In this document: positions 1 to 64,000 of the stretch, piece after piece | Layout of the letters: each line of letters starts with the position of its first letter | Numbering within the stretch: the stretch's first letter is position 1 | Assembly (NCBI GenBank): GCA_964420075.1 | Contig: CAYQRE010000022.1 | Span: 5,825 to 69,824, forward strand | DNA from: an uncultured Thermoanaerobaculia bacterium | Lineage (GTDB): Bacteria; Acidobacteriota; Thermoanaerobaculia; Multivoradales; SZUA-115 | Length of the DNA stretch: 64,000 bases | Direction: 5' to 3' | Made by a program: the position numbers and the translations under genes | Notes under the pieces: model-generated | The model's database searches: none | What the model was told of the DNA's origin: nothing | The model's input: the letters and a program-made list of their open reading frames with translations, nothing else

Positions 1-449
1 ACCTGCCGCTGGCTCGCGTCCGCACGCTGCGGGAGATCCTCGACCGCTCGCTCGCCCGCACCTCGTTCACTGTCGTGATGCTCACCATCGCCTCGCTGGC
101 GGCGCTCATCTTGGGAGCGGTCGGGACCTACGGCGTGACCTCCTACGCTGCTTCGCAGCGCCTGCGGGAGATTGGCGTGCGAATGGCGCTTGGCGCCCAA
201 CGCACCGACGTGGCGCGGTTGATCCTCGCCCATGGCCTGGTGCTGGCTGGTGTTGGCGTCGCCCTCGGCCTGGCGGCGGCCGCCGCGGCCAGCCGGCTGC
301 TGGGCGCCGAGCTCTACGCGGTGAGCCCGCTCGATCCCCTGACCTTCGGTGCCGTGGGTACCGGCGTGGCTCTCATCGCGGTGCTGGCGAGCTACGCCCC
401 CGCACGCCGCGCCGCCAAGCTGGACCCCTTGGCGACGCTGCGGGGCTGA
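1..449 (+). CDS. ABC transporter permease, FtsX/MacB family (C-terminal fragment; 5' end outside window)
   Basis: The open frame runs from the window edge to the stop at 449. Its C-terminal 124 aa carry the typical FtsX-domain transmembrane helices and a conserved Arg/Gly loop (…SQRLREIGVRMALGA…) that end MacB-type permeases. Confidence 0.7.
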   Translation, partial: LPLARVRTLREILDRSLARTSFTVVMLTIASLAALILGAVGTYGVTSYAASQRLREIGVRMALGAQRTDVARLILAHGLVLAGVGVALGLAAAAAASRLLGAELYAVSPLDPLTFGAVGTGVALIAVLASYAPARRAAKLDPLATLRG

Positions 450-500
450 GCCGGTGGCGCAGGGCCCGATAGGATGGGGCGACGTCCCCGCGAGGTGCCC

Positions 501-2576
501 ATGCCGAATCTCGACCTCCGCCAGCTCGCTCCGGCTCTGCTGATCGCACTCCAGGGAGCGGCGCTGGCCGCTCCCGCCACCGCACAGCCGGCGGGGGAAG
601 CAGCCGCTGCGCCGGCGCCCACGCTTTGTCCCAGCGGCTCCGTGCCGGGCCGCGCCTACGGCTTCTACCTGGTGGGCAACCGGGCCGGCTTCCAGACCAC
701 GTGCACCGCGGCGGACGGCTCATTGTGGGTCGAGCACGCGTTCAACGACCGCGGCCGGGGGCCGTCGGTGCGCTACCAGGCCTGGCTGGACAGCGGTGGG
801 TTGCCCACCAGGGTGACCGTCGCGGGGAGCGACTACCTGAAGGGCCAAGTCGACGAGGCCTTCTCCCGCGAGGGGGAGCGCGCCACCTGGCACAACGCGG
901 TCGAGACCGGTGGGGCCGCGGCCCTCCCGCCGGCCTTCTATCTCGCCCAGGACGGCGTGCCGGCCGAGCTCGGGCTGCTGGCCCGCGCCCTCCTGGCGGC
1001 GCGCGGCGGCCAGCTGGCCCTCTGGCCGCAGGGGCGAGCCCGGATCGAGACCCTGGGTGAGCACAGCCTGGGACCGGCCGCAGCGCCGCGGCGGCTGCGT
1101 CTGGTGGCGATCTCCGGCCTGGGCTTCGACCCGGTGCGCCTGTGGCTCGATGCCGAAGGCCAGCTCTTCGCCCTCCTCGATGACGTCTCGGCCCTGGTCC
1201 CCGAGGGCGAGGAAGACCTCGTCCCGGCGTTGCGCGAGGCGCAGACGGCGGCGGAGGCCCAGCGGCGGCGCCAGCTCGCCGAGCGCTTCTCGCGGCGCCC
1301 GGCCGGTGGCCTGGTGCTCGAACACGCCAACCTCTTCGACAGCACGAGCGGACGCCTGCGACCCGCCACTTCGGTGGTGATCGAGGGCGACCGCATCGTG
1401 GCCGTGGGGGAGGACGGTCAAGTCGTCGTCCCGCCTGGCGCCGAGCGCATCGATGCTGCCGGCTGCACGCTCCTGCCCGGGTTGTGGGACATGCACTCCC
1501 ATCCCCGCCTCGACGACGGCCCGCTCTACCTCGTGGCCGGCGTGACCGGTGCCCGCGACATGGCGGCGGAGCCCGAGAAGGCGGCCAAGCTCGCCGCCTT
1601 CGACCGCGGCGAGGCGCTCGGGCCGCGCATCGCCCTCGCCGGGATCATCGACGGCAAGGGCCCGTACCAGGGGCCCACGCGGATGCTGGTGTCGACCGCG
1701 GCCGAGGCCCGGGCGGCGGTCGCGGAATATGCGCAGGCCGGCTTTCCGCTGATCAAGATCTACAGCTCGGTCAAGCCGGAGCTGATGCCGGTGCTGATCG
1801 AGGAGGCCCACCGGCGGGGGATGCGGGTGGCGGGCCACATCCCCGCTTTCGTCAGCACCGAGCAGGCGATACGCGCGGGCTTCGACGAGGTCACCCACAT
1901 CAACATGGTGTTCCTCAACTTCCTCTTCCCGCAGGTACAGGACACGCGGACCCCGGCCCGCTTCACGGCGGTCGCCGAGCACGCCGCCGAGCTCGACTTG
2001 GGCAGCCAGCCGGTGCGGGACTTCATCGCCCTGCTCCTGGAGCGCGGCGTGCGCGTCGACCCCACGCTGAGCGTCTTCGAGGACCTCTTCGTCGATCGGC
2101 CGGGCCAGGTGGCTCGGGCTTTCGCCGCGGTGGCCGACCGCTTGCCACCGACGGTCCGTCGCGGCCTCCTCGCCGGTGGGCTGCCCGTCCCGGAGGGGGC
2201 GGACGAGCGGTACCGCGCCTCCTTTGCGGCGCTCGAGAGGATGGTCCTGCTGCTCTACCGCTCCGGCGTGCCGCTGGTCGCCGGCACCGACGGCATGGCC
2301 GGCCTGGCCTTGCCGCACGAGCTCGAGCTCTATGTCGAAGCGGGCCTGCCGGCCCCCGAGGTGCTCCGCCTGGCGACCCAGGGAGCGGCGACGGCGGCGG
2401 GTTTCGGTGATCGTCTCGGCGCAGTCACGCCGGGCAAGCTCGCCGACCTGATCCTGGTCGACGGCGACCCCACCGTCCGCATCGGTGCGCTGCGGCAGCT
2501 GCGCTTGGTGATCAAGGACGGTGCTGTGATCGACCCCGCGGCCCTCGGTCGCGAGCTGGGGATCGTCCCGCCGTAG
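501..2576 (+). CDS. amidohydrolase-family protein (secreted/periplasmic)
   Basis: 700-aa ORF. The Met at 501 is followed by a signal-peptide-like stretch (LAPALLIALQGAALAAPATA). An internal HSHP…D metal-binding motif and the …AGTDG… motif are typical of amidohydrolase-superfamily enzymes. Confidence 0.75.
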   Translation: MPNLDLRQLAPALLIALQGAALAAPATAQPAGEAAAAPAPTLCPSGSVPGRAYGFYLVGNRAGFQTTCTAADGSLWVEHAFNDRGRGPSVRYQAWLDSGGLPTRVTVAGSDYLKGQVDEAFSREGERATWHNAVETGGAAALPPAFYLAQDGVPAELGLLARALLAARGGQLALWPQGRARIETLGEHSLGPAAAPRRLRLVAISGLGFDPVRLWLDAEGQLFALLDDVSALVPEGEEDLVPALREAQTAAEAQRRRQLAERFSRRPAGGLVLEHANLFDSTSGRLRPATSVVIEGDRIVAVGEDGQVVVPPGAERIDAAGCTLLPGLWDMHSHPRLDDGPLYLVAGVTGARDMAAEPEKAAKLAAFDRGEALGPRIALAGIIDGKGPYQGPTRMLVSTAAEARAAVAEYAQAGFPLIKIYSSVKPELMPVLIEEAHRRGMRVAGHIPAFVSTEQAIRAGFDEVTHINMVFLNFLFPQVQDTRTPARFTAVAEHAAELDLGSQPVRDFIALLLERGVRVDPTLSVFEDLFVDRPGQVARAFAAVADRLPPTVRRGLLAGGLPVPEGADERYRASFAALERMVLLLYRSGVPLVAGTDGMAGLALPHELELYVEAGLPAPEVLRLATQGAATAAGFGDRLGAVTPGKLADLILVDGDPTVRIGALRQLRLVIKDGAVIDPAALGRELGIVPP

Positions 2577-2581
2577 CGGGC

Positions 2582-3364
2582 TCAGCGTGGCGCGCCGCCG
2601 AGCCGGGCGAGCATCTCGGTTTCGCTGGGTGGGGAGAGCACGTTGCCGGCGGCGAAGGCGGCCGCCTGCGGGTAGGCGCTGGCGCGGAGCCGCGCCGCCG
2701 CTGCTTCGAGGTCATAGACCGTCCGCCGCAGCGCGATTCCGGGTCCCAGCCGCAGCCAGTAGGCGCCCGCTTCACCGAAGGGCATTCCCACGCTGCCGGC
2801 ATTGACCAGCTGGGTCCCTCCTCCGGGTGGCCCCGCCGGCACCCGCCGGGTGAACTGCATGTGGGTGTGGCCGCAAACCACCACCTCGGCCGCCACGGCC
2901 GCGAGCTCGGCACAGAGTACGTCCTCCGGGCTCAGGCAGGTGATGATCGTGGTGTCGCTCGCCGGCGTCGCATGGCAGAAGAGCACGCTGCCGAGGCCCT
3001 CGATCACGAGCTCGAGGCTTGCCGGCCAACTGGCGAGCTGGTCGATCTCCGCGGGCGTCAGGCGCTCGGCGCCCCAGCGGATGACCTCGCGCACCGCGGC
3101 TGGCAGCCCCGCGCCGTCACCGCCGCGGGCCAGCGCCAGGGTCTCGCGGTCGCCGTTGCCGCGCAGGAAGCGCAAGGGGAGCCCGCAGCCGAGCAGGGCT
3201 GTGAGGCACTCGCTGGCGAGGGGGCCGGGGAACACGTCACCTCCCACGACCACCAGCTCCACCCCTTCGTGCCGGACCTCGCCGAGCACCGCCTCGAGCG
3301 CCGGCAGGTTGCCGTGGATGTCGTAGAGCGCGGCGACCCGCCGGCAGCTCTCAGCGTTCACCAC
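2582..3364 (-). CDS. metallophosphoesterase-family protein
   Basis: 260 aa with the calcineurin-like phosphoesterase motifs (D-I-H-G-N, GDvf, GNgD, CGHTH). Confidence 0.75.
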   Translation of the reverse strand: MVNAESCRRVAALYDIHGNLPALEAVLGEVRHEGVELVVVGGDVFPGPLASECLTALLGCGLPLRFLRGNGDRETLALARGGDGAGLPAAVREVIRWGAERLTPAEIDQLASWPASLELVIEGLGSVLFCHATPASDTTIITCLSPEDVLCAELAAVAAEVVVCGHTHMQFTRRVPAGPPGGGTQLVNAGSVGMPFGEAGAYWLRLGPGIALRRTVYDLEAAAARLRASAYPQAAAFAAGNVLSPPSETEMLARLGGAPR

Positions 3365-3796
3365 GCCCGCCGTAGACCGTGGGGTCGTGCCGCTCCATGT
3401 AGCGCTGGGGAGTGGCGAGAGGCGTGAAGCCGAAGCGGGCGTAGAGGCCGTGGGCGTCCTGGGTGACCAGCACCCACCGCCGCAGGCCCTGCAGGGATGG
3501 ATGCGCCACGATGGTCTCCATCAGCTGCTTTCCCAAGCCGCGGCCGCGGTGGGAGGGCAGGATGAAGACATCCGCGAGGTAGGCGAAGGTGGCGCTGTCG
3601 GTGATCACCCGCGCGAAGCCGACCTGGCGCCTGCCGTCGTAGACCCCGAAGCAGAGTGAGCCGGCGACCGCCCGCTCCAGGGTGGCGAGCGGGACCCCCT
3701 TCGCCCAGTACGAGCTGGCGAGAAAGCCGTGGACGGTCACCAGGTCGAGGCGGGTCGGGTCGGAGTCGATGCTGATGCCGTTCTGGGCGGGCATGC
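3351..3796 (-). CDS. GNAT family N-acetyltransferase
   Basis: The C-terminal 148 aa of ORF 3351..4046 carry the acetyl-CoA-binding motif (…HRGRGLGKQLME…). I chose the internal Met (MPAQNG…) as start; the upstream part of the ORF is low-complexity Arg/Pro. Confidence 0.7.
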
Positions 3797-4168
3797 GCGT
3801 GCCCTCCTCGGAGGATGGTGGGAGGAGCATGCCGCCGAGGATACGCCGAACCCAGGCCTGGCGACCGGGGCCGTTTGGGCCGGGGTCGCATGGCCCGGGC
3901 CGGGGCGGACCGCGGCGCCGGGGCGCTGCTGCCCCACGGCTTCGCGTCGCGAGCGGGTGTATTCTCCCTCGAACATTCGTTGAATGGTTGCGGAGTGTCG
4001 CGTCTGGAAGCGATTCGTCTCTCTGGGCGCAACGGGAAGACCACACACTGGCGTTTCGGCGTTGGAGAGATGCTCTTCGGGTGGGCTATATTCTGTTCAC
4101 GCGAAACTCTCTTCGCGAAAAAGCTTTGGTGCTCGCGATGAGCGCCGGGCCGGCTGAAAGGAGCCGCT

Positions 4169-4411
4169 ATGCGCAGCGTTCTGGCTGTCAGTGTCTTGGT
4201 GGGAGTTCTCGCCGCTTCGGGCTTCGGGGCGGTGGAGCCTTCATGGCTGCAGGTCGACGGCATGGGGTTTCTGGCCAGGGTCATAGCCAGGCTCGCCAGC
4301 CTCCACGAGAAGGAGGGTTCGCAGACGGATCCCTGGGGAGTGGCATGCCCGCTCTGCGGCTGCACCCGTGAGGCGCCCGCGACAGGGGCCGGCCCGCAGC
4401 CGATGCGCTGA
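4169..4411 (+). CDS. small hypothetical secreted protein (80 aa)
   Basis: Strong RBS AAAGGAG 6 nt upstream of the ATG. N-terminal signal-peptide-like segment (MRSVLAVSVLVGVLAASGFGA). CPLCGC motif. It sits in an AT-rich intergenic island. Confidence 0.35.
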   Translation: MRSVLAVSVLVGVLAASGFGAVEPSWLQVDGMGFLARVIARLASLHEKEGSQTDPWGVACPLCGCTREAPATGAGPQPMR

Positions 4412-4491
4412 TCGCTCTCTCGGGCGTCGCTGTCCCCGTGGAATGCCTCTTCATGCACTACACTTACAAACAAATTCCGCGTGGAGGAGGC

Positions 4492-5796
4492 ATGGGGGGA
4501 CATCTGTCGCGCTGGCGCGTTCTCGAGCTCGTGGCGCAGGGAGAACCGACCCGGCGCGATCTCGAGGAGGTGCTAGAACATCTTTTCGAGGCGTGTGACG
4601 TCTGCCGGGCCGAGCTCGAGGCGGCCGCCGCGCTCGGGCAGCCTGGCGGCGCGGCGCCGCCGCGGCTGAACCTGCGCCGGCCGCAGCTGGCCGCCTGGGC
4701 GCGCTTCGCCCTGACCGCTCCCGGGGAGGCCGCGGAGATCCTCGCCCTGCCGGCGGCCGAGCGGCACCCGCGGATCTCACGCGCCTTCACCCGCTTCCGC
4801 AACCCGGTGCTGGCGGACCTCCTCCTCGAAGAGAGCCGGCGGCGGATGACCGACGACCCGGCGGAAGCCTACGACCTCGCCGAATGCGCCCAGGAGATTG
4901 CTCTGCGCCTGCCCGAGCGAGAAGTACCGCATGCCCTGGCGATCGCCTGTCTCGCCCGCGCCAACGCCTACCGTGCCAATGCGCTGCGCATCGGAGGACA
5001 GCTCACCCAGGCCGAGAGGCTGCTGCAGAACGCCGTCGCGCTGTTCGCCGAGCAAGGCACGGGAGATCCCCTCATCGAAGCGGAGCTCCTGGAGCTCTCC
5101 GCATCCCTTGCCCGCGGCCAGCGCAAGCTCGCGGACGCGGAGAAGTACCTCGCCGCCGCCGAGAGGTTGTACGTCGACTTCGACGAGCTCGTGGCCTGCA
5201 GCCGCGTCCAGGTCCTCAAGGGCGCCGTCCTCTTCGAGAACGGCGACCTCGAAGGCTCACTGGCGGCGGCGCTCACGGCTCTCGGCCGCCTCGACCCGGC
5301 CGCTGAGCCGTACCTCGCCCTCTGCGCAGCGCACAACGCCGCGGACTGTCTTGCCGAGCTCGGACGGGCCACAGAAGCGCGCCAGATGCTCCGCGACCAC
5401 GACGGTCTCTACGCCGCTTATCCCGGCCACGTGATCGCCGTTCAGCGTCTCTGGGTAGAGGGGAAGCTCGACCGTCTCGAAGAGCGCTGGGAGGCGGCGC
5501 AGGCCCGCTTCGTTGCCGTCAAGGAACGCTTCGAAGCGCTCGCTCGCCCCTATGATGCCGGGCTCGTCTCGGTGGATCTGGCCCACCTCCACCTAGCGCA
5601 GGGCAACCTCGGCGCGGTCCGCGAGCTGGCGGCGGAGATGGTCGAGGTCTTCCTCCAGGCCGACGTGCATCGCGAGGCGCTGGCTGCCGTCTACCTCTTC
5701 CAGGAATCGTTGCGGCAAGAGGCCGTCTCGCTGGTCGTGCTCGGGGAGCTCAAGGCCCGCCTCCGGCAGGTCCGTGGGCTGCGCGGGGACGGCTGA
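4492..5796 (+). CDS. hypothetical regulatory-type protein (Cys-containing N-terminus, helical-repeat body)
   Basis: GGAGGAGG RBS directly upstream of the ATG at 4492. N-terminus HLFEACDVCRAEL is zinc-finger/anti-sigma-like. Long Ala/Leu-rich, TPR-like helical repeats. No family assigned. Confidence 0.55.
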   Translation: MGGHLSRWRVLELVAQGEPTRRDLEEVLEHLFEACDVCRAELEAAAALGQPGGAAPPRLNLRRPQLAAWARFALTAPGEAAEILALPAAERHPRISRAFTRFRNPVLADLLLEESRRRMTDDPAEAYDLAECAQEIALRLPEREVPHALAIACLARANAYRANALRIGGQLTQAERLLQNAVALFAEQGTGDPLIEAELLELSASLARGQRKLADAEKYLAAAERLYVDFDELVACSRVQVLKGAVLFENGDLEGSLAAALTALGRLDPAAEPYLALCAAHNAADCLAELGRATEARQMLRDHDGLYAAYPGHVIAVQRLWVEGKLDRLEERWEAAQARFVAVKERFEALARPYDAGLVSVDLAHLHLAQGNLGAVRELAAEMVEVFLQADVHREALAAVYLFQESLRQEAVSLVVLGELKARLRQVRGLRGDG

Positions 5797-5845
5797 GAGA
5801 GCCGCGGGTCTTGAGCAGCAGACACCACAAACAGGAGGTCGTCCG

Positions 5846-6505
5846 ATGGTCCGTGCCTCGACAGTCGTTCTCGCGGTGGTCCTGGCAGTCCTCGCCGTAG
5901 TCCCGGCGGACGCCGGCACGATCGATCCGTTCACCACGCTGCAGGCCCTGTCGGTGAGCGACAACAAGGCCCAGCAATCGACCGTCAGCGCGCCGCTGGC
6001 CCTGGGCGGCCAGCGCCTGGGCAGCATCATGCTCTTCGGCACGGGCTCGCTGTCGCTCAGCATCGGCAGCGGGGCGGCGACCTATTCGCTGGCGGCCAGT
6101 GCCAGCCAGGGCGGCCGGATCGGCTGGCTCTGGTACGTCAACCCGTCGGCGCCGGTCACCCCCGTCGACCTCACCGCGGGCGGCACGCTCAACGCCTTCC
6201 AGATCGAGGTGCTCGGCACCACGGGGCCGGTTACCGTGCAGGTCGACGCCCTCGATGCCGACATGGTCTTCGACTCGGTGGCGACCGTCGTCACCTCGAA
6301 GCCGGCGCAGCCGCTGGTCTTCGATTTCTCGAGCTTCATCGCTCCGAGCAAGCCGGTGAAGGTCGATTTCACTCGGATCATTGGCGTTCAGTTGGAGTTC
6401 GACCTGCGGGGGAACCAGTCCGGGCTGCTGAAGCTCGGGCCCCTCACCACGGTCAAGAACCCTGCCTCGCCCGCTGCCGACAAGGCTCCAGCCTCACCGC
6501 AGTGA
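5846..6505 (+). CDS. hypothetical secreted protein
   Basis: AGGAGG RBS upstream. Signal peptide (MVRASTVVLAVVLAVLAVVPADA). Ser/Thr/Gly-rich beta-type sequence. Confidence 0.55.
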   Translation: MVRASTVVLAVVLAVLAVVPADAGTIDPFTTLQALSVSDNKAQQSTVSAPLALGGQRLGSIMLFGTGSLSLSIGSGAATYSLAASASQGGRIGWLWYVNPSAPVTPVDLTAGGTLNAFQIEVLGTTGPVTVQVDALDADMVFDSVATVVTSKPAQPLVFDFSSFIAPSKPVKVDFTRIIGVQLEFDLRGNQSGLLKLGPLTTVKNPASPAADKAPASPQ

Positions 6506-6549
6506 CGGCGCCGGGCGACGACGCAGCGAAGCGACGACGGGAGACTGCC

Positions 6550-6939
6550 ATGCAGGCCGAGACAGCTGCCTACAACGCCGCCCTGGCAGCGGAGGAGAGG
6601 GCGATCTGCGATCTCCTCGCCCGCGAGATCGATCAGCACCTCCCGGAGGCGGAGAACAAGATCTGGCACGCCCATCCGGTGTGGTTCCTGGACGGCAACC
6701 CGGTGGTCGGCTACAGCAAGCTGAAGGGCGGCATCCGCCTGCTGTTCTGGAGCGGGCAGTCTTTCGCCGAGGAGGGGCTGCAGAAGGAAGGCAGCTTCAA
6801 GGCGGCGGAAGCGCGCTTCACGGCGCCGGGCCAGGTGGACACCACGAGCCTCGAGCGTTGGCTGGCCAAGGCGCGGGACATCCAGTGGGACTACAAGAAC
6901 CTGGTCCGCCGCAAGGGCGTGCTGGAACGGCTCAAGTAG
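6550..6939 (+). CDS. DUF1801 (YdhG-like) domain protein
   Basis: 130-aa product with the conserved …KIWHAHPVWFLDGNPVVGYSKLKGGIRLLFWSG… block typical of DUF1801. Confidence 0.65.
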   Translation: MQAETAAYNAALAAEERAICDLLAREIDQHLPEAENKIWHAHPVWFLDGNPVVGYSKLKGGIRLLFWSGQSFAEEGLQKEGSFKAAEARFTAPGQVDTTSLERWLAKARDIQWDYKNLVRRKGVLERLK

Positions 6940-7086
6940 GCGCCCGCCGCGGCGTGGTCTGGCGGCCTCGCCACGAAAGACCGCGCCCGGCGCGGGCGTA
7001 TTGACTCCAGAGATCAGCAGAGATCAGCCCGAGGTCCGCCCGTGGCCGGCACGGCCGGCGCGAGCGGCAAGAAAGGCAGAGGGTCG

Positions 7087-7788
7087 ATGGAGATCACCCC
7101 GCAGCAGCGCACCTATGCCCGGCTCGCCGGGGCCCTGTTCCTCCTCAACTACCTCTTCCAGGGGATCGGCGACAGCGTCACCATCCTCAACCGGCGCGGC
7201 GAGACCTTCGCCGAGACGGCGCGCTGGGCAGCGGAGTCGGCCGGGCTCTACCGCCTGGCGTTGGTGCACGTCGGGGCCGCCTGGATCGCCATCGCCGTCC
7301 TGGCCTTCGCGCTCTACGCCGTCCTCGAAGGGGTGGACAGGCGTCTCGCGCAGCTCGCCCTCTGCCTGCGGCTGGGCGCCTCGTTCGTGGGGGCGGCGAG
7401 CTTGATGTTCCGCGTCGCGGAAGGGCGGCTTTACCAGACCTCGGCGACGGAAGGGCCCTTCAATTCCGAGCAGCTGCGGGCCTTGGTGGCGGTGGCCCAG
7501 CGTGCGGCCGGCGCCGGCGTCACCACCGCCTGGATGTTCATGGGCGCCGGCTCGGTCCTCTTCTTCCTCCTCTTCTGGCGCTCGCGCTACCTGCCACGAG
7601 CGCTGGCTGGCTGCGGCGTCGTCGCCTCCGCCCTGGTGATCGTGATGAGCGTCGCAATGTTCGTCGATCCCGCGCACACCAACGCCCTCAAGCTGGTGGG
7701 CGGACCGCTCTTCCTCACCGAGGTGGCGACGGCGCTCTGGCTCCTCGTCAAGGGCCTGCCCACGCCGGCAACGCCCACCGCGGCCTAG
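7087..7788 (+). CDS. DUF4386-like integral membrane protein
   Basis: Several predicted TM helices. C-terminal …ALWLLVKGL. It is a paralog of the minus-strand ORF 21774..22463, with a shared C-terminal LWLL[VA]KG motif. Confidence 0.6.
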   Translation: MEITPQQRTYARLAGALFLLNYLFQGIGDSVTILNRRGETFAETARWAAESAGLYRLALVHVGAAWIAIAVLAFALYAVLEGVDRRLAQLALCLRLGASFVGAASLMFRVAEGRLYQTSATEGPFNSEQLRALVAVAQRAAGAGVTTAWMFMGAGSVLFFLLFWRSRYLPRALAGCGVVASALVIVMSVAMFVDPAHTNALKLVGGPLFLTEVATALWLLVKGLPTPATPTAA

Positions 7789-7879
7789 CTCCGCCCTGTT
7801 TCGCCGTTCTGCCGGACGACGCCGGCCGGCTCTCGGCGGGCCGAGGGCCTTCGGCCGGTGGTCGGGGTCCTGCGAGCGT

Positions 7880-7943
7880 GCTGTCTACTGTCTGTCTAGA
7901 AGATAATATTGACATTAGATGGACGCATCGCTAGTCTCTCGCC
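7880..7943 (+). promoter_or_regulatory. AT-rich promoter/operator region upstream of the CarH-like regulator
   Basis: A local GC drop holding direct TGTCT repeats (ctgtctactgtctgtctag) followed by a TTGACA -35-like hexamer, just 5' of the regulator gene. Confidence 0.35.
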
Positions 7944-8864
7944 ATGGTCGAGCCCGCGGAGCAGGACGTCCCCCGCCATCCGATCGGCGTCGTCACGGCG
8001 CGGACGGGGCTCTCGAGCCATGTGCTGCGAGCCTGGGAGCGGCGTTACGGGGTGGTCCAGCCCGGCCGCGGCGCGACAGGCCGGCGGCTCTACTCTGATG
8101 CGGAAGTCGAGCGGCTGGCCCTCCTCTCGAGCGCGACGCGCTCGGGAAGGCCAGTGGCATCGGTGGTCTCGTTGGACACCAAGGCGCTGCGGGCGTTGGT
8201 CGCCGAGGACGCCGAGCACGCCCGCCAGGGGCCGCCGCCGGCGGCCTGGCACCGCGAGCAGGCGATGCTCGCCGCGCGTGCCCTGGAGCCCGAGCGTCTG
8301 GAGAGGCTCTTGCGGCGCGCGTTGCTGGCGTTGGGAACGGTCGGCTTTCTCGCCGACGTCCTGGCGCCACTGCTGGCCGAGATCGGCAGCGAATGGAACG
8401 CCGGGCAGATCGGGATCGCCGAGGAACACGCTGCAACGGCGACCATCTCGCAGCTGCTCGGTCGGCTGGTCCGCGACCTCGAGCTACCCGAGGCGCAGCC
8501 GCGCTTGTTGCTGGCCACGCCCCAGGGCGAGCGGCACTCGCTCGGTGCGCTGATGGCTGCCGCGGTCGCCGCGCATGACGGCTGGCGGGTGACCTGGCTG
8601 GGCGCGGACCTCCCCGCGGCCGAGATCGCCACGGCGGCGCGGCAGGGCCGCGCGCACGTCGTCGCGCTGAGCGTCGCCACGATGGCGGATGGCCTGGAGA
8701 CAGAGATCGCGGCCTTGCGCCGCGAGCTCGCCCCGCACGTTTGGGTCGTCGTCGGCGGGGCAGGGGCGGCGTCGCTCGGCGAGTCGGCGGGCCTCAGCTG
8801 CGTGCGGGACCTGGCTCACTGGCGGTCGTTGCTGCGCATGCACGCGGCGCGGGGTGGGGAGTAG
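7944..8864 (+). CDS. MerR-family transcriptional regulator with C-terminal cobalamin(B12)-binding domain (CarH/LitR-like light-responsive regulator)
   Basis: N-terminal MerR helix-turn-helix (IGVVTARTGLSSHVLRAWERRYGV). C-terminal B12-binding Rossmann-like region (…LLATPQGERHSLGALMAAAVAAHDGWRVTWLGADLP…). Confidence 0.8.
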   Translation: MVEPAEQDVPRHPIGVVTARTGLSSHVLRAWERRYGVVQPGRGATGRRLYSDAEVERLALLSSATRSGRPVASVVSLDTKALRALVAEDAEHARQGPPPAAWHREQAMLAARALEPERLERLLRRALLALGTVGFLADVLAPLLAEIGSEWNAGQIGIAEEHAATATISQLLGRLVRDLELPEAQPRLLLATPQGERHSLGALMAAAVAAHDGWRVTWLGADLPAAEIATAARQGRAHVVALSVATMADGLETEIAALRRELAPHVWVVVGGAGAASLGESAGLSCVRDLAHWRSLLRMHAARGGE

Positions 8865-8908
8865 GCGGTGTGGGGCGTCGCCCCGGTGCGGCGGGCGGAG
8901 GTGGCCTG

Positions 8909-10159
8909 ATGCGGATCGCGATCGTCGGCAGCGGCGTGGCCGGCCTGGTCGCCGCCCATCGCCTGCATCCCCACCATGCGGTGACGGTGTTCGAGGCGGA
9001 CGCCCGGCTCGGGGGCCACGTCCACACCTGGACGGTCCCTGCCGGCGGCCGGGACTATCAGGTCGATACCGGCTTCATCGTCTGCAACGAGCGCAACTAC
9101 CCGAACTTCCTCGCTCTCCTCGCCGAGCTGGGGGTGCGCACCGTGCCGAGCACGATGAGCTTCAGCGTGCGCCACGACGCCGCGCGCCTGGAGTACAACG
9201 GCTCGACCCTCCGCCAGCTGTTCATCCAGCCGAGCAACGTGCTGAGGCCGCGTTTCCTCCGCATGCTGATCGACGTGCTGCGTTTCAACCGCACGGCCGG
9301 GGCCACCGCGGCGGCCGGTGGGCCGGCCCTGACCCTCGGTGATCTGCTTGCCGGCGGCGGCTATTCGCAGGCCTTCCAGGACTGGTACCTGGTGCCGATG
9401 GGCTCGGCCATCTGGTCCCTGCCGCCGGCTCGTGTCCTCGCGATGCCGGCGCGCTTCTTCGTCGACTTCTTCGCCAACCACGGCCTGCTCACGGTCGACG
9501 ACCGCCCCCTCTGGCGGGTGGTGGAGGGCGGCTCGGCGCGCTACGTCGAGGCGCTCGTCGCCCCGTTCCGGGAGCGCATCCGGCTGCGCCATCGGGTACG
9601 CCGGGTGGCGCGCTTCAGCGGCCACGTCGAGGTGGACGGCGAGCCCTTCGATCGCGTGGTGCTGGCCTGCCACAGCGACCAGGCGCTCGCCGTCCTCGCC
9701 GATCCGTCCGCGGCCGAGCGGGAAGTCCTCGGCGCGCTGCCCTTCCAGGCGAACGACGTCGTCCTGCACACGGACACCTCGTTGCTGCCGCGCCACCGCG
9801 GCGCCTGGGGAGCGTGGAACTACCGGGTCGCGGCCGATCCGGCGGCCCCGGTCGTGGTCACCTACAACATGAACCAGCTGCAATCGCTCGACGCCCCGGA
9901 GACCTTCTGCGTCACGCTCAACGCTGGCGACGCGATCGATCCGGCGCGGGTGCTCGGGCGGGTGACTTACCACCATCCGGTGGTCACCCTGGCGGGGGTG
10001 GCGGCGCGGGCACGGCGCGGCGAGGTGAGCGGCCCAAACCGCACGCACTACTGCGGCGCCTATTGGGGCAACGGCTTCCACGAGGACGGCGTGGTGAGCG
10101 GGCTCGCGGTGGTGGACGAGATCGCGGCGGCAGCCCAGCTGCAGGCGGCGGTGGCGTGA
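8909..10159 (+). CDS. FAD/NAD(P)-binding oxidoreductase (amine-oxidase-like; UfaD-like fatty-acid desaturase candidate)
   Basis: Dinucleotide-binding motif at the chosen start (MRIAIVGSGVAGLVAAHRL). It heads the operon conserved with DUF1365 and CFA-synthase-like genes. Confidence 0.8.
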   Translation: MRIAIVGSGVAGLVAAHRLHPHHAVTVFEADARLGGHVHTWTVPAGGRDYQVDTGFIVCNERNYPNFLALLAELGVRTVPSTMSFSVRHDAARLEYNGSTLRQLFIQPSNVLRPRFLRMLIDVLRFNRTAGATAAAGGPALTLGDLLAGGGYSQAFQDWYLVPMGSAIWSLPPARVLAMPARFFVDFFANHGLLTVDDRPLWRVVEGGSARYVEALVAPFRERIRLRHRVRRVARFSGHVEVDGEPFDRVVLACHSDQALAVLADPSAAEREVLGALPFQANDVVLHTDTSLLPRHRGAWGAWNYRVAADPAAPVVVTYNMNQLQSLDAPETFCVTLNAGDAIDPARVLGRVTYHHPVVTLAGVAARARRGEVSGPNRTHYCGAYWGNGFHEDGVVSGLAVVDEIAAAAQLQAAVA

Positions 10160-10929
10160 ACAGCTGCGTCTACCAGGGGACAGTGCGCCACCGGCGGCGC
10201 GCACCTTTGCGGCACGCCTTCCGCTATCGGCTGTTCATGCTCTACCTCGACCTCGATGAGCTGCCGGAGGCCTTCACCGGGCGCTGGTTGTGGTCCGCCC
10301 GCCACCCGGCCCCCGCCTGGTTCCGCCGCGCCGACTACCTGGGTGATCCCGCCGTGCCGCTCGCCGTGGCGGTGCGCGACCTCGTCGCCGCTCGCACCGG
10401 CCGCCGCCCGGCCGGGCCGATTCGCCTGCTCACGCACCTGCGCTACTGGGGCTACCGGCAGAACCCGGTGAGCTTCTACTACTGCTTCGCCGCTGCCGGC
10501 GAGGGGCTCGAAGCCGTCGTCGCCGAGGTCACCAACACGCCGTGGGGCGAGCGGCACGCCTACGTGGTGCCCGTGGACGGGCCGGCGCGGGTGCACCGGG
10601 CGGTCCTCGACAAGGTCTTCCACGTCTCGCCCTTCATGCCGATGGACCAGCGCTACGCCTGGAGCTTCACCACGCCGGGAGAACGCCTCCACTTCCACAT
10701 GCAGAGCCGCCGCGGCGGCGAGCCTGTGTTCGACGCCACGCTCTCCCTCATCCGCTCGCCGCTCAGCGGCCCGGTGCTCGCCCGCTGCCTGGCACGGCAC
10801 CCCTGGATGACGGCTGCGGTCGTCGCCGGCATCTACTGGCAGGCGCTGCGCCTCTGGCTGCGCCGGGCGCCCTTCCACCCGCACCCCAACCCAAGGAGGC
10901 GCGATGCCACTCCTGTCGTCACTCGCTAG
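10156..10929 (+). CDS. DUF1365 family protein (UfaO-like)
   Basis: GTG start overlapping the upstream stop (GTGA). Conserved DUF1365 N-terminus (…VYQGTVRHRR…FRYRLFMLYLDLDEL…). Confidence 0.7.
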   Translation: MNSCVYQGTVRHRRRAPLRHAFRYRLFMLYLDLDELPEAFTGRWLWSARHPAPAWFRRADYLGDPAVPLAVAVRDLVAARTGRRPAGPIRLLTHLRYWGYRQNPVSFYYCFAAAGEGLEAVVAEVTNTPWGERHAYVVPVDGPARVHRAVLDKVFHVSPFMPMDQRYAWSFTTPGERLHFHMQSRRGGEPVFDATLSLIRSPLSGPVLARCLARHPWMTAAVVAGIYWQALRLWLRRAPFHPHPNPRRRDATPVVTR

Positions 10930-12151
10930 GCGCGCCATCCTCGGGCGCCTGGCGCGGCTGCAACATGGTCGCCTGCTCGTCCGCGAAGGCGGCGAGGAGA
11001 TCACCGCTGGGGACCCGGCGGCGCCGCCGGTGATCATCACGGTGCACGATCCGCGTTTTCACGCTGCCGTCGCCTTCGGTGGCGCCGTCGGGGCCGGCGA
11101 GGCCTACGCGGCCGGCTGGTGGTCGAGTGACGATCTGACCGGGATCGTCCGCCTGCTGCTGCGCAACCGTGAGGCCCTGGAAGGCCTCGAGCGAGGATCG
11201 GCGTCGCTTGCCGGCTGGTTGCGCCGAGTCGCCCACGCCCTCAACGCCAACTCGCGGCGCGGGGCCAGGCGCAACATCCGCGAGCATTACGACCTCGGCA
11301 ACGACTTCTTCCGCCTCTTCCTCGACGAGACTCTGACCTACTCCTGCGCCCTCTTCGAGCGTCCGGTCGCGACGCTGACCGAGGCCTCGCTCGCCAAGTA
11401 CGAGCGGATCGCGCAGCTCCTCGACCTCAGGCCGACAGACCACTTGCTCGAGATCGGCACCGGCTGGGGCGGCTTCGCGCTGCATGCGGCGGCGCGCTAC
11501 GGCTGCCGGGTGACCACCACGACGATCTCGCCGGCACAGCTCGCGGTGGCCCGCGAGCGGGTGGCGGCGGCCGGGGTCGGCGACCGCGTGACACTGCTGG
11601 GCGAGGACTATCGTGACCTCAGCGGTACCTACGACAAGCTCGCCTCGATCGAGATGATCGAGGCAGTGGGGCACGAGTACTACGCGACCTACTACCAGCA
11701 ATGCGCCCGGCTGCTGGTACCGCGCGGCCGCGCCGTGATCCAGGCGATCACCATCCCGGACGAGCGCTACGAGGCGGCGCGCCGCGAGGTCGACTTCATC
11801 AAGCGCTACATCTTCCCCGGCGGCTGCATTCCGTCGCGGGGCGTGCTGGCCGCCGCTGCGGCGACGACCGACCTCGCGCTCGTGCAGGCCGACGAGATCG
11901 GCCTGCACTACGCCGAGACCCTGCGGCGGTGGCGGGCCAACCTGCTGGCGCGTCGCCAGGAGATCAAGGCGCTCGGCTACGACGAGCGCTTCCTGCGCCT
12001 CTGGGAGTTCTACTTCTGCTACTGCGAAGGTGCTTTCCTCGAACGGGCGATCGGCGCGGCGCAGCTGCTCTATGCGCGGGCAGCGGCCGAGCTGGTGCCG
12101 CCACTGCCGGTGGCAGCCGTGCCGCGGGCGCCCGCGGAGCTGGCGGCATGA
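10904..12151 (+). CDS. cyclopropane-fatty-acyl-phospholipid synthase family SAM-dependent methyltransferase
   Basis: SAM-binding motif (LLEIGTGWGGFALHAA) and the CFA-synthase C-terminal region (…FLRLWEFYFCYCEGAF…). Confidence 0.8.
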   Translation: MPLLSSLARRAILGRLARLQHGRLLVREGGEEITAGDPAAPPVIITVHDPRFHAAVAFGGAVGAGEAYAAGWWSSDDLTGIVRLLLRNREALEGLERGSASLAGWLRRVAHALNANSRRGARRNIREHYDLGNDFFRLFLDETLTYSCALFERPVATLTEASLAKYERIAQLLDLRPTDHLLEIGTGWGGFALHAAARYGCRVTTTTISPAQLAVARERVAAAGVGDRVTLLGEDYRDLSGTYDKLASIEMIEAVGHEYYATYYQQCARLLVPRGRAVIQAITIPDERYEAARREVDFIKRYIFPGGCIPSRGVLAAAAATTDLALVQADEIGLHYAETLRRWRANLLARRQEIKALGYDERFLRLWEFYFCYCEGAFLERAIGAAQLLYARAAAELVPPLPVAAVPRAPAELAA

Positions 12152-12918
12152 CGGCTGCGCTGCTCTTCGTGCTGGCAGGGTTCGCGCTGCAGGTCGGCCT
12201 GTGGGCCGGGCAGCAGCGCAGCGGCAACGCCGCCTCCGCCGACCTCGGCTGGACGATCCTGGTGGCCGGCGGCGCGCTAGGGGCGGCGCTGGTGAGTGAC
12301 GGCGAGGTGCCGCGGCGCCTCCTCGTCGCGGGGTTGGCGATCGTCTGGGCCCTGCGCCTCGGGGCCTACCTGCTGCGCGACCGCGTTCGTCAGGCCGCGG
12401 AGGAGGATGGCCGCTATCGTAGCCTCCGCGAACACTGGGGGAGCGCTGCCAGCCGCAACTTCCTCTGGCTCTACCTGGCGCAAGTGCCGGTCGCGGCGCT
12501 CTTCGTCACCCCGCTCGCCTTCGCCATGCGCGGTGGGGAGCTGGATGCCTGGGCCGCCGCTGGCGTCGCCGTCTGGCTGGTCGCCACCGCGGGCGAGTGG
12601 CTCGCCGACCGCCAGCTCGCCCGCTTCCGGGCCACACCTGGCAACCGTGGCCAGGTCTGCCGCGCCGGGCTCTGGCACTATTCCAGGCACCCCAACTACT
12701 TCTGCGAGTGGTTGCACTGGTGGGCCTACGTGCTGATCGGCCATGGCCAGCCGCTGACCTTCCTCGGCCCCCTGGTGATGCTGCTCTTCTTGTTCCGCTT
12801 GACGGGCATCCCGTACACCGAGCGCCAGGCGCTAAGGAGCCGCGGCGAGGCCTATCGCGCCTACCAGCGGTCGACGAGCGCGTTCATCCCCTGGCCGCCG
12901 AAGCGGGAAGCGGAATGA
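12148..12918 (+). CDS. DUF1295 family membrane protein (steroid-5α-reductase/ICMT-like)
   Basis: ATG overlaps the upstream stop (ATGA). Hydrophobic, with the C-terminal …GLWHYSRHPNYFCEW… motif typical of DUF1295. Confidence 0.7.
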   Translation: MTAALLFVLAGFALQVGLWAGQQRSGNAASADLGWTILVAGGALGAALVSDGEVPRRLLVAGLAIVWALRLGAYLLRDRVRQAAEEDGRYRSLREHWGSAASRNFLWLYLAQVPVAALFVTPLAFAMRGGELDAWAAAGVAVWLVATAGEWLADRQLARFRATPGNRGQVCRAGLWHYSRHPNYFCEWLHWWAYVLIGHGQPLTFLGPLVMLLFLFRLTGIPYTERQALRSRGEAYRAYQRSTSAFIPWPPKREAE

Positions 12919-13955
12919 GCCTCGACCTCGGCCTAGCGCTCGCCGAGCGGGGCCGCGTCCCCACGCCGCTCCTGCGTTGGGCGATGCGGCGGCTCTGCGC
13001 CGCACGCCTCGGCGAGGTGCGGGCAGCCACCGACGAGCGGCCCTTCTTCACGCGCCTGGCGGCCGCGCGGATCGCCGAAGTCCCGGAGCTCGCCAACGCC
13101 CAGCACTACGAGCTGCCGAGCGAGTTCTTTGCCCTCGTTCTCGGCCCGCAGCGGAAGTACTCCTGCGCCCTCTGGCCGGCGGCCGGCGGCAGCCTCGACG
13201 AGGCGGAGGAGGCGATGTTGGCGTTGACGTGCGAGCGCGCCGGGCTGGCGGACGGCCAGGAGATCTTGGAGCTCGGCTGCGGTTGGGGGTCGCTCTCGCT
13301 CGCCATGGCGCGCCGCTATCCCGCGTCACGGATCGTCGCTGTCTCGAACTCGGCCACGCAGCGCGCCTTCATCACCTCCCAGGGCCTGCCCAACCTCGAG
13401 GTGCGCACGGCCGACATGAACGATTTCGACCCCGGCCAAGCTTTCGATCGCATCGTCAGCGTCGAGATGTTCGAGCACATGCGAGACTGGCCGCGCCTGC
13501 TCGCGCGGGTCGCGGCTTGGCTGCGCGCGGACGGCCGGCTCTTCCTCCACGTCTTCTGCCACGCCACGCACGCCTACCCCTTCGAGGTCGAAGGCTCCGG
13601 CAACTGGATGGGCCGGTACTTCTTCAGCGGTGGCATCATGCCCAGCTACGGGCTCCTGGCCGAGGCGGCACCGGCGAGCCTGCAGCCGGTCGCCGATTGG
13701 TGGCTCGACGGCAGCCACTACCAGCGCACCGCCGCGGCTTGGCGCCACAACCTCGAGGCGCGTCGCGCGGCGGTGATGCGGGTGCTCCGGGAGCACTACG
13801 GGACTGCCGCCTCCCTGTGGTTCGAGCGCTGGCGCCTCTTCTTCCTGGCCTGCGAGGAGCTCTTCGGCTACGGGGGCGGCCGGCAATGGGGCGTGGGCCA
13901 TTACCTCTTGATGCCATCACCAAGGGCCCGCCCGGGCCGAACGGAGGTCGCCTGA
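12915..13955 (+). CDS. SAM-dependent methyltransferase, CFA-synthase-like (second paralog)
   Basis: ATGA overlap with the previous gene. SAM motif (ILELGCGWGSLSLAMA). C-terminal …WRLFFLACEELFGY… typical of the CFA-synthase family. Confidence 0.8.
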   Translation: MSLDLGLALAERGRVPTPLLRWAMRRLCAARLGEVRAATDERPFFTRLAAARIAEVPELANAQHYELPSEFFALVLGPQRKYSCALWPAAGGSLDEAEEAMLALTCERAGLADGQEILELGCGWGSLSLAMARRYPASRIVAVSNSATQRAFITSQGLPNLEVRTADMNDFDPGQAFDRIVSVEMFEHMRDWPRLLARVAAWLRADGRLFLHVFCHATHAYPFEVEGSGNWMGRYFFSGGIMPSYGLLAEAAPASLQPVADWWLDGSHYQRTAAAWRHNLEARRAAVMRVLREHYGTAASLWFERWRLFFLACEELFGYGGGRQWGVGHYLLMPSPRARPGRTEVA

Positions 13956-13957
13956 CG

Positions 13958-14359
13958 GTGAGCGAGTTCCTCAAGATGTACGCGGTCGGCGTCGTCTCCT
14001 GCTTCGCCCTCGATCTGCTGTGGCTCGGCGTGGTCGCCAAGGGCTTCTACCAACGTCACCTCGGCCTTCTGCTGCGCCCGGACGTCCAGTGGCTGCCGGC
14101 CGTGCTGTTCTACCTGCTCTACGTGGCGGCCCTCGTCGTCTTCGTGGCGGCGCCGGCCGTCGAGCGGCAGTCGCTGGGGCGTGCCGTGGGCCTCGGTGCC
14201 TTCTTCGGCCTGGCCGCCTACGCGGCCTTCGATCTCACCGGCCTGGCGCTGCTCAGGGACTTCTCCCTCGCCGCGGCGCTCGCCGACCTCGCCTGGGGTG
14301 CCTTCCTCTCCGCCACCGTGAGCACCCTCATCGTCCTCGCCGCACGGGCCTGGGCCTGA
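13958..14359 (+). CDS. DUF2177-like small membrane protein
   Basis: GTG at 13958 preceded by GGAGGT; the alternative start is ATG 13976. Four predicted TM helices (…FYLLYVAALVVFVAAPAVERQS…). Confidence 0.55.
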   Translation: MSEFLKMYAVGVVSCFALDLLWLGVVAKGFYQRHLGLLLRPDVQWLPAVLFYLLYVAALVVFVAAPAVERQSLGRAVGLGAFFGLAAYAAFDLTGLALLRDFSLAAALADLAWGAFLSATVSTLIVLAARAWA

Positions 14360-14523
14360 AGCTCAGCGGTTGACCGCGAGGGGGGCACGAGCGCAGGATC
14401 GGCTCGATGGGCGCCGATTCGACGGGCTCGGTGCTGCTCGGGTCTCGCGGCGAAGGAAGTTCGCTCCGCCGTCATCCAATCTCCACGGCCAGGCGGCAGG
14501 ATCGCTGACGGTCCACCGCCGGC

Positions 14524-16134
14524 TTGGAGATCGCGACGATGACGTCCCTCTCGACAGCAGTCCACTCCGCGATCGCGGGCTCTCGCCGCGCCGGCCCTTG
14601 GCGCCTACCCACGGGCACGGCCCTGGCCGGGCTGACTGCCGTTCTGGTCCTGGCCTTCGCCTTCCAGGGGACGCGCGGCATCTGGGAGCCGGACGAGGGC
14701 TTCTACGCCAACGTCGCCGTCGCCATGATGAAGAGCGGCGATTGGCTGGTCCCCCGCCTCAACGGTGAGCCCTTCCTCGACAAGCCGCCGCTGCTCTACT
14801 GGGCGACGGCGGCGGCGATGCGCTGGGGCGGGGTCGATGAGTGGGCCGCCCGGCTGCCCCAGGGGCTGTGGTACTTCGGCAGCGTCGTCCTGGTCGCGGG
14901 GCTGGCCGGGCGGTGGTGGGGGAGGCGGGCAGGCGTCGTCGCGGGCGGCGTCTACGCCACCACGCTGCTGCCGTTCTTCGCTGCCAACATCTTGACGCCG
15001 GACACGCCGCTCGCCTTCGCCGTGGCGCTCGCCTACTTCTTGTTGGCCGGCCTGCACGCGGCCTCGAGTTGGCTGGCGCGCCTGGTCCGCGGGACCTTCC
15101 TCGGCCTGGCGATCGGCCTCGGCCTGCTCGCCAAGGGGCCGGCGATGCTGGTCTTCGTGGCCCCGTTCGCCGTCATTGCCGTGCTGCGCCGGCGCTCGCT
15201 CGCCGGGCTGTTCGACCTTGGGCTGCTCACCGCCGGGCTCGTCGCCCTGGTGGTTGCGGCCCCCTGGTACGCCGCCATCGCCCGTGCCTTGCCCGGGGCC
15301 GGTGGCTACCTCCTCGATAGCCAGGTGCTCGGCCGGCTGGTGAACGCGGACTTCAGCCGCAACGCCGGCCTCTTCGACGGCTTCGCCGTGTACCTGCCGG
15401 TCCTCCTTGTCGGCGGCTTGCCCTGGAGCGTCGTCTGGCTGCGCCAGCTCGCCGCGGCGCTGCGCCGCGGGTGGCGCGGTCGGCGACTGGCGGAATGGCG
15501 GCCCGCCTGGCCCAGCGCGGGGCCCGAGACCCTCCTCCTCGTCGGCATCGCGCTGCCCCTCGCCGTGCTGCTCGCCGCCCGCTCGCGGCTGCCGCTCTAC
15601 GTGCTGCCCCTCTTCGTGCCGCTCTCCCTGCTCACCGCGCGGCTCCTGGAGGAGCGTCTCGCCGGTACCTCTCCCGCCGGCGGCCGCCGCTGGGTGGGCT
15701 GGGGGCTGGTCGGCTGGGTGCTCCTGCTCCTGGCCCTCAAGGCTGCCGCCGGCTGGCTGCCCTACGGTCTCGACGCCCGGCGCCTCGCCGAAGAGCTCAC
15801 CAGCGCCGGGGTGAGGCCCGATCGTCTGCTCGTGATCGTCAACAGCCGCCGCAACGGCCTGGCGTTCTACGGCTTCCAGAACCTCGAAGCGGTCTCCACC
15901 CTCGAGGTCCCGTACCCCTTCTTCGCCGAGACCGAGAGGCTGAAGGTCGAAGCGGAGGAGATCCGTAGCGGCGAGGCGGCGCCGTTGCTGTTGGTGCCGA
16001 AGCGGACGACACCGCGGGTGGAGGCGGCGATGCGCCGCGTCGGGGTGCCGATGCAGGAGCGCGAGCTGGGTTTCGATCTCTCGTTGCTCTCCCCCGAGAC
16101 CGGCGGCGCTCCGCCGGGGCCGCCTCCGAGCTGA
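14524..16134 (+). CDS. GT39/GT83-family glycosyltransferase (ArnT/PMT-like integral membrane protein)
   Basis: N-terminal TM region with the conserved DEGFYAN… and …FLDKPPLLYW… motifs of ArnT/PMT-type transferases. Confidence 0.75.
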   Translation: MEIATMTSLSTAVHSAIAGSRRAGPWRLPTGTALAGLTAVLVLAFAFQGTRGIWEPDEGFYANVAVAMMKSGDWLVPRLNGEPFLDKPPLLYWATAAAMRWGGVDEWAARLPQGLWYFGSVVLVAGLAGRWWGRRAGVVAGGVYATTLLPFFAANILTPDTPLAFAVALAYFLLAGLHAASSWLARLVRGTFLGLAIGLGLLAKGPAMLVFVAPFAVIAVLRRRSLAGLFDLGLLTAGLVALVVAAPWYAAIARALPGAGGYLLDSQVLGRLVNADFSRNAGLFDGFAVYLPVLLVGGLPWSVVWLRQLAAALRRGWRGRRLAEWRPAWPSAGPETLLLVGIALPLAVLLAARSRLPLYVLPLFVPLSLLTARLLEERLAGTSPAGGRRWVGWGLVGWVLLLLALKAAAGWLPYGLDARRLAEELTSAGVRPDRLLVIVNSRRNGLAFYGFQNLEAVSTLEVPYPFFAETERLKVEAEEIRSGEAAPLLLVPKRTTPRVEAAMRRVGVPMQERELGFDLSLLSPETGGAPPGPPPS

Positions 16135-16198
16135 GTCGGCTGGCGCGTTGCGGGCGTACCGCTGCCCGCGACTGCGGGTTCGGAGGTATTCTCCAGAG

Positions 16199-17635
16199 AT
16201 GGTGCCGCGCACCACCGCCTGTCTCGTCGCCGCTGGCCTCCTCACCGCCTGCATCCACGAAGCACCCAAGCCCCTCGACCTCACGGCCACGGCGGCGCGG
16301 CTTGCCGCGCGGAGCCTGGTGAGCCCCGAGGTCGCAGCCCTCAGCGCGCGGCTTGGTCGCCAGGCCCCCGCGGTGGGGGACGCCTGGGGCCCCGACGACC
16401 TGGTGGTCGCCGCCTGGGCGCTGCGCGCGGAGGTGGCGGCGGGCGCGCTGGAGGTCGCGAAGGCCCGCGGTGCCGAGGAGGGCGCGGGCCGCCGGCAGCG
16501 CCCGGCACTCTCCCTGACGCCTGAGTTTGCGACCCACCTCGAGGGAGCGGCCAACCCGTGGACGATCGCCCTCGCCTTGGCCTGGCCGTTCGAGCTGGGG
16601 GGCAAGCGAGAGGCCCGGCAGAACGAGGCTCGGGCGGCGACCGCCGTCGCCCTCGGGCACTTCGCGGAGACGCTCTGGGCCGTGCGCCAGGAGGTCGTCG
16701 GGGCCCGCTTGGAGCTCGAGATCGCCGCCCGCGAGCTGGCCCTCGCCCACGATGAGGTCGCGGCGCGGCGAGAGCTGGCCGCCTGGGTGGAGACCCTCCT
16801 CCGCCTCGGCGCCGCCTCGCAACCGGAGCGCCAGAGCGCCCTTCTCGAGCTGGCGAAGGCCGAGGCGGCACGGCGCGCCGCGGCGACCGCCGAGCTTGCG
16901 GCGCGCGGCCGCCTGGCGACGGCCCTGGCGCTGCCGCTTCCCAGCCTCGACGGCCTGAGCCTGGCCGAGCTCGACCTGGCAGCCTTGCCAGCGGCAGCCG
17001 AGCTCGCGGAGGCAGACCTCGCCGCCGAGGCGGTGGCCAACCGCCTCGACCTCCACCGCGCGGTGGCCGAGTACGCGGTCGCCGAGGCTGCCTTGGCGAG
17101 CGAGCTCGCCCGCCAGGTGCCGGACCTCACCCTCGGCCCCGGGCTGACCTTCGATCAAGACCAGCGCAAGCTGGTCTTCGGTGCCGGGCTCACCCTGCCG
17201 GACCCCGTCGCGCAACGGCTCGCCATCCGCCAGGCGCTGCTCGGCCGCGAGCAGGTCGGCCTTGCCGTCGAGCGGGTGCAGGCCGCCGCTCTCGCCGCGA
17301 CGGCCGCCGCCAGCGCCGGCTATGCCGCCGCCCAGGAGGCGGTCGCCGAGGCCACGGCGGCGCTCGAAGAAGGGCGCCAGGGTGTGGCCCTGGCGGAGAA
17401 GCGCCTGGCCCTCGGCGCGGGCGATCGCGGTGAGGTGCTGACGGCGCGGGCGCTCGCCGGTGAGCAGCAGCGGGCCTTGCTCACCGCCCAGCGCGCGGCC
17501 GTCGACGCTGTCATGGTGCTCGAAGCGGCAGTCGAGCGCCCCGTCTGGCCGCCGTCGACGCTCGATCTCACGGCCGCCGCCACTCGCCTCGGGGGCCCGG
17601 CGCCGCGGGCGACGGAGGGAGGGACCAAGCCTTGA
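16199..17635 (+). CDS. TolC-family outer-membrane efflux protein (CzcC-like), lipoprotein
   Basis: GGAGGT RBS. Lipobox (LLTAC). Long Ala/Leu coiled-coil repeats as in outer-membrane factors. It is the first gene of an OMF-adaptor-RND operon. Confidence 0.7.
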   Translation: MVPRTTACLVAAGLLTACIHEAPKPLDLTATAARLAARSLVSPEVAALSARLGRQAPAVGDAWGPDDLVVAAWALRAEVAAGALEVAKARGAEEGAGRRQRPALSLTPEFATHLEGAANPWTIALALAWPFELGGKREARQNEARAATAVALGHFAETLWAVRQEVVGARLELEIAARELALAHDEVAARRELAAWVETLLRLGAASQPERQSALLELAKAEAARRAAATAELAARGRLATALALPLPSLDGLSLAELDLAALPAAAELAEADLAAEAVANRLDLHRAVAEYAVAEAALASELARQVPDLTLGPGLTFDQDQRKLVFGAGLTLPDPVAQRLAIRQALLGREQVGLAVERVQAAALAATAAASAGYAAAQEAVAEATAALEEGRQGVALAEKRLALGAGDRGEVLTARALAGEQQRALLTAQRAAVDAVMVLEAAVERPVWPPSTLDLTAAATRLGGPAPRATEGGTKP

Positions 17636-18642
17636 TGCTCGAACCGCGATCCCGGGCGCTGGCGCCCTGGTACCACCACGTTGCCCGTTGGCTCCTCACT
17701 GCCGTCCTCGCGGCGGCGCTGGCCTGCTCTTCGCCCCCGCCGTCACCGGCTCCCGGCAGCCCCGAGAGCGCAGCCGAGGCGGCCCCGGGAGTGGCTGCCG
17801 AGCCGGCCCTGCGCGAGCGGCTGGGTATCGCGCTGGAGCCCCTGGCCGCGGCGAGCCTTGCTCCTAGCCTCGAGGGCTTCGGCAGCGTGCTGGCGGCCGA
17901 GCCGCTGGCCGATCTCGACGCCGAGCTGGCCACCGCGCACACGGCCCTCGCCGCCAGCCAGGCGAGCCGCGAGCGGGCCGCTGCCCTCTACGAGGCGGAC
18001 CAGGCCGGGTCGCTCGCCAACCTCGAGGCCGCGCGCCGCCAGGAGGCGACCGATGCTGCCCAGCTCGAGCGCGCCGAGCGGCGGTTGGCCCTCGCCTGGG
18101 GGCCTGCCTCGCCGTTTCGCGACGAGGCAGAGCGCCGGCGCTGGCTCGCGCGGCTGACCGCGGGGCGGGCCGTCCTCGCGCGCCTGCAGCTGCCGCCCGG
18201 GGTGCCGGCCGGGGCCCTACACTTCGCCGTCGAGCCCCTCTCTGGTCAAGCGTCCTGGACGGCTGAGGCGGTGTGGCCGGCACCGGCCGAGGCGGCGACT
18301 GCCTTGCTGCCCGGACCGAGCTACCTTGCCCTGCTGGCGGGGCCGCACCTGCCCCAGCCGGGCGAGCGCCTGCGGGTGCGGGCGAGCGGCGGCCAGGCGG
18401 CGAGCGGCGTGCTGGTGCCCGAGACGGCGGTGGTGATCGCCGAGGGCGCCGCCTGGGCCTACGTCGAGGTAGGCGGGTGCTGGCTGCGCCGGCCGGTCGA
18501 CCTCGCCCAGCCGCTGCCCGGCGGCTACTTCCAGGCCGCGGGCTTCGCGGTGGGTGAGCCGGTCGTCGGCCGCGGGGCCGGCCTGTTGCTCGCCCTGGAG
18601 GCCGGCGCCGCTCAGCCCGAGAGCGGTGGCGAGGAGGACTGA
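17635..18642 (+). CDS. efflux RND periplasmic adaptor subunit (CzcB-like, atypical Ala-rich)
   Basis: Overlaps the upstream stop. Lipoprotein-like N-terminus (LAACSSPPP). Coiled-coil hairpin region. C-terminal beta-rich domain (…RVRASGGQAASGVLVPETAVVIAEGAAWAYVEV…). Confidence 0.6.
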   Translation: MLEPRSRALAPWYHHVARWLLTAVLAAALACSSPPPSPAPGSPESAAEAAPGVAAEPALRERLGIALEPLAAASLAPSLEGFGSVLAAEPLADLDAELATAHTALAASQASRERAAALYEADQAGSLANLEAARRQEATDAAQLERAERRLALAWGPASPFRDEAERRRWLARLTAGRAVLARLQLPPGVPAGALHFAVEPLSGQASWTAEAVWPAPAEAATALLPGPSYLALLAGPHLPQPGERLRVRASGGQAASGVLVPETAVVIAEGAAWAYVEVGGCWLRRPVDLAQPLPGGYFQAAGFAVGEPVVGRGAGLLLALEAGAAQPESGGEED

Positions 18643-18645
18643 GCC

Positions 18646-21600
18646 GTGTTCGGCCGCCTCGTCGAGCTCAGCCTGCGCCGGCCTCTGACCGTCGCCCTCC
18701 TCGCCGGCCTCGGCCTCGTCTTCGGGGCTCGCGAGGCGCTGCGCGCGCCCCTCGACGTGCTCCCCGAGTTCGTGCCGCCGCAGGTCTCGATCCAGACCGA
18801 GGCGCCAGGCCTCTCGTCGCAGCAGGTGGAGGAGCTGGTGACGCGCCCCGTCGAGGCGGCGGTCAACGGCGCGCCCGGCCTCGACTCCCTGCGCTCGGAG
18901 TCGATCCCCGGCCTCTCGGTGGTCAACCTCGGCTTCTCGCCCTCGGCCGACGTGCACGCCGCCCGCCAAGGAGTGGCGGAGCGCCTGGCGACGGTCGCCG
19001 GCAACCTACCGGTCGGCGTCGGTACGCCCAAGCTCTCGCCGCTGACCTCGAGCACGATGGACCTGCTCAAGGTGGGGCTGGTGTCGAAGACCCTCGATCC
19101 CTTTGCCTTGCGCGACGTGGCCGACTGGGAGCTGCGGCCCCGCCTGCTCGCGGTGCCCGGCGTGGCGCGGATCACGGTCTTCGGCGGCGAGGGGCGGCAG
19201 CTGCAGGTGCGCCCGCGGCCGGAGCGCCTGGCAGCCTACGGCCTCACTCTCGCCGATCTCGCCGCCGCCGCCCGCGGTGCCCTCGCCCTCGAAGGGGCCG
19301 GCTTCGTCGACCTCGCCGCCCAGCAGGTGGTGATCGAGACGCCAACACCGCGAGTCGATCCAGCCGCCCTGGCCGCTTCCGTCGTCGCCGTGCGCGGTGG
19401 TGGCAGCGTTCGCCTGGGCGAGGTCGCCACGGTGGAGCTGGGGGCGGCCCTCAAGGCCGGCGACGCCCGCATCCAGGGCCAGCCGGGGGTGCTGCTGACG
19501 ATGTCCGGGCAGTTCGGCGCCAACACCCTCGCCACCACCCGCGCCATCGAGGCGGCGCTCGCCGAGATGGGACCGTCGCTCGCCGCCCGCGGTATCGAGG
19601 TCTACCCGGCGCTGCACCGGCCGGCGAACTTCATCGAGCGCGCTCTCGACAGCCTCGGTCATGCCCTCGCCCTGGGCGCCGTGCTGATCCTCCTCGTCCT
19701 CCTCCTCTTCCTGCGCGACCCGCGGACGGCGTTCATCTCCTTCCTCACCATCCCGCTGTCGCTGCTTGCTGCCGTGGCCGTGCTCGACGGCCTCGGTGAG
19801 ACCCTCAACACGATGGCGCTCGGCGGCTTCGCCGTCGCCCTCGGCGTGCTGGTCGACGACGCCATCATCGACATCGAGAACATCGTCCGCCGGCTGCGCG
19901 AGAACGCCCAGCTGCCGGCACCACGGCCGCGGCTCGCCGTGATGCGCGACGCCTCGCTCGAGATCCGCGGCTCGGTGCTCTACGCCACGGTCGTCGTCCT
20001 GCTCGTCTTCCTGCCGGTGCTCCTCGCGGCCGGCGTCCAGGGCCGCTTCCTGCGCCCCCTGGCCCTCGCCTTCGGCCTCGGCGTGCTGGCCTCGCTGCTG
20101 GTGGCCTTCACGGTGACACCGGCCCTCTGCGCACTCCTGCTGCCGGCGGCCGGTGAGCACCGCCAGCCGCGCTGGATCGCTGCCCTGGCCCGTCTGCAGG
20201 ACCGCGCCCTGGGTTGGGTGGAGCGCCACTTCGCGGCCAGCGTGGCCCTTCTCCTGCTGCTCCTGGCGGGCGCCGCCGCCTGGCTGCCCTTCCTCGGCAG
20301 CGAGCTGATGCCGGCCTTCCGCGAGGGCCACTTCGTGCTTCAGGTGTCGAGCCGCGCCCCCGGTACCTCGCTCGCCGAGATGCTCGCCCTGGGCGAGCGG
20401 GTGAGCCGCGACGTCCTGGCCCTGCCGTTCATCGCCACCATCGAGCAGCAGGTTGGCCGGGCCGAGCTGGGGGAAGACACCTGGGGCCCCCACCGCAGCG
20501 AGTTCCACGTCGAGCTCAAGGCGGACGCCACGGTCGACGAGCGCGCTGCGCAGGAAGCGCTGCGCCAGGTGCTCGCCGCCTACCCGGCGGCGCGCAGCGA
20601 GGTGATGACCTTCCTCGGCGACCGCATCAGCGAAAGCCTCACGGGCGAGATGGCACAGGTGGTGATCAACCTCTTCGGCGACCGCCTCGACGACCTCGAC
20701 CGCGCCGGCCAAGCGGTGGCGGCGGCGATCGCCGGCACGCCGGGCGTCGTCGAGCTACAGCTCAAGCGCGAGAGCGGCGCGCCGTCGGTGGCCGTGGAGC
20801 TCGACCGTGAGGCCCTGGCGGCCTACGGCGTGCGCAGCGAGGAGGTGCTGCAGGCGGTGGCCACGGCCTACGCCGGACAGTCGCTGGGCGAGGCCTACGA
20901 CGGCGCCCGCACGGTCGAGGTGGTGCTCGTCCAGCCACCCGAGGTCCGCAGCAGCCTCGCTGCCCTCGCCGCCCTCCCCGTCGACACCCCCGGCGGGCCC
21001 GTCGCCCTCGGCAAGCTGGCGCGGCTCGAGCCCCGCGACGGCCGCTTTACCATCCAGCACGAGGGGGGCCGGCGGCGGGTGGCAGTGACCTTCAACGTCG
21101 AAGACCGCTCCCTGCAGGCGACGGTCGGCGAAGTGCAGCGCCGCATCGCCAGCCGGGTGCGGCTGCCGGCCGGCGTCGTCCTCGCCTTTGCCGGCGAGGC
21201 GGAGGCCGAGCGGCAGACCCGCCAGCAGCTGCTGCTCGACTCGGCCCTCGCCGCGGCGCTGATCGCCCTCGTGCTGGCCCTCGCCTTCCGCCGCCGGCGC
21301 TTTCCCTGGCTGGTGATGGCGGGCGGCCCGTTCTGCCTGCTGGGGAGCATCTTCGCTATCGGTCTCTCGGGGGTCGGCCTGTCGCTGGGCGCCCTCGTCG
21401 GCCTGGTGACGGTGTTCGGCGTCGGCGCCCGCAACTCGATCCTGCTGCTCGCCCACTACGAGCACCTGCTCGATCACGAGGGGGCCAGCTGGAGCCGCGA
21501 GACCCTGCGGCGGGGTGCCCGCGAGCGGCTGGTGCCGATCCTCATGACGGCCCTGGTGACCGCCCTCGGCCTGGTGCCGCTGGCCCTCGGCCTGCACCGG

Positions 21601-21750
21601 CCGGGCCACGAGATCGAGGGGCCGATGGCCCTGGTGGTGCTGGGTGGCCTGTTGACCTCGACGCTCCTCAACCTGCTGCTGATGCCCGAGGTGGTCTGGC
21701 GTTGGGGCGGCGCCGGTGCGGCGCTCCCGCGCGGCGAAGGCGAGGCCTGA
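18646..21750 (+). CDS. efflux RND transporter permease, CzcA/CusA (heavy-metal efflux) family
   Basis: GTG start after GAGGAGGA. 1034 aa with 12 TM helices and two large periplasmic loops. N-terminus MFGRLVELSLRRPLTVALLAGLGLVFG is typical of HME-RND pumps. Confidence 0.85.
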   Translation: MFGRLVELSLRRPLTVALLAGLGLVFGAREALRAPLDVLPEFVPPQVSIQTEAPGLSSQQVEELVTRPVEAAVNGAPGLDSLRSESIPGLSVVNLGFSPSADVHAARQGVAERLATVAGNLPVGVGTPKLSPLTSSTMDLLKVGLVSKTLDPFALRDVADWELRPRLLAVPGVARITVFGGEGRQLQVRPRPERLAAYGLTLADLAAAARGALALEGAGFVDLAAQQVVIETPTPRVDPAALAASVVAVRGGGSVRLGEVATVELGAALKAGDARIQGQPGVLLTMSGQFGANTLATTRAIEAALAEMGPSLAARGIEVYPALHRPANFIERALDSLGHALALGAVLILLVLLLFLRDPRTAFISFLTIPLSLLAAVAVLDGLGETLNTMALGGFAVALGVLVDDAIIDIENIVRRLRENAQLPAPRPRLAVMRDASLEIRGSVLYATVVVLLVFLPVLLAAGVQGRFLRPLALAFGLGVLASLLVAFTVTPALCALLLPAAGEHRQPRWIAALARLQDRALGWVERHFAASVALLLLLLAGAAAWLPFLGSELMPAFREGHFVLQVSSRAPGTSLAEMLALGERVSRDVLALPFIATIEQQVGRAELGEDTWGPHRSEFHVELKADATVDERAAQEALRQVLAAYPAARSEVMTFLGDRISESLTGEMAQVVINLFGDRLDDLDRAGQAVAAAIAGTPGVVELQLKRESGAPSVAVELDREALAAYGVRSEEVLQAVATAYAGQSLGEAYDGARTVEVVLVQPPEVRSSLAALAALPVDTPGGPVALGKLARLEPRDGRFTIQHEGGRRRVAVTFNVEDRSLQATVGEVQRRIASRVRLPAGVVLAFAGEAEAERQTRQQLLLDSALAAALIALVLALAFRRRRFPWLVMAGGPFCLLGSIFAIGLSGVGLSLGALVGLVTVFGVGARNSILLLAHYEHLLDHEGASWSRETLRRGARERLVPILMTALVTALGLVPLALGLHRPGHEIEGPMALVVLGGLLTSTLLNLLLMPEVVWRWGGAGAALPRGEGEA

Positions 21751-21773
21751 AGGCGGGCGCCGCCCGTGCTGGC

Positions 21774-22463
21774 TCAGCCGGCCGCGGGGACGACCTCGCT
21801 CCTCAAGCCCTCGCCGAAGCCCTTGGCGAGGAGCCAGATCGCCATCGCGAGGTGGCAGAGCCCGAGAGGCGCCAGAAGGGGAAAGAGCACCGGCAGGCCG
21901 AAGAAGGGCCGGGCGATCGCCACCAGCATCAGCACGGCGGCGGCGAGGCCGCAGCCGGCGAGCAGCCGCGGCACGAGGCGGAAGCGGAAGAGCGCGGCGT
22001 ACAGCAGGAAAGTCACCGCGGCGTCAGCGATGCGCCCGAGATAGTGCGCCCAGTTGCGGGCCGCGGCGACGATCACCCGCACCGCTTCGAGGTGCTCGCG
22101 GCCACCGGCCGTGGCCTTGGCGTACTCGCTGCTCACCGAGATCATCGACATCACGCCGGCGGCCTCCGCAACGGCGACCCCGAGGGTGACGGTGGCCAGG
22201 GCGACGAGCCAGACGGCGAGGGCCCGCGAGCGGGGGAGGAGCACACCGAGGGCCGCGATCGCCATGCCCAGCCAGAGCGCCTCGAGGCCGAGACCAAGGA
22301 GGGCGCCAGCGGCGATCTGCCAGGGATGGCCGGCGGCAGCGGCGAGGTAGCCGGGAGTGCCGAAGAGCGGGCCTTCGAGGACGAAGTTCACCAGCGGGCT
22401 CCCCACGACCTGGACCAAGATCAAGGCACCAACGATGCGGCCTGCCCGCTTCGCCTCGTCCAT
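21774..22463 (-). CDS. DUF4386-like integral membrane protein (paralog of 7087..7788)
   Basis: Multi-TM protein with C-terminal …AIWLLAKGF, paralogous to the plus-strand DUF4386-like gene at 7087. Confidence 0.6.
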   Translation of the reverse strand: MDEAKRAGRIVGALILVQVVGSPLVNFVLEGPLFGTPGYLAAAAGHPWQIAAGALLGLGLEALWLGMAIAALGVLLPRSRALAVWLVALATVTLGVAVAEAAGVMSMISVSSEYAKATAGGREHLEAVRVIVAAARNWAHYLGRIADAAVTFLLYAALFRFRLVPRLLAGCGLAAAVLMLVAIARPFFGLPVLFPLLAPLGLCHLAMAIWLLAKGFGEGLRSEVVPAAG

Positions 22464-22591
22464 CTTCTGCTCCTTGCGTCAGCGGTCGGCGGACGACCGC
22501 TGGTCGGGTGAGTTCTCTAGAATCGGCTCCAGGGCCGAGGATGCAGAGGTTGCTCTCTCTCAAGACGCCGCAGCCGGGGCGAGATTGCAGC

Positions 22592-23551
22592 TCAGCTGCC
22601 GCAGAGCGACCGCAATCGCTCGGCCGGGCCGCGGAGGACGTTGTCGAGATAGTAGTCGGCGAGGCCGCGGGCGAGCGCCTGGTCACCGCCGGGAACCAGC
22701 GGGCCGGCGTCGTGCAGCCAGCCGTCGATGCACTCGGCCTTGGGGCGCGCCGCGGCCGCGCAGTCCAGCAGGTTGCCGAAGGCCGTGCGGTACCGCTCGA
22801 AGCCGGCGCGGTCGAGCGGTGCCCCGTGGCCGGGGACGAGGGTCTTGAACTCCGCCGCCGCGAGGTGCCCCAGGCCATCGCGCCAGCGCGCCGGGCAGGC
22901 GGTGTCGAAAAGCGGGAAGGGCAGGGTGACGAGGTCGCCGGCGATGACGATGCCGCTCGCCGTATCGCGCAGCCAGAGGTCGCCGGCGGTCACGGCGTAG
23001 CTCTCCAGGTGGATTTCGAGCTCACGGCCGGCGAGCGTCCGGCTGCCCGAGGCCGTCACCACCTCGTCCGGCCGCAGGGCGGCGGCCGCGTCCAGGATGG
23101 TGAGCTCGCCGCGGTACGGCGCCGCTTCTTCGGGCGTCTTCGCCGCGGCCACCAGCGCTTCGAGCTGCCGGCGGTAGTTGGCGAGGAACCCATTCAGGGC
23201 ACCTTCGATGGCGCTGCTCGCCAGCACCTTCAGCTGAGGGTACTCCTGGCGCAGCCGTGGGTTGCCGCCCACGTGGTCGAGGTGCCAATGGGTGTTGATC
23301 AGCACGGCGATCGGCAGCTGGGCGGCGTGCGCAGCGTCGAGGATCGCCTGGCTGTGCTCGGCGTGACGACCGCTGTCGACCACCACGAGCCCGCTCGTGC
23401 CGCGCAGGACCACGCTGTTGCCGTCTGGCTGCGTGCCGGCCACGAAGCTGCCGGCAATCAGCTCGACGCCTGGCGCCAGCGTCACCGGCGCTGCCTGTGC
23501 GGCCGAGGCGAAGAGCAACGTCGCGGCAACGACCCAACCTGAACGGACCAT
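22592..23551 (-). CDS. MBL-fold metallo-hydrolase, secreted
   Basis: GAGGAGG RBS. Signal peptide (MVRSGWVVAATLLFASAAQA). HxHxDH metal-binding motif (INTHWHLDHVGGN). Confidence 0.75.
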   Translation of the reverse strand: MVRSGWVVAATLLFASAAQAAPVTLAPGVELIAGSFVAGTQPDGNSVVLRGTSGLVVVDSGRHAEHSQAILDAAHAAQLPIAVLINTHWHLDHVGGNPRLRQEYPQLKVLASSAIEGALNGFLANYRRQLEALVAAAKTPEEAAPYRGELTILDAAAALRPDEVVTASGSRTLAGRELEIHLESYAVTAGDLWLRDTASGIVIAGDLVTLPFPLFDTACPARWRDGLGHLAAAEFKTLVPGHGAPLDRAGFERYRTAFGNLLDCAAAARPKAECIDGWLHDAGPLVPGGDQALARGLADYYLDNVLRGPAERLRSLCGS

Positions 23552-23662
23552 CGGCTTCCTCCTCGAAACGACCTGAGGCCTCCTGCCGGGTCGGCATCGG
23601 GCGGTACCTCGGCGTCTCCCTGACGGAAGTACGGTTCGCCTGGGTAGGGGTTCTGGGGTCTC

Positions 23663-23735
23663 CGCCCCCGCCCCGGGTTTCCACCCCCGCCCCGGGTTTC
23701 CACCCCCGCCCCGGGTTTCCACCCGGGGCCATGGG
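23663..23735. repeat. 19-bp tandem direct repeat, about 3.5 copies (ccacccccgccccgggttt)
   Basis: Read directly from the sequence: the unit is repeated head-to-tail three times, then a partial copy. It lies in the intergenic region upstream of the MBL hydrolase gene. Confidence 0.8.
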
Positions 23736-23834
23736 TAGGGCTCACGCGGGCCAGCGCGGGACAGCGCGGCGGTAGGGACGGTGGTGGAGAAGGCGTTGAG
23801 GCCGCGGTGGGACGGGTGTGGATGGGGCGAGAGC

Positions 23835-24500
23835 CTAGTTTGGCTTGCCGAGCTGGATCGCCAGGCCGAGGCGGACGGCGGTGAGCGCGCTCGCGAGGGA
23901 GATCTTGGCCGGGTCGTCGGCGAGGTGGCCGTCGTAGGAGGTGTCGAGGCGCATCGCCGCGGCGAAGAAGGCGATGCGGGGCGCGAGCGGAAGGTCCACC
24001 CCAGCTTCCACGAGCCAGCCGAAGGCGTCGTCGCTGCGCACCCGCTGGCCACTGAAGAACTGCAAGTCCCCCCAGCGCGTGGCGGCGGCGCCCAGGGCCA
24101 GGTAGGGGGAGAGGCGGCCTGCGGGCAGCGGATGCCAGCTCACGGCAGCGAAGGGCGCGGTGAGCTCGAGACGGTCGTCGGAGGTCTGGCGGCTGCCGGC
24201 GACCTCGATGGTGAGGGTGATGGGCAGGCGGCTGTGGAGGACGCCGGCCGCGAGGCCACAGTGTGGCGTGAGGCGCCAGGCGAGGCTCCCGGCGAGCCCG
24301 CTCGCGCCGTCGAGGTTGGCAGTGGTGCGGCCACCGCCGGGAAGTTCGCGCGCCCAGCGGGCGCCGGTGTCGACGTGGGCCGGGGCCAGGCGCAGGCTCC
24401 AGCCCTCGGCGGCCCGGGCCGGCGGCGCGCCGAGGGTGAGTCCGAGGACAGTGAGGCTGAGGGCGGTGGCGAGCAGGGTTGGGTGGCTTCTCGGTCGCAT
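23835..24500 (-). CDS. hypothetical secreted protein (possible small outer-membrane beta-barrel)
   Basis: Signal peptide (LLATALSLTVLGLTLGAPPARA). Alternating hydrophobic beta-strand pattern. No family assigned. Confidence 0.5.
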   Translation of the reverse strand: MRPRSHPTLLATALSLTVLGLTLGAPPARAAEGWSLRLAPAHVDTGARWARELPGGGRTTANLDGASGLAGSLAWRLTPHCGLAAGVLHSRLPITLTIEVAGSRQTSDDRLELTAPFAAVSWHPLPAGRLSPYLALGAAATRWGDLQFFSGQRVRSDDAFGWLVEAGVDLPLAPRIAFFAAAMRLDTSYDGHLADDPAKISLASALTAVRLGLAIQLGKPN

Positions 24501-24504
24501 GGTC

Positions 24505-26844
24505 TTAGCGGAGCCTCCAGGTGAGTCCGAAGGATGGGATGCGTGGCAGCCGGCCTACGAGCTTGGCCGCGAGGGTCGCGCTGCCATCCGGCTGCGGGAC
24601 GACTGCGAACTCGTCGACGCAGCAGGGGTTCTCCCGGTTGAAGAGGTTGAAGACGTCGAAGAAGACCTCCAGGTTGCCGCGCGCGGTGGGCACGCTGCGG
24701 CTGAGGCGGAGGTCCCAGCGGCTGTAGGTGGCGAGCCGCTCGCCATTGCGGGGCCCGCGGACGGCGGCGAGGCGAGGGGCGCCGTCCGGGTCGGGCTGGC
24801 TCGCCAGCTCGAGGCGCGTGGTGGGCCAGCCGCTGTGGAGCGTCGCGGCGAGGTGAACGCGCCAGGCCTGGCGCGGCTGGAGGTCGAGCTCGGCGACCAG
24901 CGCGTGCGGCTGGTCCCAGGCCCGCGGCACCCAGCGGCCGTCGACGCGGTCCTCGGCCCTGGCGTAGGAGTAGCCCAGGGACCAGAGCAGCCTGCCGCGC
25001 TGGCGGCGGAGGAGCAGGTCGATGCCCTGGGCGCGGCCCCGCTGCGGCGCGATGCGCACGCGGTCGGCGCCGAGGCCGGGGAAGAGGTCGAGGGGGTCGA
25101 AGAGGTTCTCATAGCGCGGGCGCAGCCGGCTCAGCCGTTGGTCGTAGGCGGTGAGGCGCAGCGCCAGCGTGCCCGGGAAGCGGTGGTCGAGCGACAGCAG
25201 CCGCTGTTCGGCCCGCTCGGCCGGGTAGACGGCGAGGTCGCCGTCCTCGATCGCCAGCTCGTCGACGCCCTGCGCCTGGTGGTAGAGGCCCCAGGCGGCG
25301 CGCAACGTGGTCGCTTCGCCGAGGGCGTGGGCGAGGCCGAGCCGGGGGCTCCACTGCGCTTCGCCCGTGGCGCTCTGGCGGTCCCAGCGCAGGCCCATCT
25401 CCAGCGTGCTCCGCGCCCCGAGCCCGTAACGCTCGACGACGAAGGCGCCGGCGTCGCCCTCCCGTCGTGCCACCTGGGCGGCGAAGGGCATGTAGCGGGG
25501 TGGTGCGAAGGCGTCCACCTCCTCGTTGCGCACGTGGGCGTGGTCGTAGTCGGCCTGGAAGCGACGCACGGTGAGCCCGGCCGTGGTCTCGGCTCGCGCT
25601 CCCGTGAAGCCAAGGCCGAGGGCCAGGGACTGCGTGTCGCTGTCGCGGCGGTCGAGCTCGTGCGAGGCCCCGCGGTCGATGAAGCCGCGGCGCCGCCGCC
25701 CGGCGTGCGAGGCGGCGAGCTGGACACGGGTCGAGAGCGCGAGGCCCCATTGGCTGTCCAGGCTGAGCCAGCTGGAGAGCCCGGTCTGGCGGCCGCTGAG
25801 GAAGTCCTCGTCGCCGTCTGCGAAGCGCTCGCGGTCCTCGAAAACCAGGCCGTGCGCCGAGAACAGGCTGCGCTCGCCGGCAAGGTACGTCCACTTGGCG
25901 TAGAGGTCGCCGTAGGACGGGCGCAGCTTGCCGTCGAAGTCGACGCTGCCGAACCACCACTCGAGGTTGCTGCGGCGGGCCGCGACGAGCCAGCTGCCGC
26001 CGTCGGGCTGGCGGCCACCGGCGAGGGCCTGGGTGGAGAACAGCGAGAGGCCGGCGATCCACAGCCGCTCGGCCGGCGAGCGGGTGGTGACGTCGACGTA
26101 GCCGGCCAGCTGGTTGCCCTCGGCGGCGGAGAAGCCGCCGGCCACCAGGTCCAGCCGCTGCACAGCCTCCGGGGCAACGACGCTGAACAGCCCTTGCAAG
26201 CCTTCGAGGTGGTAGGGCGCGGCGATCTCCTGGCCATCGAGGCGGAAGCCCACCTGGCGCGGGGTGCTGCCGTGGAGGTGGAGGCGGGAGGCGGTGTCGG
26301 TCGCCGCCACGCCGGGCACCCGGTGCAGCAAGCGCATCGGCTCGTCGCCCACGTGGGGGAGGGCGGCCACGTCCTCGGCGCTCCAGCCCAGCCGGTCCTC
26401 ACCGCCGGCGCCGCCGAAGCGGGTCTGCTGCGGCGTCACCACGATGGCGTCGAAGGTGCGGCCAGCGGGCTCGCTGGCAGTGTCCGCAGCCGGGGGTTGC
26501 CGGGCGCCCGGGCCGGCGGGGTTTGCCGTCCGCGGGGTCGCCGGGCGCTCGGGGGCCCGCACCACCAGCCAGCCGCCCCCAGGCCCGCGGCGGGCGGCGA
26601 GGCCGTGGGGCGCGAGCAGCTGGCGGAGCTGCGCCACGGGGTCGCCCCCCGCCGGTTCGCCCCCATCTGGCTCGCGCTCGACCACCATCTCCGGGCGCAC
26701 CAGCTCCTCGCTCCAGAGCACCTGCAGGCCCGCCCGCACCAGCTCGCGGAGGGCCGCGGCGAGGCTGCACTGCGGCGCGCCGGCGGCGCTCCAGGCACAG
26801 CCGGCGGCGAGCAGGGCGAGCGCCGCCGCCCGGCCCGCTCTCAT
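24505..26844 (-). CDS. TonB-dependent receptor with N-terminal signalling (STN) extension (FecA-type transducer)
   Basis: N-terminal STN-like domain, then a plug domain (…DGQEIAAPYHLEGLQGLFSV…) and a long beta-barrel. It is coupled to the FecR-like gene by an ATGA overlap. Confidence 0.75.
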   Translation of the reverse strand: MRAGRAAALALLAAGCAWSAAGAPQCSLAAALRELVRAGLQVLWSEELVRPEMVVEREPDGGEPAGGDPVAQLRQLLAPHGLAARRGPGGGWLVVRAPERPATPRTANPAGPGARQPPAADTASEPAGRTFDAIVVTPQQTRFGGAGGEDRLGWSAEDVAALPHVGDEPMRLLHRVPGVAATDTASRLHLHGSTPRQVGFRLDGQEIAAPYHLEGLQGLFSVVAPEAVQRLDLVAGGFSAAEGNQLAGYVDVTTRSPAERLWIAGLSLFSTQALAGGRQPDGGSWLVAARRSNLEWWFGSVDFDGKLRPSYGDLYAKWTYLAGERSLFSAHGLVFEDRERFADGDEDFLSGRQTGLSSWLSLDSQWGLALSTRVQLAASHAGRRRRGFIDRGASHELDRRDSDTQSLALGLGFTGARAETTAGLTVRRFQADYDHAHVRNEEVDAFAPPRYMPFAAQVARREGDAGAFVVERYGLGARSTLEMGLRWDRQSATGEAQWSPRLGLAHALGEATTLRAAWGLYHQAQGVDELAIEDGDLAVYPAERAEQRLLSLDHRFPGTLALRLTAYDQRLSRLRPRYENLFDPLDLFPGLGADRVRIAPQRGRAQGIDLLLRRQRGRLLWSLGYSYARAEDRVDGRWVPRAWDQPHALVAELDLQPRQAWRVHLAATLHSGWPTTRLELASQPDPDGAPRLAAVRGPRNGERLATYSRWDLRLSRSVPTARGNLEVFFDVFNLFNRENPCCVDEFAVVPQPDGSATLAAKLVGRLPRIPSFGLTWRLR

Positions 26845-27836
26845 CTGCCCGCCTCGCTGGCGAACCAGGCGCCGCCCGTCGGCTTGACCTCGACGCCGCA
26901 GGTGGCGAGCACGGCCGCCAACAGCTCCGAGGGGCTGGCCTCGGGCGCCGTGCCGTGCAGGCGGATGGACTCCGCGCGAGCGGCGAGGGCGGCCGAGAGC
27001 TCCACCCGCTGGCCGCTCTCGCGCTCGAACCAGGCGAGGAAGCTCGCCAGGCTGGCGCCTTCCAGCGGGAAGCGCGGCGCGGCCTCCCAGGCCCAGCGCC
27101 AGGCTGGATCGGCGGCGGTGAGGGGGGCCGTGCGACGGTCGCCAGCGGCCGTCCAGGCGAGCTCGAAGCCGGCGCCGACCCGCTCGCTCCGGCGCCTGCT
27201 AGTGAGCTCGACGGACCCTTCCCGTACCCGCAGCAGCAGGCCATCCCCGTCGAGGCGTGCCTCGAACTGCGTCCCCTCCTCTCGCACCTCTCCCCACGGA
27301 GTCACGACGACGAAGCCCGCCGGCCCTCCCGGTTTGGTGTCGACGAAGAGCGCACCAGCCAGCAGCTGCACCCGGTCCTCGCTCTCGAAGCGCAGGCGGC
27401 TGCCGTGGTCGAGGCGGAGAGACCGCTTGCCCAAGGCGAGGGCCAGGCGGCCGGTGCCGGAGGTCGCGAGCAGGGCACCCGGCCGCACGGCATCCCCCTC
27501 GGCGAGGGGCACGCCGTCGGCCGTGGCGCCGTCGCCGACGAGTCGCGCGACGGTGGCGAGCCCCGGCGTGGCGAGTGACGCCGACCGCGGCGCCGTTGCT
27601 CTCGGCCCCTCTGCCTGGTACGCCAGCCAACCGAGGATGAGGAGGAGCGAGGCCGCCAGGGCCGCGCCGATGGCGAGGAAGCGCTGCCGCCGCCGGCGCG
27701 CCAGGCTCGCTTGCCAGGCCGCGTGCACGCCCCGGCGAGAGCGCTCCACCCGCCACGCAGCGGGAGTGCGCGGCTCGCCCGCCAGGCGGATGAGGCGGCC
27801 GACGGCGTCGTCGCGGTGGGACGGATCCTGGTTCAT
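26841..27836 (-). CDS. FecR-family anti-sigma factor / transmembrane sensor
   Basis: ATG overlaps the sigma-factor stop. Single TM segment (FLAIGAALAASLLLILGWLAY). FecR-domain periplasmic region. Confidence 0.8.
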   Translation of the reverse strand: MNQDPSHRDDAVGRLIRLAGEPRTPAAWRVERSRRGVHAAWQASLARRRRQRFLAIGAALAASLLLILGWLAYQAEGPRATAPRSASLATPGLATVARLVGDGATADGVPLAEGDAVRPGALLATSGTGRLALALGKRSLRLDHGSRLRFESEDRVQLLAGALFVDTKPGGPAGFVVVTPWGEVREEGTQFEARLDGDGLLLRVREGSVELTSRRRSERVGAGFELAWTAAGDRRTAPLTAADPAWRWAWEAAPRFPLEGASLASFLAWFERESGQRVELSAALAARAESIRLHGTAPEASPSELLAAVLATCGVEVKPTGGAWFASEAGR

Positions 27837-28444
27837 GGCATCTCTCCCGCGGCCTTGGCGGCCGGCCCCTCGAGTGTGCGGAAGGCCTCGCGGAAGGCGG
27901 CCCTCGCCCGCGTCAGCAAGGACTCGGCGGCCTTCTCCGACAGCGCCAGACGGCCCGCGACCGCCGCCGTCGGCAACTCCTCCAGGTACTTCCAGCGCAG
28001 GGCCTGGGCGTAGTGGTCCGGCAGCCAGTCGAGCGCCGCGTGGACCCGCGAGGCGAGCTCGCCGCGCCGGGCATGCTGCTCCGGGCCTTCCTGCTCGCGG
28101 GCGAGCGATTCGAGGGCGGCGCGCACTTCGCCGTCGTCCTCCGAGAGCGCCACGGCGAGGCCAGGCCGCGCCGACAGCCAGGCCCAAAGCTCGTGGCGGC
28201 AGAAGGTGGTCAGCCAGGTAGCGAGGGCGGCTTCGCCGCGGTAGGAGGCGAGGCGGGTCACGGCCTTGGCGAGCGCCGCCTGGGCCGCCTCTTCGGCACC
28301 GTCCTCGTCACCGCCGAGGCGGGCGAGGGCGAAGCGGTAGAGGCGGGGGAAGTAGGTGGAGAAGAAGAGGTCGAACGCCGCTTCCTCGCCGGCCAGCAGG
28401 CGGCGCACGAGGGCGAGGTCGGCGGCGGCGGGGAGCGAGCGCAT
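27833..28444 (-). CDS. ECF (sigma-70 family) RNA polymerase sigma factor
   Basis: Region 2 (…FFSTYFPRLYRFALARLGG…) and region 4 (…YAQALRWKYLEELPTAAVAGRLALSEKAAESLLTRAR…). Confidence 0.85.
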   Translation of the reverse strand: MRSLPAAADLALVRRLLAGEEAAFDLFFSTYFPRLYRFALARLGGDEDGAEEAAQAALAKAVTRLASYRGEAALATWLTTFCRHELWAWLSARPGLAVALSEDDGEVRAALESLAREQEGPEQHARRGELASRVHAALDWLPDHYAQALRWKYLEELPTAAVAGRLALSEKAAESLLTRARAAFREAFRTLEGPAAKAAGEMP

Positions 28445-28681
28445 TCGACTCAGTGAGAGGCCGCCGGCGGCGCCATTCCTTCGCGGACCTTCCTGATGGG
28501 CCTGGTCGATGGCCTCCTGGAAGCCCGTGGAGCTGGTCTGGCCCCCTCGCGCGGCAGCGGTTTGGGCGAAGAGTAACTCCAGGCGAAGGAAGGGCCCCGG
28601 CCCCCACCTCCAACCCTACGTCGCGGCCGCCGCGCCGCCGCTCACTGCGGCGGCCGCGGCTGACCGAGAGGAGGGCGGTGA

Positions 28682-29467
28682 ATGCGCGCAGGCTTCGCTC
28701 GAGGTCTTTGCCGCGGCCGGTGCCGCTGGCGGTTCGTTCTCGCGGTGGCGAGCTGGCTGAGCGCGGCGGCCGGGCTGCTCGGCTGCAACCACGCCTCGCC
28801 CTCCGAGCCGGACGCGCCGGCCCCCGGAGCGAGCGGTTTGGCCGTCGTCTTCGTTGACGACCGCGGCCCCCTCCTGCCGCGCTTCGACGTCATCCGCCGC
28901 CAGCTGGAGGAGACCTACCGGTCGGTCGCCGCCCTGCTGCCGATCGGCGGGATCACGGTCCAGGTCGGCTCCGAGCCGGACCCGTTGGCGACGGGCTGGG
29001 GAGTGACGGGCGGCTTTCGGGGCGGCACGCTGGTCGAGCTCTCGATCCAGCCCGATCTCCCCGACGCCCAGCTGGCCGCGCAGCTGGCCTTCGTGGCGGC
29101 GCACGAGTTTCACCACGTGGCGCGCAGCCGCGGCCCGGGCTACGGCTTCGGGACGCTGCTCGAAGCGATGGTCTCCGAGGGCCTGGCGGACCATTTCGCC
29201 CTCGAGCTGCTGGGCGGCCCCGAGCCGCCGTACTTGCTGGCCTTCAGCGCGGCGCAGCTCGAGCAGTGGCTCGCCAGGGCGCGACCGCTGTTCGACTCGC
29301 GGACCTACGGCCACGACGCCTGGTTTTTTGGCACGGACCCCGAGATTCCGCGCTGGACCGGCTACGCGCTGGGCTTCGAGCTGGTCAGCGGCTACCAGGC
29401 CCGTCACGGCAACCCTTCCGCGGCGTCGCTGTGGAACACGCCGGGGGAGGACTTCCGGCCGGATTGA
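28682..29467 (+). CDS. DUF2268-like putative Zn-dependent protease, lipoprotein
   Basis: Lipobox (LLGC). HEFHH zinc-binding-like motif in …FVAAHEFHHVARS…. Confidence 0.65.
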   Translation: MRAGFARGLCRGRCRWRFVLAVASWLSAAAGLLGCNHASPSEPDAPAPGASGLAVVFVDDRGPLLPRFDVIRRQLEETYRSVAALLPIGGITVQVGSEPDPLATGWGVTGGFRGGTLVELSIQPDLPDAQLAAQLAFVAAHEFHHVARSRGPGYGFGTLLEAMVSEGLADHFALELLGGPEPPYLLAFSAAQLEQWLARARPLFDSRTYGHDAWFFGTDPEIPRWTGYALGFELVSGYQARHGNPSAASLWNTPGEDFRPD

Positions 29468-29574
29468 GGGGCCTTGGGGGCGCCCGGCCCCGGGCTTCCG
29501 CCCGGGGCTAGTGGATTCGCCTGGGTGCGGGCTCCTGTTCTATCGCCGGGCGTCGGCTCGGGGCCGGCGGGGGG

Positions 29575-29826
29575 TCAGATGCACGGGATGATCTTGACGG
29601 TGTAGTAGTCGGTGACCTGACCGGTGCAGGTCCAGGTCTGACAGCAGCCGTGGGTGCACTTCCCGACCTCGGTCGTATGGCTGGCGTCGCTGTAATAGCG
29701 GATCGTCGCGCGGTCGCACGCGGCCTGGGCCTTGGGGTTTGCCCAGACAAAGGAAACGACGAAGGCGGCCACGAATGCCACGAGGAGGGCCAGTCGATTG
29801 CGGAGGGAGGTTCGTGTCTGCTTCAT
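29575..29826 (-). CDS. small cysteine-rich secreted peptide (83 aa)
   Basis: AAGGAGA RBS. Signal peptide (LALLVAFVAAFVVSFVWANPKAQA). The roughly 55-aa mature part carries 7 Cys (CDRAT…GKCTHGCCQTWTCTGQ…IIPCI). Confidence 0.5.
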   Translation of the reverse strand: MKQTRTSLRNRLALLVAFVAAFVVSFVWANPKAQAACDRATIRYYSDASHTTEVGKCTHGCCQTWTCTGQVTDYYTVKIIPCI

Positions 29827-29891
29827 GGCGCATCTCCTTGGTTGGGTGCGGATGAGTCCACGACAATGAAGGTACTTCCCGTCTCCCAGTC

Positions 29892-30182
29892 GTGACATCG
29901 AGTCTGCCGAGCGACCTGCCCGTGGGAGGGGTTCGGAGGGAGCTTGGCCGGGATGACAGCGGCATCCTGTGGCGCACGGTTGGCCGATGGCGTGCGCCCG
30001 GGAGCAGGTTGGTCCGCGCTCGCTGGCGCGCCGACCTCGACGGCGACGGGGACTTCGACTTCCTCGTCGGCCGCTCACCGGGTGAGCTGGTCTACTTACC
30101 CTCCCACGCCCGCGAGGTCTTCGCCGATGGCTTCGAGAGCGGCGACACCTCGGCCTGGACTCTGACGGTGCCAGGCACTTAG
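29892..30182 (+). pseudogene. orphan 96-aa ORF, probable gene remnant with FG-GAP-like DxDGDGD motif and a C-terminal tail shared with the giant DUF11 protein
   Basis: GTG start, no RBS, no signal peptide. The last 20 aa (FADGFESGDTSAWTLTVP) match the C-terminus of ORF 31617..38765 at about 90 % nucleotide identity. Confidence 0.3.
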
Positions 30183-30352
30183 GGCGCCGCAGCCCGCAGC
30201 ACCCTCCTCTCCTGCCCGGGCGGGCTCGCGGTTCCGATCGCGGCCCCGCCCGGCACTCTCTGGACCCGCAATCTGGAACGGCCGGCCGCAAGCTCGGCGT
30301 ACCGAGTTCGCGCGGCGCGCATTAGGATCCACTTTGGAATAATCTTATTAGC

Positions 30353-30381
30353 TTGACAATGAATTATGGAGTCCGTAATAT
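30353..30381 (+). promoter_or_regulatory. sigma70-like promoter (TTGACA-N17-TAATAT) upstream of the secreted protein 30465..31514
   Basis: Hexamers read directly from an AT-rich island (cttgacaatgaattatggagtccgtaatat). Confidence 0.45.
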
Positions 30382-30464
30382 TGCGGCCCGATCCGTCTGA
30401 CGGTTGATCAGTCCCAGGGGCCGGTCATCGTGGCCGGTCTTCCTTGGTCAGAGGAGAGAGCGTG

Positions 30465-31514
30465 ATGAGAACGAGACTCTGGGTGGTGGGCCTGTGTGCG
30501 TTGCTGGTGGGCCTGACGGCCGTGCCGAGCCTGGCGAAGCCGGCCGGCGCCAAGCCCGATCCGTGGGCAGAGTTCCGGGCGGCCAAGGCGCTCGAGGGCT
30601 GGAGCGAGGTGGCGCCGGCGGTGCTCGAGCGTCGGTTGGGCCCGACGAAGGTGGAGCACCTGGCGCTCGGCCGCGACGGGCTGGCCTGGGTGGTGGTGGA
30701 CCTCTACGGCAAGCTGCGCACCCTCGAGAGCGAGTACGACAAGTGGCCTTCGAGCGAGCTGGCAGCGGCGATCGACGAGCTGCACGGGGTGATCGTCCGC
30801 GCCGCGCAGGAGATGCGCAGCATGCCGGAAGGCTTCGGGAGCTCTCTCACCAACGTCATCGGACCGAGCTGCAGCAGCATCTGCTACAGCGCCACGGCGG
30901 ACGCCTACCCGCTGACCAGCAGCCAGGGCGTGGGCGCCGTCGCCGCGGCCACCTTCAACAGCTCCTGCGGCTACACCGGCGAGACCTACGCCTACGCCTA
31001 CGCGCGGGCGACCAGCGGGACGACCACGACCACGATCATCCAGCAGGACCCCAAGACGGGCAGCCCGATCACCAGCTCGGCCGCGGCGACGGTGAGCGGC
31101 GGCAGCATCAGCGGGACGCCCTGCTACTCGTCCGCCAACTCCTACGCGCAGAGCAGCGCCCTGGGCATCGCCTACTCGACGAGCGACGAGAACTTCTCCT
31201 GCCCGGCGGTCCCGGCACCCACGGTGACGATCAGCGGCACGACCTACGAGTCGTTCTTCACCTTCGCGTGCCGCTCTCGCACCTGGACCTCGACGGTCAC
31301 TGGTGGCGCGAGCCCGTTTACCTACCAGTGGAAGTACGACGGCACGGTGGTCGGCAGTGGCAGCAGCTACACCCGGACGCTCTGCCCCGGGGACTACCAG
31401 TTCACGCTGACCCTGACCGTGACCGGCAGCAACAGCGTGTCTGGCGTCGACACCCATGACGTGATCGTCGAGGACTACACCGGCGGCGGCTGTTACGCCA
31501 CGATTTGCCCGTAG
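30465..31514 (+). CDS. hypothetical secreted Ser/Thr/Gly-rich protein
   Basis: RBS GAGGAGAGAG. Signal peptide (MRTRLWVVGLCALLVGLTAVPSLA). The C-terminal half is low-complexity T/S/G-rich with paired Cys residues. Confidence 0.6.
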   Translation: MRTRLWVVGLCALLVGLTAVPSLAKPAGAKPDPWAEFRAAKALEGWSEVAPAVLERRLGPTKVEHLALGRDGLAWVVVDLYGKLRTLESEYDKWPSSELAAAIDELHGVIVRAAQEMRSMPEGFGSSLTNVIGPSCSSICYSATADAYPLTSSQGVGAVAAATFNSSCGYTGETYAYAYARATSGTTTTTIIQQDPKTGSPITSSAAATVSGGSISGTPCYSSANSYAQSSALGIAYSTSDENFSCPAVPAPTVTISGTTYESFFTFACRSRTWTSTVTGGASPFTYQWKYDGTVVGSGSSYTRTLCPGDYQFTLTLTVTGSNSVSGVDTHDVIVEDYTGGGCYATICP

Positions 31515-31616
31515 CGCATCGGGCGGTACCGCGCCGAGGCGCTCGTTCCTGGGCCTCGGCGCTCTTCTCCCTGCTCGACGTTGCGCTCCCACCAGCTCTC
31601 GCGGCCCGTCCTTCCC

Positions 31617-34600
31617 TCACGGCACCGTCAGCGTCCAGCCCGAGGTGTCACCGCTCTCGAAGCCGTCGGCGAAGAGCGGCTCGGCCGGCAGGATGGTGGC
31701 GCTCGCGACATCGTCCCCGGGGTCCGGGTCGCCGGCGCCGGCCGGTGGCGAGACCTCGGCGGTGTTGACGATCGGGCCGCTCGCCGCCGCCAGCACGATG
31801 CCGCGTAGCTCGAAGACCACCGCGCCACCGACCGGCAGATCGACCAGCTGGTCGAGGTTGCCGGCGCCGGCGGCCGCGCAGCTGGCGCCAGCGCTCGCCG
31901 TACAGGTCCAGGTGGTGCTGCCGAGGACGGCCGGCAAGGTGTCGCGCACCCGGGCCCCGGTGAGGCTCGCCGGCCCGCCGTTGCTCGCCGTGACGCGGTA
32001 GGTGACCGGATCGCCGGCCAGGTAGCGGCTGCGGTCGACCGTCTTGCTCACCACGAGGTCGGCGGCGAGGAGCAGGCTGTCGGTGTCGCCGTCGCTGTTG
32101 TTGGCCGGGCTGGGGTCGGTGACGCCGGCGCCGGGAGCAACGCTCGCTGTGTTGACGAGGCTCCCGGTCGCCAGCAGATCGATCCCTGCTGTGGCCTGGA
32201 ACACCACCTGGCCGCCCGCCGGCAGGCTCACCGTCTCGCTCAGGTTTCCGCTGCCACTGGCCGCCCCGCAGCTCGCGCCGCCGCTCGCCGAGCAGGTCCA
32301 GCTGACGGCGGTGATGGCCAGCGGGAAGCTGTCGCTGACGAGAGAGCCCGGCGCGTGGCTGGGGCCGGCGTTGGTGACGGTGAGGGTGTAGACGGTCTGG
32401 CTGCCGGGAAGCGCCGTCGCCGCCCCGTCGTCCTTGGCGAGGGCGAGGTCGGCCATCGGCGTCAGGGTATCGAGGTCGGTGGCGCTGTTGTTGGCGGTCG
32501 CTGGGTCGCTGACCCCGGCCGGAGAGATCACACTCGCCGTGTTGCTGAGGGTGCCGGTGACCTCGGGATGAACCGTCGCTGTGGCGGAGTAGGTCAGCGT
32601 GCCGCCGGCGAGGAGGTTGACGGTGTCGAGGATCTGCAGCGTGCCGCTCGCGGCGCAGCTCGAGCCGGCGCTCGCCGTGCAGGTCCAGCTGACCCCGGCG
32701 AGGATGCTGGCGAAGCTGTCGGTGACAGTGGCGCCAGGGGCGTGGCTCGGCCCGAGGTTGTGGACGGTGATGGTGTAGGCGACCGTCCCACCGGGGACGG
32801 CGGTGACGCTGCCGTCGGTCTTGGTGATCGTGAGGTCGGCCTCCGGCGTCAGGGTGTCGACGTCGGTAGCGCTGTTGTTGCCGGCTACGGGGTCAGGCAC
32901 GCCGGCCGGCGGAGTGATGGTCGCCGTGTTGGTCAGCAGGCCGCTCGCCCCCGGGTCCACCGTGCCGGTGGCCGTGAAGGTGACGCTGCCGCCGGCGGTG
33001 AGCTGGACGAGTCGCGAGATCGTGCCGCTGCCGCCGCTCGTGCCGCAGCTGGCGCCGCCGGTGGCCGTGCAGGTCCAGGGCAGGCCAGCGAGGGCGGCGG
33101 GAAAGGTGTCCTCGACGAGGGCGTTCGGGGCGTCGCTCGGCCCCAGGTTGCTCGCCACGACGGTGTAAGTGATCGGCCGGCCGGGAGCGATCGTCGTCAG
33201 GCCGTCGGTCTTGGTGATCGCGAGGTCCGCCGCGACGGAAAGCAGAGTGGTGGTGCTCACCGTGTTGTTGCCGGGCTGCGGGTCGGGAGAGGGGGACGAG
33301 ACGGTCGCCTGGTTGACGACCGAGGTGCCGGTGGCGAGCGCAGAGGCGGCACGAAAGCGGGCCTGCACCACCACCGAGGAGCCGGCGGCAAGGCTGCCCA
33401 GGTCGCAAGGGAAGCCGCTCGCGCACGGGGCGGTGGCGGCGACGAAGCTGGTGCCGGCCGGGGTCGGGTCGGCGAGTGAGACGGCGGTCGCCAGGCCGGG
33501 GCCGAGGTTGCGCACCAGCAGGGTGTAGGTGAGCACCTCGCCGGCGCGCGCCGTTGCTGGCCCGCGCTTCTCGACGGCGAGGTCGGCGGCCTCGGCACCC
33601 ACGCCGGTGGTGGCCGTGGCGCTGTCGTTGCCGGCCAGGCCATCGAGCTCGTTGGCCTGCGCCGAGGCGGTGTTGGTGATCGGGTTCGGGCCGCTGTAGT
33701 TGGCGGGCACGTTGAACGTCACCCGCACGTTGACGCTCGCTCCCGGCGCCAGGCTGTCGAGGAAGCAAGGGAAGCCGCCGGCGCAGGGGGCCGTGGCGCC
33801 GGCGAAGCTGAGGCCGGGGGGCGTCGGGTCGGCGAGACGGGTGTTGGTGCTCGGCGAAGGGCCGCGGTTGGTCACCGTCAGGTCGTAGCTCACGCTCTGG
33901 CCGGCGGTGGCCGCGGCCGGCCCCCGCTTGCTGACCGCCAGGTCGGCGGCAGCGGCCACCAGGCTGGTGAGCGCCGAGGCTGAGTTGTTGGCGGTGGCCG
34001 GGTCCGCCGTCGCGGCGCTGACGCTCGCCGTGTTGACGATCAGTGACGGGCCGGCGTAGTCCGGCGGGATCGCCAGCACCACCTCGATCGTGCGGCTGGC
34101 GCCGACCGGCAGGCCGCCGAGCGAGCAATCGAAGCTCGTGGCGCAGGGCGGGCTCGCCGAGACGAAGCTGAGGCCGGCCGGGATGGTCTCGCTCAGGTGG
34201 ACGTCAGCGGCATCGTCCGGCCCCAGATTGCTTACCGTGAGGGTGTAGGTGACGGTCGAGGCGAGGGTAGCGACCGAGGGCGCCGTCTTGCTGATCGCGA
34301 GGTCGGCCGTTGCGGCGCGGTCGACGGCGGTCGCCGAGCGGGCGCTGTCGTCCGCCGGCGCGGGATCGGCGGCGTCGCTCGCGATCGCCGCCTGGTTGAC
34401 GATCGGGTCCGGCCCGGCGTAGGCCGCCGGCACGGCGTAGGTCGCCGTGAAGCTGACTGTCGCGCCGGCCGCGAGGGTGCCGAGCGAGCAGGGGAAGCCG
34501 CCACTGCAGGGTGCGTCGGCGCTCGTCAGGGTGAGGCCGGGGGGCGTCGGGTCCGTGAGGTCGACGTGAGCGTCCGATGGGCCGGCGTTGTGGACGGAGA

Positions 34601-37600
34601 AGGCGAAGGTCAGGGCACCGCCACGGGCGACCGAGCCCGGCCCCGTCTTGCCGAGCGAGAGCTGGGCGACGCGGGTGAGGGTGTCCTGGTCGGTGGCGCT
34701 GTTGTTGCCCGAGGTCGGGTCGGTGACGGCGGGGGGCGCCATCACGCTCGCCGTGTTGGCAAGCGTGCCGGTGGCGGCGGGGTCGACGGTACCGCCGAGC
34801 ACGAAGGTGAGGTGGCTGCCGGCGGGGAGGTTGGCGGCGCCGGCGATGGCGCCGCTGCCGCTCGCCGCCGGGCAGCTGGCGCCGCCGGTCGGCGTGCAGG
34901 TCCAGCTCGCGGCGAGGAGGGCTGCCGGCGGCGTGTCACTGATCGTTGCGCCCACCACGTTGCTGGGGCCGGCGTTGCTCACCGTGATCGTGTAGCTCAC
35001 GGCCTCGCCGGGCACGGTGCTGGTGCGGCCGTCCGTCTTGGTGACGGCGAGGTCGGCCAGGGGGGCGAGGCCGCTGGCGTCCGAGGCCAGGTTGTTGCCG
35101 GCCACCGGGTCCGTGGTACCGGCGGAGGGTGCCACGCTCACCTGGTTGACGACCGCCGCCGAGGCCGCCGGGTCGACGGTCGCCGTCAGCAGGTAGGTGA
35201 GGCTGCCGCCGACCGGCAGGTTGACCGTCTGGGCGATGGCGCCGCTGCCGGCGGCCGTGCAGCTGGCACCGCCCGCTGGCGTGCAGGTCCAGCTCGCGGA
35301 GAGCAGCACGGCCGGCGGCGTGTCGGTCACCGTGGCGCCGGTGGCGTGGCTCGGGCCTAGGTTGCTGACCGTGATCGTGTAGGTCACCGGCTGGCCGGGG
35401 ACCACCGTGGCGCGGCCGTCCGTCTTAGTGACGGCGAGGTCGGCCTGGCGGGAGACCGGAGTGACGGCGGTCACCGTGTCGTTCGCCGGGTTGCTGTCCG
35501 GCGTCACGGTGCTGGCGGTCGCCGTGTTGCTGATCGTCGCGCCGCCAAAGCCGGGCGGCACGGCGTAGGTCACCACCAGCTCGACGAAGCCGCTCGGCGC
35601 GAGGTCCGGCAGGCTGCAGGGAAAACCACTCATGCAAGGCGCCGAGGCGCTCAGGAAGGTGATGCCGGGCGGTGTCGGGTCGGCGAGGGAGACGCCGCGG
35701 GCCGTGCCGGCACCCTGGTTGGTCACCCGCACGGTGTAGGCGAGCTGGGTGCCGGCGACGACGGACGCCGGGCCCATCTTGGTGGTGACGAGATCGGCTG
35801 GCGGCACGACGGGGTCGGCGTCGCTGGCGCTGTCGTTGCCCGCCACCGGGTCACTGGCGCCAGCCGGGGGCGCCACCGTCGCCGTGTTGGTGAGCGTGCC
35901 GCTGGCCGCCGGGGCGACCGTCGCCTGCAGGACGTAGGTCAGTGTGCCGCCGGCGCGCAGGTTCACAGTGTCGGCGATCGAGCCGCTGCCGCTCGCCGCG
36001 CAGCTGCTGCCGGCGGAGGCGGTGCAGGCCCAGGTGGCGGCGGTCAGCGCCGGGGGCAAGGTGTCCGTCACCGTGGCGCCGGCGAGGTCGGAGGGCCCCT
36101 GGCTGGTCACCGTCAGCGTGTAGGTCAGGGCCTGCCCGGGCGACACCTCGAGGCGGCCATTGGTCTTGCTGATGCCGAGATCGGCGACGTAACCCACGTG
36201 GGTGGAGGTCGAGCTGCTGTCGTTGCCCAGCGTCGGATCGAGGACGTTGGCGAGCACCATCGCCTGGTTGACGATCGGGTTGGGGCTGACGTGATCGGGC
36301 TCGACGCCGAGGACCAGGCTCAGGGCCCGCGTGAAGCCGACGGGCAGGGTGCCGAGAAGGCAAGGAAAGCCGCTCTCGCAGGGGCTGCTCGCCGCCACGA
36401 AGACGAGGTTCGCCGGGGCCAGGTCGTCGAGGGTCACCGGCACGGCCGCCGGCCCGCGGTTGCTCACCAGCAAGGTGAAGGGCAAGGCCTCGCCGGCGGC
36501 GATCTCGGCCGGGGCGGCCTTGGTCACCGCGACGTCGGCGGCCGGCGTCAGGAGGCCGGTGAGCGCGCTGGCGCTGTTGTCCGCCGCGAAGCCTTCCGGC
36601 TGCGTGGCGACGACCGAGGTCGTGCTGGTGAGCAGGGCGGGGGCACCGCTTGCGGGCGCGACGAAGAAGGCCCGCAGCTCGCGGCGGGCGCCGGGGGCAA
36701 GGGTGCCCAGGTTGCAGGGGAAGCCCAGGCTGCAGGGCGGGTCGCCGGTGCCGGCGGCGAGCCCTGGCGGGGCCGGATCGCTGAGGGTGACGCCGGTCGC
36801 CGTCGCCGGGCCCTGGTTCTCGACGCTGATCAGGTAGGTGAGCGGGCTCGCCAGACCCACTTGTGCCGGCCCGCTCTGCTGCACGCGGAGGTCGACGGTG
36901 TCGGCGCCGAGCGGTACGCCGGTGCTGCCGGAGTTGTTGCCGGCGGCGGGGTCGGTGGCGGTGCTGCTGCTCACGCTTGCCGCGTAGACGATGGGATTGG
37001 GCCCGGCATAGCCACCGGGGATGCCGAAGGTCACCCGCAGGCTGCGCGTGCCGCCCGGGTTGAGGTCCCCGAGGCTGCAGGGGAAGCTGCCGGCGGCGCA
37101 CGGCGCGGTGGCGGCGACGAAGAACAGCCCCGGGGGCGGCGTGTGCGCCAGCTGCAGGCTGCGGGCGTCGTGGGGCCCAGCGTTGCTCACCTGCACCAGG
37201 TAGGTGACCGTCGAGCCGAGGGCTGCCGAGGGTGGCCCGCTGACGCTCACCGCGAGGTCGGCGCTCGGTGTGCCGCCGAGCGGCAGCCGGGAGCGCGCAG
37301 CGTTGTTGCCCGCTTGCGGATCGCTCGCCAGGGTCGAGACGGCGCCGAGGGTGGTGATCGGGTCTGGCCCCAAGTAGGGGGAGGGCCGGTCGAAGAAGAC
37401 GTCCAGGCTCTGCGTCGCGCCGGGGGCGAGGTCGGCGACGGGACAGTCGGTGAGCCCACCGCAGCCGGCACCCGCGCCGAGGTCGGCAGCCAGCCCGGCC
37501 GGCACGGGCACGGTTACCACCAGGCCGGTGGCGGTCGACGGCCCGGCATTGCGCACGGTGATCTGGGCGTGGAAGGGCGCCGAGGGGGGCAGCGCGTGGA

Positions 37601-38765
37601 CGGTCACCAGGTCGATCGCCACGTCGGCCGTCGGGTTGAGCGGGTTGGTGTCGCTCGCCGTGTTGTTGCCGGGGCTGGGGTCCATGCCGGTCGCCGGCTG
37701 GATGGTCGCCGAGAGCGTCAAGGTACCCAGCGCCGTCGGCGCGATGTGGGCCCGCAGGGTGTAGGTCAGCGTTCCGCCGACGCTCAGGTCGACAACGTCG
37801 CTCGGGCTGCCGCTGCCACTCGGCGTGCAGCTGCCACCGCTCGCGACGCAGGTCCAGGTCACGCTGCCGAGGCTCGGCGGCAGGCTGGCGGTGAGCACGG
37901 CGCCGGTCGCGGCACCGATGCCGAAGTTCATCACCGTCAGGCTGTAGGCCACGTCGGTACCGGGCACGCTCGCCGTCCGCTGGTCGTCGAGAGCCACCCC
38001 GAGGTCCGGCACCCCGAGCGCCAGGCGGGCGGCGTAGTCCACCACGTTGGGGGCGTAGATCAGGTTGAAGGCGTCGCGGGGCGGGTTGGCGCCGCCGCCG
38101 GCGAGGAACTGATCGAGGGGCATCGTCGAGTAGTAGACGCCGCCGTCGCCGAAGGGGTAGAGGAAGGCGACGACCTCGGCCGGGTTGGTGCGCGACAGGA
38201 TGCGGCGGGCGAGCGCTGGCAGGCTCGCCGAGGCCGCGAAGCCGTGCGAAGAGAAGCTGCCGTTGTCGAGCGAGGACGCCGTCAGCACGCCACCGGCACC
38301 GCTGGTCACCGAGGTCGAGGTGCTGACGATCTCGATGTTGTTGGGGTCGGCGAAGTCGCGGCTGATGGTGAAACCGCTCCCCCCGGGGAGGATCGTCTTG
38401 GCGCCGCCCGTGCCGTCGGGGTTCGAGACGTAGCGGTCGTGAATGACGAGGATCAAGCCGTTGCTGACCGCCGTCTGGATGTCGGCGAGCCGTGCCAGGT
38501 ACTCGGCGCCGTAGCTGCCGTTCGAGGGGTTCTGCACCATCAGCACGTCGATCCCCGCCAGCTCGGCCGGCGAGAGGTCGAAGATCTGGATCGCCGTCTG
38601 GCCGGCAGCGGTGATCGGCGCCACCTGGCTCGCGCTGCCGGCGCCGAGCGTCATGTCGTAGTAGCCCACGTTGACGGCCGCCGCCGGCTGGGCCGGGAGG
38701 GCGCCGAGGGCGAGCACCACGAGGGCGGGGCGAAGGGCACGGACGGAGCGGGCGTAGGCGGGCAT
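31617..38765 (-). CDS. giant (about 2,380 aa) surface/adhesin-like protein with about 19 DUF11 ('conserved repeat domain') repeats
   Basis: Signal peptide after the Met at 38765 (MPAYARSVRALRPALVVLALGALPAQPAAA). A roughly 300-aa N-terminal domain. Then repeated units of the form …DLAVTKTDG…VTYTITVSNLGPS.ATGATVTD.LPA…TWTCT…GGASC…G.G…NLPAGGSLTF… (DUF11/TIGR01451-like). C-terminus …LFADGFESGDTSGWTLTVP. Confidence 0.8.
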   Translation of the reverse strand: MPAYARSVRALRPALVVLALGALPAQPAAAVNVGYYDMTLGAGSASQVAPITAAGQTAIQIFDLSPAELAGIDVLMVQNPSNGSYGAEYLARLADIQTAVSNGLILVIHDRYVSNPDGTGGAKTILPGGSGFTISRDFADPNNIEIVSTSTSVTSGAGGVLTASSLDNGSFSSHGFAASASLPALARRILSRTNPAEVVAFLYPFGDGGVYYSTMPLDQFLAGGGANPPRDAFNLIYAPNVVDYAARLALGVPDLGVALDDQRTASVPGTDVAYSLTVMNFGIGAATGAVLTASLPPSLGSVTWTCVASGGSCTPSGSGSPSDVVDLSVGGTLTYTLRAHIAPTALGTLTLSATIQPATGMDPSPGNNTASDTNPLNPTADVAIDLVTVHALPPSAPFHAQITVRNAGPSTATGLVVTVPVPAGLAADLGAGAGCGGLTDCPVADLAPGATQSLDVFFDRPSPYLGPDPITTLGAVSTLASDPQAGNNAARSRLPLGGTPSADLAVSVSGPPSAALGSTVTYLVQVSNAGPHDARSLQLAHTPPPGLFFVAATAPCAAGSFPCSLGDLNPGGTRSLRVTFGIPGGYAGPNPIVYAASVSSSTATDPAAGNNSGSTGVPLGADTVDLRVQQSGPAQVGLASPLTYLISVENQGPATATGVTLSDPAPPGLAAGTGDPPCSLGFPCNLGTLAPGARRELRAFFVAPASGAPALLTSTTSVVATQPEGFAADNSASALTGLLTPAADVAVTKAAPAEIAAGEALPFTLLVSNRGPAAVPVTLDDLAPANLVFVAASSPCESGFPCLLGTLPVGFTRALSLVLGVEPDHVSPNPIVNQAMVLANVLDPTLGNDSSSTSTHVGYVADLGISKTNGRLEVSPGQALTYTLTVTSQGPSDLAGATVTDTLPPALTAATWACTASAGSSCAASGSGSIADTVNLRAGGTLTYVLQATVAPAASGTLTNTATVAPPAGASDPVAGNDSASDADPVVPPADLVTTKMGPASVVAGTQLAYTVRVTNQGAGTARGVSLADPTPPGITFLSASAPCMSGFPCSLPDLAPSGFVELVVTYAVPPGFGGATISNTATASTVTPDSNPANDTVTAVTPVSRQADLAVTKTDGRATVVPGQPVTYTITVSNLGPSHATGATVTDTPPAVLLSASWTCTPAGGASCTAAGSGAIAQTVNLPVGGSLTYLLTATVDPAASAAVVNQVSVAPSAGTTDPVAGNNLASDASGLAPLADLAVTKTDGRTSTVPGEAVSYTITVSNAGPSNVVGATISDTPPAALLAASWTCTPTGGASCPAASGSGAIAGAANLPAGSHLTFVLGGTVDPAATGTLANTASVMAPPAVTDPTSGNNSATDQDTLTRVAQLSLGKTGPGSVARGGALTFAFSVHNAGPSDAHVDLTDPTPPGLTLTSADAPCSGGFPCSLGTLAAGATVSFTATYAVPAAYAGPDPIVNQAAIASDAADPAPADDSARSATAVDRAATADLAISKTAPSVATLASTVTYTLTVSNLGPDDAADVHLSETIPAGLSFVSASPPCATSFDCSLGGLPVGASRTIEVVLAIPPDYAGPSLIVNTASVSAATADPATANNSASALTSLVAAAADLAVSKRGPAAATAGQSVSYDLTVTNRGPSPSTNTRLADPTPPGLSFAGATAPCAGGFPCFLDSLAPGASVNVRVTFNVPANYSGPNPITNTASAQANELDGLAGNDSATATTGVGAEAADLAVEKRGPATARAGEVLTYTLLVRNLGPGLATAVSLADPTPAGTSFVAATAPCASGFPCDLGSLAAGSSVVVQARFRAASALATGTSVVNQATVSSPSPDPQPGNNTVSTTTLLSVAADLAITKTDGLTTIAPGRPITYTVVASNLGPSDAPNALVEDTFPAALAGLPWTCTATGGASCGTSGGSGTISRLVQLTAGGSVTFTATGTVDPGASGLLTNTATITPPAGVPDPVAGNNSATDVDTLTPEADLTITKTDGSVTAVPGGTVAYTITVHNLGPSHAPGATVTDSFASILAGVSWTCTASAGSSCAASGTLQILDTVNLLAGGTLTYSATATVHPEVTGTLSNTASVISPAGVSDPATANNSATDLDTLTPMADLALAKDDGAATALPGSQTVYTLTVTNAGPSHAPGSLVSDSFPLAITAVSWTCSASGGASCGAASGSGNLSETVSLPAGGQVVFQATAGIDLLATGSLVNTASVAPGAGVTDPSPANNSDGDTDSLLLAADLVVSKTVDRSRYLAGDPVTYRVTASNGGPASLTGARVRDTLPAVLGSTTWTCTASAGASCAAAGAGNLDQLVDLPVGGAVVFELRGIVLAAASGPIVNTAEVSPPAGAGDPDPGDDVASATILPAEPLFADGFESGDTSGWTLTVP
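31700..37700. repeat. intragenic tandem repeats (about 330-375 nt period) encoding the DUF11 units of the giant protein
   Basis: Protein-level periodicity of about 110-125 aa recurs about 19 times. The boundaries are approximate. Confidence 0.6.
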
Positions 38766-38850
38766 CAACGCGGACCTTTCTCGGTCGAGACCAGGGCTCG
38801 GAATACGTTTGCTAGCCGGAAGCGAACCATCGTGATGCGCAGATGGTTCT

Positions 38851-38879
38851 TTGACAGCAATCCGTGCTTTGGATATGCT
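38851..38879 (+). promoter_or_regulatory. candidate sigma70-like promoter of the eCIS operon (TTGACA-N17-TATGCT), with a second TTGACAG repeat 40 bp downstream
   Basis: Hexamers read in the AT-rich divergent intergenic region (38766..38997). AGGAGA RBS 8 nt before the sheath ATG. Confidence 0.4.
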
Positions 38880-38997
38880 CGTTTGGTCACTTGACAGTAG
38901 CAAGATAGAGCGATGAGTCGCAACTAGCCGTGAGCGGACAGCTCCAGCGTGGAGCGGTCTGTGCTCTCTTGGCGATGTATTTTCAGGAGATTCGGTT

Positions 38998-40563
38998 ATG
39001 CCTGTGAATCCAACCTATCCGGGCGTGTACATCGAAGAGCTGGCGAGCGGGGTGCGGACGATCACCGGGGTCGCCACTTCGATCACCGCTCTCCTGGGCC
39101 GGACGCTGCGCGGGCCGGTCAACCGGCCTATGACCCTCAACAGCTTCGGGGACTTTGAGCGCGTCTTCGGTGGCCTGTGGGCCGAGAGCACCGTGTCCTT
39201 CGCGGTGCGCGACTTCTTCCTCAACGGTGGCAGCCAGGCGGTCGTCGTGCGGTTGTTCCGCGCCTCGGGCAACGGCAAGGCAAAGCTCGTCTTCGGTACC
39301 GCCCCTGACCTCACCCTCGAAGCCGCCTCCGAGGGCCTGTGGGGCAACGCCCTGACGGCAACGGTCTCTTTGCTCGATGCCGCCTCGGCGGCGCAGGTGG
39401 CGCCCCGCCTCGGGGTCGAGCCCGGCGACCTCTTCAATCTGGCGGTGACCGACACCGCGGCGGGCGTTACCGAGGTCCACCGCAACGTCACGGTGCGCGA
39501 CAGCCCGCGCCGGCTGGACCTCGTGCTGGCTGAGGACTCGGCCCTGGTGCGCGTCGCCGGCGCGCTGCCGACGGCGCCGCCGATTCCCAACCCGCCGGGT
39601 ACACCCGTCACCGTCGTCGTCCTACCCACCAACCAGGGCAACGACGGCAGCGCCCTCACCACGACGCAGTTCCAGGGCAGCCGCGCCGCGAAGACCGGCC
39701 TCTATGCCCTGGAGAACGCCGACCTCTTCAACCTCCTCTGCATCCCGCCCTACGCCCCCGGCACCGACGTCACGGCGAGCTTCTGGGCCGAGGCGGCTGC
39801 CTACGCCAGTGAGCGGCGGGCGATGCTCCTGGTCGACCCGCCGGCGAGCTGGGACGAGGTGAACGACGCGGTGAGCGGCATCGCGGCGATCGCCAACCCG
39901 ATGGGCTCGGCGAAGAAGAACGCGGCGTTCTTCTTCCCGCGTCTGAACGAGGCCAACCCGATCCGGCAGGACATGGTCGAGGTCTTCGTCCCCTGTGGCG
40001 CCGTCGCCGGCGTCTTCGCCCGCACCGACGCCCGCCGCGGCGTCTGGAAGGCACCGGCCGGCCTCGAGGCCAACCTCAACGGCGTGGTGGCGCTCAGCGT
40101 GCCGATGACCGACGCCGAGAACGGCCTGATCAACCCGCTGGGAGTCAACGCGCTGCGCAACCGGCCGGCCGCCGGGCCGGTGGTGTGGGGCGCCCGCACC
40201 CTCGACGGCGACGACCGCCTGGCCTCGGAGTGGAAGTACGTGCCGGTGCGCCGCCTCGCCCTCTACCTCGAGGAGAGCCTCTACCGCGGCACCCAGTGGG
40301 TGGTTTTCGAGCCCAACGACGAGCCTCTGTGGTCGCAGATCCGTCTCAACATCGGCGCCTTCCTGCAGACGCTGTTCCGCCAGGGCGCCTTCCAGGGCCG
40401 CACGCCGCAGGAGGCCTACTTCGTCAAGGTGGACCGCGAGACGACCACTCAGGCGGACATCGACCGCGGCATCGTCAACATCGTCGTCGGGTTCGCGCCG
40501 CTGAAGCCGGCCGAGTTCGTGATCGTGAAGATCCAGCAGATCGCCGGCCAGGTCCCGGCCTAG
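38998..40563 (+). CDS. contractile tail sheath protein (eCIS/phage-tail-like)
   Basis: N-terminus MPVNPTYPGVYIEE… is the signature start of phage/eCIS/T6SS sheath proteins. 521 aa. Confidence 0.9.
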   Translation: MPVNPTYPGVYIEELASGVRTITGVATSITALLGRTLRGPVNRPMTLNSFGDFERVFGGLWAESTVSFAVRDFFLNGGSQAVVVRLFRASGNGKAKLVFGTAPDLTLEAASEGLWGNALTATVSLLDAASAAQVAPRLGVEPGDLFNLAVTDTAAGVTEVHRNVTVRDSPRRLDLVLAEDSALVRVAGALPTAPPIPNPPGTPVTVVVLPTNQGNDGSALTTTQFQGSRAAKTGLYALENADLFNLLCIPPYAPGTDVTASFWAEAAAYASERRAMLLVDPPASWDEVNDAVSGIAAIANPMGSAKKNAAFFFPRLNEANPIRQDMVEVFVPCGAVAGVFARTDARRGVWKAPAGLEANLNGVVALSVPMTDAENGLINPLGVNALRNRPAAGPVVWGARTLDGDDRLASEWKYVPVRRLALYLEESLYRGTQWVVFEPNDEPLWSQIRLNIGAFLQTLFRQGAFQGRTPQEAYFVKVDRETTTQADIDRGIVNIVVGFAPLKPAEFVIVKIQQIAGQVPA

Positions 40564-40576
40564 GGAGGTCTCGAGC

Positions 40577-41086
40577 ATGGAATTCAGCGTCAATGCCCAG
40601 CGCCTCGACCCGTACAAGAACTTCAAGTTCCGGGTGAAGTGGGATGGCCGCTACGTCGCCGGGGTGAGCAAGGTCGGCTCGCTCAAGCGCACCACCGACG
40701 TCGTCGAGCACCGCGCCGGCGGCGACCCTTCGACGGTGCTCAAGTCGCCGGGGCAGAACAAATACGAGGCGATCACCCTCGAGCGTGGCCTGACCCACGA
40801 CCCGGAGTTCGAGGCCTGGGCCACCAAAGTGTGGAACTTCGGTGCCGGCCTGGGCGCCGAGGTGTCGCTCGCCGACTTCCGCAAGGACATCATCATCGAG
40901 GTCTACAACGAGGCCGGCCAGCTCGCCCTCGCCTACAAGGTCTACCGCTGTTGGCCGTCGGAGTACCAGGCGCTGCCGGAGCTCGATGGCTCGGGCAACG
41001 CCGTGGCGATCGAGATGCTCACCCTGCAGAACGAGGGCTGGGAGCGGGACACGGCGGTCACCGAGCCGACGGAGCCCAGCTTCTAG
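40577..41086 (+). CDS. tail tube protein (T4 gp19 / Afp1-like)
   Basis: 169 aa with the motif …DPYKNFKFRVKWDG…VSKV. Directly downstream of the sheath gene. Confidence 0.85.
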   Translation: MEFSVNAQRLDPYKNFKFRVKWDGRYVAGVSKVGSLKRTTDVVEHRAGGDPSTVLKSPGQNKYEAITLERGLTHDPEFEAWATKVWNFGAGLGAEVSLADFRKDIIIEVYNEAGQLALAYKVYRCWPSEYQALPELDGSGNAVAIEMLTLQNEGWERDTAVTEPTEPSF

Positions 41087-41107
41087 GCTCCGGCCCGAGG
41101 GCGGACG

Positions 41108-41809
41108 GTGGTGGGAGCGAGCGAGCTGCTGGCGCTGTGGGAGCGGACCCGGGGGCGGTCGCTGGTCGAGCAGGCCCTGGTCCTGCTCGACGGCGCGGAG
41201 CTGCCTCTCGGCGCCGCCAACCGGCTGCTGCTGCGGCGGTACCAGGCGAGCTTCGGCGACCGGCTGGATCTCTACGCTGCTTGCCCGGCCTGCGGTGAGG
41301 AGCTGGAGGTGGCGGTCGCGATCAGCGAGCTCCTGGCGGCAGAAGCGGTGGAAGCCGCCGCCGAGCCCGAGATCGCCCTGGCGAGCGGTGGGCTCACCAC
41401 CCGGCTGCGCCGGCCGGGCTTCGCCGACCTCGCGAGCGTCGCCGAGCTGGCGCCCGCCGAGGCCGAGGCGGCGCTCCTCGCCCGCTGCCTGGTTGCGGCG
41501 GAGCACGAGGGTGCCGCCGTCGCTGCCGCCGACCTCGACACCGGCGCCCGGGAAGCGATCGCGATGGCCCTCGCCGCTGCTGATCCCCTGGCCGAGATCC
41601 TCCTCTCTCTCACCTGCCCGGCCTGCGAGCACGGCTGGCAGGCCCTCGTCGAGCCGGCGCAGTGCCTGGTGCGCCAGATCGAGGCGGCGGCCCATCGGCT
41701 GTTGCGCGAGGTGGACGCTCTGGCCCACTCCTACGGCTGGAGCGAAGGGGAGATCCTGGCCCTGAGCGCGCCGCGCCGGCAGGCCTACCTCGCCATGGTG
41801 ACGGCATGA
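41108..41809 (+). CDS. hypothetical eCIS-associated protein with two CPAC zinc-ribbon-like motifs
   Basis: 233 aa. CPACGEE and CPACEHG motifs about 90 aa apart. Translationally coupled to the next gene. Confidence 0.5.
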   Translation: MVGASELLALWERTRGRSLVEQALVLLDGAELPLGAANRLLLRRYQASFGDRLDLYAACPACGEELEVAVAISELLAAEAVEAAAEPEIALASGGLTTRLRRPGFADLASVAELAPAEAEAALLARCLVAAEHEGAAVAAADLDTGAREAIAMALAAADPLAEILLSLTCPACEHGWQALVEPAQCLVRQIEAAAHRLLREVDALAHSYGWSEGEILALSAPRRQAYLAMVTA

Positions 41810-42708
41810 GCTACCTGGCACGGCTGGCGGCGCGGGCCCGCGGTGAGGGGCCGGAGCTGGCGCCGCGGCGCCTGTCGCGCTTCGATCCCGCCGCCGGGCC
41901 ATGGGTCGCTGAGGGCCGGCTGGAGGGCGCCGAGGCCGGGTCGCCGGTGGGGGATGGGCCGCCGGCGGTGGCGCCTGGGTGGACGGCGGAGCGGCAGCTC
42001 GCCTCGCCCGCGGACCAACCGGGCGCCACCAACGAGCGCCGCGAGCTCCAGCGCCCGAGCTCTGCACCGGCCGTCACCCTTCCCAGCCTGCCGACGGCCG
42101 CCTCCGTCTCGGCCCCGCCTGTCCAGTCCCTACCCATCCGGCCTGTCGATCTGGCCGTCGACGTTGCGCATCCCGCTCACGCAACGCAGGAGCCGGCGCG
42201 GGAGAGGCTGGCCCGGAGGGCGCCCGCTGCTGCGACCAGGATGGACCCGAATCCCACGGCCGGCCCGGCGGTGGAGGCGGAGGAACGGCCGGCACGCAGG
42301 CCGGCCGCTTCGAGCGTGGACGATCAGGCTCCCGGCAGCGACCACCCGCGGCTGCAGCGGCCTGGCCCGATCCGGGCCGTCACTGCCGCCGACGTGACGA
42401 CTGACTTCACTGTCGCGGCCCAGCCGGTCCGGTCCGGTCTCCGCTCCGCTGCCTCGACCGTCTCCGCCCTCGCCCTCCCGGCCGCTTCCGTGCCGCGGGC
42501 CTATCCACGCCCGCTGGCTGCCGAGCTGGCTCGTGAGCAGCGGGCCGAGCGCGGGGCGAGCGACGGCCCGCCGATCGTCCACGTCACCATCGAGAAGGTC
42601 GAGGTGGAGGCTGTGCCGCGCCCTGGACCGCCGCCGCGGCCGACCCCGGCGAGCGGCCCGCGGCTCGCCCTCGGCGACTACCTCGCGGCCCGGGGCCGCC
42701 GGCGATGA
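41806..42708 (+). CDS. hypothetical Pro/Ala-rich low-complexity protein (candidate tube-length/tape-measure-like component)
   Basis: ATGA overlap on both sides. 300 aa, mostly low-complexity, with a conserved-looking C-terminal …IVHVTIEKVEVEA… segment. Confidence 0.45.
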   Translation: MSYLARLAARARGEGPELAPRRLSRFDPAAGPWVAEGRLEGAEAGSPVGDGPPAVAPGWTAERQLASPADQPGATNERRELQRPSSAPAVTLPSLPTAASVSAPPVQSLPIRPVDLAVDVAHPAHATQEPARERLARRAPAAATRMDPNPTAGPAVEAEERPARRPAASSVDDQAPGSDHPRLQRPGPIRAVTAADVTTDFTVAAQPVRSGLRSAASTVSALALPAASVPRAYPRPLAAELAREQRAERGASDGPPIVHVTIEKVEVEAVPRPGPPPRPTPASGPRLALGDYLAARGRRR

Positions 42709-43987
42709 GCAACTACCTCGCCATCGCCACCGCCACGGCGACCCTGCGGCGCTTCCTCCAGGGCGTCGTCGCCGACGACGTCAGTGGCGCCACGGTCACC
42801 ACGGTGCGGCCCGACGCCGCCGGCAGCGGTCTGCCGGAGACCGGCGTCAACCTCTTCCTCTATCAGGTGACGCCGAACCCCGAGCTACGCAACCGCGACC
42901 TGCCGACGCGCCGCAGCGACGGCAGCGCCGCGGCACGGCCCGAGGCCGCCCTCGACCTCCACTATCTGCTGACCTTCTACGGCAACCACGCAACGCTCGA
43001 GCCCCAGCGCCTGCTCGGCAGCGTGGCGCGGTCCATCCACGCGCGGCCGGTGCTCAGCCGCGAGATGATCCTCGCGACCCTGGCTGATCCGGCCTTCGCT
43101 TACCTCGCCGGTTCGGACCTCGCCGACGCCCCCGACAAGGTCCGCCTGACGCCGCAGCTGCTCAAGCTGGAGGAGCTCTACCAGCTGTGGTCCGGCCTGC
43201 TCTCGAAGGCGGACTTCGCCACTTCGCTCGTCTATCGCGCTGGGGTGGTGCTGCTCACCGCCGAGGAGCCGGCGACGGCCGCCCTGCCGGTGCGCGAGCG
43301 CACGCTCACGGTGCAGCCCATCCGCAGCCCGCGCCTCGCGAGCGTGGTGAGCGCCGCCGGTGACGGCGAGCCGATCGTCGTCGGCAGCACCCTGGTGCTG
43401 CGCGGTGAGCGCCTCGCCGGTGAGCGCACGGAGGTACGGCTGGCCGGGCAGGAGGTCGAGCCCGCGGCGGCGAACGTCTCGGCACGCGAGATCCGTCTGC
43501 CGCTCGCCCCGCCCCTCTTCGACGTCGGCACCCTGCGCGCCGGCCCGCAGGGTGCGCAGGTCCTCCACCCGTTCCTGCTCGGCGACCCGCCGCAGCCGCG
43601 GCCGGGCTTCGCCTCGAACGTCGCAGCCTTCGTGCTGCGGCCACTGCTGAGCGACCTTTCCTACCAGCACGCCTCGGGCACCAAGCAGGCGCTGAGCGGC
43701 ACGGTCACCTGCAACGTCAGCCCGCCGATCGCCGTCGACCAGCGCCTCGTCCTGGAGCTCAACGGCCTGCCGGGCCTGTCGGTCGCCGGCCTCTCCTACG
43801 TCTTCGCGGTGCCGCCGGTCGAGGCGCCGACGACTGCTCTCGAGGCGCCGGTCGCGGGCGTCGCCCCTGGCGTCTACCTCGTGCGACTGAGCGTCGACGG
43901 CGCCGCGAGCCCTCTGGTGGCGGACACCACGCCCGGCAGCGCGACGTTCGGGCTCTACATGGAGCCGGCGGTGGAGATCGGCGCGGA

Positions 43988-43991
<4 letters not shown>
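42705..43991 (+). CDS. DUF4255 domain protein (eCIS tail terminator/cap, Afp16/Pvc16-like)
   Basis: N-terminus MSNYLAIATATATLRRFLQ… is characteristic of DUF4255. Confidence 0.8.
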
Positions 43992-45927
<1,936 letters not shown>

Positions 45928-45931
<4 letters not shown>

Positions 45932-46581
45932 CCAGCTTCCCGCGCTCGCCCCGCCTGCTCAAGGGCGCGATCGTCGCCATCGACCCCTTCAACCCGGTGG
46001 CGAGCGTGATCGTCTTCCAGTACAACCCGGAGACGTTGTCGCGCACGCTGGCGCCGCAGCTCGGCGTCGACGGCGGCGCCCGCGCCGAGATCCTCCGCCT
46101 CAAGGGGGCGCCGAAGGAGACGATCGGCGCCGAGATCGCCATCGACGCTACCGACCAGCTCGAGCGCGCCGATCCGCAGGCCACCCGGCTGGGCATCTAC
46201 CCGCAGCTCTCCGCTCTCGAGATGCTGGTCTACCCGAAGAGCAGCCTGGTGATCACCAACACCGCGCTCGCCGCCCTCGGCACCCTCGAGGTGATCGCCC
46301 CGCAGGCGCCCCTGACCCTCTTCGCCTGGGGGGTGCGGCGGATGGTGCCAGTGGTGATCGAGAGCCTGGCGGTGACCGAGGAGGCATACGACGTCAACCT
46401 CAACCCGATCCGTGCCCGCGTCGGCCTGAGCTTGCGCGTGCTCACTTACGACGACCTGCCGATCCTCCACCCCGGCTACGGCATCTACCTGGCGCACCAG
46501 CTGGTCAAGGAAGCGATGGCGACCCTGGCCAGCCTGGAGAACGTCAACGCGGTGGTCGCCGGCGACGTGCGGGTGCTCTAG
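45928..46581 (+). CDS. phage-tail-like protein, possible second tube / tube-initiator (Afp5/Afp7 tube-domain-like)
   Basis: 217 aa. ATGA-coupled. Beta-rich sequence (…IVAIDPFNPVASVIVFQYNPETLSRT…). Its position between the ATPase and the LysM/hub genes supports this call. Confidence 0.5.
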
Positions 46582-46600
46582 GCCGCGGCGCCGAGGAGAT

Positions 46601-46903
46601 GTGATGCTCGATCCCGAAAGCCGTTACGCCGAGCTCGAGACCGCCACCCTGACCCTGGCGGACGGCCGCCAGGTCTCGTATCTCAAGCGGCGCTTCCTGC
46701 CGCAGGCGGAGGCGCTGTCCCTGCTCACCGAGGTGGCAGTGCGCGACGGCGAGCGGCTGGACCTGATCGCCGCCCGCACCCTCGGCGACCCTCTGCAATG
46801 GTGGCGGGTGGCGGACGCCAACGAGGCGATGCATCCCGACGAGCTGCTGGCCGAGCCCGGGCGCCGGCTGCGGGTGGCGGTGCCGGAGGTGCTGCCGCGG
46901 TGA
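46601..46903 (+). CDS. LysM-like tail protein (P2 gpX / Afp7 LysM-like)
   Basis: 100 aa. …GERLDLIAARTLGDPLQWWRVADAN… resembles LysM peptidoglycan-binding modules found in tail protein X. Confidence 0.55.
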   Translation: MMLDPESRYAELETATLTLADGRQVSYLKRRFLPQAEALSLLTEVAVRDGERLDLIAARTLGDPLQWWRVADANEAMHPDELLAEPGRRLRVAVPEVLPR

Positions 46904-48045
46904 GCGAGCTGGGCGTGCGCCTCACCCTGCTGCTCGGGCCGACGGTCGCCCGGCCGGCCCCCCTCGCCTTCATCGAGAACCTGGCGGCGGTCGAGGTGCG
47001 GCACAGCGACGAGGAGCGCTCGGGCTTCCAGCTCGTTTTCAAGGTGGGGCGGCGCGGGCCGCTCGACCTGCTCGAATACCCGCAGCTGCGCAGCCCTCTC
47101 CTCGCCGCCTTCAACCGGGTGATCCTGATCGTCACCTTCAACGTCCGACCGCGGGTGCTGATGGACGGCATCATCACCCACGTCGAGCTGCAGCCCGGCG
47201 ACGAGGCGGGGGCCGCGACATTGACGGTCACCGGCGAGGACGTCAGCGTGATGATGGACCTCGAGGAGCGGGCCGTCGAGCATCCGGCACTGCCCGATCC
47301 GGCGATCGTCTTCAAGCTTCTCGCCCGCTACGCCCGCTTCGGCATCCTGCCGGCGGTGGTGCCCCCGAAGGTGATCGACCCGCCGATCCCCATCGAGCGC
47401 ATCCCCGTGCAGGTGGGCACGGACCGCGAGTACCTCGAGACGCTCGCCCGCCGCCACGGTCACGTCTTCTACCTCACGGCCGGGCCGGCGCCGTTCACCA
47501 ACACGGCCTATTGGGGGCCGCCGCGCCGCCTCGGCGTGCCGCAGCGGGCACTCTCGGTGAACTTCGGCTCGCAGACCAACGTCACCTCGCTCGCCTTCCA
47601 GCACGACGCCCTGAAGCCGGCCTTCGTCGACGGCGACGCCATCGACGCCCGCTTCAATCGCAAGTTTCCCGTGCGCACCTTCGCCGCCCAGCGAGTGCCG
47701 CCGCTCTCTCTGCGGCCCACCTGGCTGGCGCAGCGGGCGAACACCCGCACGACGCTCTACCGTGGCTGCGCGCCCAGCATCCCCGCCGCCTTCGGTCGCG
47801 CCCAGGCCTACACCGACGCCTCGACCGACGCCACCGTCACCGCCTCCGGCGAGCTCGACGCCGCCCGCTACGGCGAGATCCTGCGCGCTCGCGAGCTAGT
47901 AGGGCTGCGCGGCGCCGGCCTTTCGCACGACGGTCTGTACTACGTCAAGGCGGTGACCCATCGCCTGGGACGGGGCACCTACACGCAGAGCTTCACCTTG
48001 ACCCGCGACGGACTGGGCACCACGGTGCCGGTGGTGCGGCCATGA
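46900..48045 (+). CDS. phage late-control gene D-like baseplate hub protein (gp27/VgrG-N-like)
   Basis: GTG overlapping the upstream stop. 381 aa. Its position immediately before the gpV-like spike supports the hub call. Confidence 0.65.
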   Translation: MSELGVRLTLLLGPTVARPAPLAFIENLAAVEVRHSDEERSGFQLVFKVGRRGPLDLLEYPQLRSPLLAAFNRVILIVTFNVRPRVLMDGIITHVELQPGDEAGAATLTVTGEDVSVMMDLEERAVEHPALPDPAIVFKLLARYARFGILPAVVPPKVIDPPIPIERIPVQVGTDREYLETLARRHGHVFYLTAGPAPFTNTAYWGPPRRLGVPQRALSVNFGSQTNVTSLAFQHDALKPAFVDGDAIDARFNRKFPVRTFAAQRVPPLSLRPTWLAQRANTRTTLYRGCAPSIPAAFGRAQAYTDASTDATVTASGELDAARYGEILRARELVGLRGAGLSHDGLYYVKAVTHRLGRGTYTQSFTLTRDGLGTTVPVVRP

Positions 48046-48560
48046 ACGAAGGCGGGATGTCGAACGGGCCGTTCTACGGCAAGTACCGCGGTAAGGTGAC
48101 CAATAACGTCGACCCGCTGCAGATGGGCCGCATCCAGGTCAGCGTGCCAGCGGTGCTCGGTGACGGCCGTCTGTCCTGGGCGCTGCCCTGCGCGCCGCTG
48201 GCGGGCCCGGGCGTGGGCTTCTACGCCGTGCCGCCCCTCGACGCCAACGTCTGGGTGGAGTTCGAGGCCGGGGACCCCGACTCGCCGATCTGGAGCGGCT
48301 GCTTCTGGGACAAGGGGCAGCTGCCCGTCAAGCCGGCGAACCCGTTCACCACCGTGCTCAAGAGCAAGAGCGTCACCCTCACCCTGGTCGATCTGCCGGG
48401 CGCCGGTGGCTTCACCCTCGAGGTCAAGCCGCCGGCGGTGGCCACACCGCTCAAGCTGGCCTTCACCTCGGCGGGGATCGAGCTCCAGAACGGCAAGAAC
48501 TCGATCAAGCTGTCGCCGGCCTCGGTGAGCATCAACAATGGCGCCCTGGAGGTGATCTAG
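48042..48560 (+). CDS. baseplate spike protein (P2 gpV / gp5-like OB-fold)
   Basis: 172 aa. N-terminal …GPFYGKYRGKVTNNVDPLQMGRIQVSVP… is the gpV/VgrG OB-fold signature. Confidence 0.75.
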   Translation: MNEGGMSNGPFYGKYRGKVTNNVDPLQMGRIQVSVPAVLGDGRLSWALPCAPLAGPGVGFYAVPPLDANVWVEFEAGDPDSPIWSGCFWDKGQLPVKPANPFTTVLKSKSVTLTLVDLPGAGGFTLEVKPPAVATPLKLAFTSAGIELQNGKNSIKLSPASVSINNGALEVI

Positions 48561-48883
48561 TGCCGGGCTTCCTCCTCCACAAGGGTGCCGTGGTGCAATG
48601 CGCCCACCTCGGGCGGGCGGAACCGATCCTCACCAACCCGCGGGTCAAGGTGGGCGGCCAGCCGGTGGTGACCCAGGCCGGCCCCTGGCGGGTCTCGGGC
48701 TGCACACTGCCGGCGCCGACGGCGGGCAACGGCCCCTGCCTCACCGCCCTGTGGAGCACGGCTGCCGTGCGCGTGCGGGCGAGCGGCCTGCCCCTCCTCC
48801 TCTTCGACAGCAAGGCGAGTTGCGTGCCGACGGCAACGCCGCTCACCGTCGTCGTCACGCAGCTGCGGGTACGCGGGCAATGA
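48560..48883 (+). CDS. PAAR-like spike-tip protein (DUF4280/PAAR family)
   Basis: 107 aa, Gly/Val-rich with conserved Cys/His (…VVQCAHLG…). Immediately follows the spike gene with a GTG overlapping the stop. Confidence 0.55.
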   Translation: MPGFLLHKGAVVQCAHLGRAEPILTNPRVKVGGQPVVTQAGPWRVSGCTLPAPTAGNGPCLTALWSTAAVRVRASGLPLLLFDSKASCVPTATPLTVVVTQLRVRGQ

Positions 48884-49245
48884 CCCAGGTCGGCTTCCCC
48901 TTCCGCCCCGATGGCAGCGGTCGCAGCGCTCTCGCGAGCGAGGAGCAGCACGTGCGCGACCTCATCGAGCAGGTGTTGTTCACGGCGCCGGGCGAGCGGG
49001 TGAACCGGCCGGACTTCGGTAGCGGGCTCCACCAGCTGCTCTTCGGCGCCGCGAGCCCGGAGCTCGCGGCGACCGTTCAGGCGGTGGTGCAGGGGGCCCT
49101 GCAGCAATGGCTGGCCGACCGCCTGCGGGTCGAGACGGTCGAGGTGAAGAGCGACGAGGCACGGCTGACGGTCACCGTCGTCTATTCGCCGCTCTCCGGC
49201 CTCGACCGCCGCGCCGTGGTCTTCGAGCGCGAGGTGGGTGGATGA
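48880..49245 (+). CDS. baseplate wedge protein gp25/GPW-like
   Basis: 121 aa with …VRDLIEQVLFTAPGERVNRPDFGSGLHQLLF…, the GPW/gp25 motif. Confidence 0.8.
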   Translation: MTQVGFPFRPDGSGRSALASEEQHVRDLIEQVLFTAPGERVNRPDFGSGLHQLLFGAASPELAATVQAVVQGALQQWLADRLRVETVEVKSDEARLTVTVVYSPLSGLDRRAVVFEREVGG

Positions 49246-51674
49246 GCCAGCCTGGCTTCGATCTCCTCGCCGATCCGACGGCCGACTTCCTGCGTGCGCG
49301 GCGGGCTGCCGTGGCGCAGCACGCGAGCCTGGTCGGCCTCGACCAGGTAGAGATCACAGCCTCGGCCCCCGGCAGCTGGCAGCTCGCCCTGCACTTCCTG
49401 CCGGCGGCGGCGGGCCGCGAGGGCAAGCACGCCGTGCTGGCCACAGTCGGCCCCGCGCAGATCGAGCTCCGCCTCGGCGCCGAGCTCGCCACGCCCTACC
49501 TGCTGGTCAGCAGTGTCAGCCAACCCGCTGGCCCGCCGCCAGCGCCGCGCCTCGACCTCACTGTCGTTCAGCCAGCCGCAGCGGCGGTGGGGCCGGCCGT
49601 CTTGACGCTGAGGGTGAACGGCCTTCCCGCCCTCGATCCGTTCTTTGCCTGCGTGCCCTTCTCGCTGCAACCGGCAGCTCCGGCGGCGAGCGATTGCCAG
49701 TCCGCGGCCGTGGCCAGCGCGCCGGCCGCGGCGCCAGCCGAGGCGGCGATCTCCTACCTCGGCCGCGACTTCCTCTCCTTCCGCCGCTTCCTCCTCGACC
49801 GCCTGGCCGTCAACATGCCGAGCTGGCAGGAGGAGAACCCGGCCGACCCCTGGGTGGCCGTCCTCGAAGTGCTCGCTGACGCCGCCGACCGGGTGAGCTA
49901 CTTCGAGGATGCCGTCGCCACCGAGGCCTATCTCGGCACGGCGAGGCGGCGGATCTCGGTGCGCCGGCACGCTCGCCTGGCGGGCTACCGGTTGGAAGAG
50001 GGGGCCAACGCCCGCACCTGGGTGCGGGTGACGGCGGTGGCCGACGGCGCCACGCTGCCGGCCGGGAGCCAGCTCCTCTCGCGCCTTCCCGGCCTGCCCG
50101 CCGTCCTCGCCCCCGGCTCGGCCGAGCTCGACTTGGCGCGGGCGCGCGGGCCGCTGGTCTTCGAGACCCTGCACGCGCTCGACTTGGTCGTCGCCCACAA
50201 CGTGCTGCCGCTCTACGATTGGGGGGCGCCGACCTACGCCCTGGCCGCGGGGGCCACCGAGGCGGTGCTCGACGGTAGCTTTCTCGACCTTTCCGCGGGG
50301 GACGTGTTGGTGCTGGCCGAGGTGGCCGGCCCGCAGAGCGGCCTCGCCGCCGACGCCGACCCGGCCCACCGCCACGCCGTGCGCCTGACGGAGGTGGCGC
50401 TCGGCAGCGACCCCCTGGCGAGCGGCGGTCCGCGGCCCTTGACCCTCGTGCGCTGGCACCCTGAGGACGCTCTGCCCTTCACCCTCTGTCTGGCGGCGCC
50501 CGTGGGCAGTGCCACCGTCCGCGGCCTGGCCCTTGCCTGGGGCAACGTGGTGCTCGCCGACCACGGGGAGACGATCGCCGCCGAGGCGCTCGGCACGGTG
50601 GCGGACGGCACGCCGTTTCGTCCGACCCTGGTGCGCAGCGGCCTGGCCTTCGTGCGGCCCTACGACGACGCTGCCGCCCGCGCCACGAGCGCCACCGCGG
50701 CGCTTGCGGCGAGCAGCACCGCCGTCCCCGCCCTCGCCCTCGACGACGGGACCGCCAGCTGGCAGCCCCGAGAAGACCTGCTGGCCAGCGGGCCGACGAG
50801 CCGGGACTTCGTGGTCGAGATGGATGACGAGCGGCGGGCCCGCCTGCGCTTCGGCGACGGCAGCAACGGCCTCGCGCCGGCGGCGGGGTCGACCTTCGCC
50901 GCCCGCTACCGGGTGGGCGGAGGTTGCGCCGGCAACCTCGGACGCGGCGGCCTGCGCCACGTGGTGGCGGCGGGCGCCGCGGTCGGCGGTGCCGAGAACC
51001 CGCTCCCCGCCGTGGGGGGGAGCGAGCCCGAGGAGCTGGCGAGCGCCCGCCAGCTCGCCCCCCAGGCGCTCACCGGCGGCGGCCGCTGCGTGAGCGTCGC
51101 CGAGTTCGCCTGCCGCGCCGAGGAGCACGCCGCCGTCGCCCGCGCAGCCGCCGACCTGCGCTTCAATGGCAGCTGGCACCTGCTGACGGTGGCGGTCGAG
51201 CGCCGCGACGGCGCCGCCCTGCCCCCGGCTTTCACGGCGGAGCTCGCCGCCTTCCTCGAAGCCGACCGCCTGGCTGGCTGGGAGCTCGCGGTGGTGCCGG
51301 TGAGCTACGTGGGCCTCGACATCGCGTTCGCCGTGGTGGTCGAGCCGGCCGCCTTCCGTGGCGTCGTCGAGCGCGACCTGCTAGCGGCCCTCGGCCCGGA
51401 GGGCTTCTTCGCCCCCGGCCGCTTGCGCTTCGGCGAGGCGGTGTACCTGGGGCCGCTGGTGGCGGCGGCGCAGGCGGTCCCCGGGGTGCGCGCCGTCGAG
51501 CTCGACCCGGCGCCCGGCGGGCGGGCCCGCTTCCAGCGTTGGGGAGAGCCGCCGCGGGGTGAGCTGTCGCGCGGCGAGATCTCGCTCGGCGGCCTCGAGG
51601 TCGCCCGCCTCGACAACGACGCGGCCCGCCCCGAGCGTGGCCGATTGACGCTCTACCTGGAGGGTGGGCGGTGA
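49242..51674 (+). CDS. large baseplate protein (gp6/gp7-like wedge component, uncharacterised)
   Basis: 810 aa. ATGA-coupled between the gp25-like and J-like genes. No specific motif assigned. Confidence 0.5.
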   Translation: MSQPGFDLLADPTADFLRARRAAVAQHASLVGLDQVEITASAPGSWQLALHFLPAAAGREGKHAVLATVGPAQIELRLGAELATPYLLVSSVSQPAGPPPAPRLDLTVVQPAAAAVGPAVLTLRVNGLPALDPFFACVPFSLQPAAPAASDCQSAAVASAPAAAPAEAAISYLGRDFLSFRRFLLDRLAVNMPSWQEENPADPWVAVLEVLADAADRVSYFEDAVATEAYLGTARRRISVRRHARLAGYRLEEGANARTWVRVTAVADGATLPAGSQLLSRLPGLPAVLAPGSAELDLARARGPLVFETLHALDLVVAHNVLPLYDWGAPTYALAAGATEAVLDGSFLDLSAGDVLVLAEVAGPQSGLAADADPAHRHAVRLTEVALGSDPLASGGPRPLTLVRWHPEDALPFTLCLAAPVGSATVRGLALAWGNVVLADHGETIAAEALGTVADGTPFRPTLVRSGLAFVRPYDDAAARATSATAALAASSTAVPALALDDGTASWQPREDLLASGPTSRDFVVEMDDERRARLRFGDGSNGLAPAAGSTFAARYRVGGGCAGNLGRGGLRHVVAAGAAVGGAENPLPAVGGSEPEELASARQLAPQALTGGGRCVSVAEFACRAEEHAAVARAAADLRFNGSWHLLTVAVERRDGAALPPAFTAELAAFLEADRLAGWELAVVPVSYVGLDIAFAVVVEPAAFRGVVERDLLAALGPEGFFAPGRLRFGEAVYLGPLVAAAQAVPGVRAVELDPAPGGRARFQRWGEPPRGELSRGEISLGGLEVARLDNDAARPERGRLTLYLEGGR

Positions 51675-54265
51675 GCGACCTCCTCGCCAACCTCGCCGGC
51701 AAGCCGCCGGCGACAGCACCGGGGCCGACACTCGGTACGAGCGCAGGAACCCCGGCCGGCCCGGCGAGCCTCGCCTTCCGTACCGGCACGCAGGCGAGCT
51801 TCCGGGCGCGGCTGCTCGCCGCGCTGGCGACGATCGCCATCCCGGACGGTCCCTACGCCGGCAGCCGCCCGCTCGCCGACCTCGCCGTCCTCGACCCCAG
51901 CGACCCGGCGATCGCCCTCGTCGACGCCTGGGCCGCGGCCCTCGACGTGCTCACCTTCTACCAGGAGCGGATCGCCAACGAAGGCTTCCTGCCGACGGCC
52001 GGCGAGCGGCGCTCGCTCCTCGAGCTGGCGAACCTGGTGGGCTACGCGCTGTCACCGGGGCTCGCAGCGAGCGTGTTTCTCGCCTTCACGGTGGAAGAAG
52101 GGGCAGGCGGCCCGGAGTCGGTGGTGGTGCCGGCGGCCACCCAGGTGCAGAGCATCCCCGGCCAGGACGCCCAGCCGCAGACCTTCGAGACGGCGAGCGA
52201 GATCACCGCCCGCGCGGCGTGGAACGCCCTCGCGCCCCGCCTGTCGCGCCCGCAGGTGCTCCCCGGCGCGACCGCCGTCTACCTCGCCGGGACGGCGACC
52301 GGCCTGGCCCCTGCCGACCTCCTCGTGGTGGTGGGCAGCGACGCCGCCGGCGCCTTCTCCGGCGCCAGCGTGGCGCGGGTCCAGGCCCTGGCCACGGACG
52401 ACGCGCTCGGCAGCACCAGGGTGGACCTCGCGGCGCCGCTGGCCGTGGCGCCGGCGGCGAGCTTCGCGGTCTTCGCCCTGCGCACCCAGGCGGACTTCTT
52501 CGGCCACAGCGCTCCCAACTGGGGCAGCCTGCCACGCAGCAGCGTGTTCCGCGACGACCCCTTCGACGAGGCCGTGGCGGCCAGCAACTGGGACACTGGC
52601 CGTACCGTGTGGACGGACTCACAGGGTCGCCTGCTGAGCAGCCTGCGGGGCTTCGAGGCGAACCTCGACGGCCCGGTCGCTGGCCTCGTGGCCGGCGGCT
52701 GGGTGGTGCTCGTGGGGACGACCCTCGATGGCGGCGAGGCGACCGAGGTCTACCGGCTGACCGCGGTGGCGAGCCTCACCCTCGCCGACTACTCGCTCTC
52801 CGGCCCGGCCACCGCCCTCGGGCTCGCCGGCGCCGACGGCTCGGCGCTGCCGGGCGAAGAGCTGCTGCGCACCCGTTTCGATTTCCGGCGCACCCGAGCC
52901 TACCTGGCGAGTGAAGAGCTGGCGCGCGCCGAAGAGCCGATCGTGGCGCCTTTGCCCAACCTCGAGGAGGACGGCGGCTTCGCCAACCTGACCCTCGCCG
53001 GTGAGGTCACGGGCCTCGCTCTCGGCCAGGCCATCGCGCTGCGGGGCGAGCGCAGTGACGGCACGGGGCCGGCGAGCGAGCTCTTCACCCTGCACCGCAT
53101 CGACGCGGTGGCTGCGGCGGGAGGAGCCGGGCCGTGGACGCGGCTGCAGTTCGACCGCCCGTTGGCGGCGAGCTACCAGCGGGAAAGTGTGCGGCTCAAC
53201 GCCAACGTCGTCCTCGCCAGCCACGGCGAGACGGTGAGCGAGACGCTCGGCAGCGGCGACGGTACCCAGGCCCGGCAACGCTTCGCGCTGCAGCGCTCGC
53301 CCCTGACCTACCAGCCGGCGCCGGCTGCCGGTGGCGTTGCCAGCAGCCTCAGCGTGCAGGTGGACGGGGTCGCCTGGCGCGAGGTGAAGACCCTTGCCGC
53401 GGTCGACGGCGCCAGCCGCAGCTTCATGATCGAACGCGATGACGGTGGCGGCGGCGCCGAGCGGGCGAGCGTCGTCTTCGGCGACGGCCAGCACGGCGCC
53501 CGGCTGCCGAGCGGCTTCGAGAACGTGACCGCGGTCTACCGCACCGGCCTCGGCGCGGCGGGAGCGGTACCGGCCGGGGCCCTGTCGTTGCTCGTCACCC
53601 GGCCGCTGGGGGTGAGCGAGGTCACCAACCCGCTGGCCGCCAGCGGGGCGGCGCCGGAGGAGGACGTCGAGGCGGCGCGCCGCAACGCCCCGCTCGCCGC
53701 CCGCACCCTCGGCCGCCTCGTCTCGCAGCGGGACTTCGAGGACTTCAGCCGTGCCTTCGCCGGCATCGCCAAGGTCCAGGCGGCCCCCTTGCTGGGCCTC
53801 CACCTGACCGTGGCGGGCGTCGGCGGCAGCGCCGTCGTCCCCGGCTCGGAGCTCTATCGCAACCTGGTGCAGGCGATCACCGACCTGCGCCTGCCGGGGC
53901 CTCCCGTGCGCGTCGACAGCTACGCCGCGGTGCCCTTCCGGCTGGCGGCGAAGCTGCTGCTCGATCCGGCCTACCTGCCATGCGAGGTCTTCGCTGTCGC
54001 GACCGCGGCCCTCGCCGGCGCTTTCGGTTTCGACCGGCGCGAGCTGGGCCAGGGGGTCGAGGCGTCGGCGGTGATCGCCGTCCTCCAGGCCATCGAGGGC
54101 GTCGTCGCCGTCGACCTCGACGCCCTCTACCTGGAGGGCGAGGAGCCAGCTTTCCAGTCCTCACTGCGGGCACGCCCGGCCCGCCTCGAAGGCGGTCGGG
54201 TCCGCCCGGCCGAGCTGTTGCAGCTGGCCGCGGACGGCGTCCTCCTGCGGAGCCGGACGCCATGA
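51671..54265 (+). CDS. baseplate J-like protein (gp6/P2 gpJ family)
   Basis: GTG overlapping the upstream stop. 864 aa. …LDVLTFYQERIANEGFLPTAGERRSLLELANLVGY… resembles the baseplate-J conserved core. Confidence 0.65.
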   Translation: MSDLLANLAGKPPATAPGPTLGTSAGTPAGPASLAFRTGTQASFRARLLAALATIAIPDGPYAGSRPLADLAVLDPSDPAIALVDAWAAALDVLTFYQERIANEGFLPTAGERRSLLELANLVGYALSPGLAASVFLAFTVEEGAGGPESVVVPAATQVQSIPGQDAQPQTFETASEITARAAWNALAPRLSRPQVLPGATAVYLAGTATGLAPADLLVVVGSDAAGAFSGASVARVQALATDDALGSTRVDLAAPLAVAPAASFAVFALRTQADFFGHSAPNWGSLPRSSVFRDDPFDEAVAASNWDTGRTVWTDSQGRLLSSLRGFEANLDGPVAGLVAGGWVVLVGTTLDGGEATEVYRLTAVASLTLADYSLSGPATALGLAGADGSALPGEELLRTRFDFRRTRAYLASEELARAEEPIVAPLPNLEEDGGFANLTLAGEVTGLALGQAIALRGERSDGTGPASELFTLHRIDAVAAAGGAGPWTRLQFDRPLAASYQRESVRLNANVVLASHGETVSETLGSGDGTQARQRFALQRSPLTYQPAPAAGGVASSLSVQVDGVAWREVKTLAAVDGASRSFMIERDDGGGGAERASVVFGDGQHGARLPSGFENVTAVYRTGLGAAGAVPAGALSLLVTRPLGVSEVTNPLAASGAAPEEDVEAARRNAPLAARTLGRLVSQRDFEDFSRAFAGIAKVQAAPLLGLHLTVAGVGGSAVVPGSELYRNLVQAITDLRLPGPPVRVDSYAAVPFRLAAKLLLDPAYLPCEVFAVATAALAGAFGFDRRELGQGVEASAVIAVLQAIEGVVAVDLDALYLEGEEPAFQSSLRARPARLEGGRVRPAELLQLAADGVLLRSRTP

Positions 54266-56289
54266 GCGAGCGCCTCTACCACCGCTTGCCGGAGGTGATC
54301 CGGCGGCGCGACCACGAGGTCGGCGAGCCGCTGCGCGCCCTCCTCCTCCTTCTCGAGGGCGAGCTCGTCGCCGTCGAGCGGGACGTCGCCGGCCTCTATG
54401 AAAGCTGGTTCCTCGAGACCTGCCCGCCCTGGGCGGTGCCCTACCTCGCGCAGCTCCTCGGGGTGAGCGTGCTGGGCGACCCCGCCTACGCCGAGGCCTC
54501 GCCGCGCACCCAGCTGGCGCGGGCCGTGGCCTACCGCCAGCGCAAGGGCACGGCGGCCGTCCTCGAACGCCTGGCCCGCGAGGTGGTGGGTTGGCCGGCG
54601 CGCGCCGTGGAGTATTACCGGCACCTCGCGCACACCCAGAACCCCACCCTACTTCGCTTCGACCAGGGGCGCCTCTTCGACCTCCGCCGGCCGGGCGACG
54701 CCAGCCTCCAGGGCGGGCCGTTCGAGCCGCCGGAGCGCTTTCGCAGCGTCGACGTGCGGCGCATCACCAGCGGCCGCGGTCGCTACAACGTGCCCAACCT
54801 GGGCCTCTTCCTCTGGCGGCTCAAGGTCAACCCGCTGACCGCCACGGCACGGCGGCTGACCTCCGGCTCCGGCCGCTACACCTTCGACACCTTGGGCCGC
54901 GACGTGGCGCTGTTCAACCCGGCGCCGCCCTTGCCGGCGAACGGCGAGCGCCAGGCCGCCGAGCACCAGCTGCCCGTGGCCCTGCGGCCGGCGGCGCTCG
55001 CCGCCGACCTCGGGCTCTACTACGGCAGCGACCTGGCCTTCGCCGTCGAGGCCGACGGGGCGCTGGTGCCCCTCTCCGCGATCGTGGTGAGCGACCTCGG
55101 CGCCTGGGCCGCACCGCCGGCCGGCAAGGTGGCGGTCGACCCCCTGCTCGGCCGCATCCTGTTCGCGGCCGATCGCCTGCCGGCGGCGGTGGACTCGGTG
55201 CGGGGCCGCTACGCCTACGCCGCGGCGGCCGACCTCGGCGGCGGCCCCTACCCGCGGGCGGCGACGCTCTCCGATCTGGCGAGCGCGCCGTTCACAGCCA
55301 CCGTCAGCAAGGCGGGAGCGGTCACCACCCTGCAGCAGGCGATCAGCCTCTGGCAGGCGGACGGCCGGCGCGACGGGGTGATCCGCGTCGCCGACGCGGA
55401 GAGCTACGGCGGCAGCCTCGCCGTCGCCTTACCGGCCGGTGGGCGTTTGGCGATCGAGGCGGCGGACGGCGTGCGCCCCACCCTCAATCTGGTGGGCGCC
55501 TTCGCCGTCTCGGCCAGCGACCGCGGGGCGACCCTCACCCTCAACGGCCTGCGCCTGGCTGGCGCCATCGAGCTCACCGGCAGCCTCACCCTGCGCCTGC
55601 TCCACACGACGCTCGTCCCCGGGAGCGGGGACAGCCTGCGCGCGGGTGCCGGCGGGGTAGGGGAGCTCGCGGTCGAGATCGAGTGCTCGATCGTCGGTGC
55701 CATCCGCCTGCCGGCGGGGATCGTCGGCCTGCTGGCCCGCGACAGCGTCCTCGACGGCAACGGCCGGCGGGCCCTCGCCGCCAGCGACGCCGACGATCCG
55801 CCGGGCCCGGCGAGCCAGCTCGAGCGGGTGACGGTGCTCGGCGGTGCCGCCCTCGACGCCCTGCCGCTCGCCACGGAGGTGCTCTTCGCGGCCAGCGTGG
55901 TGGTGCGCCACCGCGCCGAAGGTTGCGTGCGCTACAGCGCCGCCCCAGCCGGCTCGCAGCTGCCGCCGTGCTTCCGCTGCCAGCCGGACCTGGCGCTCGT
56001 CCGCGAGGCCGAGGCCCTGGGCCTGGCGAGCCTGCCGGACCCCTCGCCCGACCGCGCGCGGGTGCTCGCCGCCTTGACGCCGCGGTGGACCTCGACGCGC
56101 TACGGCGACCCCGGCTACGCGCAGCTCGCCGCCGGCAGCCATCCGGGCCTCGCCGAGGGAGCGGAGGATGGCGGCGAGATGGGGGCCCTGCACTCCCTGG
56201 CCGAGCCGCTGCGCCGCCGGCAGCTCGCCGAGCTGGTGGCCGAGTACGGCCGCTTCGGCCTCGAAGTGGGGAGTTTCTTCGTCACCTGA
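54262..56289 (+). CDS. phage tail protein, P2 gpI-like (Tail_P2_I family)
   Basis: N-terminus MSERLYHRLPEVIRRRD…PLRALLLLLEGEL… matches the P2 gene I family signature. Confidence 0.7.
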   Translation: MSERLYHRLPEVIRRRDHEVGEPLRALLLLLEGELVAVERDVAGLYESWFLETCPPWAVPYLAQLLGVSVLGDPAYAEASPRTQLARAVAYRQRKGTAAVLERLAREVVGWPARAVEYYRHLAHTQNPTLLRFDQGRLFDLRRPGDASLQGGPFEPPERFRSVDVRRITSGRGRYNVPNLGLFLWRLKVNPLTATARRLTSGSGRYTFDTLGRDVALFNPAPPLPANGERQAAEHQLPVALRPAALAADLGLYYGSDLAFAVEADGALVPLSAIVVSDLGAWAAPPAGKVAVDPLLGRILFAADRLPAAVDSVRGRYAYAAAADLGGGPYPRAATLSDLASAPFTATVSKAGAVTTLQQAISLWQADGRRDGVIRVADAESYGGSLAVALPAGGRLAIEAADGVRPTLNLVGAFAVSASDRGATLTLNGLRLAGAIELTGSLTLRLLHTTLVPGSGDSLRAGAGGVGELAVEIECSIVGAIRLPAGIVGLLARDSVLDGNGRRALAASDADDPPGPASQLERVTVLGGAALDALPLATEVLFAASVVVRHRAEGCVRYSAAPAGSQLPPCFRCQPDLALVREAEALGLASLPDPSPDRARVLAALTPRWTSTRYGDPGYAQLAAGSHPGLAEGAEDGGEMGALHSLAEPLRRRQLAELVAEYGRFGLEVGSFFVT

Positions 56290-56306
56290 GGAGGGTGGAG
56301 ACCGGG

Positions 56307-58652
56307 ATGCAAGGGGATTTGAGCCGCCACAGCCACGACCCTGCGAAGCGCTTCACGGCGGTGCGCTTCGAGCAGGGGCGGATGCTCGCCGACGCCGACC
56401 TCAACGAGGCGATGCTGCTGGCGCTGGCGCGCCTCGACCGCGTGGCAAGCGATCTCGTGGGGCCCAGCGGCGCGCCGGCGGAGCCGCCCGTTCCCTTCAC
56501 CTGGCAGCCCAGCGCTCTCGACCCCCAGCAGGTGGGGGTCGGCGCCATTCTCACCACGGGCACGGCGGTGATCGGTCGCGGCACGAGCTTCTTCGCCGCC
56601 GGTATCGCGGCGGGGGCACGGCTCCATGCCGGTGGGCAGACGCGCACCGTCGCCACCGTGCTCACCGAGACCGTGCTCCTGGTCGACGAGCCCTTCGAGC
56701 CGGACCTGCCGGCGGCCGGCAATTTCCAGATCACGGTGCGCGACGGTGGGGCCGGCCTGCAGGTGCACGCCGGCTGCTACAGCGTCGCGGGCTTGCGCTG
56801 CGAGCTGGCGGCGACGGTGGCGCTCTCTGCCCAGCCGGACCTCCCCGGCTATGCCCTGCCGAGCGCCGACGGCCGCTATCTCGCCTACCTCGAAGCCTGG
56901 GAACGCACCCTCTCGACGCTCGCGGAGCCCCTCCTCGCCGAGCCGGCCCTGCTCGGGCCGGACACCTGCCTGCGCACCCGGGTGGTGGCCCAGGTCAAGC
57001 TCCTCGCCGTCGGCGCGACGGCGACCTGCGGTGGCTTTGCGGCCTGGGAGCCGTTGCCTCCAGCCGTCCAGCTGGCGGCGCGAAGCCTGGGCCGGCCCCC
57101 TGCCGACCGTCTCTACCGGGTCGAGGTCCAGGCCCCGGGCCCGCCGGGCACGGCGACCTTCAAGTGGGCGCGGGACAACGCCAGTGCCGCGGCGCCGATC
57201 GAGGCCCTGGGGCCCGGCGAGATCACCGTCGCACCGCCGATCGGACTGGCGGGGGAGGCGGCCTTCGCTGCCGGGCAGTGGGTGGAGGTGAGCGACGAGC
57301 GGCGCATTCTCGCCGGCGAGCCCGGCGTGCTCGTGCAGCTCGCGCGCGTCGTAGGCCAGGTGCTCAGCGTCGAGAGCTGGCCGGGTGGCACGCCGCCGCT
57401 CCTCGGCGCCGGCGCGAGCGCCCGCCGTTGGGACTCACCGGGTGAGGTGAGCGTCGAGGTGGGGGAGGCCGGGGACCTCTGGCTATCGATCGAGGGCGGC
57501 CTCGAGGTGCGTTTCGCAGCGGCAGCGGCGGCCAGCTGTGCCGTGGGGGACGCCTGGCTCCTGCCGGTGCGGGTGGCGAGCGGTGGGGTGCTCTGGCCGC
57601 AGCTCGCCGGCACCCCGCTGGCGGTGGACCCGCAGTCGCCCCGCCACCGCTTCGCACCCCTCGCCATCGTCGAGCGGAGTGGCGGCCGTTTCCGGGTAGT
57701 GAGCGATTGCCGCCGCCTCTTCGGCTCCCTCGCCGACCCGCCGAGCGACACCAAGCTCGACCGCGTGCCGGACCCGCCGCCGGCCGGGCCGGACCTGATG
57801 GAAGGGCCGTTGGTGATCGCGAGTGACCTCGCGGTGCTGGGCGGTTTGAGCGTCGGGAGCGTCGACCCGCCGGCGCCAGACCTCCGCCTCGAGGTCACCA
57901 ACGGGGACCTGTTGCTTGCTGCGGGTGGGAGCGCAGGCGTGGTCTGGCCGCCTCTCGCGAGCGGCGGGGCTGCGGGCTTTCTGCGCTTCAGCCAGGTCGC
58001 GGGAGCCACTCCCCAGCTGACCCTCGGCAGCCAGGGCGGCGGTAGCGACCGCCTCATCCTCCGCCAGGGCGGTGTCGACCGCCTGGTGATCGACAATGGC
58101 CGCTTGGGGGTCGGGACGGTGCCGGCGGCCGGGTTCGCCCTCGACGTCGCCGGGACGATGCGGGCCCAGAACCTGCGCATCGAGGGCCCGGTGGTGATCG
58201 CCGGCGGCGCACCGAGCCCCGGTGCCCTCTTCATCACCGACGACGCCGGTCGCGGCAGCTGGGTGCAGCCCCCCGTGCTGGCGCGCGGCCGGCCGCTCTT
58301 CTTTCCGGCACCGGTCGCCGTGGCGAGCGGTGTCGGGGCGGCCCCGGAGACGATCTTCACCTTCCCGGCCGGCGTCCTCTCGCCGGGTGCCCTCGCCGTC
58401 ATCCTGGAAGCCGAGGCGGCGGCCAACACCGGCGACGGGGTGATCCAGATCGCGACCGACCCCGGGGGCACCAAACGCCTGCTGCTGCGGGCCCGCTCGG
58501 AGGGTAGCGGCGACAGCCTGGCCTGGGCCGGACAGGGCGCTTTCCCGCTCAACCAGGAGAGCTTCGTCTACGAGGTCCTTGAGATCACCGCCAACGACGG
58601 CCCGGCCTTCTCCCACGGCTGGGTCTTGCGCGCCATCGGCTACTACCCATGA
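56307..58652 (+). CDS. tail-fibre-like protein, paralog 1 of 3 (781 aa)
   Basis: GAGGAGGG RBS. Blocks shared with the two downstream paralogs: N-terminal GDxSR…QGRxLLDADxNE, …GYALPSxDGRYLAYLEAWER…, LYRVEVQAPGPPGTATFKWARDNAS, WPQLAGT, HRFAPLAIVERSGG…, and C-terminal W.LRA.G[YF][YF]. Confidence 0.6.
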   Translation: MQGDLSRHSHDPAKRFTAVRFEQGRMLADADLNEAMLLALARLDRVASDLVGPSGAPAEPPVPFTWQPSALDPQQVGVGAILTTGTAVIGRGTSFFAAGIAAGARLHAGGQTRTVATVLTETVLLVDEPFEPDLPAAGNFQITVRDGGAGLQVHAGCYSVAGLRCELAATVALSAQPDLPGYALPSADGRYLAYLEAWERTLSTLAEPLLAEPALLGPDTCLRTRVVAQVKLLAVGATATCGGFAAWEPLPPAVQLAARSLGRPPADRLYRVEVQAPGPPGTATFKWARDNASAAAPIEALGPGEITVAPPIGLAGEAAFAAGQWVEVSDERRILAGEPGVLVQLARVVGQVLSVESWPGGTPPLLGAGASARRWDSPGEVSVEVGEAGDLWLSIEGGLEVRFAAAAAASCAVGDAWLLPVRVASGGVLWPQLAGTPLAVDPQSPRHRFAPLAIVERSGGRFRVVSDCRRLFGSLADPPSDTKLDRVPDPPPAGPDLMEGPLVIASDLAVLGGLSVGSVDPPAPDLRLEVTNGDLLLAAGGSAGVVWPPLASGGAAGFLRFSQVAGATPQLTLGSQGGGSDRLILRQGGVDRLVIDNGRLGVGTVPAAGFALDVAGTMRAQNLRIEGPVVIAGGAPSPGALFITDDAGRGSWVQPPVLARGRPLFFPAPVAVASGVGAAPETIFTFPAGVLSPGALAVILEAEAAANTGDGVIQIATDPGGTKRLLLRARSEGSGDSLAWAGQGAFPLNQESFVYEVLEITANDGPAFSHGWVLRAIGYYP

Positions 58653-58864
58653 GCGATACCGACACCCCTGCCGTCCCGCAACCCGACCGTGCCCGCTTGG
58701 AGCGCCGGCTCGCCGAGCTCGACGCCGAGCTCGCCAACGGCGAGCGGCTGATGGCCGAGCTGGAGGACCGCCGCCTGCGCCTGCGCGAGTCGATGCTGCG
58801 CATCGGCGGCGCCATCCAGGTGCTGCGCGAGCTGCTCGATCGGCCGCCGGAGGAGGGGGCATGA
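58649..58864 (+). CDS. small coiled-coil protein (71 aa), possible fibre assembly chaperone
   Basis: ATGA-coupled on both sides. Heptad-like …RLERRLAELDAELANGERLMAELEDRRLRLRESMLRIGGAIQVLRELL…. Confidence 0.4.
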   Translation: MSDTDTPAVPQPDRARLERRLAELDAELANGERLMAELEDRRLRLRESMLRIGGAIQVLRELLDRPPEEGA

Positions 58865-60978
58865 GGGGCGACTTCTCGCGTTCAGGGGCCGCTGTGGCCC
58901 GCAGCCGGCGCAGCGTCGTCTGGCAGCGTGGCCGGGTCGTCCTCGACGCCGACTGGAACGAGGCCGTCGAGCTTCAGGCCGCCGCCCTGGAGGCGCTGGC
59001 GAGCGATCTCTTGGGCGCTGCCGGGAGCCCGAGCGGCGCCGCTCTCGACGTCACAGTCACAGCCGGCGTCCCGACGCTCACGGCCGGCCGATCCTACGTG
59101 GACGGCAGCCTGGTCGAGGTCGAGGCCGCCACCCCGCTCACCGCACAGGCCGACCTGCCGGGCTATGCCTTGCCGAGCGTCCCCGGGCGCTACCTCGCCT
59201 ATCTCGACGTCTGGCTGGAAGGCCTCGGCTGGCTCGACAGCCCGGAGCTCCTCGAGCCGGCCCTCGACGGCGAGGAGAGCGCCCTGCGCAGCCGCGCGGT
59301 GGCGCAGGTGCGGCTCCTGGCGGTCGATGCCGCCGCCGGGCCGGAGCTCTTCCGGCCGGGCTGGCAGCCGGCGGCAGCGCCGCGGCCGCGGCTCGCCGCA
59401 CGCCTCGCGGGTAGCCCGGCCAACAATCAGCTCTACCGCCTCGAGGTCCACGCTGCTGGTGGTCTCGGCACCGCCACCTGGAAGTGGTCGCGGGACAACG
59501 CCAGCGTCACGGCCGGCGTGCTGTCGATCACCGGCACCACGCTTGCCGTGCGCCTGCCGCCACGGGCAGACGCCCTTGCCTGGTTCCCGCCGGGCGGTTG
59601 GGTCGAGGCGACCAGCCGCAGGCGGCGGCTGCGCGGCGAGCCGGGGGTGCTGGCCCGTGTCCTCACCACGATCCCCGGTGCGAGCCCCACTGTCACCGTC
59701 GAGGCCTGGCCAGGAGGCGTGGTGCCGGTGGACGTCGACCGCCTGGTGCGTTGGGATTCCCCCGGTGCCCTGCCGCTCGCTCAGGCGACGGCCAACGGGG
59801 GTTTCGTGCCCCTCGAAGAGGGCCTCGAGGTGCGCTTCTCGGGCGAGGCGGCAGCTGTCGCCACCAGTGGTGACGCCTGGCTGCTGCCGCTGCGGGCCAC
59901 CGCCGGGCTGCTCAGCGAGGAGGACGCCGGCGCTCGCGCGGACGCTGCCACCGCCGAGCCGGACGAGGTCCGCCACCACTACGCGCCACTGCGCCTGCTC
60001 GAGCGCACGGCCGGCGGCTGGCAGCTGGTGGCCGACGGCGACTGCCGGGCGCTCTTCGCGGGTGCCGGCACCATCGACCTCGCCGGCAAGGTAGATCGCA
60101 GTGGCGATACGCGCAGCGGACCCCTCACCGTCGACAGCCATCTCTTGGTCAGCGGCCAGACCCGGCTGGGGCCGGTGGCGGCCGACAGCACGGCGCGCCT
60201 CGCGGTCGCCGACGGCGGCAGCCGGCTGGGAGCGAGCTCGCGCCTGCTGTTCCCGGCGCTCGGGGCGGCCGCGGCGTCCTTGAGCGCGAGCGGCAACGAG
60301 CTGCGGTTGGCGGTCGTCGGCGGCTCGCTGCGCGTGGCGCAGGCCGGGGGGGACCGCCTCGTCCTCAGCGGCGGCCGGGTGGGGATCGGCACGGTCGCGC
60401 CGCAGGTCGACGTCGAGATCGCCGGCAGCCTGCGCGCCGGGCAGCTGACGGTGGCGAGCGAGCTGGTGATCGTCGACGGCAACCAGCGGGCTGGCCGCGC
60501 CCTGACGGCGGTCGATGCGAGCGGCCTCGCCACCTGGCAGGCGCTCAGCGAGCAGCAGCTGGTGCGTCCGACCTTTTTCCAGCGGCCGGTGATCGTGGCA
60601 CAGAGCGGGGGCAGCAGCTTCTTGCCGCTGGTCAACTACGTCTTTCCGGCCAACACCCTGCCGGTGGGTGCGACGGCGGTGATCCTCGAAGGGCGGGCGG
60701 CGGCGAACTCGCCCGACAGCGGTGCAATCGACCACTTCCTGCGGGCCCGTCGCGACGACGCCTCGCCCTGGCTGGTGCTGCTGCGGGCGCGCGCCGCCGG
60801 CGGCTCGGACAACGGCAGCTGGGCCGGTGTCGGCGTCTTCCCCCTCAACACCAACCCGGACCTACCCTTCCACTTCCAATACTCCGTCCAGGCCTTCGCC
60901 GGTGGCCAGGACGTGCCGCCCACCGGCGGCGCCTTCCCCCAGGGCTGGCGCATCCGAGCGGTGGGCTTCTTCCTCTGA
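58861..60978 (+). CDS. tail-fibre-like protein, paralog 2 of 3 (705 aa)
   Basis: Shares all conserved blocks with paralogs 1 and 3 (…LYRLEVHAAGGLGTATWKWSRDNAS…; C-terminal WRIRAVGFFL). Confidence 0.6.
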   Translation: MRGDFSRSGAAVARSRRSVVWQRGRVVLDADWNEAVELQAAALEALASDLLGAAGSPSGAALDVTVTAGVPTLTAGRSYVDGSLVEVEAATPLTAQADLPGYALPSVPGRYLAYLDVWLEGLGWLDSPELLEPALDGEESALRSRAVAQVRLLAVDAAAGPELFRPGWQPAAAPRPRLAARLAGSPANNQLYRLEVHAAGGLGTATWKWSRDNASVTAGVLSITGTTLAVRLPPRADALAWFPPGGWVEATSRRRRLRGEPGVLARVLTTIPGASPTVTVEAWPGGVVPVDVDRLVRWDSPGALPLAQATANGGFVPLEEGLEVRFSGEAAAVATSGDAWLLPLRATAGLLSEEDAGARADAATAEPDEVRHHYAPLRLLERTAGGWQLVADGDCRALFAGAGTIDLAGKVDRSGDTRSGPLTVDSHLLVSGQTRLGPVAADSTARLAVADGGSRLGASSRLLFPALGAAAASLSASGNELRLAVVGGSLRVAQAGGDRLVLSGGRVGIGTVAPQVDVEIAGSLRAGQLTVASELVIVDGNQRAGRALTAVDASGLATWQALSEQQLVRPTFFQRPVIVAQSGGSSFLPLVNYVFPANTLPVGATAVILEGRAAANSPDSGAIDHFLRARRDDASPWLVLLRARAAGGSDNGSWAGVGVFPLNTNPDLPFHFQYSVQAFAGGQDVPPTGGAFPQGWRIRAVGFFL

Positions 60979-60985
60979 GGGCGCC

Positions 60986-63067
60986 ATGGGCCTCGACCTC
61001 TCCCGCGACCTCTTCGACCGCCGCCGGCATCACCGCGGCGTGGTGCTGCAGCAGGGCCGCCTCCTGCTCGACGCCGAGTTCAACGAGCAGGCCGACATCC
61101 TCGAGCACCGCCGGCGCACCACCACGGCGGACCTGGTGGGCCCGAGCGGCGCCGCCGGCGACGGCTTCCGCGTCACGGCGGGTAGCGGCACGCTTGCCGT
61201 CGCGCCGGGCCGCCTCTACCGTGACGGCTTCCTCTGCGAGCTGCTAGCGGCCGTTCCCGATCTCGGAGCTCAGCCCGACCTGCCAGGGGTGGCGCTGCCC
61301 ACCGCCAACGGCACCTATCTCGCCTATCTCGAAGCCTGGGAGCGCGAGGTCTCGGCGGCGGTCGATGCCGACCTCCTCGACCCGGCCTTTGCCAGCCAGA
61401 GGACGGCCGGTCGCCACCGCCTGGTCACCCAGGTGCGGCTGCAGGCGGTGCCGGCGGGGGCGGTCTGCAGCTCTTTCGCCCCGCCCTGGACCCCGGACGG
61501 CACGCCGGCACCCGCCGCCGGGACGCTTGCCGCCAGCGCGGCGGCGGGGGCCACGACGTTCGCGGACCAGCTCTACCGCGTCGAGGTCCACGCTCCCGGG
61601 CCAGCGGGCACCGCGACCTGGAAGTGGGCCCGCGACGGCGCCTCCGTGGAGCTCGCCGTGCTGAGCGTGGCCGGGACGACGCTCAACGTCGCGCCGCGGC
61701 CGGGGCTCGCGCCGGGGACGGCCCTGGCGGCCGGGGATCGGGTCGAGGTGACCGACGACGGCCGCGCCCTGCGCGGCGAGCCGGGGGTGCTGGCCACGCT
61801 CGCTGCCGTCGACCTCGCGGCCGGCACCTTGACCGTCGCCGCCTGGCCGGGGGGCGCGCCGGTCCTCGGCAGCGGCGCCGTGGCCCGCAAGTGGGAAGGC
61901 GACGCCCAGCCCCTCAACGCCGGTGCGACCGTCGTGGTCGACGGTGTGCTGGCGCTGCGCTTCGCGGCCGGCGGCCGGCCGTTCCGCAGCGGTGAGCACT
62001 GGCTGGTCCCCACCCGCCGGGCAGCCGGGGTGCTCTGGCCGCAGCTCGCCGGCACTGCCGAGCCCTTGCCTCCACGCGGCCCGGAGCGCCACTTCGCGGC
62101 CCTCGCCCTGGTGCAGCGCGCCGCAGGCAGCTGGACGGTGGCGAGCGATTGCCGCGTGCCGCTGCGGCCGCTCACCGACACCCTCGACCCTAACAAGGTG
62201 GACCGCGGTGGCGACAGCATGACCGGCCCCCTGACGGTGACCGAGGACCTGATGGTCGTCGCCCAGATGCATGCCGGCGGTACCACCCTGCCTCCGGCCG
62301 GCACCCAGCTGCAGGTGAGCGGCGGCCCCCTGGAAGTGGCGAGCGGTGCCAGCCCGGCGGCGGGCTTGCGCTTCGTCGTTGGGGCCGGCGAGGCGGCCCT
62401 GCGGCTGACTGCGGCAGGCTTCGTCTTCGAGGCAGCAACGGGCGGCAGCCTGGTCTTCCGCGAAGGGGCCGCCGACCGCCTGGTGCTGGCGGCGAGCGGC
62501 AACCTCGGCCTCGGTGTGGCGAGCCCCACGGCGAGCCTGCAGACCGGCGGCCAGGCGCGCGCCACGGCTCTCACGGTGAGCGGCGCCGCCCCCAACGGCG
62601 TCCTCACCTTCGAGCCGGGCGCGATCGACGGCTACGTGCTGACCTCCGATGCCGACGGCAAGGCAACCTGGCAGCAGCTGCCGAGCGCGGCGAGCGGCAG
62701 CCCGGTCTACTTCCCGGACCTCGTCGTGGTGGCGAACGGCAGCACGCCGAGCGGCTACCAAACGTTCACCTTCTCCGATGGCGATGTCCCCGAGGGCGCC
62801 TCGGCCGTCCTCGTCCAGGCGCAGACCTTCGTCCACCACGGTTCGGTCGACATCCGGATTCGGCGCAATGCGGGCGCAGCCGAGGTCTCCTTGCTGCGCG
62901 CGCACTCCTTCGACGGTGGCCCGCTGGTCGGCAAGCGGGTGCAGGGGGGCGCCGCCAATCAGGGCATTTTCCCCCTCGACAACGGCAGCTTCCAGTGGGC
63001 CGTGGTCGAGGAGTTCGGGCCGCTCAGCCTGGCCTGGGAGATCCGTGCCGTGGGCTTCTTCCTGTAG
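60986..63067 (+). CDS. tail-fibre-like protein, paralog 3 of 3 (693 aa)
   Basis: Shares conserved blocks (…LYRVEVHAPGPAGTATWKWARDGAS…; C-terminal WEIRAVGFFL). Confidence 0.6.
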   Translation: MGLDLSRDLFDRRRHHRGVVLQQGRLLLDAEFNEQADILEHRRRTTTADLVGPSGAAGDGFRVTAGSGTLAVAPGRLYRDGFLCELLAAVPDLGAQPDLPGVALPTANGTYLAYLEAWEREVSAAVDADLLDPAFASQRTAGRHRLVTQVRLQAVPAGAVCSSFAPPWTPDGTPAPAAGTLAASAAAGATTFADQLYRVEVHAPGPAGTATWKWARDGASVELAVLSVAGTTLNVAPRPGLAPGTALAAGDRVEVTDDGRALRGEPGVLATLAAVDLAAGTLTVAAWPGGAPVLGSGAVARKWEGDAQPLNAGATVVVDGVLALRFAAGGRPFRSGEHWLVPTRRAAGVLWPQLAGTAEPLPPRGPERHFAALALVQRAAGSWTVASDCRVPLRPLTDTLDPNKVDRGGDSMTGPLTVTEDLMVVAQMHAGGTTLPPAGTQLQVSGGPLEVASGASPAAGLRFVVGAGEAALRLTAAGFVFEAATGGSLVFREGAADRLVLAASGNLGLGVASPTASLQTGGQARATALTVSGAAPNGVLTFEPGAIDGYVLTSDADGKATWQQLPSAASGSPVYFPDLVVVANGSTPSGYQTFTFSDGDVPEGASAVLVQAQTFVHHGSVDIRIRRNAGAAEVSLLRAHSFDGGPLVGKRVQGGAANQGIFPLDNGSFQWAVVEEFGPLSLAWEIRAVGFFL

Positions 63068-63078
63068 GAGGGCGCAGC

Positions 63079-64000
63079 GTGCAGACGAGGGCTCGAGCAC
63101 CCCTGCCGACGAGAATCGAGCGTGGCGTCCAGAAGGCGAAAGGGCATGGCGAGCCGCTGTCCCAGGCGGTCGCTGGCGAGCTCGGCAACGCCATCGGCAC
63201 GGACGTCTCACGGGTCCGTGTGCATGCCGACGGCGGCGCTGATCGTCTGAGCCGCGAGGTCGATGCAGCGGCCTTCACGGTGGGGGAGGACGTCTTCTTC
63301 CGCCGCGGCTTTTTCCAACCGCAGACGCCGGAAGGGCGCGGCCTCCTCGCCCATGAGCTCACCCATGTGGCGCAGCAGCGCGCCAGCCGCGGCCTCGATC
63401 TCGGGGTTGCCGCGCCCGCCTCCCTGGCGCCGGACGGGCGGCCTCTGGCGCCGGCCGTCTTGCAGCGCAAGCCCTTCAAGGGGCCCAATCTGACCAGCGT
63501 GAACCGTGTCGCCACCAACTTCGCCGCCCACGCCTTCCAGTTCGTGGGCGCGGCGCGGGCCACCACCGGCTGCGGCACCGACAACAAGATCACCACCGAC
63601 GGCTCGTCGGTCAACAACGCCGTGTCCAGGCCCGGCACTCCCGCGAAGATGGGCACCTACCGGGGAGGCTTCTCGCAGGCCGGCGGCCTGGTGCGCGACA
63701 AGGTCTTGGCGCAGGCTGCCACCCGCATGCACCTGATCAATCATCGCCTGGAGAACAGCGCGAAGACCCAGCGCAACGCCCGTAACATCTTCCTCGGCAC
63801 CCAGAAGAGCAACAACCCAACGCACTTGAACGAGGTCGAGCAGCCGGTGATCGATGCCGTGACCAACCACGGCACGCAGGACAACTTGCGCTATCAGGCG
63901 GCGATGGCGGCGGCCGTCAAGACCACCGACAAAGCGGGGGCCGACATCCTGTTCTGGGCCGCCAAGCCCAACAACCTGGCCGTCAAGCACACGCAGCTCA
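63079..64000 (+). CDS. DUF4157-domain protein (eCIS-associated HExxH putative effector), 5' part; continues beyond the window
   Basis: Not in the ORF track because it has no stop inside the window. GTG at 63079 after AGGAGGG. Hand translation gives …PLPTRIERG…GTDVSRVRVHADGGADRLSREVDAAAFTVGEDVFFRRGFFQPQTPEGRGLLAHELTHVAQQ…, the DUF4157 core with HELTH. Confidence 0.7.
   Translation, partial: MQTRARAPLPTRIERGVQKAKGHGEPLSQAVAGELGNAIGTDVSRVRVHADGGADRLSREVDAAAFTVGEDVFFRRGFFQPQTPEGRGLLAHELTHVAQQRASRGLDLGVAAPASLAPDGRPLAPAVLQRKPFKGPNLTSVNRVATNFAAHAFQFVGAARATTGCGTDNKITTDGSSVNNAVSRPGTPAKMGTYRGGFSQAGGLVRDKVLAQAATRMHLINHRLENSAKTQRNARNIFLGTQKSNNPTHLNEVEQPVIDAVTNHGTQDNLRYQAAMAAAVKTTDKAGADILFWAAKPNNLAVKHTQL

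Follow-up and report, generated by a model that had tools for sequence, protein, structure and literature searches.

A CarH/LitR-type regulator gene and a predicted four-site operator at the head of a ufa-like lipid-modification gene cluster

Positions 7882-14359 of the window (the whole 64-kb stretch of DNA that was analysed) are interpreted here, with moderate confidence, as a single, negatively autoregulated, light-inducible operon whose products would be furan or methylated fatty acids. Its first gene encodes a CarH/LitR-type regulator, for which the sequence supports a predicted role as AdoB12 photoreceptor, and which apparently switches the operon on in the light.

Regulator, downstream genes and their conservation

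Gene families were assigned from Pfam, start codons being refined afterwards, and gave the following gene order:

7944-8864, + strand: CarH/LitR class-I-type regulator, 306 aa (Pfam and PDB matches)
8909-10159, + strand: UfaD-like FAD/NAD-binding oxidoreductase, 416 aa (Pfam Amino_oxidase, NAD_binding_8)
10156-10929, + strand: DUF1365 protein (UfaO family), 257 aa (PF07103, 282 bits, full length)
10904-12151, + strand: CMAS-family SAM-dependent lipid methyltransferase 1, 415 aa (PF02353, 278 bits)
12148-12918, + strand: DUF1295 membrane protein, 256 aa (PF06966, 205 bits)
12915-13955, + strand: CMAS-family methyltransferase 2, 346 aa (PF02353, 151 bits)
13958-14359, + strand: DUF2177 small membrane protein, 133 aa (PF09945, 127 bits), the last conserved cistron

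The initial annotation had described a CarH/LitR-like B12-type regulator directly before a seven-gene operon. All the elements that it listed are found in place and the Pfam domains agree with it, but the count of seven is reached only by including the regulator, which is followed by six genes.

The regulator combines a MerR helix-turn-helix (HTH), a four-helix-bundle domain and a Rossmann B12-binding domain (Pfam MerR_1, residues 14-72; B12-binding_2, 110-175; B12-binding, 187-276), and its best PDB matches are Thermus thermophilus LitR/CarH (3whp and 5c8d, E about 1e-29 across residues 13-276). Against these structures, the segments EIGSEWNAGQIGIAEEHAAT and PQGERHSLGA align with the Wx9EH and ExHxxG motifs, both of which are intact; W151-x9-E161-H162 and H198/G201 are invariant among 26 homologues. 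This three-domain architecture with both motifs is that of class I CarH. Two features set the protein apart from known CarH proteins. Asn152 occupies the position of T. thermophilus His132, which we take to be the upper axial ligand in the light state; 18 of 26 relatives have His there. The top NCBIfam model, TransRegCarH, is matched at 132.6 bits against an equivalog cut-off of 400, which makes the regulator a distant CarH member.

The Asn residue would also fit a regulator that chiefly senses B12 supply rather than light, with AdoCbl as nutritional corepressor and operon expression following cobalamin status. CarH-type repression needs AdoCbl, so that B12 scarcity derepresses as well (PMC9304148), and the vicinity has neither a cobalamin riboswitch nor cob genes that would indicate supply. 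We regard this explanation as improbable, given that the photoactive AdoCbl-binding CarH module is defined by the Wx9EH and His signature, that light or singlet oxygen induces the lipid cluster in Pseudomonas, Vibrio and Rhodobacter, and that the operon contains no B12-dependent enzyme.

In a neighbour-joining comparison of 87 regulators, the window protein falls in one clade of 12, a monophyletic Gemmatimonadales subfamily (bootstrap 87/100). A ufa-like cluster with the regulator gene as its first cistron occurs in 10 of the 11 other sampled clade members and in the related P0023 contig; the cluster follows the regulator in the window, L001, L004, L005, L081, L082, L084, L085, L086, L087 and P0023, with flanking genes that are unrelated between loci. 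L002 retains DUF1295 alone after the regulator, and in L003 ufa genes are absent from the 2.6 kb available downstream. DUF2177 also closes the cluster in L082, L084, L085 and L086, the next gene being different at every locus. The fatty-acid desaturase gene found in most orthologous operons is missing from the window operon; in most orthologues this membrane desaturase gene abuts the regulator, at the place of the window's 44-bp gap.

Predicted operator, promoter and transcription unit

The elements considered around the regulator gene are:

7882-7887, + strand: operator site A, TGTCTA, reverse complement of the CarH repeat core TnnACA
7893-7898, + strand: operator site B, TGTCTA, 11 bp from site A
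7909-7914, + strand: operator site C, which is the -35 hexamer TTGACA, within the 11-bp repeat AATATTGACAT, fitting nnnnTnnACAn
7920-7925, + strand: operator site D, TGGACG, a slightly degenerate TnnACA 11 bp past site C, in the promoter spacer
7932-7937, + strand: candidate -10 hexamer TAGTCT, after a 17-bp spacer, with the ATG 6 nt on
8865-8908, + strand: intercistronic gap of 44 bp, with RBS-like GGAGGTGG

Sites A to D form a predicted operator at 7882-7925 (TGTCTA-N5-TGTCTA-N10-TTGACA-N5-TGGACG), which is two-fold symmetric and overlaps the -35 hexamer and the spacer. Its hexamers fit the TnnACA repeat of CarH; that repeat has the experimentally defined consensus nnnnTnnACAn, and one copy of it contains the -35 (PMC9304148). 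The 11-bp spacing and the TTGACA lying in one repeat are likewise as in class I CarH, and dark repression is predicted. A single occurrence of TGTCTA-N5-TGTCTA-N10-TTGACA is found in the 64-kb window (7882-7914), and 100 dinucleotide shuffles gave no match even with 3 mismatches allowed. With a weight matrix built from 11 orthologous loci, leaving the window out, the window operator scores 38.3 bits, the runner-up being an unrelated AT-rich TTGACA spot at 24.7 bits. Self-reverse-complementarity of the operator is strong (r = 0.76, off-centre controls giving about 0).

In the orthologous promoters (consensus tTGTctAg..taTGTcTAa..Aatta.CTTGACAttt..TagACA), site A is conserved at -27 from TTGACA, site B at -16 as TGTcTA, and site D at +11 as TagACA (TGGACA in L001); site C reads TTGACA in 11 of 12 promoters and TTGACT in L004. 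The same operator stands upstream of paralogous regulators and, in the L056 lineage, directly before ufaD, the regulator gene itself lying at a distance of 7 kb. The TGTCT direct repeats and the TTGACA first noticed in the regulator promoter are thus real rather than chance, on the strength of the unique pattern and the shuffles, and belong to one conserved, symmetric four-site predicted operator of the CarH type. The conserved AdoB12 signature residues, clade synteny, the conserved operator and the L056 arrangement also uphold the proposed functional tie between the regulator and a ufaD/ufaO-like operon; the accompanying light response, B12 dependence and lipid product are still inferences.

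Downstream of the -35, a TAnnnT-like hexamer is present 16-18 bp away in 10 of 12 loci (GATAAT in L085, CATCAT in L002). The start codon follows the -10 by 6-8 nt in all 12, from which a leaderless mRNA is predicted. A simple sigma-70 scan did not call the window promoter, because TAGTCT is a weak -10 that agrees with TATAAT at only 3 of 6 positions. The 17-bp spacer, and sites covering both the -35 and the spacer, point to repression by RNA polymerase exclusion rather than to MerR-type activation.

Within 8909-14359, four gene junctions overlap (GTGA/ATGA four-base overlaps and one overlap of 26 bp). The initial annotation had implied a separate operon control region at 8865-8909, which is not borne out. 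The RBS-like GGAGG is the sole element seen in the gap, where the weight matrix gave no operator match and the scan no promoter match, and no terminator-like site was found inside the unit, including after the regulator. Among the 8 orthologous loci with called genes, the regulator stop and the next start overlap or are 4 bp apart in 5 (L081, L082, L085, L086, L087), the spacing being 92-139 bp in the other 3. As first cistron with such junctions, the regulator apparently forms one autoregulated transcription unit with the six genes, and no separate promoter at 8865-8909 would be needed. That the regulator autoregulates only, the six genes having their own promoter in 8865-8908, possibly under the ECF sigma factor encoded at 27833-28615, is very improbable: the window gap is indeed longer than the five tight junctions and an ECF sigma gene is present, but those junctions leave no room for a promoter, the gap holds an RBS only, no terminator follows the regulator, and the annotated window genes include no ChrR homologue.

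In the mechanism proposed for this single unit, the AdoCbl-loaded regulator would oligomerise in the dark and occupy the 44-bp operator, made of two TGTnnA and then two TnnACA hexamers with 11 bp within pairs and two-fold symmetry about a 10-bp centre; occupation of sites C and D, over the -35 hexamer and 17-bp spacer, would exclude RNA polymerase. Near-UV to green light would cause Co-C bond photolysis, dissociating the oligomer and freeing the promoter. The resulting leaderless polycistronic mRNA would encode the regulator, the UfaD-like desaturase, the UfaO-family DUF1365 protein, two CMAS-type SAM methylases, DUF1295 and DUF2177. These enzymes may first methylate and then desaturate phospholipid acyl chains, close the furan ring in an O2-dependent step and perhaps methylate a second time, giving furan or methylated fatty acids that would scavenge radicals and singlet oxygen.

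Lipid product

The furan fatty acid pathway proteins have been defined as UfaM, UfaD, UfaO (the DUF1365 protein) and FufM, and the Rhodobacter pathway is under sigmaE-ChrR control (PMC7380195). The window's order of FAD desaturase, DUF1365 and CMAS genes is that of R. sphaeroides RSP1091-1089 and R. palustris RPA2571-2569 (PMC7380195). The UfaD-like protein is 46% identical over its full length (E 4e-104) to an Azospirillum FAD oxidoreductase from a sigmaE-ChrR-adjacent DUF1365 cluster, and the DUF1365 protein shares 35-47% identity with annotated DUF1365 genes of proteobacterial clusters. Methyltransferase 1 is a candidate UfaM-like enzyme; it scores below the NCBIfam CFA synthase equivalog cut-offs (281 vs 600, 255 vs 400), as does methyltransferase 2. 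The latter, 28% identical to the former, is a candidate FufM-like second methylase resembling that of Rhodopseudomonas palustris, FufM and UfaM being 26% identical (PMC7380195); orthology to the characterised enzymes is at candidate level. The DUF1295 protein has weaker Pfam matches to Steroid_dh, ICMT and PEMT, and is kin to steroid 5-alpha-reductase, ICMT and PEMT.

The likeness to the Rhodobacter ufaD-ufaO neighbourhood noted at the outset holds for the UfaD-UfaO-CMAS order; an exact mirroring is not supported, since PMC7380195 ties neither DUF1295 nor the second methylase nor DUF2177 to furan-fatty-acid synthesis. DUF1295, DUF2177 and, in orthologues, the membrane desaturase are extra cistrons with no role reported there. 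Regulation could be as proposed while the product is not a furan, the genes instead making cyclopropane, mid-chain methyl or methylene, or conjugated diene chains, or modifying another lipid class. In Gemmatimonadota the acyl chains are different from the 18:1 on which the proteobacterial enzymes act. The assignments are at family level, and DUF1295 and DUF2177 have no known role. In R. sphaeroides, furan fatty acid synthesis does not require RSP1087-1089, one of which, RSP1089, is the CMAS gene within the operon (PMC7380195). We hold this outcome to be unlikely, though a serious contender, in view of the conserved trio order, the identity with the proteobacterial cluster oxidoreductase, the sub-cut-off scores of both methylases, and the desaturase of orthologous operons, which could supply a monoene substrate. 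The operon probably makes oxidation-protective furan or methylated membrane fatty acids.

Relation to known light-responsive systems

Known class I CarH/LitR proteins include the AdoB12 photoreceptor repressors of T. thermophilus (5C8D/3WHP), Myxococcus xanthus and Bacillus megaterium. Their targets are carotenoid genes, whereas the window target is a lipid-modification operon of which the regulator is itself the first cistron, on a predicted leaderless mRNA. CarH operators consist of three or four tandem repeats in the same orientation (PMC9304148), unlike the two inverted and two direct sites of the window, whose symmetry suggests a binding mode outside the solved complex.

A light-inducible cluster under a LitR/CarH-family MerR repressor is also described (PMC9758184; Sumi et al. 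2020, cited there) for the class II LitR proteins PplR1, PmlR1 and PmlR2 of Pseudomonas putida and P. mendocina; it holds a FAD oxidoreductase, ufaM, hypothetical genes and phrB. Their TGTACA-type hexamers lie over the -35 as in the window promoter, but the site, T(G/A)TACA-N12-TGTA(C/T)A, differs from the window operator, and class II LitR has no Rossmann B12 domain and senses light indirectly through a short LOV anti-repressor. In the window, the AdoB12-bound regulator itself is the predicted sensor.

Vibrionaceae clusters are ordered MerR-phrB-SDR-FAD oxidoreductase-DUF1365-CFA-synthase. In a Salinivibrio plasmid example, the same lipid cluster has a codirectional MerR-family regulator gene just upstream, as in the window. 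The product of that gene, however, has MerR and MlrA_helical only, with no B12-binding domains; its resemblance to the window regulator is confined to the HTH, with 41% identity across 64 aa. In the V. cholerae blue-light MerR/ChrR response, a CFA-synthase-like gene is induced by blue light (PMC5241685). Rhodobacter relies on a singlet-oxygen-responsive ECF sigma/anti-sigma pair that senses damage, where a direct photoreceptor repressor is predicted for the window.

B12-independent LitR in Pseudomonas and sigmaE-ChrR in Rhodobacter are already known to place this lipid cluster under light control, so the window system is not new in kind. Its novelty would lie in a new wiring that joins two known systems, a B12-type light-sensing repressor and the furan-lipid cluster.

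Gene content and transcriptional organization

Genes were modelled, in a window of about 73% G+C, from third-position G+C by frame (GC3), from inspection of the start codons and from Pfam matches. The resulting gene model is clean and agrees with the coordinates and gene list of the initial annotation, whose count of seven genes holds when the regulator is included and fails when it is not.

Genes of the regulator-lipid module (window coordinates)
7944-8864, + strand: regulator, 306 aa (MerR_1, B12-binding_2, B12-binding)
8909-10159, + strand: UfaD-like Amino_oxidase/NAD_binding_8 oxidoreductase, 416 aa
10156-10929, + strand: DUF1365 protein (Pfam PF07103, 282 bits, full length)
10904-12151, + strand: CMAS methyltransferase 1 (278 bits)
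12148-12918, + strand: DUF1295 protein (205 bits)
12915-13955, + strand: CMAS methyltransferase 2 (151 bits)
13958-14359, + strand: DUF2177 protein (127 bits)

Junctions within 7944-14359 comprise four overlaps (among them that of the UfaD-like oxidoreductase stop with the DUF1365 start), one spacing of 2 bp, and a gap of 44 bp (8865-8908) between the regulator and the oxidoreductase. The cluster is followed by a 180-bp gap and a PMT_2 glycosyltransferase gene (14539-16134), which is not kept beside the cluster at other loci; just 3' of the latter lies an RND efflux operon (16148-21750) encoding an OEP outer-membrane factor, an AcrB-type pump and a 336-aa protein without Pfam match that is probably the membrane fusion protein. 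DUF4386 paralogues, about 38% identical over their C-termini, flank the region at 7042-7788 (+) and 21774-22478 (-), the former being directly 5' of the candidate operator and in the same orientation as the regulator.

Comparison loci carrying related regulators (numbered L, plus contig P0023) were obtained from exact-protein look-ups of homologues 53-63% identical to the regulator and from a one-genome-per-species scan. The regulator is followed by a same-strand ufa-like cluster in L001, L004, L005, L081, L082/L083, L084, L085, L086, L087 and the P0023 contig, and the flanking genes differ at every locus, so that the conserved entity is the regulator-plus-cluster module. When 87 regulators were placed in a neighbour-joining tree, the 12 linked to the cluster grouped as one clade (bootstrap 87/100). 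Exceptions in this clade are L003, with no ufa genes in the available 2.6 kb downstream of the regulator, and L002, where DUF1295 alone (7964-8752) directly follows the regulator and precedes MacB/FtsX-type transporter genes; its retention there as the sole cluster gene suggests that DUF1295 can work, or be light-regulated, apart from the rest of the cluster.

In L081, L082, L085, L086 and L087 the regulator stop overlaps the next start or stands 4 bp from it (stop/start 10921/10926 in L081, 9732/9737 in L082 and 10936/10933 in L086), so tight a fit that an internal promoter has no space, in favour of co-transcription. A membrane fatty-acid desaturase gene (PF00487), whose product matches a DesA-family NCBIfam model weakly, is inserted between the regulator and ufaD in most orthologous operons.

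Desaturase genes of orthologous operons (locus coordinates)
L081: 10926-11843
L082: 9737-10624
L085: 10926-11807
L086: 10933-11847
L087: 10930-11841

The desaturase, a possible source of the monoene substrate, is also found in L001, L004 and L005. It is absent from L084, from the P0023 contig and from the window, which would have either lost it or never had it. The 44-bp gap of the window contains an RBS-like GGAGGTGG, and neither the matrix search nor a sigma-70 scan returned a promoter or operator match in it. As the five orthologous junctions above moreover leave no room for one, the separate control region formerly proposed at 8865-8909 is abandoned: the module is best read as one autoregulated operon, probably leaderless, whose sole operator lies at 7882-7925.

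Regulator identity and predicted lipid product

The regulator combines a MerR-type winged helix (PF13411, residues 14-72, E 1.8e-11) with a four-helix bundle (PF02607, residues 110-175) and a Rossmann-fold domain (PF02310, residues 187-276) that form a B12 module. Its best PDB relatives are the Thermus thermophilus LitR/CarH structures 3whp and 5c8d (E about 1e-29 over residues 13-276, the alignments beginning at residue 13 of 3whp and residue 28 of 5c8d), and it also matches the CarH cobalamin-binding domain 5c8a (E 5e-20). In the PDB alignment, the Wx9EH motif is matched by EWNAGQIGIAEEH of the regulator, and the ExHxxG motif, which carries the His serving as lower axial Co ligand, by GERHSLG. 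The signature residues W151, E161, H162, E196, H198 and G201 are all present; W151, E161, H162, H198 and G201 are invariant across an alignment of 26 homologues, and position 196 is E in 21, Q in 4 and D in 1. The closest relatives are from Gemmatimonadales and Gemmatimonadota metagenome-assembled genomes; from these, the G+C content and the outer-membrane efflux genes in the vicinity, the window was judged to be most likely a piece of a Gemmatimonadota chromosome. The regulator scores 132.6 bits against a cut-off of 400 for the CarH equivalog model NCBIfam NF052513, and is thus classed, by sequence, as a distant subfamily member rather than an equivalog. As a CarH/LitR class-I-type protein it is predicted to bind AdoCbl, to form oligomers in the dark and to release its DNA in the light. 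The equivalent of His132 of Thermus CarH, which we take to be the upper axial ligand in the light-state bis-His adduct, is Asn152 in the regulator (window 8397-8399), so the photoproduct chemistry may differ. Of the 26 homologues, 18 have His at this position, 4 have Arg, 2 have Glu and 1 has Gln; the window protein is the only one with Asn.

In Rhodobacter sphaeroides and Rhodopseudomonas palustris, the SAM methylase UfaM, the FAD desaturase UfaD and the O2-dependent DUF1365 protein UfaO act in this order to make a monomethyl furan fatty acid, which is methylated once more by FufM, an enzyme with only 26% identity to UfaM (PMC7380195). Products that mark the pathway are 11-methyl-12-trans-18:1, a methylated diene and the furan fatty acids 9M5 and 9D5. 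The gene order ufaD-ufaO-CMAS is common to RSP1091-1089 and RPA2571-2569, RSP1089 being dispensable in Rhodobacter (PMC7380195), and the window carries this trio in the same order. The window DUF1365 protein matches the family of UfaO over its full length. Its gene is adjoined by that of the oxidoreductase with Amino_oxidase and NAD_binding_8 domains, the counterpart of UfaD, which is an NAD/FAD-binding, phytoene-desaturase-like enzyme encoded beside UfaO. Annotated proteobacterial plasmid clusters were used for enzyme comparison, as proxies for the characterised UfaM, UfaD, UfaO and FufM: the oxidoreductase shares 46% full-length identity with its counterpart in an Azospirillum cluster adjoining ChrR and sigmaE genes, and the DUF1365 protein is 35-47% identical to its annotated counterparts. 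The two CMAS methyltransferases of the window are 28% identical to each other and fall below the CFA synthase equivalog cut-offs (280.9 vs 600 for NF053839 and 255.3 vs 400 for NF008686 with methyltransferase 1; 144.1 vs 400 with methyltransferase 2). From the order of the trio, the second CMAS gene, the missed CFA cut-offs and the identities to the proteobacterial clusters, we infer that the operon product would best be read as furan or methylated-diene acyl chains.

Operator, promoter and mode of control

Twelve upstream regions were aligned on their common TTGACA, which gave the operator-promoter consensus tTGTctAg..taTGTcTAa..Aatta.CTTGACAttt..TagACA...a.CTAt.cT. Four hexamers, at -27, -16, 0 and +11, are kept in the 12 orthologous promoters, and the third contains the -35.

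Hexamers of the candidate operator (window coordinates)
7882-7887: site A, TGTCTA
7893-7898: site B, TGTCTA
7909-7914: site C, TTGACA (the -35)
7920-7925: site D, TGGACG

The CarH repeat known from experiment, 5'-nnnnTnnACAn-3' at a spacing of 11 bp, is matched by sites C and D, and the window shares with Thermus and myxobacterial CarH the location of the -35 within one repeat (PMC9304148). The opposite strand shows this motif at sites A and B, which makes the element two-fold symmetric about a 10-bp centre; because the repeats of characterised CarH operators stand in tandem and all face the same way (PMC9304148), this layout, with two of the four sites inverted, is a departure. The full operator pattern occurs once in the window and in none of 100 shuffles. 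With a matrix built by leaving the window out, the window site scores 38.3 bits, against 24.7 bits for the next site in the window, and the symmetry of the operator explains the opposite-strand score of 32.6 bits at the same coordinates.

Two lower-scoring candidates for further operator copies, at 30325-30370 (24.7 bits) and 38863-38908 (20.0 bits), were rejected as AT-rich TTGACA promoters without TGTnnA/TnnACA. These islands, each with a perfect TTGACA in surroundings of 73% G+C, are probably strong promoters, the second for a tail-sheath gene; local G+C dips are seen at 30-32 kb and 38-40 kb. The sheath gene opens a cluster (38917-64000) which resembles an extracellular contractile injection system and which also has several large ORFs without Pfam match. 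It is adjoined by a gene at 31617-39014 (-) for a giant protein of 2465 aa with 17 DUF11 repeats, DUF7507 and CARDB, probably a surface or adhesin protein.

Genes of the injection-system-like cluster (window coordinates)
38917-40563: phage tail sheath protein
41087-41809: T4_baseplate protein
42537-43991: Pvc16_N protein
58444-63067: two DUF6519 proteins

Upstream sequence was available for 75 paralogous regulators, and 27 of them also have the candidate operator, typically tens of base pairs (median 36) before the start codon; nearly all of these loci are Gemmatimonadota, L016 and L057 being metagenome-assembled genomes assigned to other phyla. The frequency matrix of the paralogue sites correlates with its own reverse complement at r = 0.76 (about 0 for off-centre controls), a symmetry that is only partly independent evidence, since the matrix search imposes the pattern. 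At L056, from a Gemmatimonas-like genome, 7 kb separate the regulator and the cluster, and there are two operator copies, 13514-13559 (-) and 5707-5752, one of them before the regulator and the other directly before the unlinked ufaD operon. The operator-promoter of the ufaD operon, a complete one on the minus strand, still directly precedes ufaD, reads TTGTCAAG..GTCCAG-N10-TTGACA-N5-TAGACA, then 17 bp, then TATCGT, and leaves a 5' UTR of about 45 nt, so that this copy is not leaderless. In L026 and L045 the operator occupies the space between the regulator and an operon of the order fasciclin-(desaturase)-ufaD that diverges from it. The placements at these three loci give independent evidence for the predicted control of the ufa genes through the operator.

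Most paralogous Gemmatimonadota regulators (40-50% identical) were rejected as heads of ufa operons: three that were checked adjoin, respectively, PadR, fasciclin and PAS kinase genes, and an NmrA/DUF2867 gene, and the few with a nearby ufa cluster have it in divergent or remote arrangement. Fasciclin-domain genes recur immediately beside CarH-type operators or regulators in Gemmatimonadota, and in L026 and L045 are the first gene of the divergent operon with desaturase and ufa genes. Lipocalin genes are divergent to the regulator in L001, L002, L082 and L086.

Fasciclin-domain genes (locus coordinates)
L003: 232-834 (-)
L026: 9245-9751 (-)
L045: 10498-11205 (-)
L089: 8732-9052
L090: 2258-2764 (-)

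A TAnnnT-like -10 hexamer follows the -35 by 16-18 bp in 10 of the 12 aligned loci (the deviants being CATCAT in L002 and GATAAT in L085); the window has TAGTCT here (7932-7937). The regulator start codon lies 6-8 nt after the -10 in all 12, none of which has a Shine-Dalgarno sequence before it, and the start so placed is the independently called gene start in L081, L082, L085, L086 and L087. The promoter is sigma-70-like (TTGACA-N17-TAGTCT); a sigma-70 scan of 7000-15000 calls no promoter because TAGTCT fits TATAAT at only 3 of 6 positions. A terminator scan over the same interval gave a single match (7383-7401), which has no bearing here since it falls within the DUF4386 gene. MerR-style activation through spacer distortion was considered and rejected, since the spacer, at 17 bp, is of optimal length and the -35 is covered by the sites; their position over the -35 and spacer argues for steric repression. 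An Rfam scan of the whole window returned no matches, hence no cobalamin riboswitch is nearby. Concerning control by sigmaE-ChrR, no ChrR is present among the annotated window genes, and the only ECF sigma gene (27833-28615) is 13 kb away and unpaired.

Relation to known systems and biological meaning

Counting the window, at least three kinds of control act on the same lipid cluster. In alphaproteobacteria it is controlled by sigmaE-ChrR (PMC7380195; Azospirillum locus). In Pseudomonas, a B12-less class II LitR with sites T(G/A)TACA-N12-TGTA(C/T)A works on it with a LOV anti-repressor (PMC9758184). The Salinivibrio cluster is MerR-phrB-SDR-oxidoreductase-DUF1365-CFA, and its regulator, without B12 domain, has only the HTH in common with that of the window; in Vibrio cholerae a CFA-synthase-like gene is induced by blue light (PMC5241685). 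The window differs from these systems in that a predicted class-I-type AdoB12 photoreceptor is the first cistron of the lipid operon. The literature covered gave no relevant link of CarH/B12 to DUF1365, cyclopropane or furan lipid genes, or to Gemmatimonadetes. Within an incomplete coverage, which makes missing reports no proof of novelty, no report was found of a B12-type CarH/LitR in Gemmatimonadota, or of one controlling this lipid cluster in any organism. Both parts, the photo-oxidative-stress lipid cluster and the CarH family, are of known kinds; their combination here is well supported by the comparative evidence. The core of the initial annotation, direct photoreceptor control of a furan-lipid-type operon, thus stands as a comparative prediction, and its architecture is replaced by a single operon.

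The least expected element is the symmetric four-site operator, unlike the three same-orientation tandem repeats in the solved Thermus CarH complex. We tentatively propose, giving it somewhat less than an even chance, that Gemmatimonadota CarH-type regulators use a geometry undescribed for the family, in which an AdoB12-held oligomer would bind a 44-bp operator of two-fold symmetry (two inverted and two direct TnnACA) through all four of its DNA-binding domains, and that in one subfamily the regulator has become, without a leader, the opening gene of an operon for furan fatty acids.

Such an operator could serve to probe DNA recognition by CarH oligomers, and, together with the leaderless regulator and cargo genes, would form a compact light-inducible cassette from a little-studied phylum. 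DUF1295, DUF2177, the second methylase, the linked desaturase, fasciclin and lipocalin are candidates for unexplained steps of furan-lipid metabolism. Gemmatimonadota include phototrophs, and if the proposal is true, their membrane antioxidant lipids would be under anticipatory, damage-independent light control. B12-based CarH photoreceptors are, to our knowledge, known almost only as carotenoid-gene switches, and with this operon their regulon would extend to membrane fatty-acid remodelling. One conserved lipid cluster would thereby be placed, across phyla, under three sensors: sigmaE-ChrR for singlet oxygen, B12-less LitR proteins that act together with LOV partners, and an AdoB12 photoreceptor that acts directly.

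Follow-up and report, generated by a model that had tools for sequence, protein, structure and literature searches.

CLIPPER domains are typical stalks of fibrillar adhesins (PMC12617251). The DUF11/CLIPPER domain of PDB entry 9IFR comes from Acinetobacter silvestris B9T28_05395, a Gram-negative fibrillar adhesin (Costa et al., Protein Sci 2025, PMC12617251), and is CnaA-like and stabilised by an isopeptide bond. The isopeptide triad is made up of a Lys in strand 1, a catalytic Asp or Glu, and an Asn near the C-terminus, and is not present in every member of the CLIPPER family. Disulfides often accompany the isopeptide bond, most often in Acidobacteriota (PMC12617251).

Accessory genes of the Afp/PVC-type extracellular contractile injection systems (eCIS) include the tail fibres Afp13/Pvc13, regulators, and eCIS_core/DUF4157 cargo. 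The eCIS particles assemble in the cytoplasm. The field has yet to settle how released particles reach their targets, and prior work has centred on the particles' own tail fibres. No paper combining DUF11 with "extracellular contractile injection" was found in the literature, and DUF11 is not mentioned in the published catalogue of eCIS receptor-binding domains.

The window, i.e., the whole 64,000-nucleotide stretch of DNA that was analysed, encodes an eCIS operon and, divergent from its sheath gene, a giant gene whose product has the architecture of a fibrillar adhesin. The giant gene and its parts are the following.

31617..38765, minus strand: giant protein CDS, from the ORF with its translation and the public gene call
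38679..38765, minus strand: Sec-type signal peptide, aa 1-29, read from the sequence
38010..38678, minus strand: N-terminal head domain, aa 30-252, from the AF2 model, Foldseek, and conserved columns
36540..38009, minus strand: CLIPPER/DUF11 repeats R1-R4, aa 253-742, each with a Cys pair and none with a complete Lys/Asp/Asn triad
31677..36539, minus strand: CLIPPER/DUF11 repeats R5-R17, aa 743-2363, each with a Cys pair and a complete Lys-Asp(Glu)-Asn triad
31620..31676, minus strand: C-terminal tail LFADGFESGDTSGWTLTVP, a conserved tag at the extreme C-terminus, without a hydrophobic segment

The original prediction of a single minus-strand ORF of ~2,380 aa is borne out. The ORF is unbroken from the ATG at 38765 to the stop codon at 31617-31619, has a GC3 of 0.93, and encodes 2,382 aa, identical to the product of the public gene call. 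The product has four parts: a Sec signal peptide, an N-terminal domain of ~223 aa (residues ~30-252, not the ~300 aa first proposed), 17 DUF11/CLIPPER repeats, and a 19-aa C-terminal tail. The signal peptide, which had also been predicted, is a Sec-type leader (MPAYARSVRALRPALVVLALGALPAQPAAA followed by VNV) with an AxA cleavage motif and no lipobox Cys, and the orthologs have comparable N-terminal leaders. The mature protein has a computed mass of ~229 kDa and a pI of ~4.2. A signal peptide, a terminal non-repeat domain, and a long repeat stalk, three hallmarks of a fibrillar adhesin, are all found by sequence and domain parse. A PDB sequence search with the whole giant protein gave no match, nor did an Rfam scan of the whole 64-kb window.

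The stalk belongs to the CLIPPER/DUF11 family, as was first proposed. PF01345 matches with 924.5 bits (cut-off 24.6, E=1.8e-284) and TIGR01451 with 506 bits, each in 17 stretches, and a separate HMM parse likewise gives 17 units, so the earlier count of about 19 does not stand. Each repeat contains exactly one Cys pair, and the resulting 34 Cys are all the Cys of the protein. A TWTCT…GGASC pair had been expected everywhere. The pair itself is universal, but the W-x-C…C motif occurs in 8 of the 17 repeats (R1, 6, 8, 9, 14-17) and the other nine carry a PCxxGFPCxLG pair, with R2 as the degenerate variant GCGGLTDCPV. The subtypes run along the stalk as W-P-P-P-P-W-P-W-W-P-P-P-P-W-W-W-W.

The isopeptide triad is complete in 13 of the 17 repeats (R5-R17) and not in R1-R4, as read from HMM-aligned columns and a profile alignment to 9IFR. 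A Lys census of the whole protein finds 14 Lys, 13 of which are triad lysines. The AF2 model of R8 has a pLDDT of 97.1, and its best PDB Foldseek match is 9IFR (E 6.8e-7, TM 0.63/0.65), consistent with a CnaA-like Ig beta-sandwich. 9IFR is also the sole match of the repeat profile among PDB sequences, and a weak one (E 0.0025). One disulfide per stalk domain is predicted from the Cys pairs, and a Lys-Asn isopeptide bond is predicted in the 13 C-terminal stalk domains. A protein with nearly all of its Lys at the predicted isopeptide position is new for Thermoanaerobaculia and provides a clean natural test case for CLIPPER isopeptide bonds.

Like the 9IFR-type CLIPPER adhesins, the giant protein has tandem CnaA-like Ig domains after a signal peptide, together with a terminal functional domain. 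The Lys/Asp/Asn triad is common to both, in 13 of 17 units here, and disulfides, which occur in many CLIPPER domains, are likewise predicted. Unlike them, it carries as its head an unannotated domain that is GATase1-like in the model, has two unit subtypes alternating in a fixed order, ends in a novel 19-aa tail with no recognised anchor or sorting domain, and is encoded by a gene kept beside an eCIS operon. Pfam and NCBIfam searches for an anchor or sorting signal (LPXTG, PEP-CTERM, T1SS retention module, beta-barrel) gave no match. The T1SS RTX-type giant adhesins (LapA/SiiE-like) differ in turn, as the giant protein has a Sec-type leader and no RTX (HemolysinCabind) match in Pfam.

The eCIS operon is separated from the giant gene by a short spacer.

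38766..38997, unstranded: divergent intergenic region of 232 bp between the giant gene and the sheath gene
38998..64000, plus strand: eCIS operon, from Pfam scans, continuing past the window end
38998-40563, plus strand: sheath gene (Phage_sheath_1/1C)

The operon is composed of sheath, gp19 tube, T4_baseplate-like, an unknown, Pvc16_N, AAA ATPase, and CIS_tube genes, followed by two unknowns, the spike (Phage_base_V), an unknown, gp25, and a gene for an 855-aa protein. Next come Baseplate_J-like, Tail_P2_I, three DUF6519 proteins, and an eCIS_core-domain protein, the last one visible in the window. The three DUF6519 proteins are the operon's own candidate fibre genes. The giant gene lies 232 bp from the sheath start codon and is divergent from it, in agreement with the original prediction.

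Orthologs of the giant protein were found through a head-domain homolog (P0006), a metagenome scan, and a representative search. In four of the five ortholog lineages (46-57% identity), the giant gene is divergent from an eCIS sheath gene. The full-length orthologs in this arrangement are L091 (2,486 aa), L169 (2,561 aa), and L168 (2,524 aa), which are 57%, 52%, and 47% identical to the window protein over full-length alignments. Pairwise identities of giant proteins and of sheaths are roughly congruent. In the remaining lineage, L095, the gene after the ortholog encodes an eCIS_core domain and shares 41% identity with the gene at which the visible part of the window's operon stops. Two further contigs are uninformative about context, since P0163 lies wholly within the giant gene and P0099 begins 58 bp upstream of it. 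Comparative genomics thus supports the proposed link of a giant adhesin-like surface protein to the eCIS, and its persistence in four of five lineages indicates that the two probably belong together.

Sequence comparison makes the link lineage-specific: each of 80 other eCIS loci (43-60% sheath identity) lacks both CLIPPER and head-domain genes, so an eCIS does not need the giant protein; core eCIS genes are present in 62-80 of the 80 related loci. Members of this set include L004, L007, and L008, which are Thermoanaerobaculia or Acidobacteriota of similar sheath identity. The eCIS group that carries the giant gene is probably acidobacterial, a placement based on the closest named homologs of P0006 and of an RND pump encoded in the window. 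The view that the adjacency is not conserved, taken from the 80 sheath-related loci, was overturned by the context of P0006 and then by the full-length orthologs beside sheath genes.

Like the Afp/PVC-type accessory genes, the giant gene lies directly beside the operon in a conserved arrangement. It differs in being divergent rather than inside the operon and in being missing from the 80 other loci. Nor is its product a trimeric fibre carrying a baseplate-attachment region like the Afp/PVC fibres; it is Sec-signalled, hence off the cytoplasmic assembly route.

The favoured explanation, given roughly even odds (about 0.5), is that the giant protein is a fibrillar-adhesin-like, Sec-exported surface protein that serves as a lineage-specific accessory of an eCIS group, probably in Thermoanaerobaculia (Acidobacteriota), inherited with the operon and sharing with it a role in target encounter. 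By its Sec signal peptide and Cys pairs, the giant protein is predicted to lie outside the cytoplasm. Since the eCIS is assembled inside it, any physical interaction between the two would be extracellular. The protein would be exported by Sec to the cell surface, where its 17 Ig-like CLIPPER domains would form a stalk bearing the head. An Ig-like domain is ~4 nm long, which would give a stalk of roughly 70 nm. Disulfide and isopeptide cross-links would make this fibre resistant to force and proteases. The 19-aa tail, also carried by unrelated secreted proteins, would probably serve at the cell-proximal end as a signal for sorting or retention. The giant gene and the injection-system operon would be inherited jointly. 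As their shared role, the most likely is for the fibril to attach to target cells or a surface, bringing these within reach of particles released nearby. Conservation of an exported giant fibril next to the operon across several diverged lineages suggests that targeting or adhesion has a second layer, carried by the cell itself, and the giant gene and the eCIS are a concrete gene pair for testing.

A stronger form of this explanation is speculative and rather doubtful. This eCIS group, probably acidobacterial, would possess as part of its weapon locus a dedicated, cross-linked surface fibril of ~70 nm that holds target cells or surfaces in range or captures released particles on the producer's surface. 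If true, the head would be a new surface-display module and the tail tag a new sorting signal.

A credible alternative is that the giant protein is an ordinary fibrillar adhesin or biofilm protein that neighbours the eCIS by descent only, the pairing having arisen once in an ancestor of these related acidobacterial lineages and stayed unbroken so far, and the functions being independent. The four linked lineages may be fairly close relatives, in which case the pairing could be inherited synteny. In a neighbour-joining tree, their four sheaths group together, plus L019, with a weak bootstrap of 18/100 for the four, and a value of 89/100 is seen only for the window with L169. The 80 eCIS loci lacking such a gene are in keeping with mere descent, as is L095, in which the 10 kb upstream of the retained ortholog contain no sheath gene. 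Some head-family members (L081, L084, L085, L086) are likewise found in unrelated contexts, and adhesins with CLIPPER stalks are widespread, mostly without any relation to eCIS (PMC12617251). However, pairing and orientation persist across 46-57% identity while the neighbourhood on the other side is not shared; the genes flanking that side of the giant gene in the window are absent from L091. Even the exception, L095, adjoins an eCIS_core gene related to that of the window.

The spacer bears on the same alternative. An AT-rich region of 230 bp had been noted between the giant and sheath genes, and the 232-bp spacer, with 53.9% GC in a window averaging 73.2%, is indeed the lowest-GC stretch of its length in the 64 kb. 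Equivalent spacers measure 250 bp in L091, 311 bp in L169, and 309 bp in L168. Two elements of the window's spacer were considered.

38851..38879, plus strand: sigma-70-like promoter candidate (TTGACA, 17 nt, TATGCT), a consensus match only, facing the eCIS operon
38824..38849, unstranded: perfect 8-bp inverted repeat, GAACCATC-N10-GATGGTTC, abutting the -35 element

The -35 element, CTTTGACAG, is kept in L091 and L168, degenerate in L169, and absent in L095. This sigma-70-like -35/-10 pair facing the sheath gene is the only conserved element across the spacers, and the inverted repeat is not conserved in the orthologous ones. No common operator or palindrome was found in the four divergent spacers (window, L091, L169, L168), which favours descent without shared control, and no promoter for the giant gene itself could be assigned in the spacer. 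Under the favoured explanation, the giant gene may be functionally coupled to the eCIS and co-regulated with it.

In its model, the head adopts a class I glutamine-amidotransferase-like fold that lacks the Cys nucleophile. The AF2 model has a pLDDT of 91.8 and matches PDB structures in Foldseek with a TM of ~0.5, at a sequence identity of just 10-13%. Matches at E~1e-5 include 2gk3, 9k7j, GH42 domains, IFT52, and ThuA-like proteins, and E-values for the set 2gk3, 9k7j, 3rht, 1qdl, and 4jqs run from 1e-5 to 1e-3. No Pfam family matches the head even at E<=1. Its conserved motifs are VGYYDM, HDR, LDxGxxSSHG, and PLD. The overall fold is common to class I GATase-like/ThuA-like domains such as STM3548 (2gk3), the trimerisation domain of GH42, and the N-terminal domain of IFT52, also called a GIFT domain. 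Unlike these, the head has no Cys-His-Glu triad, as the Cys census finds zero Cys in residues 30-252. It has HDR, SSHG, and PLD motifs of its own and would be extracytoplasmic and surface-displayed. A classical GATase enzyme was rejected because the domain has no Cys. The head is probably a binding module or a non-GATase enzyme, in which the HDR, SSHG, and PLD motifs might form a different catalytic site.

The head-domain family is made up of 912 representative clusters and is unannotated. Members are mostly exported proteins of ~270 aa with terminal PEP-CTERM, IPTL-CTERM, or VPDSG-CTERM tags, and others are fused to stalk modules, e.g., Calx-beta, RTX, SpaA_2, and DUF11. This is the distribution expected for a surface-displayed functional module. 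For the poorly known surface biology of Thermoanaerobaculia, an unannotated family of ~900 representative clusters, present on many surface proteins, is new.

A head of this kind on a long cross-linked stalk with a C-terminal tag, linked to the eCIS in four of five lineages, could also indicate a dedicated partner of the particle, one that interacts with it physically or defines its target. The giant protein would be a tether capturing released particles, or a recognition or receptor fibril marking the cells to be hit or spared. The receptor form is loosely analogous to TraA of Myxococcus xanthus, which is associated with toxin transfer between cells and is composed of a signal peptide, a PA14 head, a Cys-rich stalk (Myxo Cys-repeats), and a C-terminal MYXO-CTERM sorting tag. 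The giant protein has the same layout of signal peptide, N-terminal head, Cys-rich repeat stalk, and C-terminal tag. Its domains are unrelated to those of TraA, and its head shows no polymorphism. Variability in the head does not exceed that in the stalk, with 58% identity to L091 against 38-70% for individual repeats, and the head contains only 1 of the 17 strain-level substitutions. This pattern misfits a polymorphic recognition receptor, and the operon already has candidate fibres in its DUF6519 proteins. A dedicated partner is improbable.

The C-terminal tail has the 19-aa pattern F-x-D-G-F-E-S-G-D-x-S-x-W-…-V-P. It is conserved in the orthologs P0102, P0094, and L095, and is replaced in L091 by a different C-terminal domain of ~110 aa. 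The tag also terminates the unrelated protein fragments P0311-P0318, from a 52-aa query that gave just 12 candidates. It has no NCBIfam model and no match in the literature, and such an undescribed C-terminal tag is a further novelty of Thermoanaerobaculia surface biology.

An S-layer or S-layer-like lattice protein would also be large, acidic, and exported, and Ig-like repeat proteins occur in some archaeal envelopes (PMC12617251). This identity is very improbable, since no SLH or other S-layer domain is matched in Pfam or NCBIfam, the arrangement of head, stalk, and terminal tag is that of a fibrillar adhesin, and the giant protein forms a cluster by itself in the public protein collection.

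An interrupted ORF would have pointed to a collapsed assembly or a pseudogene, and none was found in four other public contigs from other runs or projects. L170 and L171 match the window at 100% identity, L172 at 99.57% without gaps, and L088 at 99.37%. Each of the four runs colinear with the window and carries the giant ORF without a stop or frameshift (2,371 of 2,382 codons checked in L170-L172). The repeats are diverged, with amino acid identities of at most 62% and DNA identities of 60-79%, the best being 79% over 216 nt, unlike the near-identical kind of repeat DNA that assemblers collapse. The L091 ortholog, at 57% identity, agrees with the window in its 17 units and in their subtype order, each window unit being nearer to its positional ortholog than to most of its own paralogs. 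Strain-level variants include zero indels. The claim that the repeat DNA is prone to copy-number variation is therefore not supported. Although tandem repeats are a known assembly hazard and three Logan contigs all end at window position 31651, within tail-coding DNA, this divergence, colinearity, and conserved unit order make an assembly artefact or pseudogene from collapsed or expanded repeats the least probable explanation of all.

Some minor features of the window remain. The minus-strand ORF 30408-31592 was considered as an operon partner of the giant gene and rejected on its codon-position GC of 0.91/0.61/0.56, by which plus-strand 30465-31514 is the real gene at this place. A second copy of the tail tag is located nearby.

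30117..30182, plus strand: second tail-tag copy VFADGFESGDTSAWTLTVPGT, followed by the stop, at the end of the 96-aa ORF 29892-30182

This ORF looks like the remnant of an FG-GAP-type protein. The two tail-coding DNA copies are ~91% identical over ~57 nt, as counted from the printed sequences.

The giant gene lies on the minus strand of the window and is monocistronic. The chosen start is an ATG at 38765, which gives a product of 2,382 aa and is directly followed by a Sec-type leader, read from the sequence as MPAYARSVRALRPALVVLALGALPAQPAAA and then VNV. The gene annotated publicly on an NCBI contig of 89.7 kb has the identical 2,382-aa product, and the original prediction of a single minus-strand ORF of ~2,380 aa with a signal peptide is confirmed. 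The ORF and the features at its 3' side are as follows.

31617-31619, minus strand: stop codon of the giant-protein ORF, whose longest possible start on reading the frame is a TTG at 38903
31620-31676, minus strand: tail tag of the giant protein
30465-31514, plus strand: convergent 3' neighbor, encoding a secreted Cys-rich protein
30117-30182, plus strand: second tail copy, 1.5 kb away, ending a 96-aa FG-GAP-like remnant ORF
29575-29826, minus strand: small secreted Cys-rich peptide of 83 aa with a weak DUF6289 match (E 5.5e-4, under the Pfam cut-off)

The 349-aa product of 30465-31514 is Ser/Thr/Cys-rich, has no Pfam match, and is absent beside orthologs of the giant gene. By eye, its last ~90 residues have the look of a PKD domain (…FTYQWKYDG…). 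A minus-strand ORF overlapping this gene was ruled out by its codon-position GC. The 83-aa peptide gene is placed between a DUF2268 protease-like gene and the tail-tag remnant.

The giant gene is also covered by four further public contigs. The Logan contigs of SRR17659548 and SRR17659559 match the window at 100% identity, a DRR350542 contig is 99.57% identical with no gaps, and WBZL01007295.1 is 99.37% identical. None of the four contains a stop or frameshift in the gene, with the three Logan contigs (the DRR350542 contig included) covering 2,371 of the 2,382 codons. An interrupted ORF, which would have pointed to assembly collapse or a pseudogene, was not found in these contigs, and the probability of an assembly artefact is negligible.

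The head domain spans about residues 30-252, less than the ~300 aa first proposed for the N-terminal domain. Even at E<=1, neither Pfam nor NCBIfam has a model that matches it, and as far as searches of these databases reach, the family is new. A profile of its relatives recovered 912 representative clusters among 1.84 billion proteins. The closest are mostly ~270-aa exported proteins with terminal PEP-CTERM, IPTL-CTERM, or VPDSG-CTERM tags; some Calx-beta, RTX, SpaA_2, or DUF11 proteins have it at one end or the other, and further members occur in unrelated gene contexts. In the AF2 model (pLDDT 91.8) the domain adopts a fold like that of class I glutamine amidotransferases, and its structural matches (E~1e-5, TM~0.5, identity 10-13%) are 2gk3, GGP1 (9k7j), GH42 domains, the IFT52 N-terminal domain, and ThuA-like proteins. 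The motifs HDR, LDxGxxSSHG, and PLD are invariant. Because the domain has no Cys, the classical GATase triad is absent. On a metagenome contig (L084:3754-10522), a stand-alone head protein (P0011) directly follows two CLIPPER + IPTL-CTERM surface proteins, one of them with a C-type lectin domain; head and CLIPPER stalks are therefore also associated as separate adjacent genes.

The stalk is composed of DUF11 repeats, a family that Costa et al. 2025 (PMC12617251) renamed CLIPPER. Pfam PF01345 matches 17 stretches of the protein (924.5 bits), as does TIGR01451, so the predicted tandem array stands, but with 17 units (aa 253-2363) rather than ~19. All 34 Cys residues form one pair per repeat, with none outside the repeats. 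The predicted W-x-C…C form of the pair holds for only eight units (R1, 6, 8, 9, and 14-17; ~129 aa, W-x-C-x6/7-C). The other nine (R2-5, 7, and 10-13; ~120 aa) have PCxxGFPCxLG, which is degenerate in R2.

Many CLIPPER copies contain a Lys-Asn isopeptide bond, with residues K715, D748, and N806 in PDB 9IFR, and disulfides often accompany it, most frequently in Acidobacteriota (PMC12617251). The giant-protein repeat profile matches 9IFR at the sequence level, and 9IFR is also the best structural match of the R8 AF2 model (pLDDT 97.1). Aligned to the HMM, R5-R17 each show the full Lys/Asp(Glu)/Asn triad, which R1-R4 lack. The protein is extremely depleted in lysine: it has 14 in 2,382 residues, 13 of which occupy offset 7 of R5-R17, where the isopeptide bond is predicted, in the column aligned with K715. 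The mature protein is acidic (pI ~4.2; 162 Asp+Glu versus 69 Lys+Arg). This sequence and model evidence agrees with the published CLIPPER description (PMC12617251). In the HMMER alignment of 9IFR, K715 falls at chain position 10 and N806 at 101, as expected, while residue 748 aligns to Asn and the Asp comes one position later. This mismatch may be an off-by-one in numbering, here or in PMC12617251, and leaves the triad assignment unaffected.

The tail is made up of the last 19 residues, LFADGFESGDTSGWTLTVP, and contains no hydrophobic segment. The recurrent motif, F-x-[DN]-G-F-E-S-G-[DN]-x-S-[AG]-W-[ST]-x-x-V-P at the extreme C-terminus, terminates the giant protein and most orthologs. P0102, the ortholog on contig L168, ends in …FDDGFESGNFSAWSRVVP and the one on contig L095 in …FSDGFESGDTSAWSSVVGP (L095:16990-17059); in P0094, on contig L169, the tail lies 36 residues before the end. 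Several fragments of unrelated (FG-GAP-like) proteins encoded in other metagenomes (P0311-P0318) end in it too. Neither Pfam nor NCBIfam has a model for the motif, and a literature search found no matching paper. The tail behaves like a C-terminal sorting tag and may represent a tag for sorting or secretion not yet described, new as far as the searches reach.

The 96-aa ORF (29892-30182, plus strand) reads DLDGDGDFDF… plus tail and looks like a remnant of an FG-GAP protein. Its tail-coding segment and that at 31617-31700 (minus strand) are ~91% identical over ~57 nt, inverted, and flank the convergent gene 30465-31514. Three Logan contigs all stop at window position 31651, within tail-coding DNA, which suggests that this DNA is repeated elsewhere in the genome.

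The sheath gene, 232 bp 5' of the giant gene, is the first gene of the eCIS operon (all on the plus strand).

38998-40563: sheath (Pfam scan)
After the sheath: gp19 tube, T4_baseplate-like protein, unknown, Pvc16_N, AAA ATPase, CIS_tube
After CIS_tube: two unknowns, spike, another unknown, gp25, 855-aa protein
After the 855-aa protein: Baseplate_J-like, Tail_P2_I, three DUF6519 proteins, eCIS_core-domain protein
56289-63067: the three DUF6519 paralogs in a row, each of ~700-800 aa, after the Tail_P2_I-like gene
From 63064: eCIS_core (PF13699) gene, running past the window end

The DUF6519 trio probably represents the particle's own fibre or receptor-binding proteins.

Linkage of the giant gene to eCIS was examined from both sides. 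Eighty genome loci were retrieved via the sheath protein (43-60% identical), 55 of them with at least 8.6 kb of upstream sequence. Neither tblastn nor profile HMMs found a CLIPPER or head-domain gene in any of the 80, and the block conserved with the window starts exactly at the sheath gene. Taken alone, this result speaks against an eCIS link; orthologs reached via the head domain give another picture, three of the four lying beside a sheath gene.

Orthologs of the giant gene. Identities to the window are from full-length alignment, except L095 (tblastn).
L083/L091, Thermoanaerobaculia MAG: 2,486 aa, full length, 57% (56% by tblastn); sheath 65%; divergent from sheath, operon gene order identical
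L169 (P0094): 2,561 aa, 52%; sheath 69%; divergent from sheath
L168 (P0102): 2,524 aa, 47%; sheath 56%; divergent from a sheath gene truncated by the contig end
L095: ORF to 17059, 53%; no sheath within 10 kb upstream, where housekeeping genes lie

Giant-protein and sheath pairwise identities are roughly congruent between lineages. None of the window genes from 18.6 to 31.5 kb is present on L091. On L095, the next gene downstream on the same strand encodes a 550-aa eCIS_core (PF13699) protein (region L095:9914-18896), which shares 41% identity over 303 aa with the product of the last gene visible in the window operon. The four linked loci cluster in an NJ tree of sheaths at 18/100 bootstrap; among them, only window+L169 (89/100) is supported. 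The linkage is strong but lineage-restricted and not absolute.

The L091 ortholog also bears on repeat stability. It has 17 units in the subtype order of the window, W-P-P-P-P-W-P-W-W-P-P-P-P-W-W-W-W, and window units are 38-70% identical to their positional partners, above their identity to most paralogs; the array is therefore old and stable. P0094 and P0102 have 18 units. Within the window, inter-repeat identity is at most 62% for amino acids and at best 79% over 216 nt for DNA, and TRF reports a single 2-copy stretch (74%). The compared sequences give no hint of concerted evolution or of flux in copy number, and the expectation that the repeat DNA is prone to copy-number variation is not upheld.

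The spacer between the giant and sheath genes, described earlier as a shared, AT-rich 230-bp divergent region, is 232 bp and the lowest-GC stretch of that length in the window (73% GC overall), though still 53.9% GC. The four divergent spacers measure 232-311 bp. Three of them contain CTTTGACAG, then TAnnnT 17 nt on, pointing to the sheath gene; L169 has a degenerate form. The window instance is:

38851-38879, plus strand: TTGACA-17-TATGCT

No such motif precedes the L095 ortholog, a gene without a sheath neighbor, and the motif is best read as a putative eCIS promoter. A common palindrome was not found in the four spacers, and no promoter for the giant gene could be identified there.

The protein belongs to the known CLIPPER-stalk fibrillar adhesins; its conserved pairing with eCIS is new as far as searches reach. 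No paper combining DUF11 and 'extracellular contractile injection' was found, and a 2026 catalogue of eCIS receptor-binding domains does not mention DUF11. The evidence best supports a Sec-exported protein resembling fibrillar adhesins. The head, with a binding or non-GATase enzymatic role, would sit at the tip of a stalk of an estimated ~70 nm, cross-linked by 17 disulfides and 13 isopeptide bonds, all of them predicted, with the C-terminal tag at the presumed cell-proximal end. That it is instead an S-layer protein has negligible probability. The gene would be a lineage-specific accessory passed on together with one group of eCIS loci, and we put the probability that fibril and eCIS are functionally coupled at about 0.5; in that case the fibril may hold targets. 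The linkage pattern is also compatible with inherited synteny, in which the giant gene is simply a long-standing neighbor of the eCIS; this is a possible, somewhat less favored explanation. A direct tether or recognition role, with the fibril capturing particles or marking targets, is unlikely.

Elsewhere in the window, the RND pump is closest, among named homologs, to proteins of a Thermoanaerobaculia MAG (71%) and an Acidobacteriota MAG (70%). P0006, a homolog of the head domain, is annotated as Thermoanaerobaculia. TonB-receptor and AcrB-type genes indicate a diderm host. At 7944-13955 (plus strand), a MerR regulator with B12-binding domains, resembling a CarH-type light sensor, lies ahead of a flavin amine-oxidase/desaturase-like gene and two methyltransferases of the CMAS family; together these may form a light-regulated cluster for lipids or carotenoids. 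DUF4386 occurs in two paralogs, at 7042-7788 and 21774-22463.

Follow-up and report, generated by a model that had tools for sequence, protein, structure and literature searches.

Contractile injection systems of the eCIS superfamily are catalogued in dbeCIS as subtypes, each of which keeps its own conserved synteny (Chen et al. 2019, PMC6899500). Lineage II is distinguished by a split afp8 (gp27/gp5), a sheath-first gene order, and a cap and ATPase situated in mid-operon; afp11 is duplicated in subtypes IIa and IIc, and afp10/PAAR is absent from IIb only (PMC6899500). DUF6519 (eBAP5) fibres encoded 3' of a Tail_P2_I gene have also been catalogued as a baseplate type (Nachmias et al. 2026, PMC12923769); multi-fibre loci make up 23.4% of loci, and such fibres are regarded as a mark of target binding (PMC12923769). 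DUF4157 is established as an effector marker (PMC8213781, PMC11297309) and binds the spike complex (PMC11126660, PMC13277306). In Streptomyces, the CIS wedge is composed of two gp6-like (Cis11) subunits and one gp7-like (Cis12) subunit (PMC12237407), and CIS-Sc is cytoplasmic and kills its producer (PMC10066040, PMC12237407).

Here, we describe a locus in a 64,000-nt stretch of DNA (the window) that is very probably the structural operon of an eCIS-superfamily contractile injection system and the first part of its effector module, in the organisation of dbeCIS lineage II and most like that of IIa. A GC3 frame plot and start-codon inspection delineated 19 complete plus-strand genes between positions 38998 and 63067, followed by a 20th that starts at 63079 on the same strand and runs past the window end (Table 1). 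Twelve of the 19 junctions are 4-nt ATGA/GTGA overlaps and one is a 1-nt overlap, while gaps of 7-21 nt separate the genes at the remaining six. A first-pass annotation had reported about 20 linked plus-strand genes forming a complete operon; the linkage holds, but the operon extends beyond the window, as contig L005, 100% identical to the window across 13,015 nt, adds ~3.4 kb to it. A candidate promoter is located in the 232-bp divergent intergenic region 5' of the sheath gene; promoter-like sites, recognised by consensus match alone, numbered two against 0.1 expected in shuffles. Functions were called from Pfam, NCBIfam, PHROGs and PDB profile searches, which back the earlier listing of sheath, tube, cap, ATPase, hub, spike, tip, gp25, baseplate, Tail_P2_I, fibre and DUF4157 genes in that order. 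The locus has the full set of eight "core backbone" components defined by Chen et al. 2019 (PMC6899500).

Table 1. Features of the eCIS-like operon and their main supporting matches.
Feature	Assignment	Length (aa)	Coordinates	Strand	Evidence
Promoter	candidate sigma-70-type, TTGACA-17-TATGCT		38851..38879	+	10/12 consensus matches
g01	sheath (Afp2/Cis2-like)	521	38998..40563	+	Pfam Phage_sheath_1 + Phage_sheath_1C
g02	inner tube (Afp1/Cis1-like)	169	40577..41086	+	Phage_T4_gp19 2.5e-43; TIGR02241 5.4e-40
g03	acidic protein with two CxxC pairs	233	41108..41809	+	Pfam T4_baseplate PF12322 7.5e-9, over curated cut-off
g04	Ala/Pro/Arg-rich basic protein, pI 10.7, conserved termini	300	41806..42708	+	
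g05	cap/tail terminator (Afp16/Cis16-like)	428	42705..43991	+	Pvc16_N (DUF4255) 6.9e-41, residues 11-198
g06	AAA+ ATPase (Afp15/Cis15-like)	647	43988..45931	+	Pfam AAA 2.3e-26; winged-helix WHD 5.6e-15
g07	second tube-family protein	217	45928..46581	+	CIS_tube 9.6e-5, under curated cut-off
g08	putative small LysM/gpX-like baseplate protein (Afp7-like)	100	46601..46903	+	weak matches
g09	gp27-like spike hub (N-terminal half of Afp8/VgrG)	381	46900..48045	+	11-ortholog profile
g10	gp5/gpV-like spike (C-terminal half of Afp8/VgrG)	172	48042..48560	+	Phage_base_V 1.7e-23
g11	PAAR-like spike tip (Afp10-like)	107	48560..48883	+	12-ortholog profile
g12	gp25-like baseplate wedge/sheath initiator (Afp9-like)	121	48880..49245	+	GPW_gp25 1.1e-17
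g13	baseplate J/gp6-like paralog 1 (Afp11-like)	810	49242..51674	+	TIGR02243 2.2e-68
g14	baseplate J/gp6-like paralog 2 (Afp11-like)	864	51671..54265	+	TIGR02243 1.7e-64; weak Baseplate_J
g15	Tail_P2_I/gp7-like wedge protein	675	54262..56289	+	Tail_P2_I 2.7e-6; TIGR02242 + TIGR01634
g16	fibre paralog 1 (DUF6519/eBAP5)	781	56307..58652	+	DUF6519 3.3e-25
g17	acidic coiled-coil-like ORF between fibres 1 and 2	71	58649..58864	+	ATGA overlaps both sides
g18	fibre paralog 2 (DUF6519/eBAP5)	705	58861..60978	+	DUF6519 7.3e-24
g19	fibre paralog 3 (DUF6519/eBAP5)	693	60986..63067	+	DUF6519 4.5e-26
g20	DUF4157/eCIS_core protein	307/446 codons in window	63079..64000	+	DUF4157/eCIS_core 5.5e-23

The sheath protein g01 aligns over its full length with the Streptomyces CIS sheaths 8bky/9gtp (4e-72) and 8bl4/9gts (1.8e-69), and the tube protein g02 is 75-80% identical to its counterparts in related loci. 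Relatives also retain the C-terminal extension of the cap protein g05, and the ATPase g06 carries Walker A (GPSGTGKT, residue 439) and Walker B (VLLFDE, residue 493) motifs. Orthologs of g07, 45-57% identical, occupy the equivalent position in every related locus; together with its weak family match, this synteny makes g07 a candidate tube initiator (Afp5/Cis5-like).

The spike is indeed split into gp27-like and gp5-like proteins, as first proposed: on the NCBIfam VgrG_rel model, g09 covers positions 278-348 and g10 the next stretch, positions 376-463. While g09 has no Pfam match, a profile of 11 orthologs aligns to residues 62-342 of VgrG 9rce_F at 4.6e-5. A 12-ortholog profile likewise aligns g11 to the phiKZ PAAR tip 6p1z (2.5e-5), and g11 additionally shows a weak DUF4280 match over its full length and invariant Cys and His residues. 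Of the two gp6-like paralogs, which are 30-32% identical across two segments, g13 matches the baseplate J-like protein 9gtp_1K (2.4e-10). By the role given in PMC12923769, g15 is the probable fibre adaptor. The initial LysM call for g08 stands weakly, on synteny and on matches to Phage_tail_X (E=0.09) and to PHROG baseplate wedge (3.9e-4) and hub (1.2e-3) families; a RefSeq ortholog, 41.6% identical, is annotated "tail protein X", and the motif GERLDxIAxxxLGDPxxWWxxxxAN is visible by eye.

Two proteins encoded after the tube gene had been listed as unknown. One of them, g03, is a T4 baseplate-hub-family protein, as it matches PHROG 150 "baseplate hub" (6.5e-7) in addition to PF12322, and its gene is kept 3' of the tube gene in relatives; an assembly-factor role is a guess. 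The other, g04, indeed lacks a family match in Pfam, NCBIfam and PHROGs. Its orthologs at the equivalent position in the related loci L010-L013 have N-terminal MSxxLxRL and C-terminal PxVHVTIGRIEVRA...SLxxYL motifs, and its relatives among 1.84e9 representatives were found through the C-terminal ~60 aa only; g04 is a candidate tube-lumen or length-determining protein, a role that we guess at. The small ORF g17, not on the first-pass gene list, is also called as a gene on a Logan contig, has no family match in Pfam or PHROGs, and is a possible fibre assembly factor, again by guesswork.

At the 3' end, the fibre proteins g16, g18 and g19 are full-length paralogs with pairwise identities of 38-40%; g16 has an N-terminal insertion of ~85 aa, and residues 494-571 of g19 match the Bdellovibrio Bd2133 protein 8ond (3.1e-4). 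The DUF4157 protein g20, whose C-terminal domain is conserved and without annotation, is a candidate cargo toxin. Past the window, L005 carries the rest of this gene, a Methyltransf_28+TPR gene (g21, any role of which in the system is a guess), a second DUF4157 gene (g22), and then a gene on the opposite strand.

Judged here from genes alone, lysis is the most likely route of release, and the released particle most likely targets other cells. We infer the "extracellular" label of the first-pass annotation from the three fibre paralogs only, because the closest solved sheaths (8bky, 8bl4) belong to cytoplasmic, producer-killing Streptomyces CIS. These best full-length solved matches might instead suggest an intracellular or membrane-directed machine, like CIS-Sc/SLP or the S. 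davawensis CIS, that stays inside its producer and fires there, with regulated cell death, release of eDNA or an effect on development as the outcome. CIS-Sc itself is cytoplasmic (PMC10066040, PMC12237407), the S. davawensis CIS with its DUF4157 effector influences the life cycle of the very cell that makes it (PMC11126660), and no lysis cassette or regulator was recognised adjoining the operon. We nevertheless consider such a mode unlikely: CIS-Sc and SLP are without tail fibres, whereas here a Tail_P2_I adaptor is followed by three DUF6519 paralogs, of a kind that the literature treats as a target-binding mark, and no CisA-like membrane-anchor gene was recognised.

The earlier suggestion of an unusual lineage is not supported; it was drawn from a comparison with Afp/PVC (subtype Ia) only. 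The order does differ from that of subtype Ia; a comparison with dbeCIS by gene content instead shows the hallmarks of lineage II, most like subtype IIa (or IIc) by published gene-content rules rather than by Afp11-tree placement. An unrecognised eCIS lineage, defined by the non-Afp/PVC order and split spike, would draw further on the 90%-identity protein clusters of just 1-3 members each and on the closest Afp11 among GTDB species representatives, only 45% identical. Such a lineage is nonetheless very improbable, given that lineage II is already described as having a split afp8, a duplicated afp11 and a synteny particular to each subtype, and that the baseplate type with DUF6519 fibres and Tail_P2_I is published as well. 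Moreover, 12 MAG loci spread over about nine phylum-level groups share this gene order (Afp11 identity 36-45%), a RefSeq Streptomyces plasmid gives tblastn matches to all structural genes from g01 through g16 apart from g04, and sheaths 52-60% identical to g01 are found on Rhizobium and Ensifer as well as Streptomyces replicons. The gene order is thus the normal layout of a catalogued subtype, and the locus is a further example of it, not a new kind.

The host is an uncultured high-GC Gram-negative (diderm) bacterium, and upstream genes are diderm housekeeping genes only, among them those for a TonB-dependent receptor, an OEP and AcrB and a pair encoding an ECF sigma factor and FecR. Neither the 39 kb preceding the operon nor the 3.7 kb that follows the window contains a capsid, portal, terminase, integrase, tRNA or T6SS membrane-complex gene; this result bears out the initial report of no head or integration genes and covers both the downstream DNA and the T6SS genes named as checks. 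With no head, packaging, integrase or T6SS membrane-complex gene in 64 kb + 3.7 kb, the locus is read as neither a prophage tail nor a T6SS, in agreement with the first assignment to the eCISs, which the core eight and DUF4157 sustain. Although every structural gene has myovirus tail homologs and many related sheath genes are listed as "viral" contigs in IMG/VR, a defective-prophage tail module, or a cargo-free R-type tailocin that kills by puncturing membranes, deserves virtually no credence. Capsid, portal, terminase, integrase, lysis and tRNA/att features are absent from the 64 kb + 3.7 kb; the Pvc16_N cap, AAA+ ATPase and DUF4157 mark eCISs and are not found in phages or R-type bacteriocins (PMC6899500, PMC12210884); and the best isolated-phage sheath is only ~30% identical.

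For the released, fibre-bearing particle, a working scheme can be proposed, every step of which is taken by homology from the solved assemblies of CIS, T4 and pyocins. The split spike would assemble first from the g09 hub and gp5-like g10, with the PAAR-like g11 on top and the LysM-like g08 joining. It would then nucleate a baseplate with wedges of g12 (gp25), the gp6-like paralogs g13 and g14, and gp7/gpI-like g15. The tube would be initiated by g07 and polymerise from g02, with g01 forming the sheath around it and g05 closing the distal end; g06 may assist assembly or cargo loading, and g03 (T4 hub-family, CxxC) and g04 (disordered, with conserved termini) may be accessory assembly or lumen proteins, g04 being the candidate length determinant. 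Fibres g16, g18 and g19 would attach via g15 and recognise targets. The DUF4157 domains of g20 and of the second such protein, beyond the window, would dock variable C-terminal toxin domains to the spike/tube-initiator complex, and sheath contraction would eject the docked toxins.

Among named systems, Afp/PVC (subtype Ia) shares the superfamily core, the Afp15 ATPase, the Afp16 cap and 3'-end cargo toxins with the locus, but its genes are ordered differently and include those for three sheath paralogs, VgrG in a single ORF, one copy of Afp11 alongside Afp12, a tape measure (Afp14) and adenovirus-like Afp13 fibres; only the C-terminal sheath domain aligns. Streptomyces coelicolor CIS-Sc and S. 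lividans SLP (dbeCIS IId; 8bky, 9gtp) provide the closest solved structures for the sheath and baseplate J protein and, as here, have no canonical tape measure; their wedge of two gp6-like subunits and one gp7-like subunit also resembles the one proposed for the locus. Unlike the locus, CIS-Sc encodes VgrG in a single ORF, carries one cis11 gene and lacks fibres. The Streptomyces davawensis CIS (Nagakubo et al. 2024, PMC11126660) represents a clade common to Proteobacteria, Chloroflexota and Actinobacteria, with synteny conserved across diderms and monoderms, and compared by description, close relatives of the locus resemble this clade in phylum mix and mid-operon DUF4157 position. Its DUF4157 effector Tme binds the spike and tube initiator (PMC11126660); Tme exceeds 2000 aa, is tape-measure-like and is encoded 5' of the baseplate genes, whereas the DUF4157 proteins here are ~450 aa and encoded at the 3' end.

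Another counterpart, known from RefSeq annotation only, is an eCIS-like locus carried by plasmid NZ_CP109155.1 of Streptomyces europaeiscabiei NBC_01735, where g01-g16 minus g04 are matched at 30-77% identity (tblastn), a 479-aa ORF stands in the g04 position and a DUF4157 gene adjoins. In contrast to our locus, its baseplate/fibre module is inverted and converges on the sheath module, it has a single fibre of 1035 aa, its DUF4157 gene is divergent 5' of the sheath, and a BTAD regulator adjoins. With the eBAP5/Tail_P2_I type (PMC12923769), the locus shares the DUF6519 N-terminal attachment domain, fibres directly 3' of Tail_P2_I and a multi-fibre arrangement; its three full-length paralogs are within the reported range, near the top (maximum five; PMC12923769). 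That type correlates with Actinobacteriota (PMC12923769), whereas the present host is a diderm with TonB, OEP and AcrB. Finally, dbeCIS IIa/IIc (PMC6899500) have, like the locus, the core eight, a split afp8, two afp11 paralogs and a PAAR-like afp10, without a recognisable afp14 tape measure, and carry extra subtype-specific genes without known domains, which correspond here to g03 and g04; the divergent afp12/13 equivalents (the Tail_P2_I protein and fibres) point to IIa. The locus departs from its relatives in having three fibre genes where they carry one, and in placing its effectors at the 3' end rather than between the ATPase and tube initiator, as in most close relatives.

The genes that begin at position 38998 of the window form a 22-gene operon that ends ~3.4 kb beyond the window, and their products match the eight components of the eCIS core backbone (Chen et al. 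2019, PMC6899500), with a candidate in the case of the Afp7 LysM protein. At ~73% G+C, the window fills any raw list of ORFs with spurious frames; genes were defined by a third-position GC frame plot together with inspection of start codons, and independent metagenome contigs with 100% identity to the window (over 13.0 and 13.8 kb) carry matching gene calls. The gene model comprises 19 complete plus-strand genes (38998-63067) and a 20th, starting at 63079, that is cut by the window end. Among the 19 junctions, 12 are 4-nt ATGA/GTGA overlaps, one is a 1-nt overlap and six are gaps of 7-21 nt, in agreement with the first-pass annotation, which had described about 20 consecutive plus-strand genes, almost all joined by start-stop overlaps. 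That annotation had also called the operon complete within the window, a claim that does not hold: the identical metagenome contig L005, which reaches past the window end, carries the remainder of g20, a gene for a Methyltransf_28+TPR protein (g21) and a second DUF4157 gene (g22), after which comes a gene on the opposite strand.

Features of the operon and its surroundings, with the matches behind each assignment. Coordinates refer to the window unless another sequence is named.
Feature	Coordinates	Strand	Assignment	Matches and remarks
DUF4386 paralog 1	7042-7788	+	membrane protein
MerR/B12 regulator cluster	7944-13955	+	see text
Efflux set	16148-21750	+	OEP-(unannotated 336 aa)-AcrB RND efflux
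DUF4386 paralog 2	21774-22463	-	membrane protein	14 kb from paralog 1
Receptor set	24505-28444	-	ECF sigma-FecR-TonB-dependent receptor
356-aa ORF	30444-31514	+	Ig-type domain (see text)	PHROG "Hoc-like head decoration", E=8e-4, weak
Repeat protein	31617-38765	-	2,382 aa, Sec-type signal peptide	17 DUF11 repeats, DUF7507, CARDB, DUF7927; divergent from sheath gene
Candidate promoter	38851-38879		sigma-70-like, TTGACA-17-TATGCT	in 232-bp divergent intergenic region
g01		+	sheath	Phage_sheath_1/1C; full-length match to Streptomyces CIS sheath 8bky, 4e-72
g02		+	tube	Phage_T4_gp19, 2.5e-43
g03		+	233-aa CxxC protein, T4 baseplate-hub family	PF12322, 7.5e-9; PHROG 150, 6.5e-7
g04	41806-42708	+	300-aa Ala/Pro/Arg-rich basic protein	no family match
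g04 orthologs	L010 2012-2782; L011 2172-3197; L012 389-1327; L013 2-436			in related loci
g05		+	cap	Pvc16_N/DUF4255, 6.9e-41
g06		+	AAA+ ATPase	Pfam AAA, 2.3e-26; Walker A and Walker B intact
g07		+	second tube-family protein	CIS_tube, weak
g08		+	100-aa LysM/gpX-like protein	Phage_tail_X, E=0.09, weak; PHROG wedge/hub, 4e-4 to 1e-3
g09		+	gp27-like hub	ortholog profile vs VgrG residues 62-342 (N-terminal half), 4.6e-5
g10		+	gp5/gpV spike	Phage_base_V, 1.7e-23
g11		+	PAAR-like tip	ortholog profile vs phiKZ PAAR tip, 2.5e-5
g12		+	gp25	GPW_gp25, 1.1e-17
g13, g14		+	baseplate assembly proteins (Afp11/baseplate J)	TIGR02243, 2.2e-68 and 1.7e-64, both above cut-off
g15		+	Tail_P2_I protein	Tail_P2_I
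g16, g18, g19		+	DUF6519 paralogs (fibres 1-3)	DUF6519, ~1e-24 to 1e-26; full-length, 38-40% mutual identity
g17	58649-58864	+	71-aa acidic, coiled-coil-like ORF	ATGA overlaps with fibres 1 and 2; no family match
g20		+	DUF4157/eCIS_core protein, 446 aa in full	HELTH motif
g20, g21, g22	L005 12094-16461 (~63079-67446 in window coordinates)		Methyltransf_28+TPR protein (g21, 526 aa) between two DUF4157 proteins (g22, 453 aa)

Assignments were drawn from Pfam, NCBIfam, PHROGs and PDB sequence and profile searches, and these confirmed the order of components listed at first pass, except that the small gene g17 between the first two fibre genes had been left out; its product may be a fibre assembly factor. 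Sheath, tube, cap and ATPase occur together with equivalents of Afp8, Afp9 and Afp11, and the cap and ATPase genes (g05 and g06) are adjacent with an ATGA overlap. A candidate for the Afp7 LysM equivalent is g08, which has weak matches and a position conserved across relatives; its ortholog in RefSeq carries the name "tail protein X", and the g08 ortholog profile returned no PDB match. Single-sequence PDB searches yielded nothing useful for the cap protein g05 or for the hub protein g09, the match for the latter emerging only with an ortholog profile. Direct evidence for a split spike gene comes from g09 and g10, whose genes overlap by ATGA and whose products match consecutive stretches (278-348 and 376-463) of a single VgrG-related model, NF033848 VgrG_rel. 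The three DUF6519 fibre genes come directly after the Tail_P2_I gene g15. Collectively, the core components and the DUF4157 genes support the assignment to the eCISs that was made at first pass.

Two other contractile machines were weighed against this assignment. For a prophage, the only head-like signal was the 356-aa ORF at 30444-31514, whose sole match, a weak one, is to a head-decoration family; we read it as an Ig-type domain and rejected it as a capsid gene. Neither the 39 kb upstream nor the 3.7 kb downstream contains a capsid, portal, terminase or integrase gene, which bears out their absence as reported at first pass; additionally, no lysis genes were found in the window or the downstream part of the contig, and no tRNA in the window. 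A T6SS, for which TssB/C/M/L-type genes nearby had been proposed as the telltale, can be dismissed both in its classical form (i-iii) and as T6SS-iv, since Pfam scans of the frame-plot-supported window genes and four downstream genes found no TssB/C sheath pair, TssJLM or TssK, or ClpV, and the locus carries cap and baseplate J genes, which T6SSs lack (PMC6899500).

Upstream of the locus, 31.6 kb of sequence encode chromosomal functions ordinary for a diderm bacterium, including an amidohydrolase, a GNAT acetyltransferase, a MerR/B12 regulator, an amine oxidase, two CMAS methyltransferases and a PMT-family glycosyltransferase; the OEP-AcrB and TonB-dependent receptor sets identify the host as diderm. 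The regulator, a MerR-HTH plus B12-binding protein of CarH/LitR-like architecture, adjoins the amine-oxidase/NAD_binding_8 protein and the two cyclopropane-fatty-acid-synthase-type methyltransferases, and these genes may form a lipid or pigment cluster under the control of light or B12. Two paralogous DUF4386 membrane proteins are also encoded in this region. The 2,382-aa repeat protein, whose gene diverges from that of the sheath, is a probable surface adhesin; across this gene the plus strand has a strong positive GC skew. A functional link between this protein and the operon was considered and rejected, as in no related locus does it precede the sheath gene; we treat it as a neighbour only.

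Searched with the Afp11-type protein g13, the GTDB species representatives yielded 12 loci at 36-45% identity, from Rokubacteria, Gemmatimonadota/Longimicrobiaceae, Polyangia, Dormibacteraceae, Abditibacteriales, Rhizomicrobium, Actinomycetota and Ktedonobacteraceae, the nearest Afp11 relatives (42-45%) being in Longimicrobiaceae/Gemmatimonadota and Rokubacteria MAGs. When all window proteins were compared with these 12 loci by tblastn, gene order proved identical wherever the contig extends: sheath, tube, g03, (g04), cap, ATPase, tube 2, g08, gp27, gp5, PAAR, gp25, two Afp11, P2_I and DUF6519 fibre. What varies among the loci is the position of the DUF4157 gene and the number of fibres, with one fibre region in the relatives vs three in the window. 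Of 78 related sheath loci in IMG/VR, the closest nine were compared, with sheaths 53-57% and tubes 74-81% identical and g03 following the tube gene where the contig extends. Sheaths 52-60% identical occur on annotated replicons of Rhizobium leguminosarum, Ensifer adhaerens and Streptomyces europaeiscabiei, and sheaths of isolated phages reach ~30% identity at best. By tblastn, the S. europaeiscabiei plasmid locus (NZ_CP109155.1, 208392-229501) matches all structural genes g01-g16 apart from g04, with its baseplate/fibre module in the opposite orientation to the sheath module; adjacent to it are a divergent DUF4157 gene and a BTAD regulator. At 90% identity, the window proteins fall into clusters of 1-3 members, and thus have almost no close relatives.

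The locus touches on how length is set in lineage II CISs, whose particles are uniform in length despite having no Afp14-type or otherwise recognisable tape measure (PMC6899500; PMC12237407). For this reason, the disordered but conserved g04 protein is a speculative, testable candidate. Its gene immediately precedes the cap gene, as do the orthologs in four related loci (L010-L013); all that these orthologs retain is a short motif at the N-terminus and a PxVHVTIGRIEVRA...SLxxYL motif at the C-terminus, on either side of a disordered middle. A word-indexed homolog search with g04 returned one 98%-identical copy and nothing else, and an exhaustive phmmer scan just three short matches, all to the C-terminal motif. 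We consider it unlikely, if worth testing, that this family (~230-480 aa, mostly disordered and Ala/Pro-rich, encoded between the hub-family and cap genes) is the lineage II length determinant or a tube-lumen protein; that such a protein would measure length as an extended chain and not as a helical ruler, which forms part of this proposal, is just as doubtful.

DUF4157 genes lie mid-operon, between the ATPase and tube-initiator genes, in six related loci (L007, L008, L009, L012, L017 and L018), and at the 3' end in two others (L011 and L014) as well as in the window; given this variable placement, the effector module seems to move as a cassette. DUF4157 is a published effector marker (Geller et al. 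2021, PMC8213781; Danov et al., PMC11297309). The C-terminal part of g22 shows a DH...GG...N...N pattern that is HNH-like by eye and has no Pfam match. Two candidate cargo proteins, each a DUF4157 fusion whose C-terminal domain is unannotated, along with three diverged fibres, make the locus of interest for mining eCISs for retargetable delivery vehicles and new toxins.

Taking every step from homology, we infer that the spike would be built from g09, g10 and g11 with g08, and the wedge from g12, the g13/g14 pair and the gp7/gpI-like g15, in analogy with CIS-Sc and pyocin R2, in which the wedge consists of two Cis11 and one Cis12 (PMC12237407). The second tube-family protein g07 would start the tube and g02 extend it, with g01 as sheath and g05 as cap, while the ATPase g06 would aid assembly or loading. 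The fibres g16, g18 and g19 are predicted to attach via g15, and the DUF4157 domains would dock cargo onto the spike/tube-initiator complex, as established experimentally in Streptomyces systems (PMC11126660, PMC13277306). On the basis of the fibre genes alone, particles would be released and act extracellularly; the closest solved relatives are cytoplasmic (PMC10066040, PMC12237407) and, in contrast to the three fibre genes here, have none.

Among known systems, each dbeCIS subtype keeps a characteristic gene order and carries additional genes that lack known domains (PMC6899500). An afp8 gene split into separate Gp27 and Gp5 ORFs characterizes subtypes IIa, IIb and IIc; afp11 is duplicated in IIa and IIc, afp10/PAAR is missing only from IIb, and afp14 is generally absent from lineage II (PMC6899500). 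The window locus resembles IIa and IIc in its split afp8 (g09, g10), two afp11 genes (g13, g14) and PAAR gene (g11), and by these published gene-content features it fits subtype IIa, possibly IIc. The earlier suggestion of an unusual eCIS lineage is therefore not supported: the gene order appeared unusual because Afp/PVC (subtype Ia) was the only yardstick, and it matches both published lineage II features and the 12 relatives. In its three DUF6519 proteins downstream of a Tail_P2_I gene, the locus is also like the baseplate type in which DUF6519 serves as the eBAP5 fibre attachment domain tied to Tail_P2_I adaptors, and multi-fibre loci make up 23.4% of eCIS loci (Nachmias et al. 2026, PMC12923769). 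Finally, in S. davawensis-type CISs the gene directly preceding the baseplate genes encodes Tme, a large, tape-measure-like effector with DUF4157 (PMC11126660), whereas in the window the ATPase gene leads directly into the tube initiator with an ATGA overlap and the DUF4157 genes, encoding proteins of ~450 aa, lie at the 3' end, unlike the mid-operon DUF4157 genes of several of its relatives. The locus leaves the classification of these systems unchanged and adds to them a well-resolved, fibre-bearing lineage II CIS from an uncultured, high-GC diderm.
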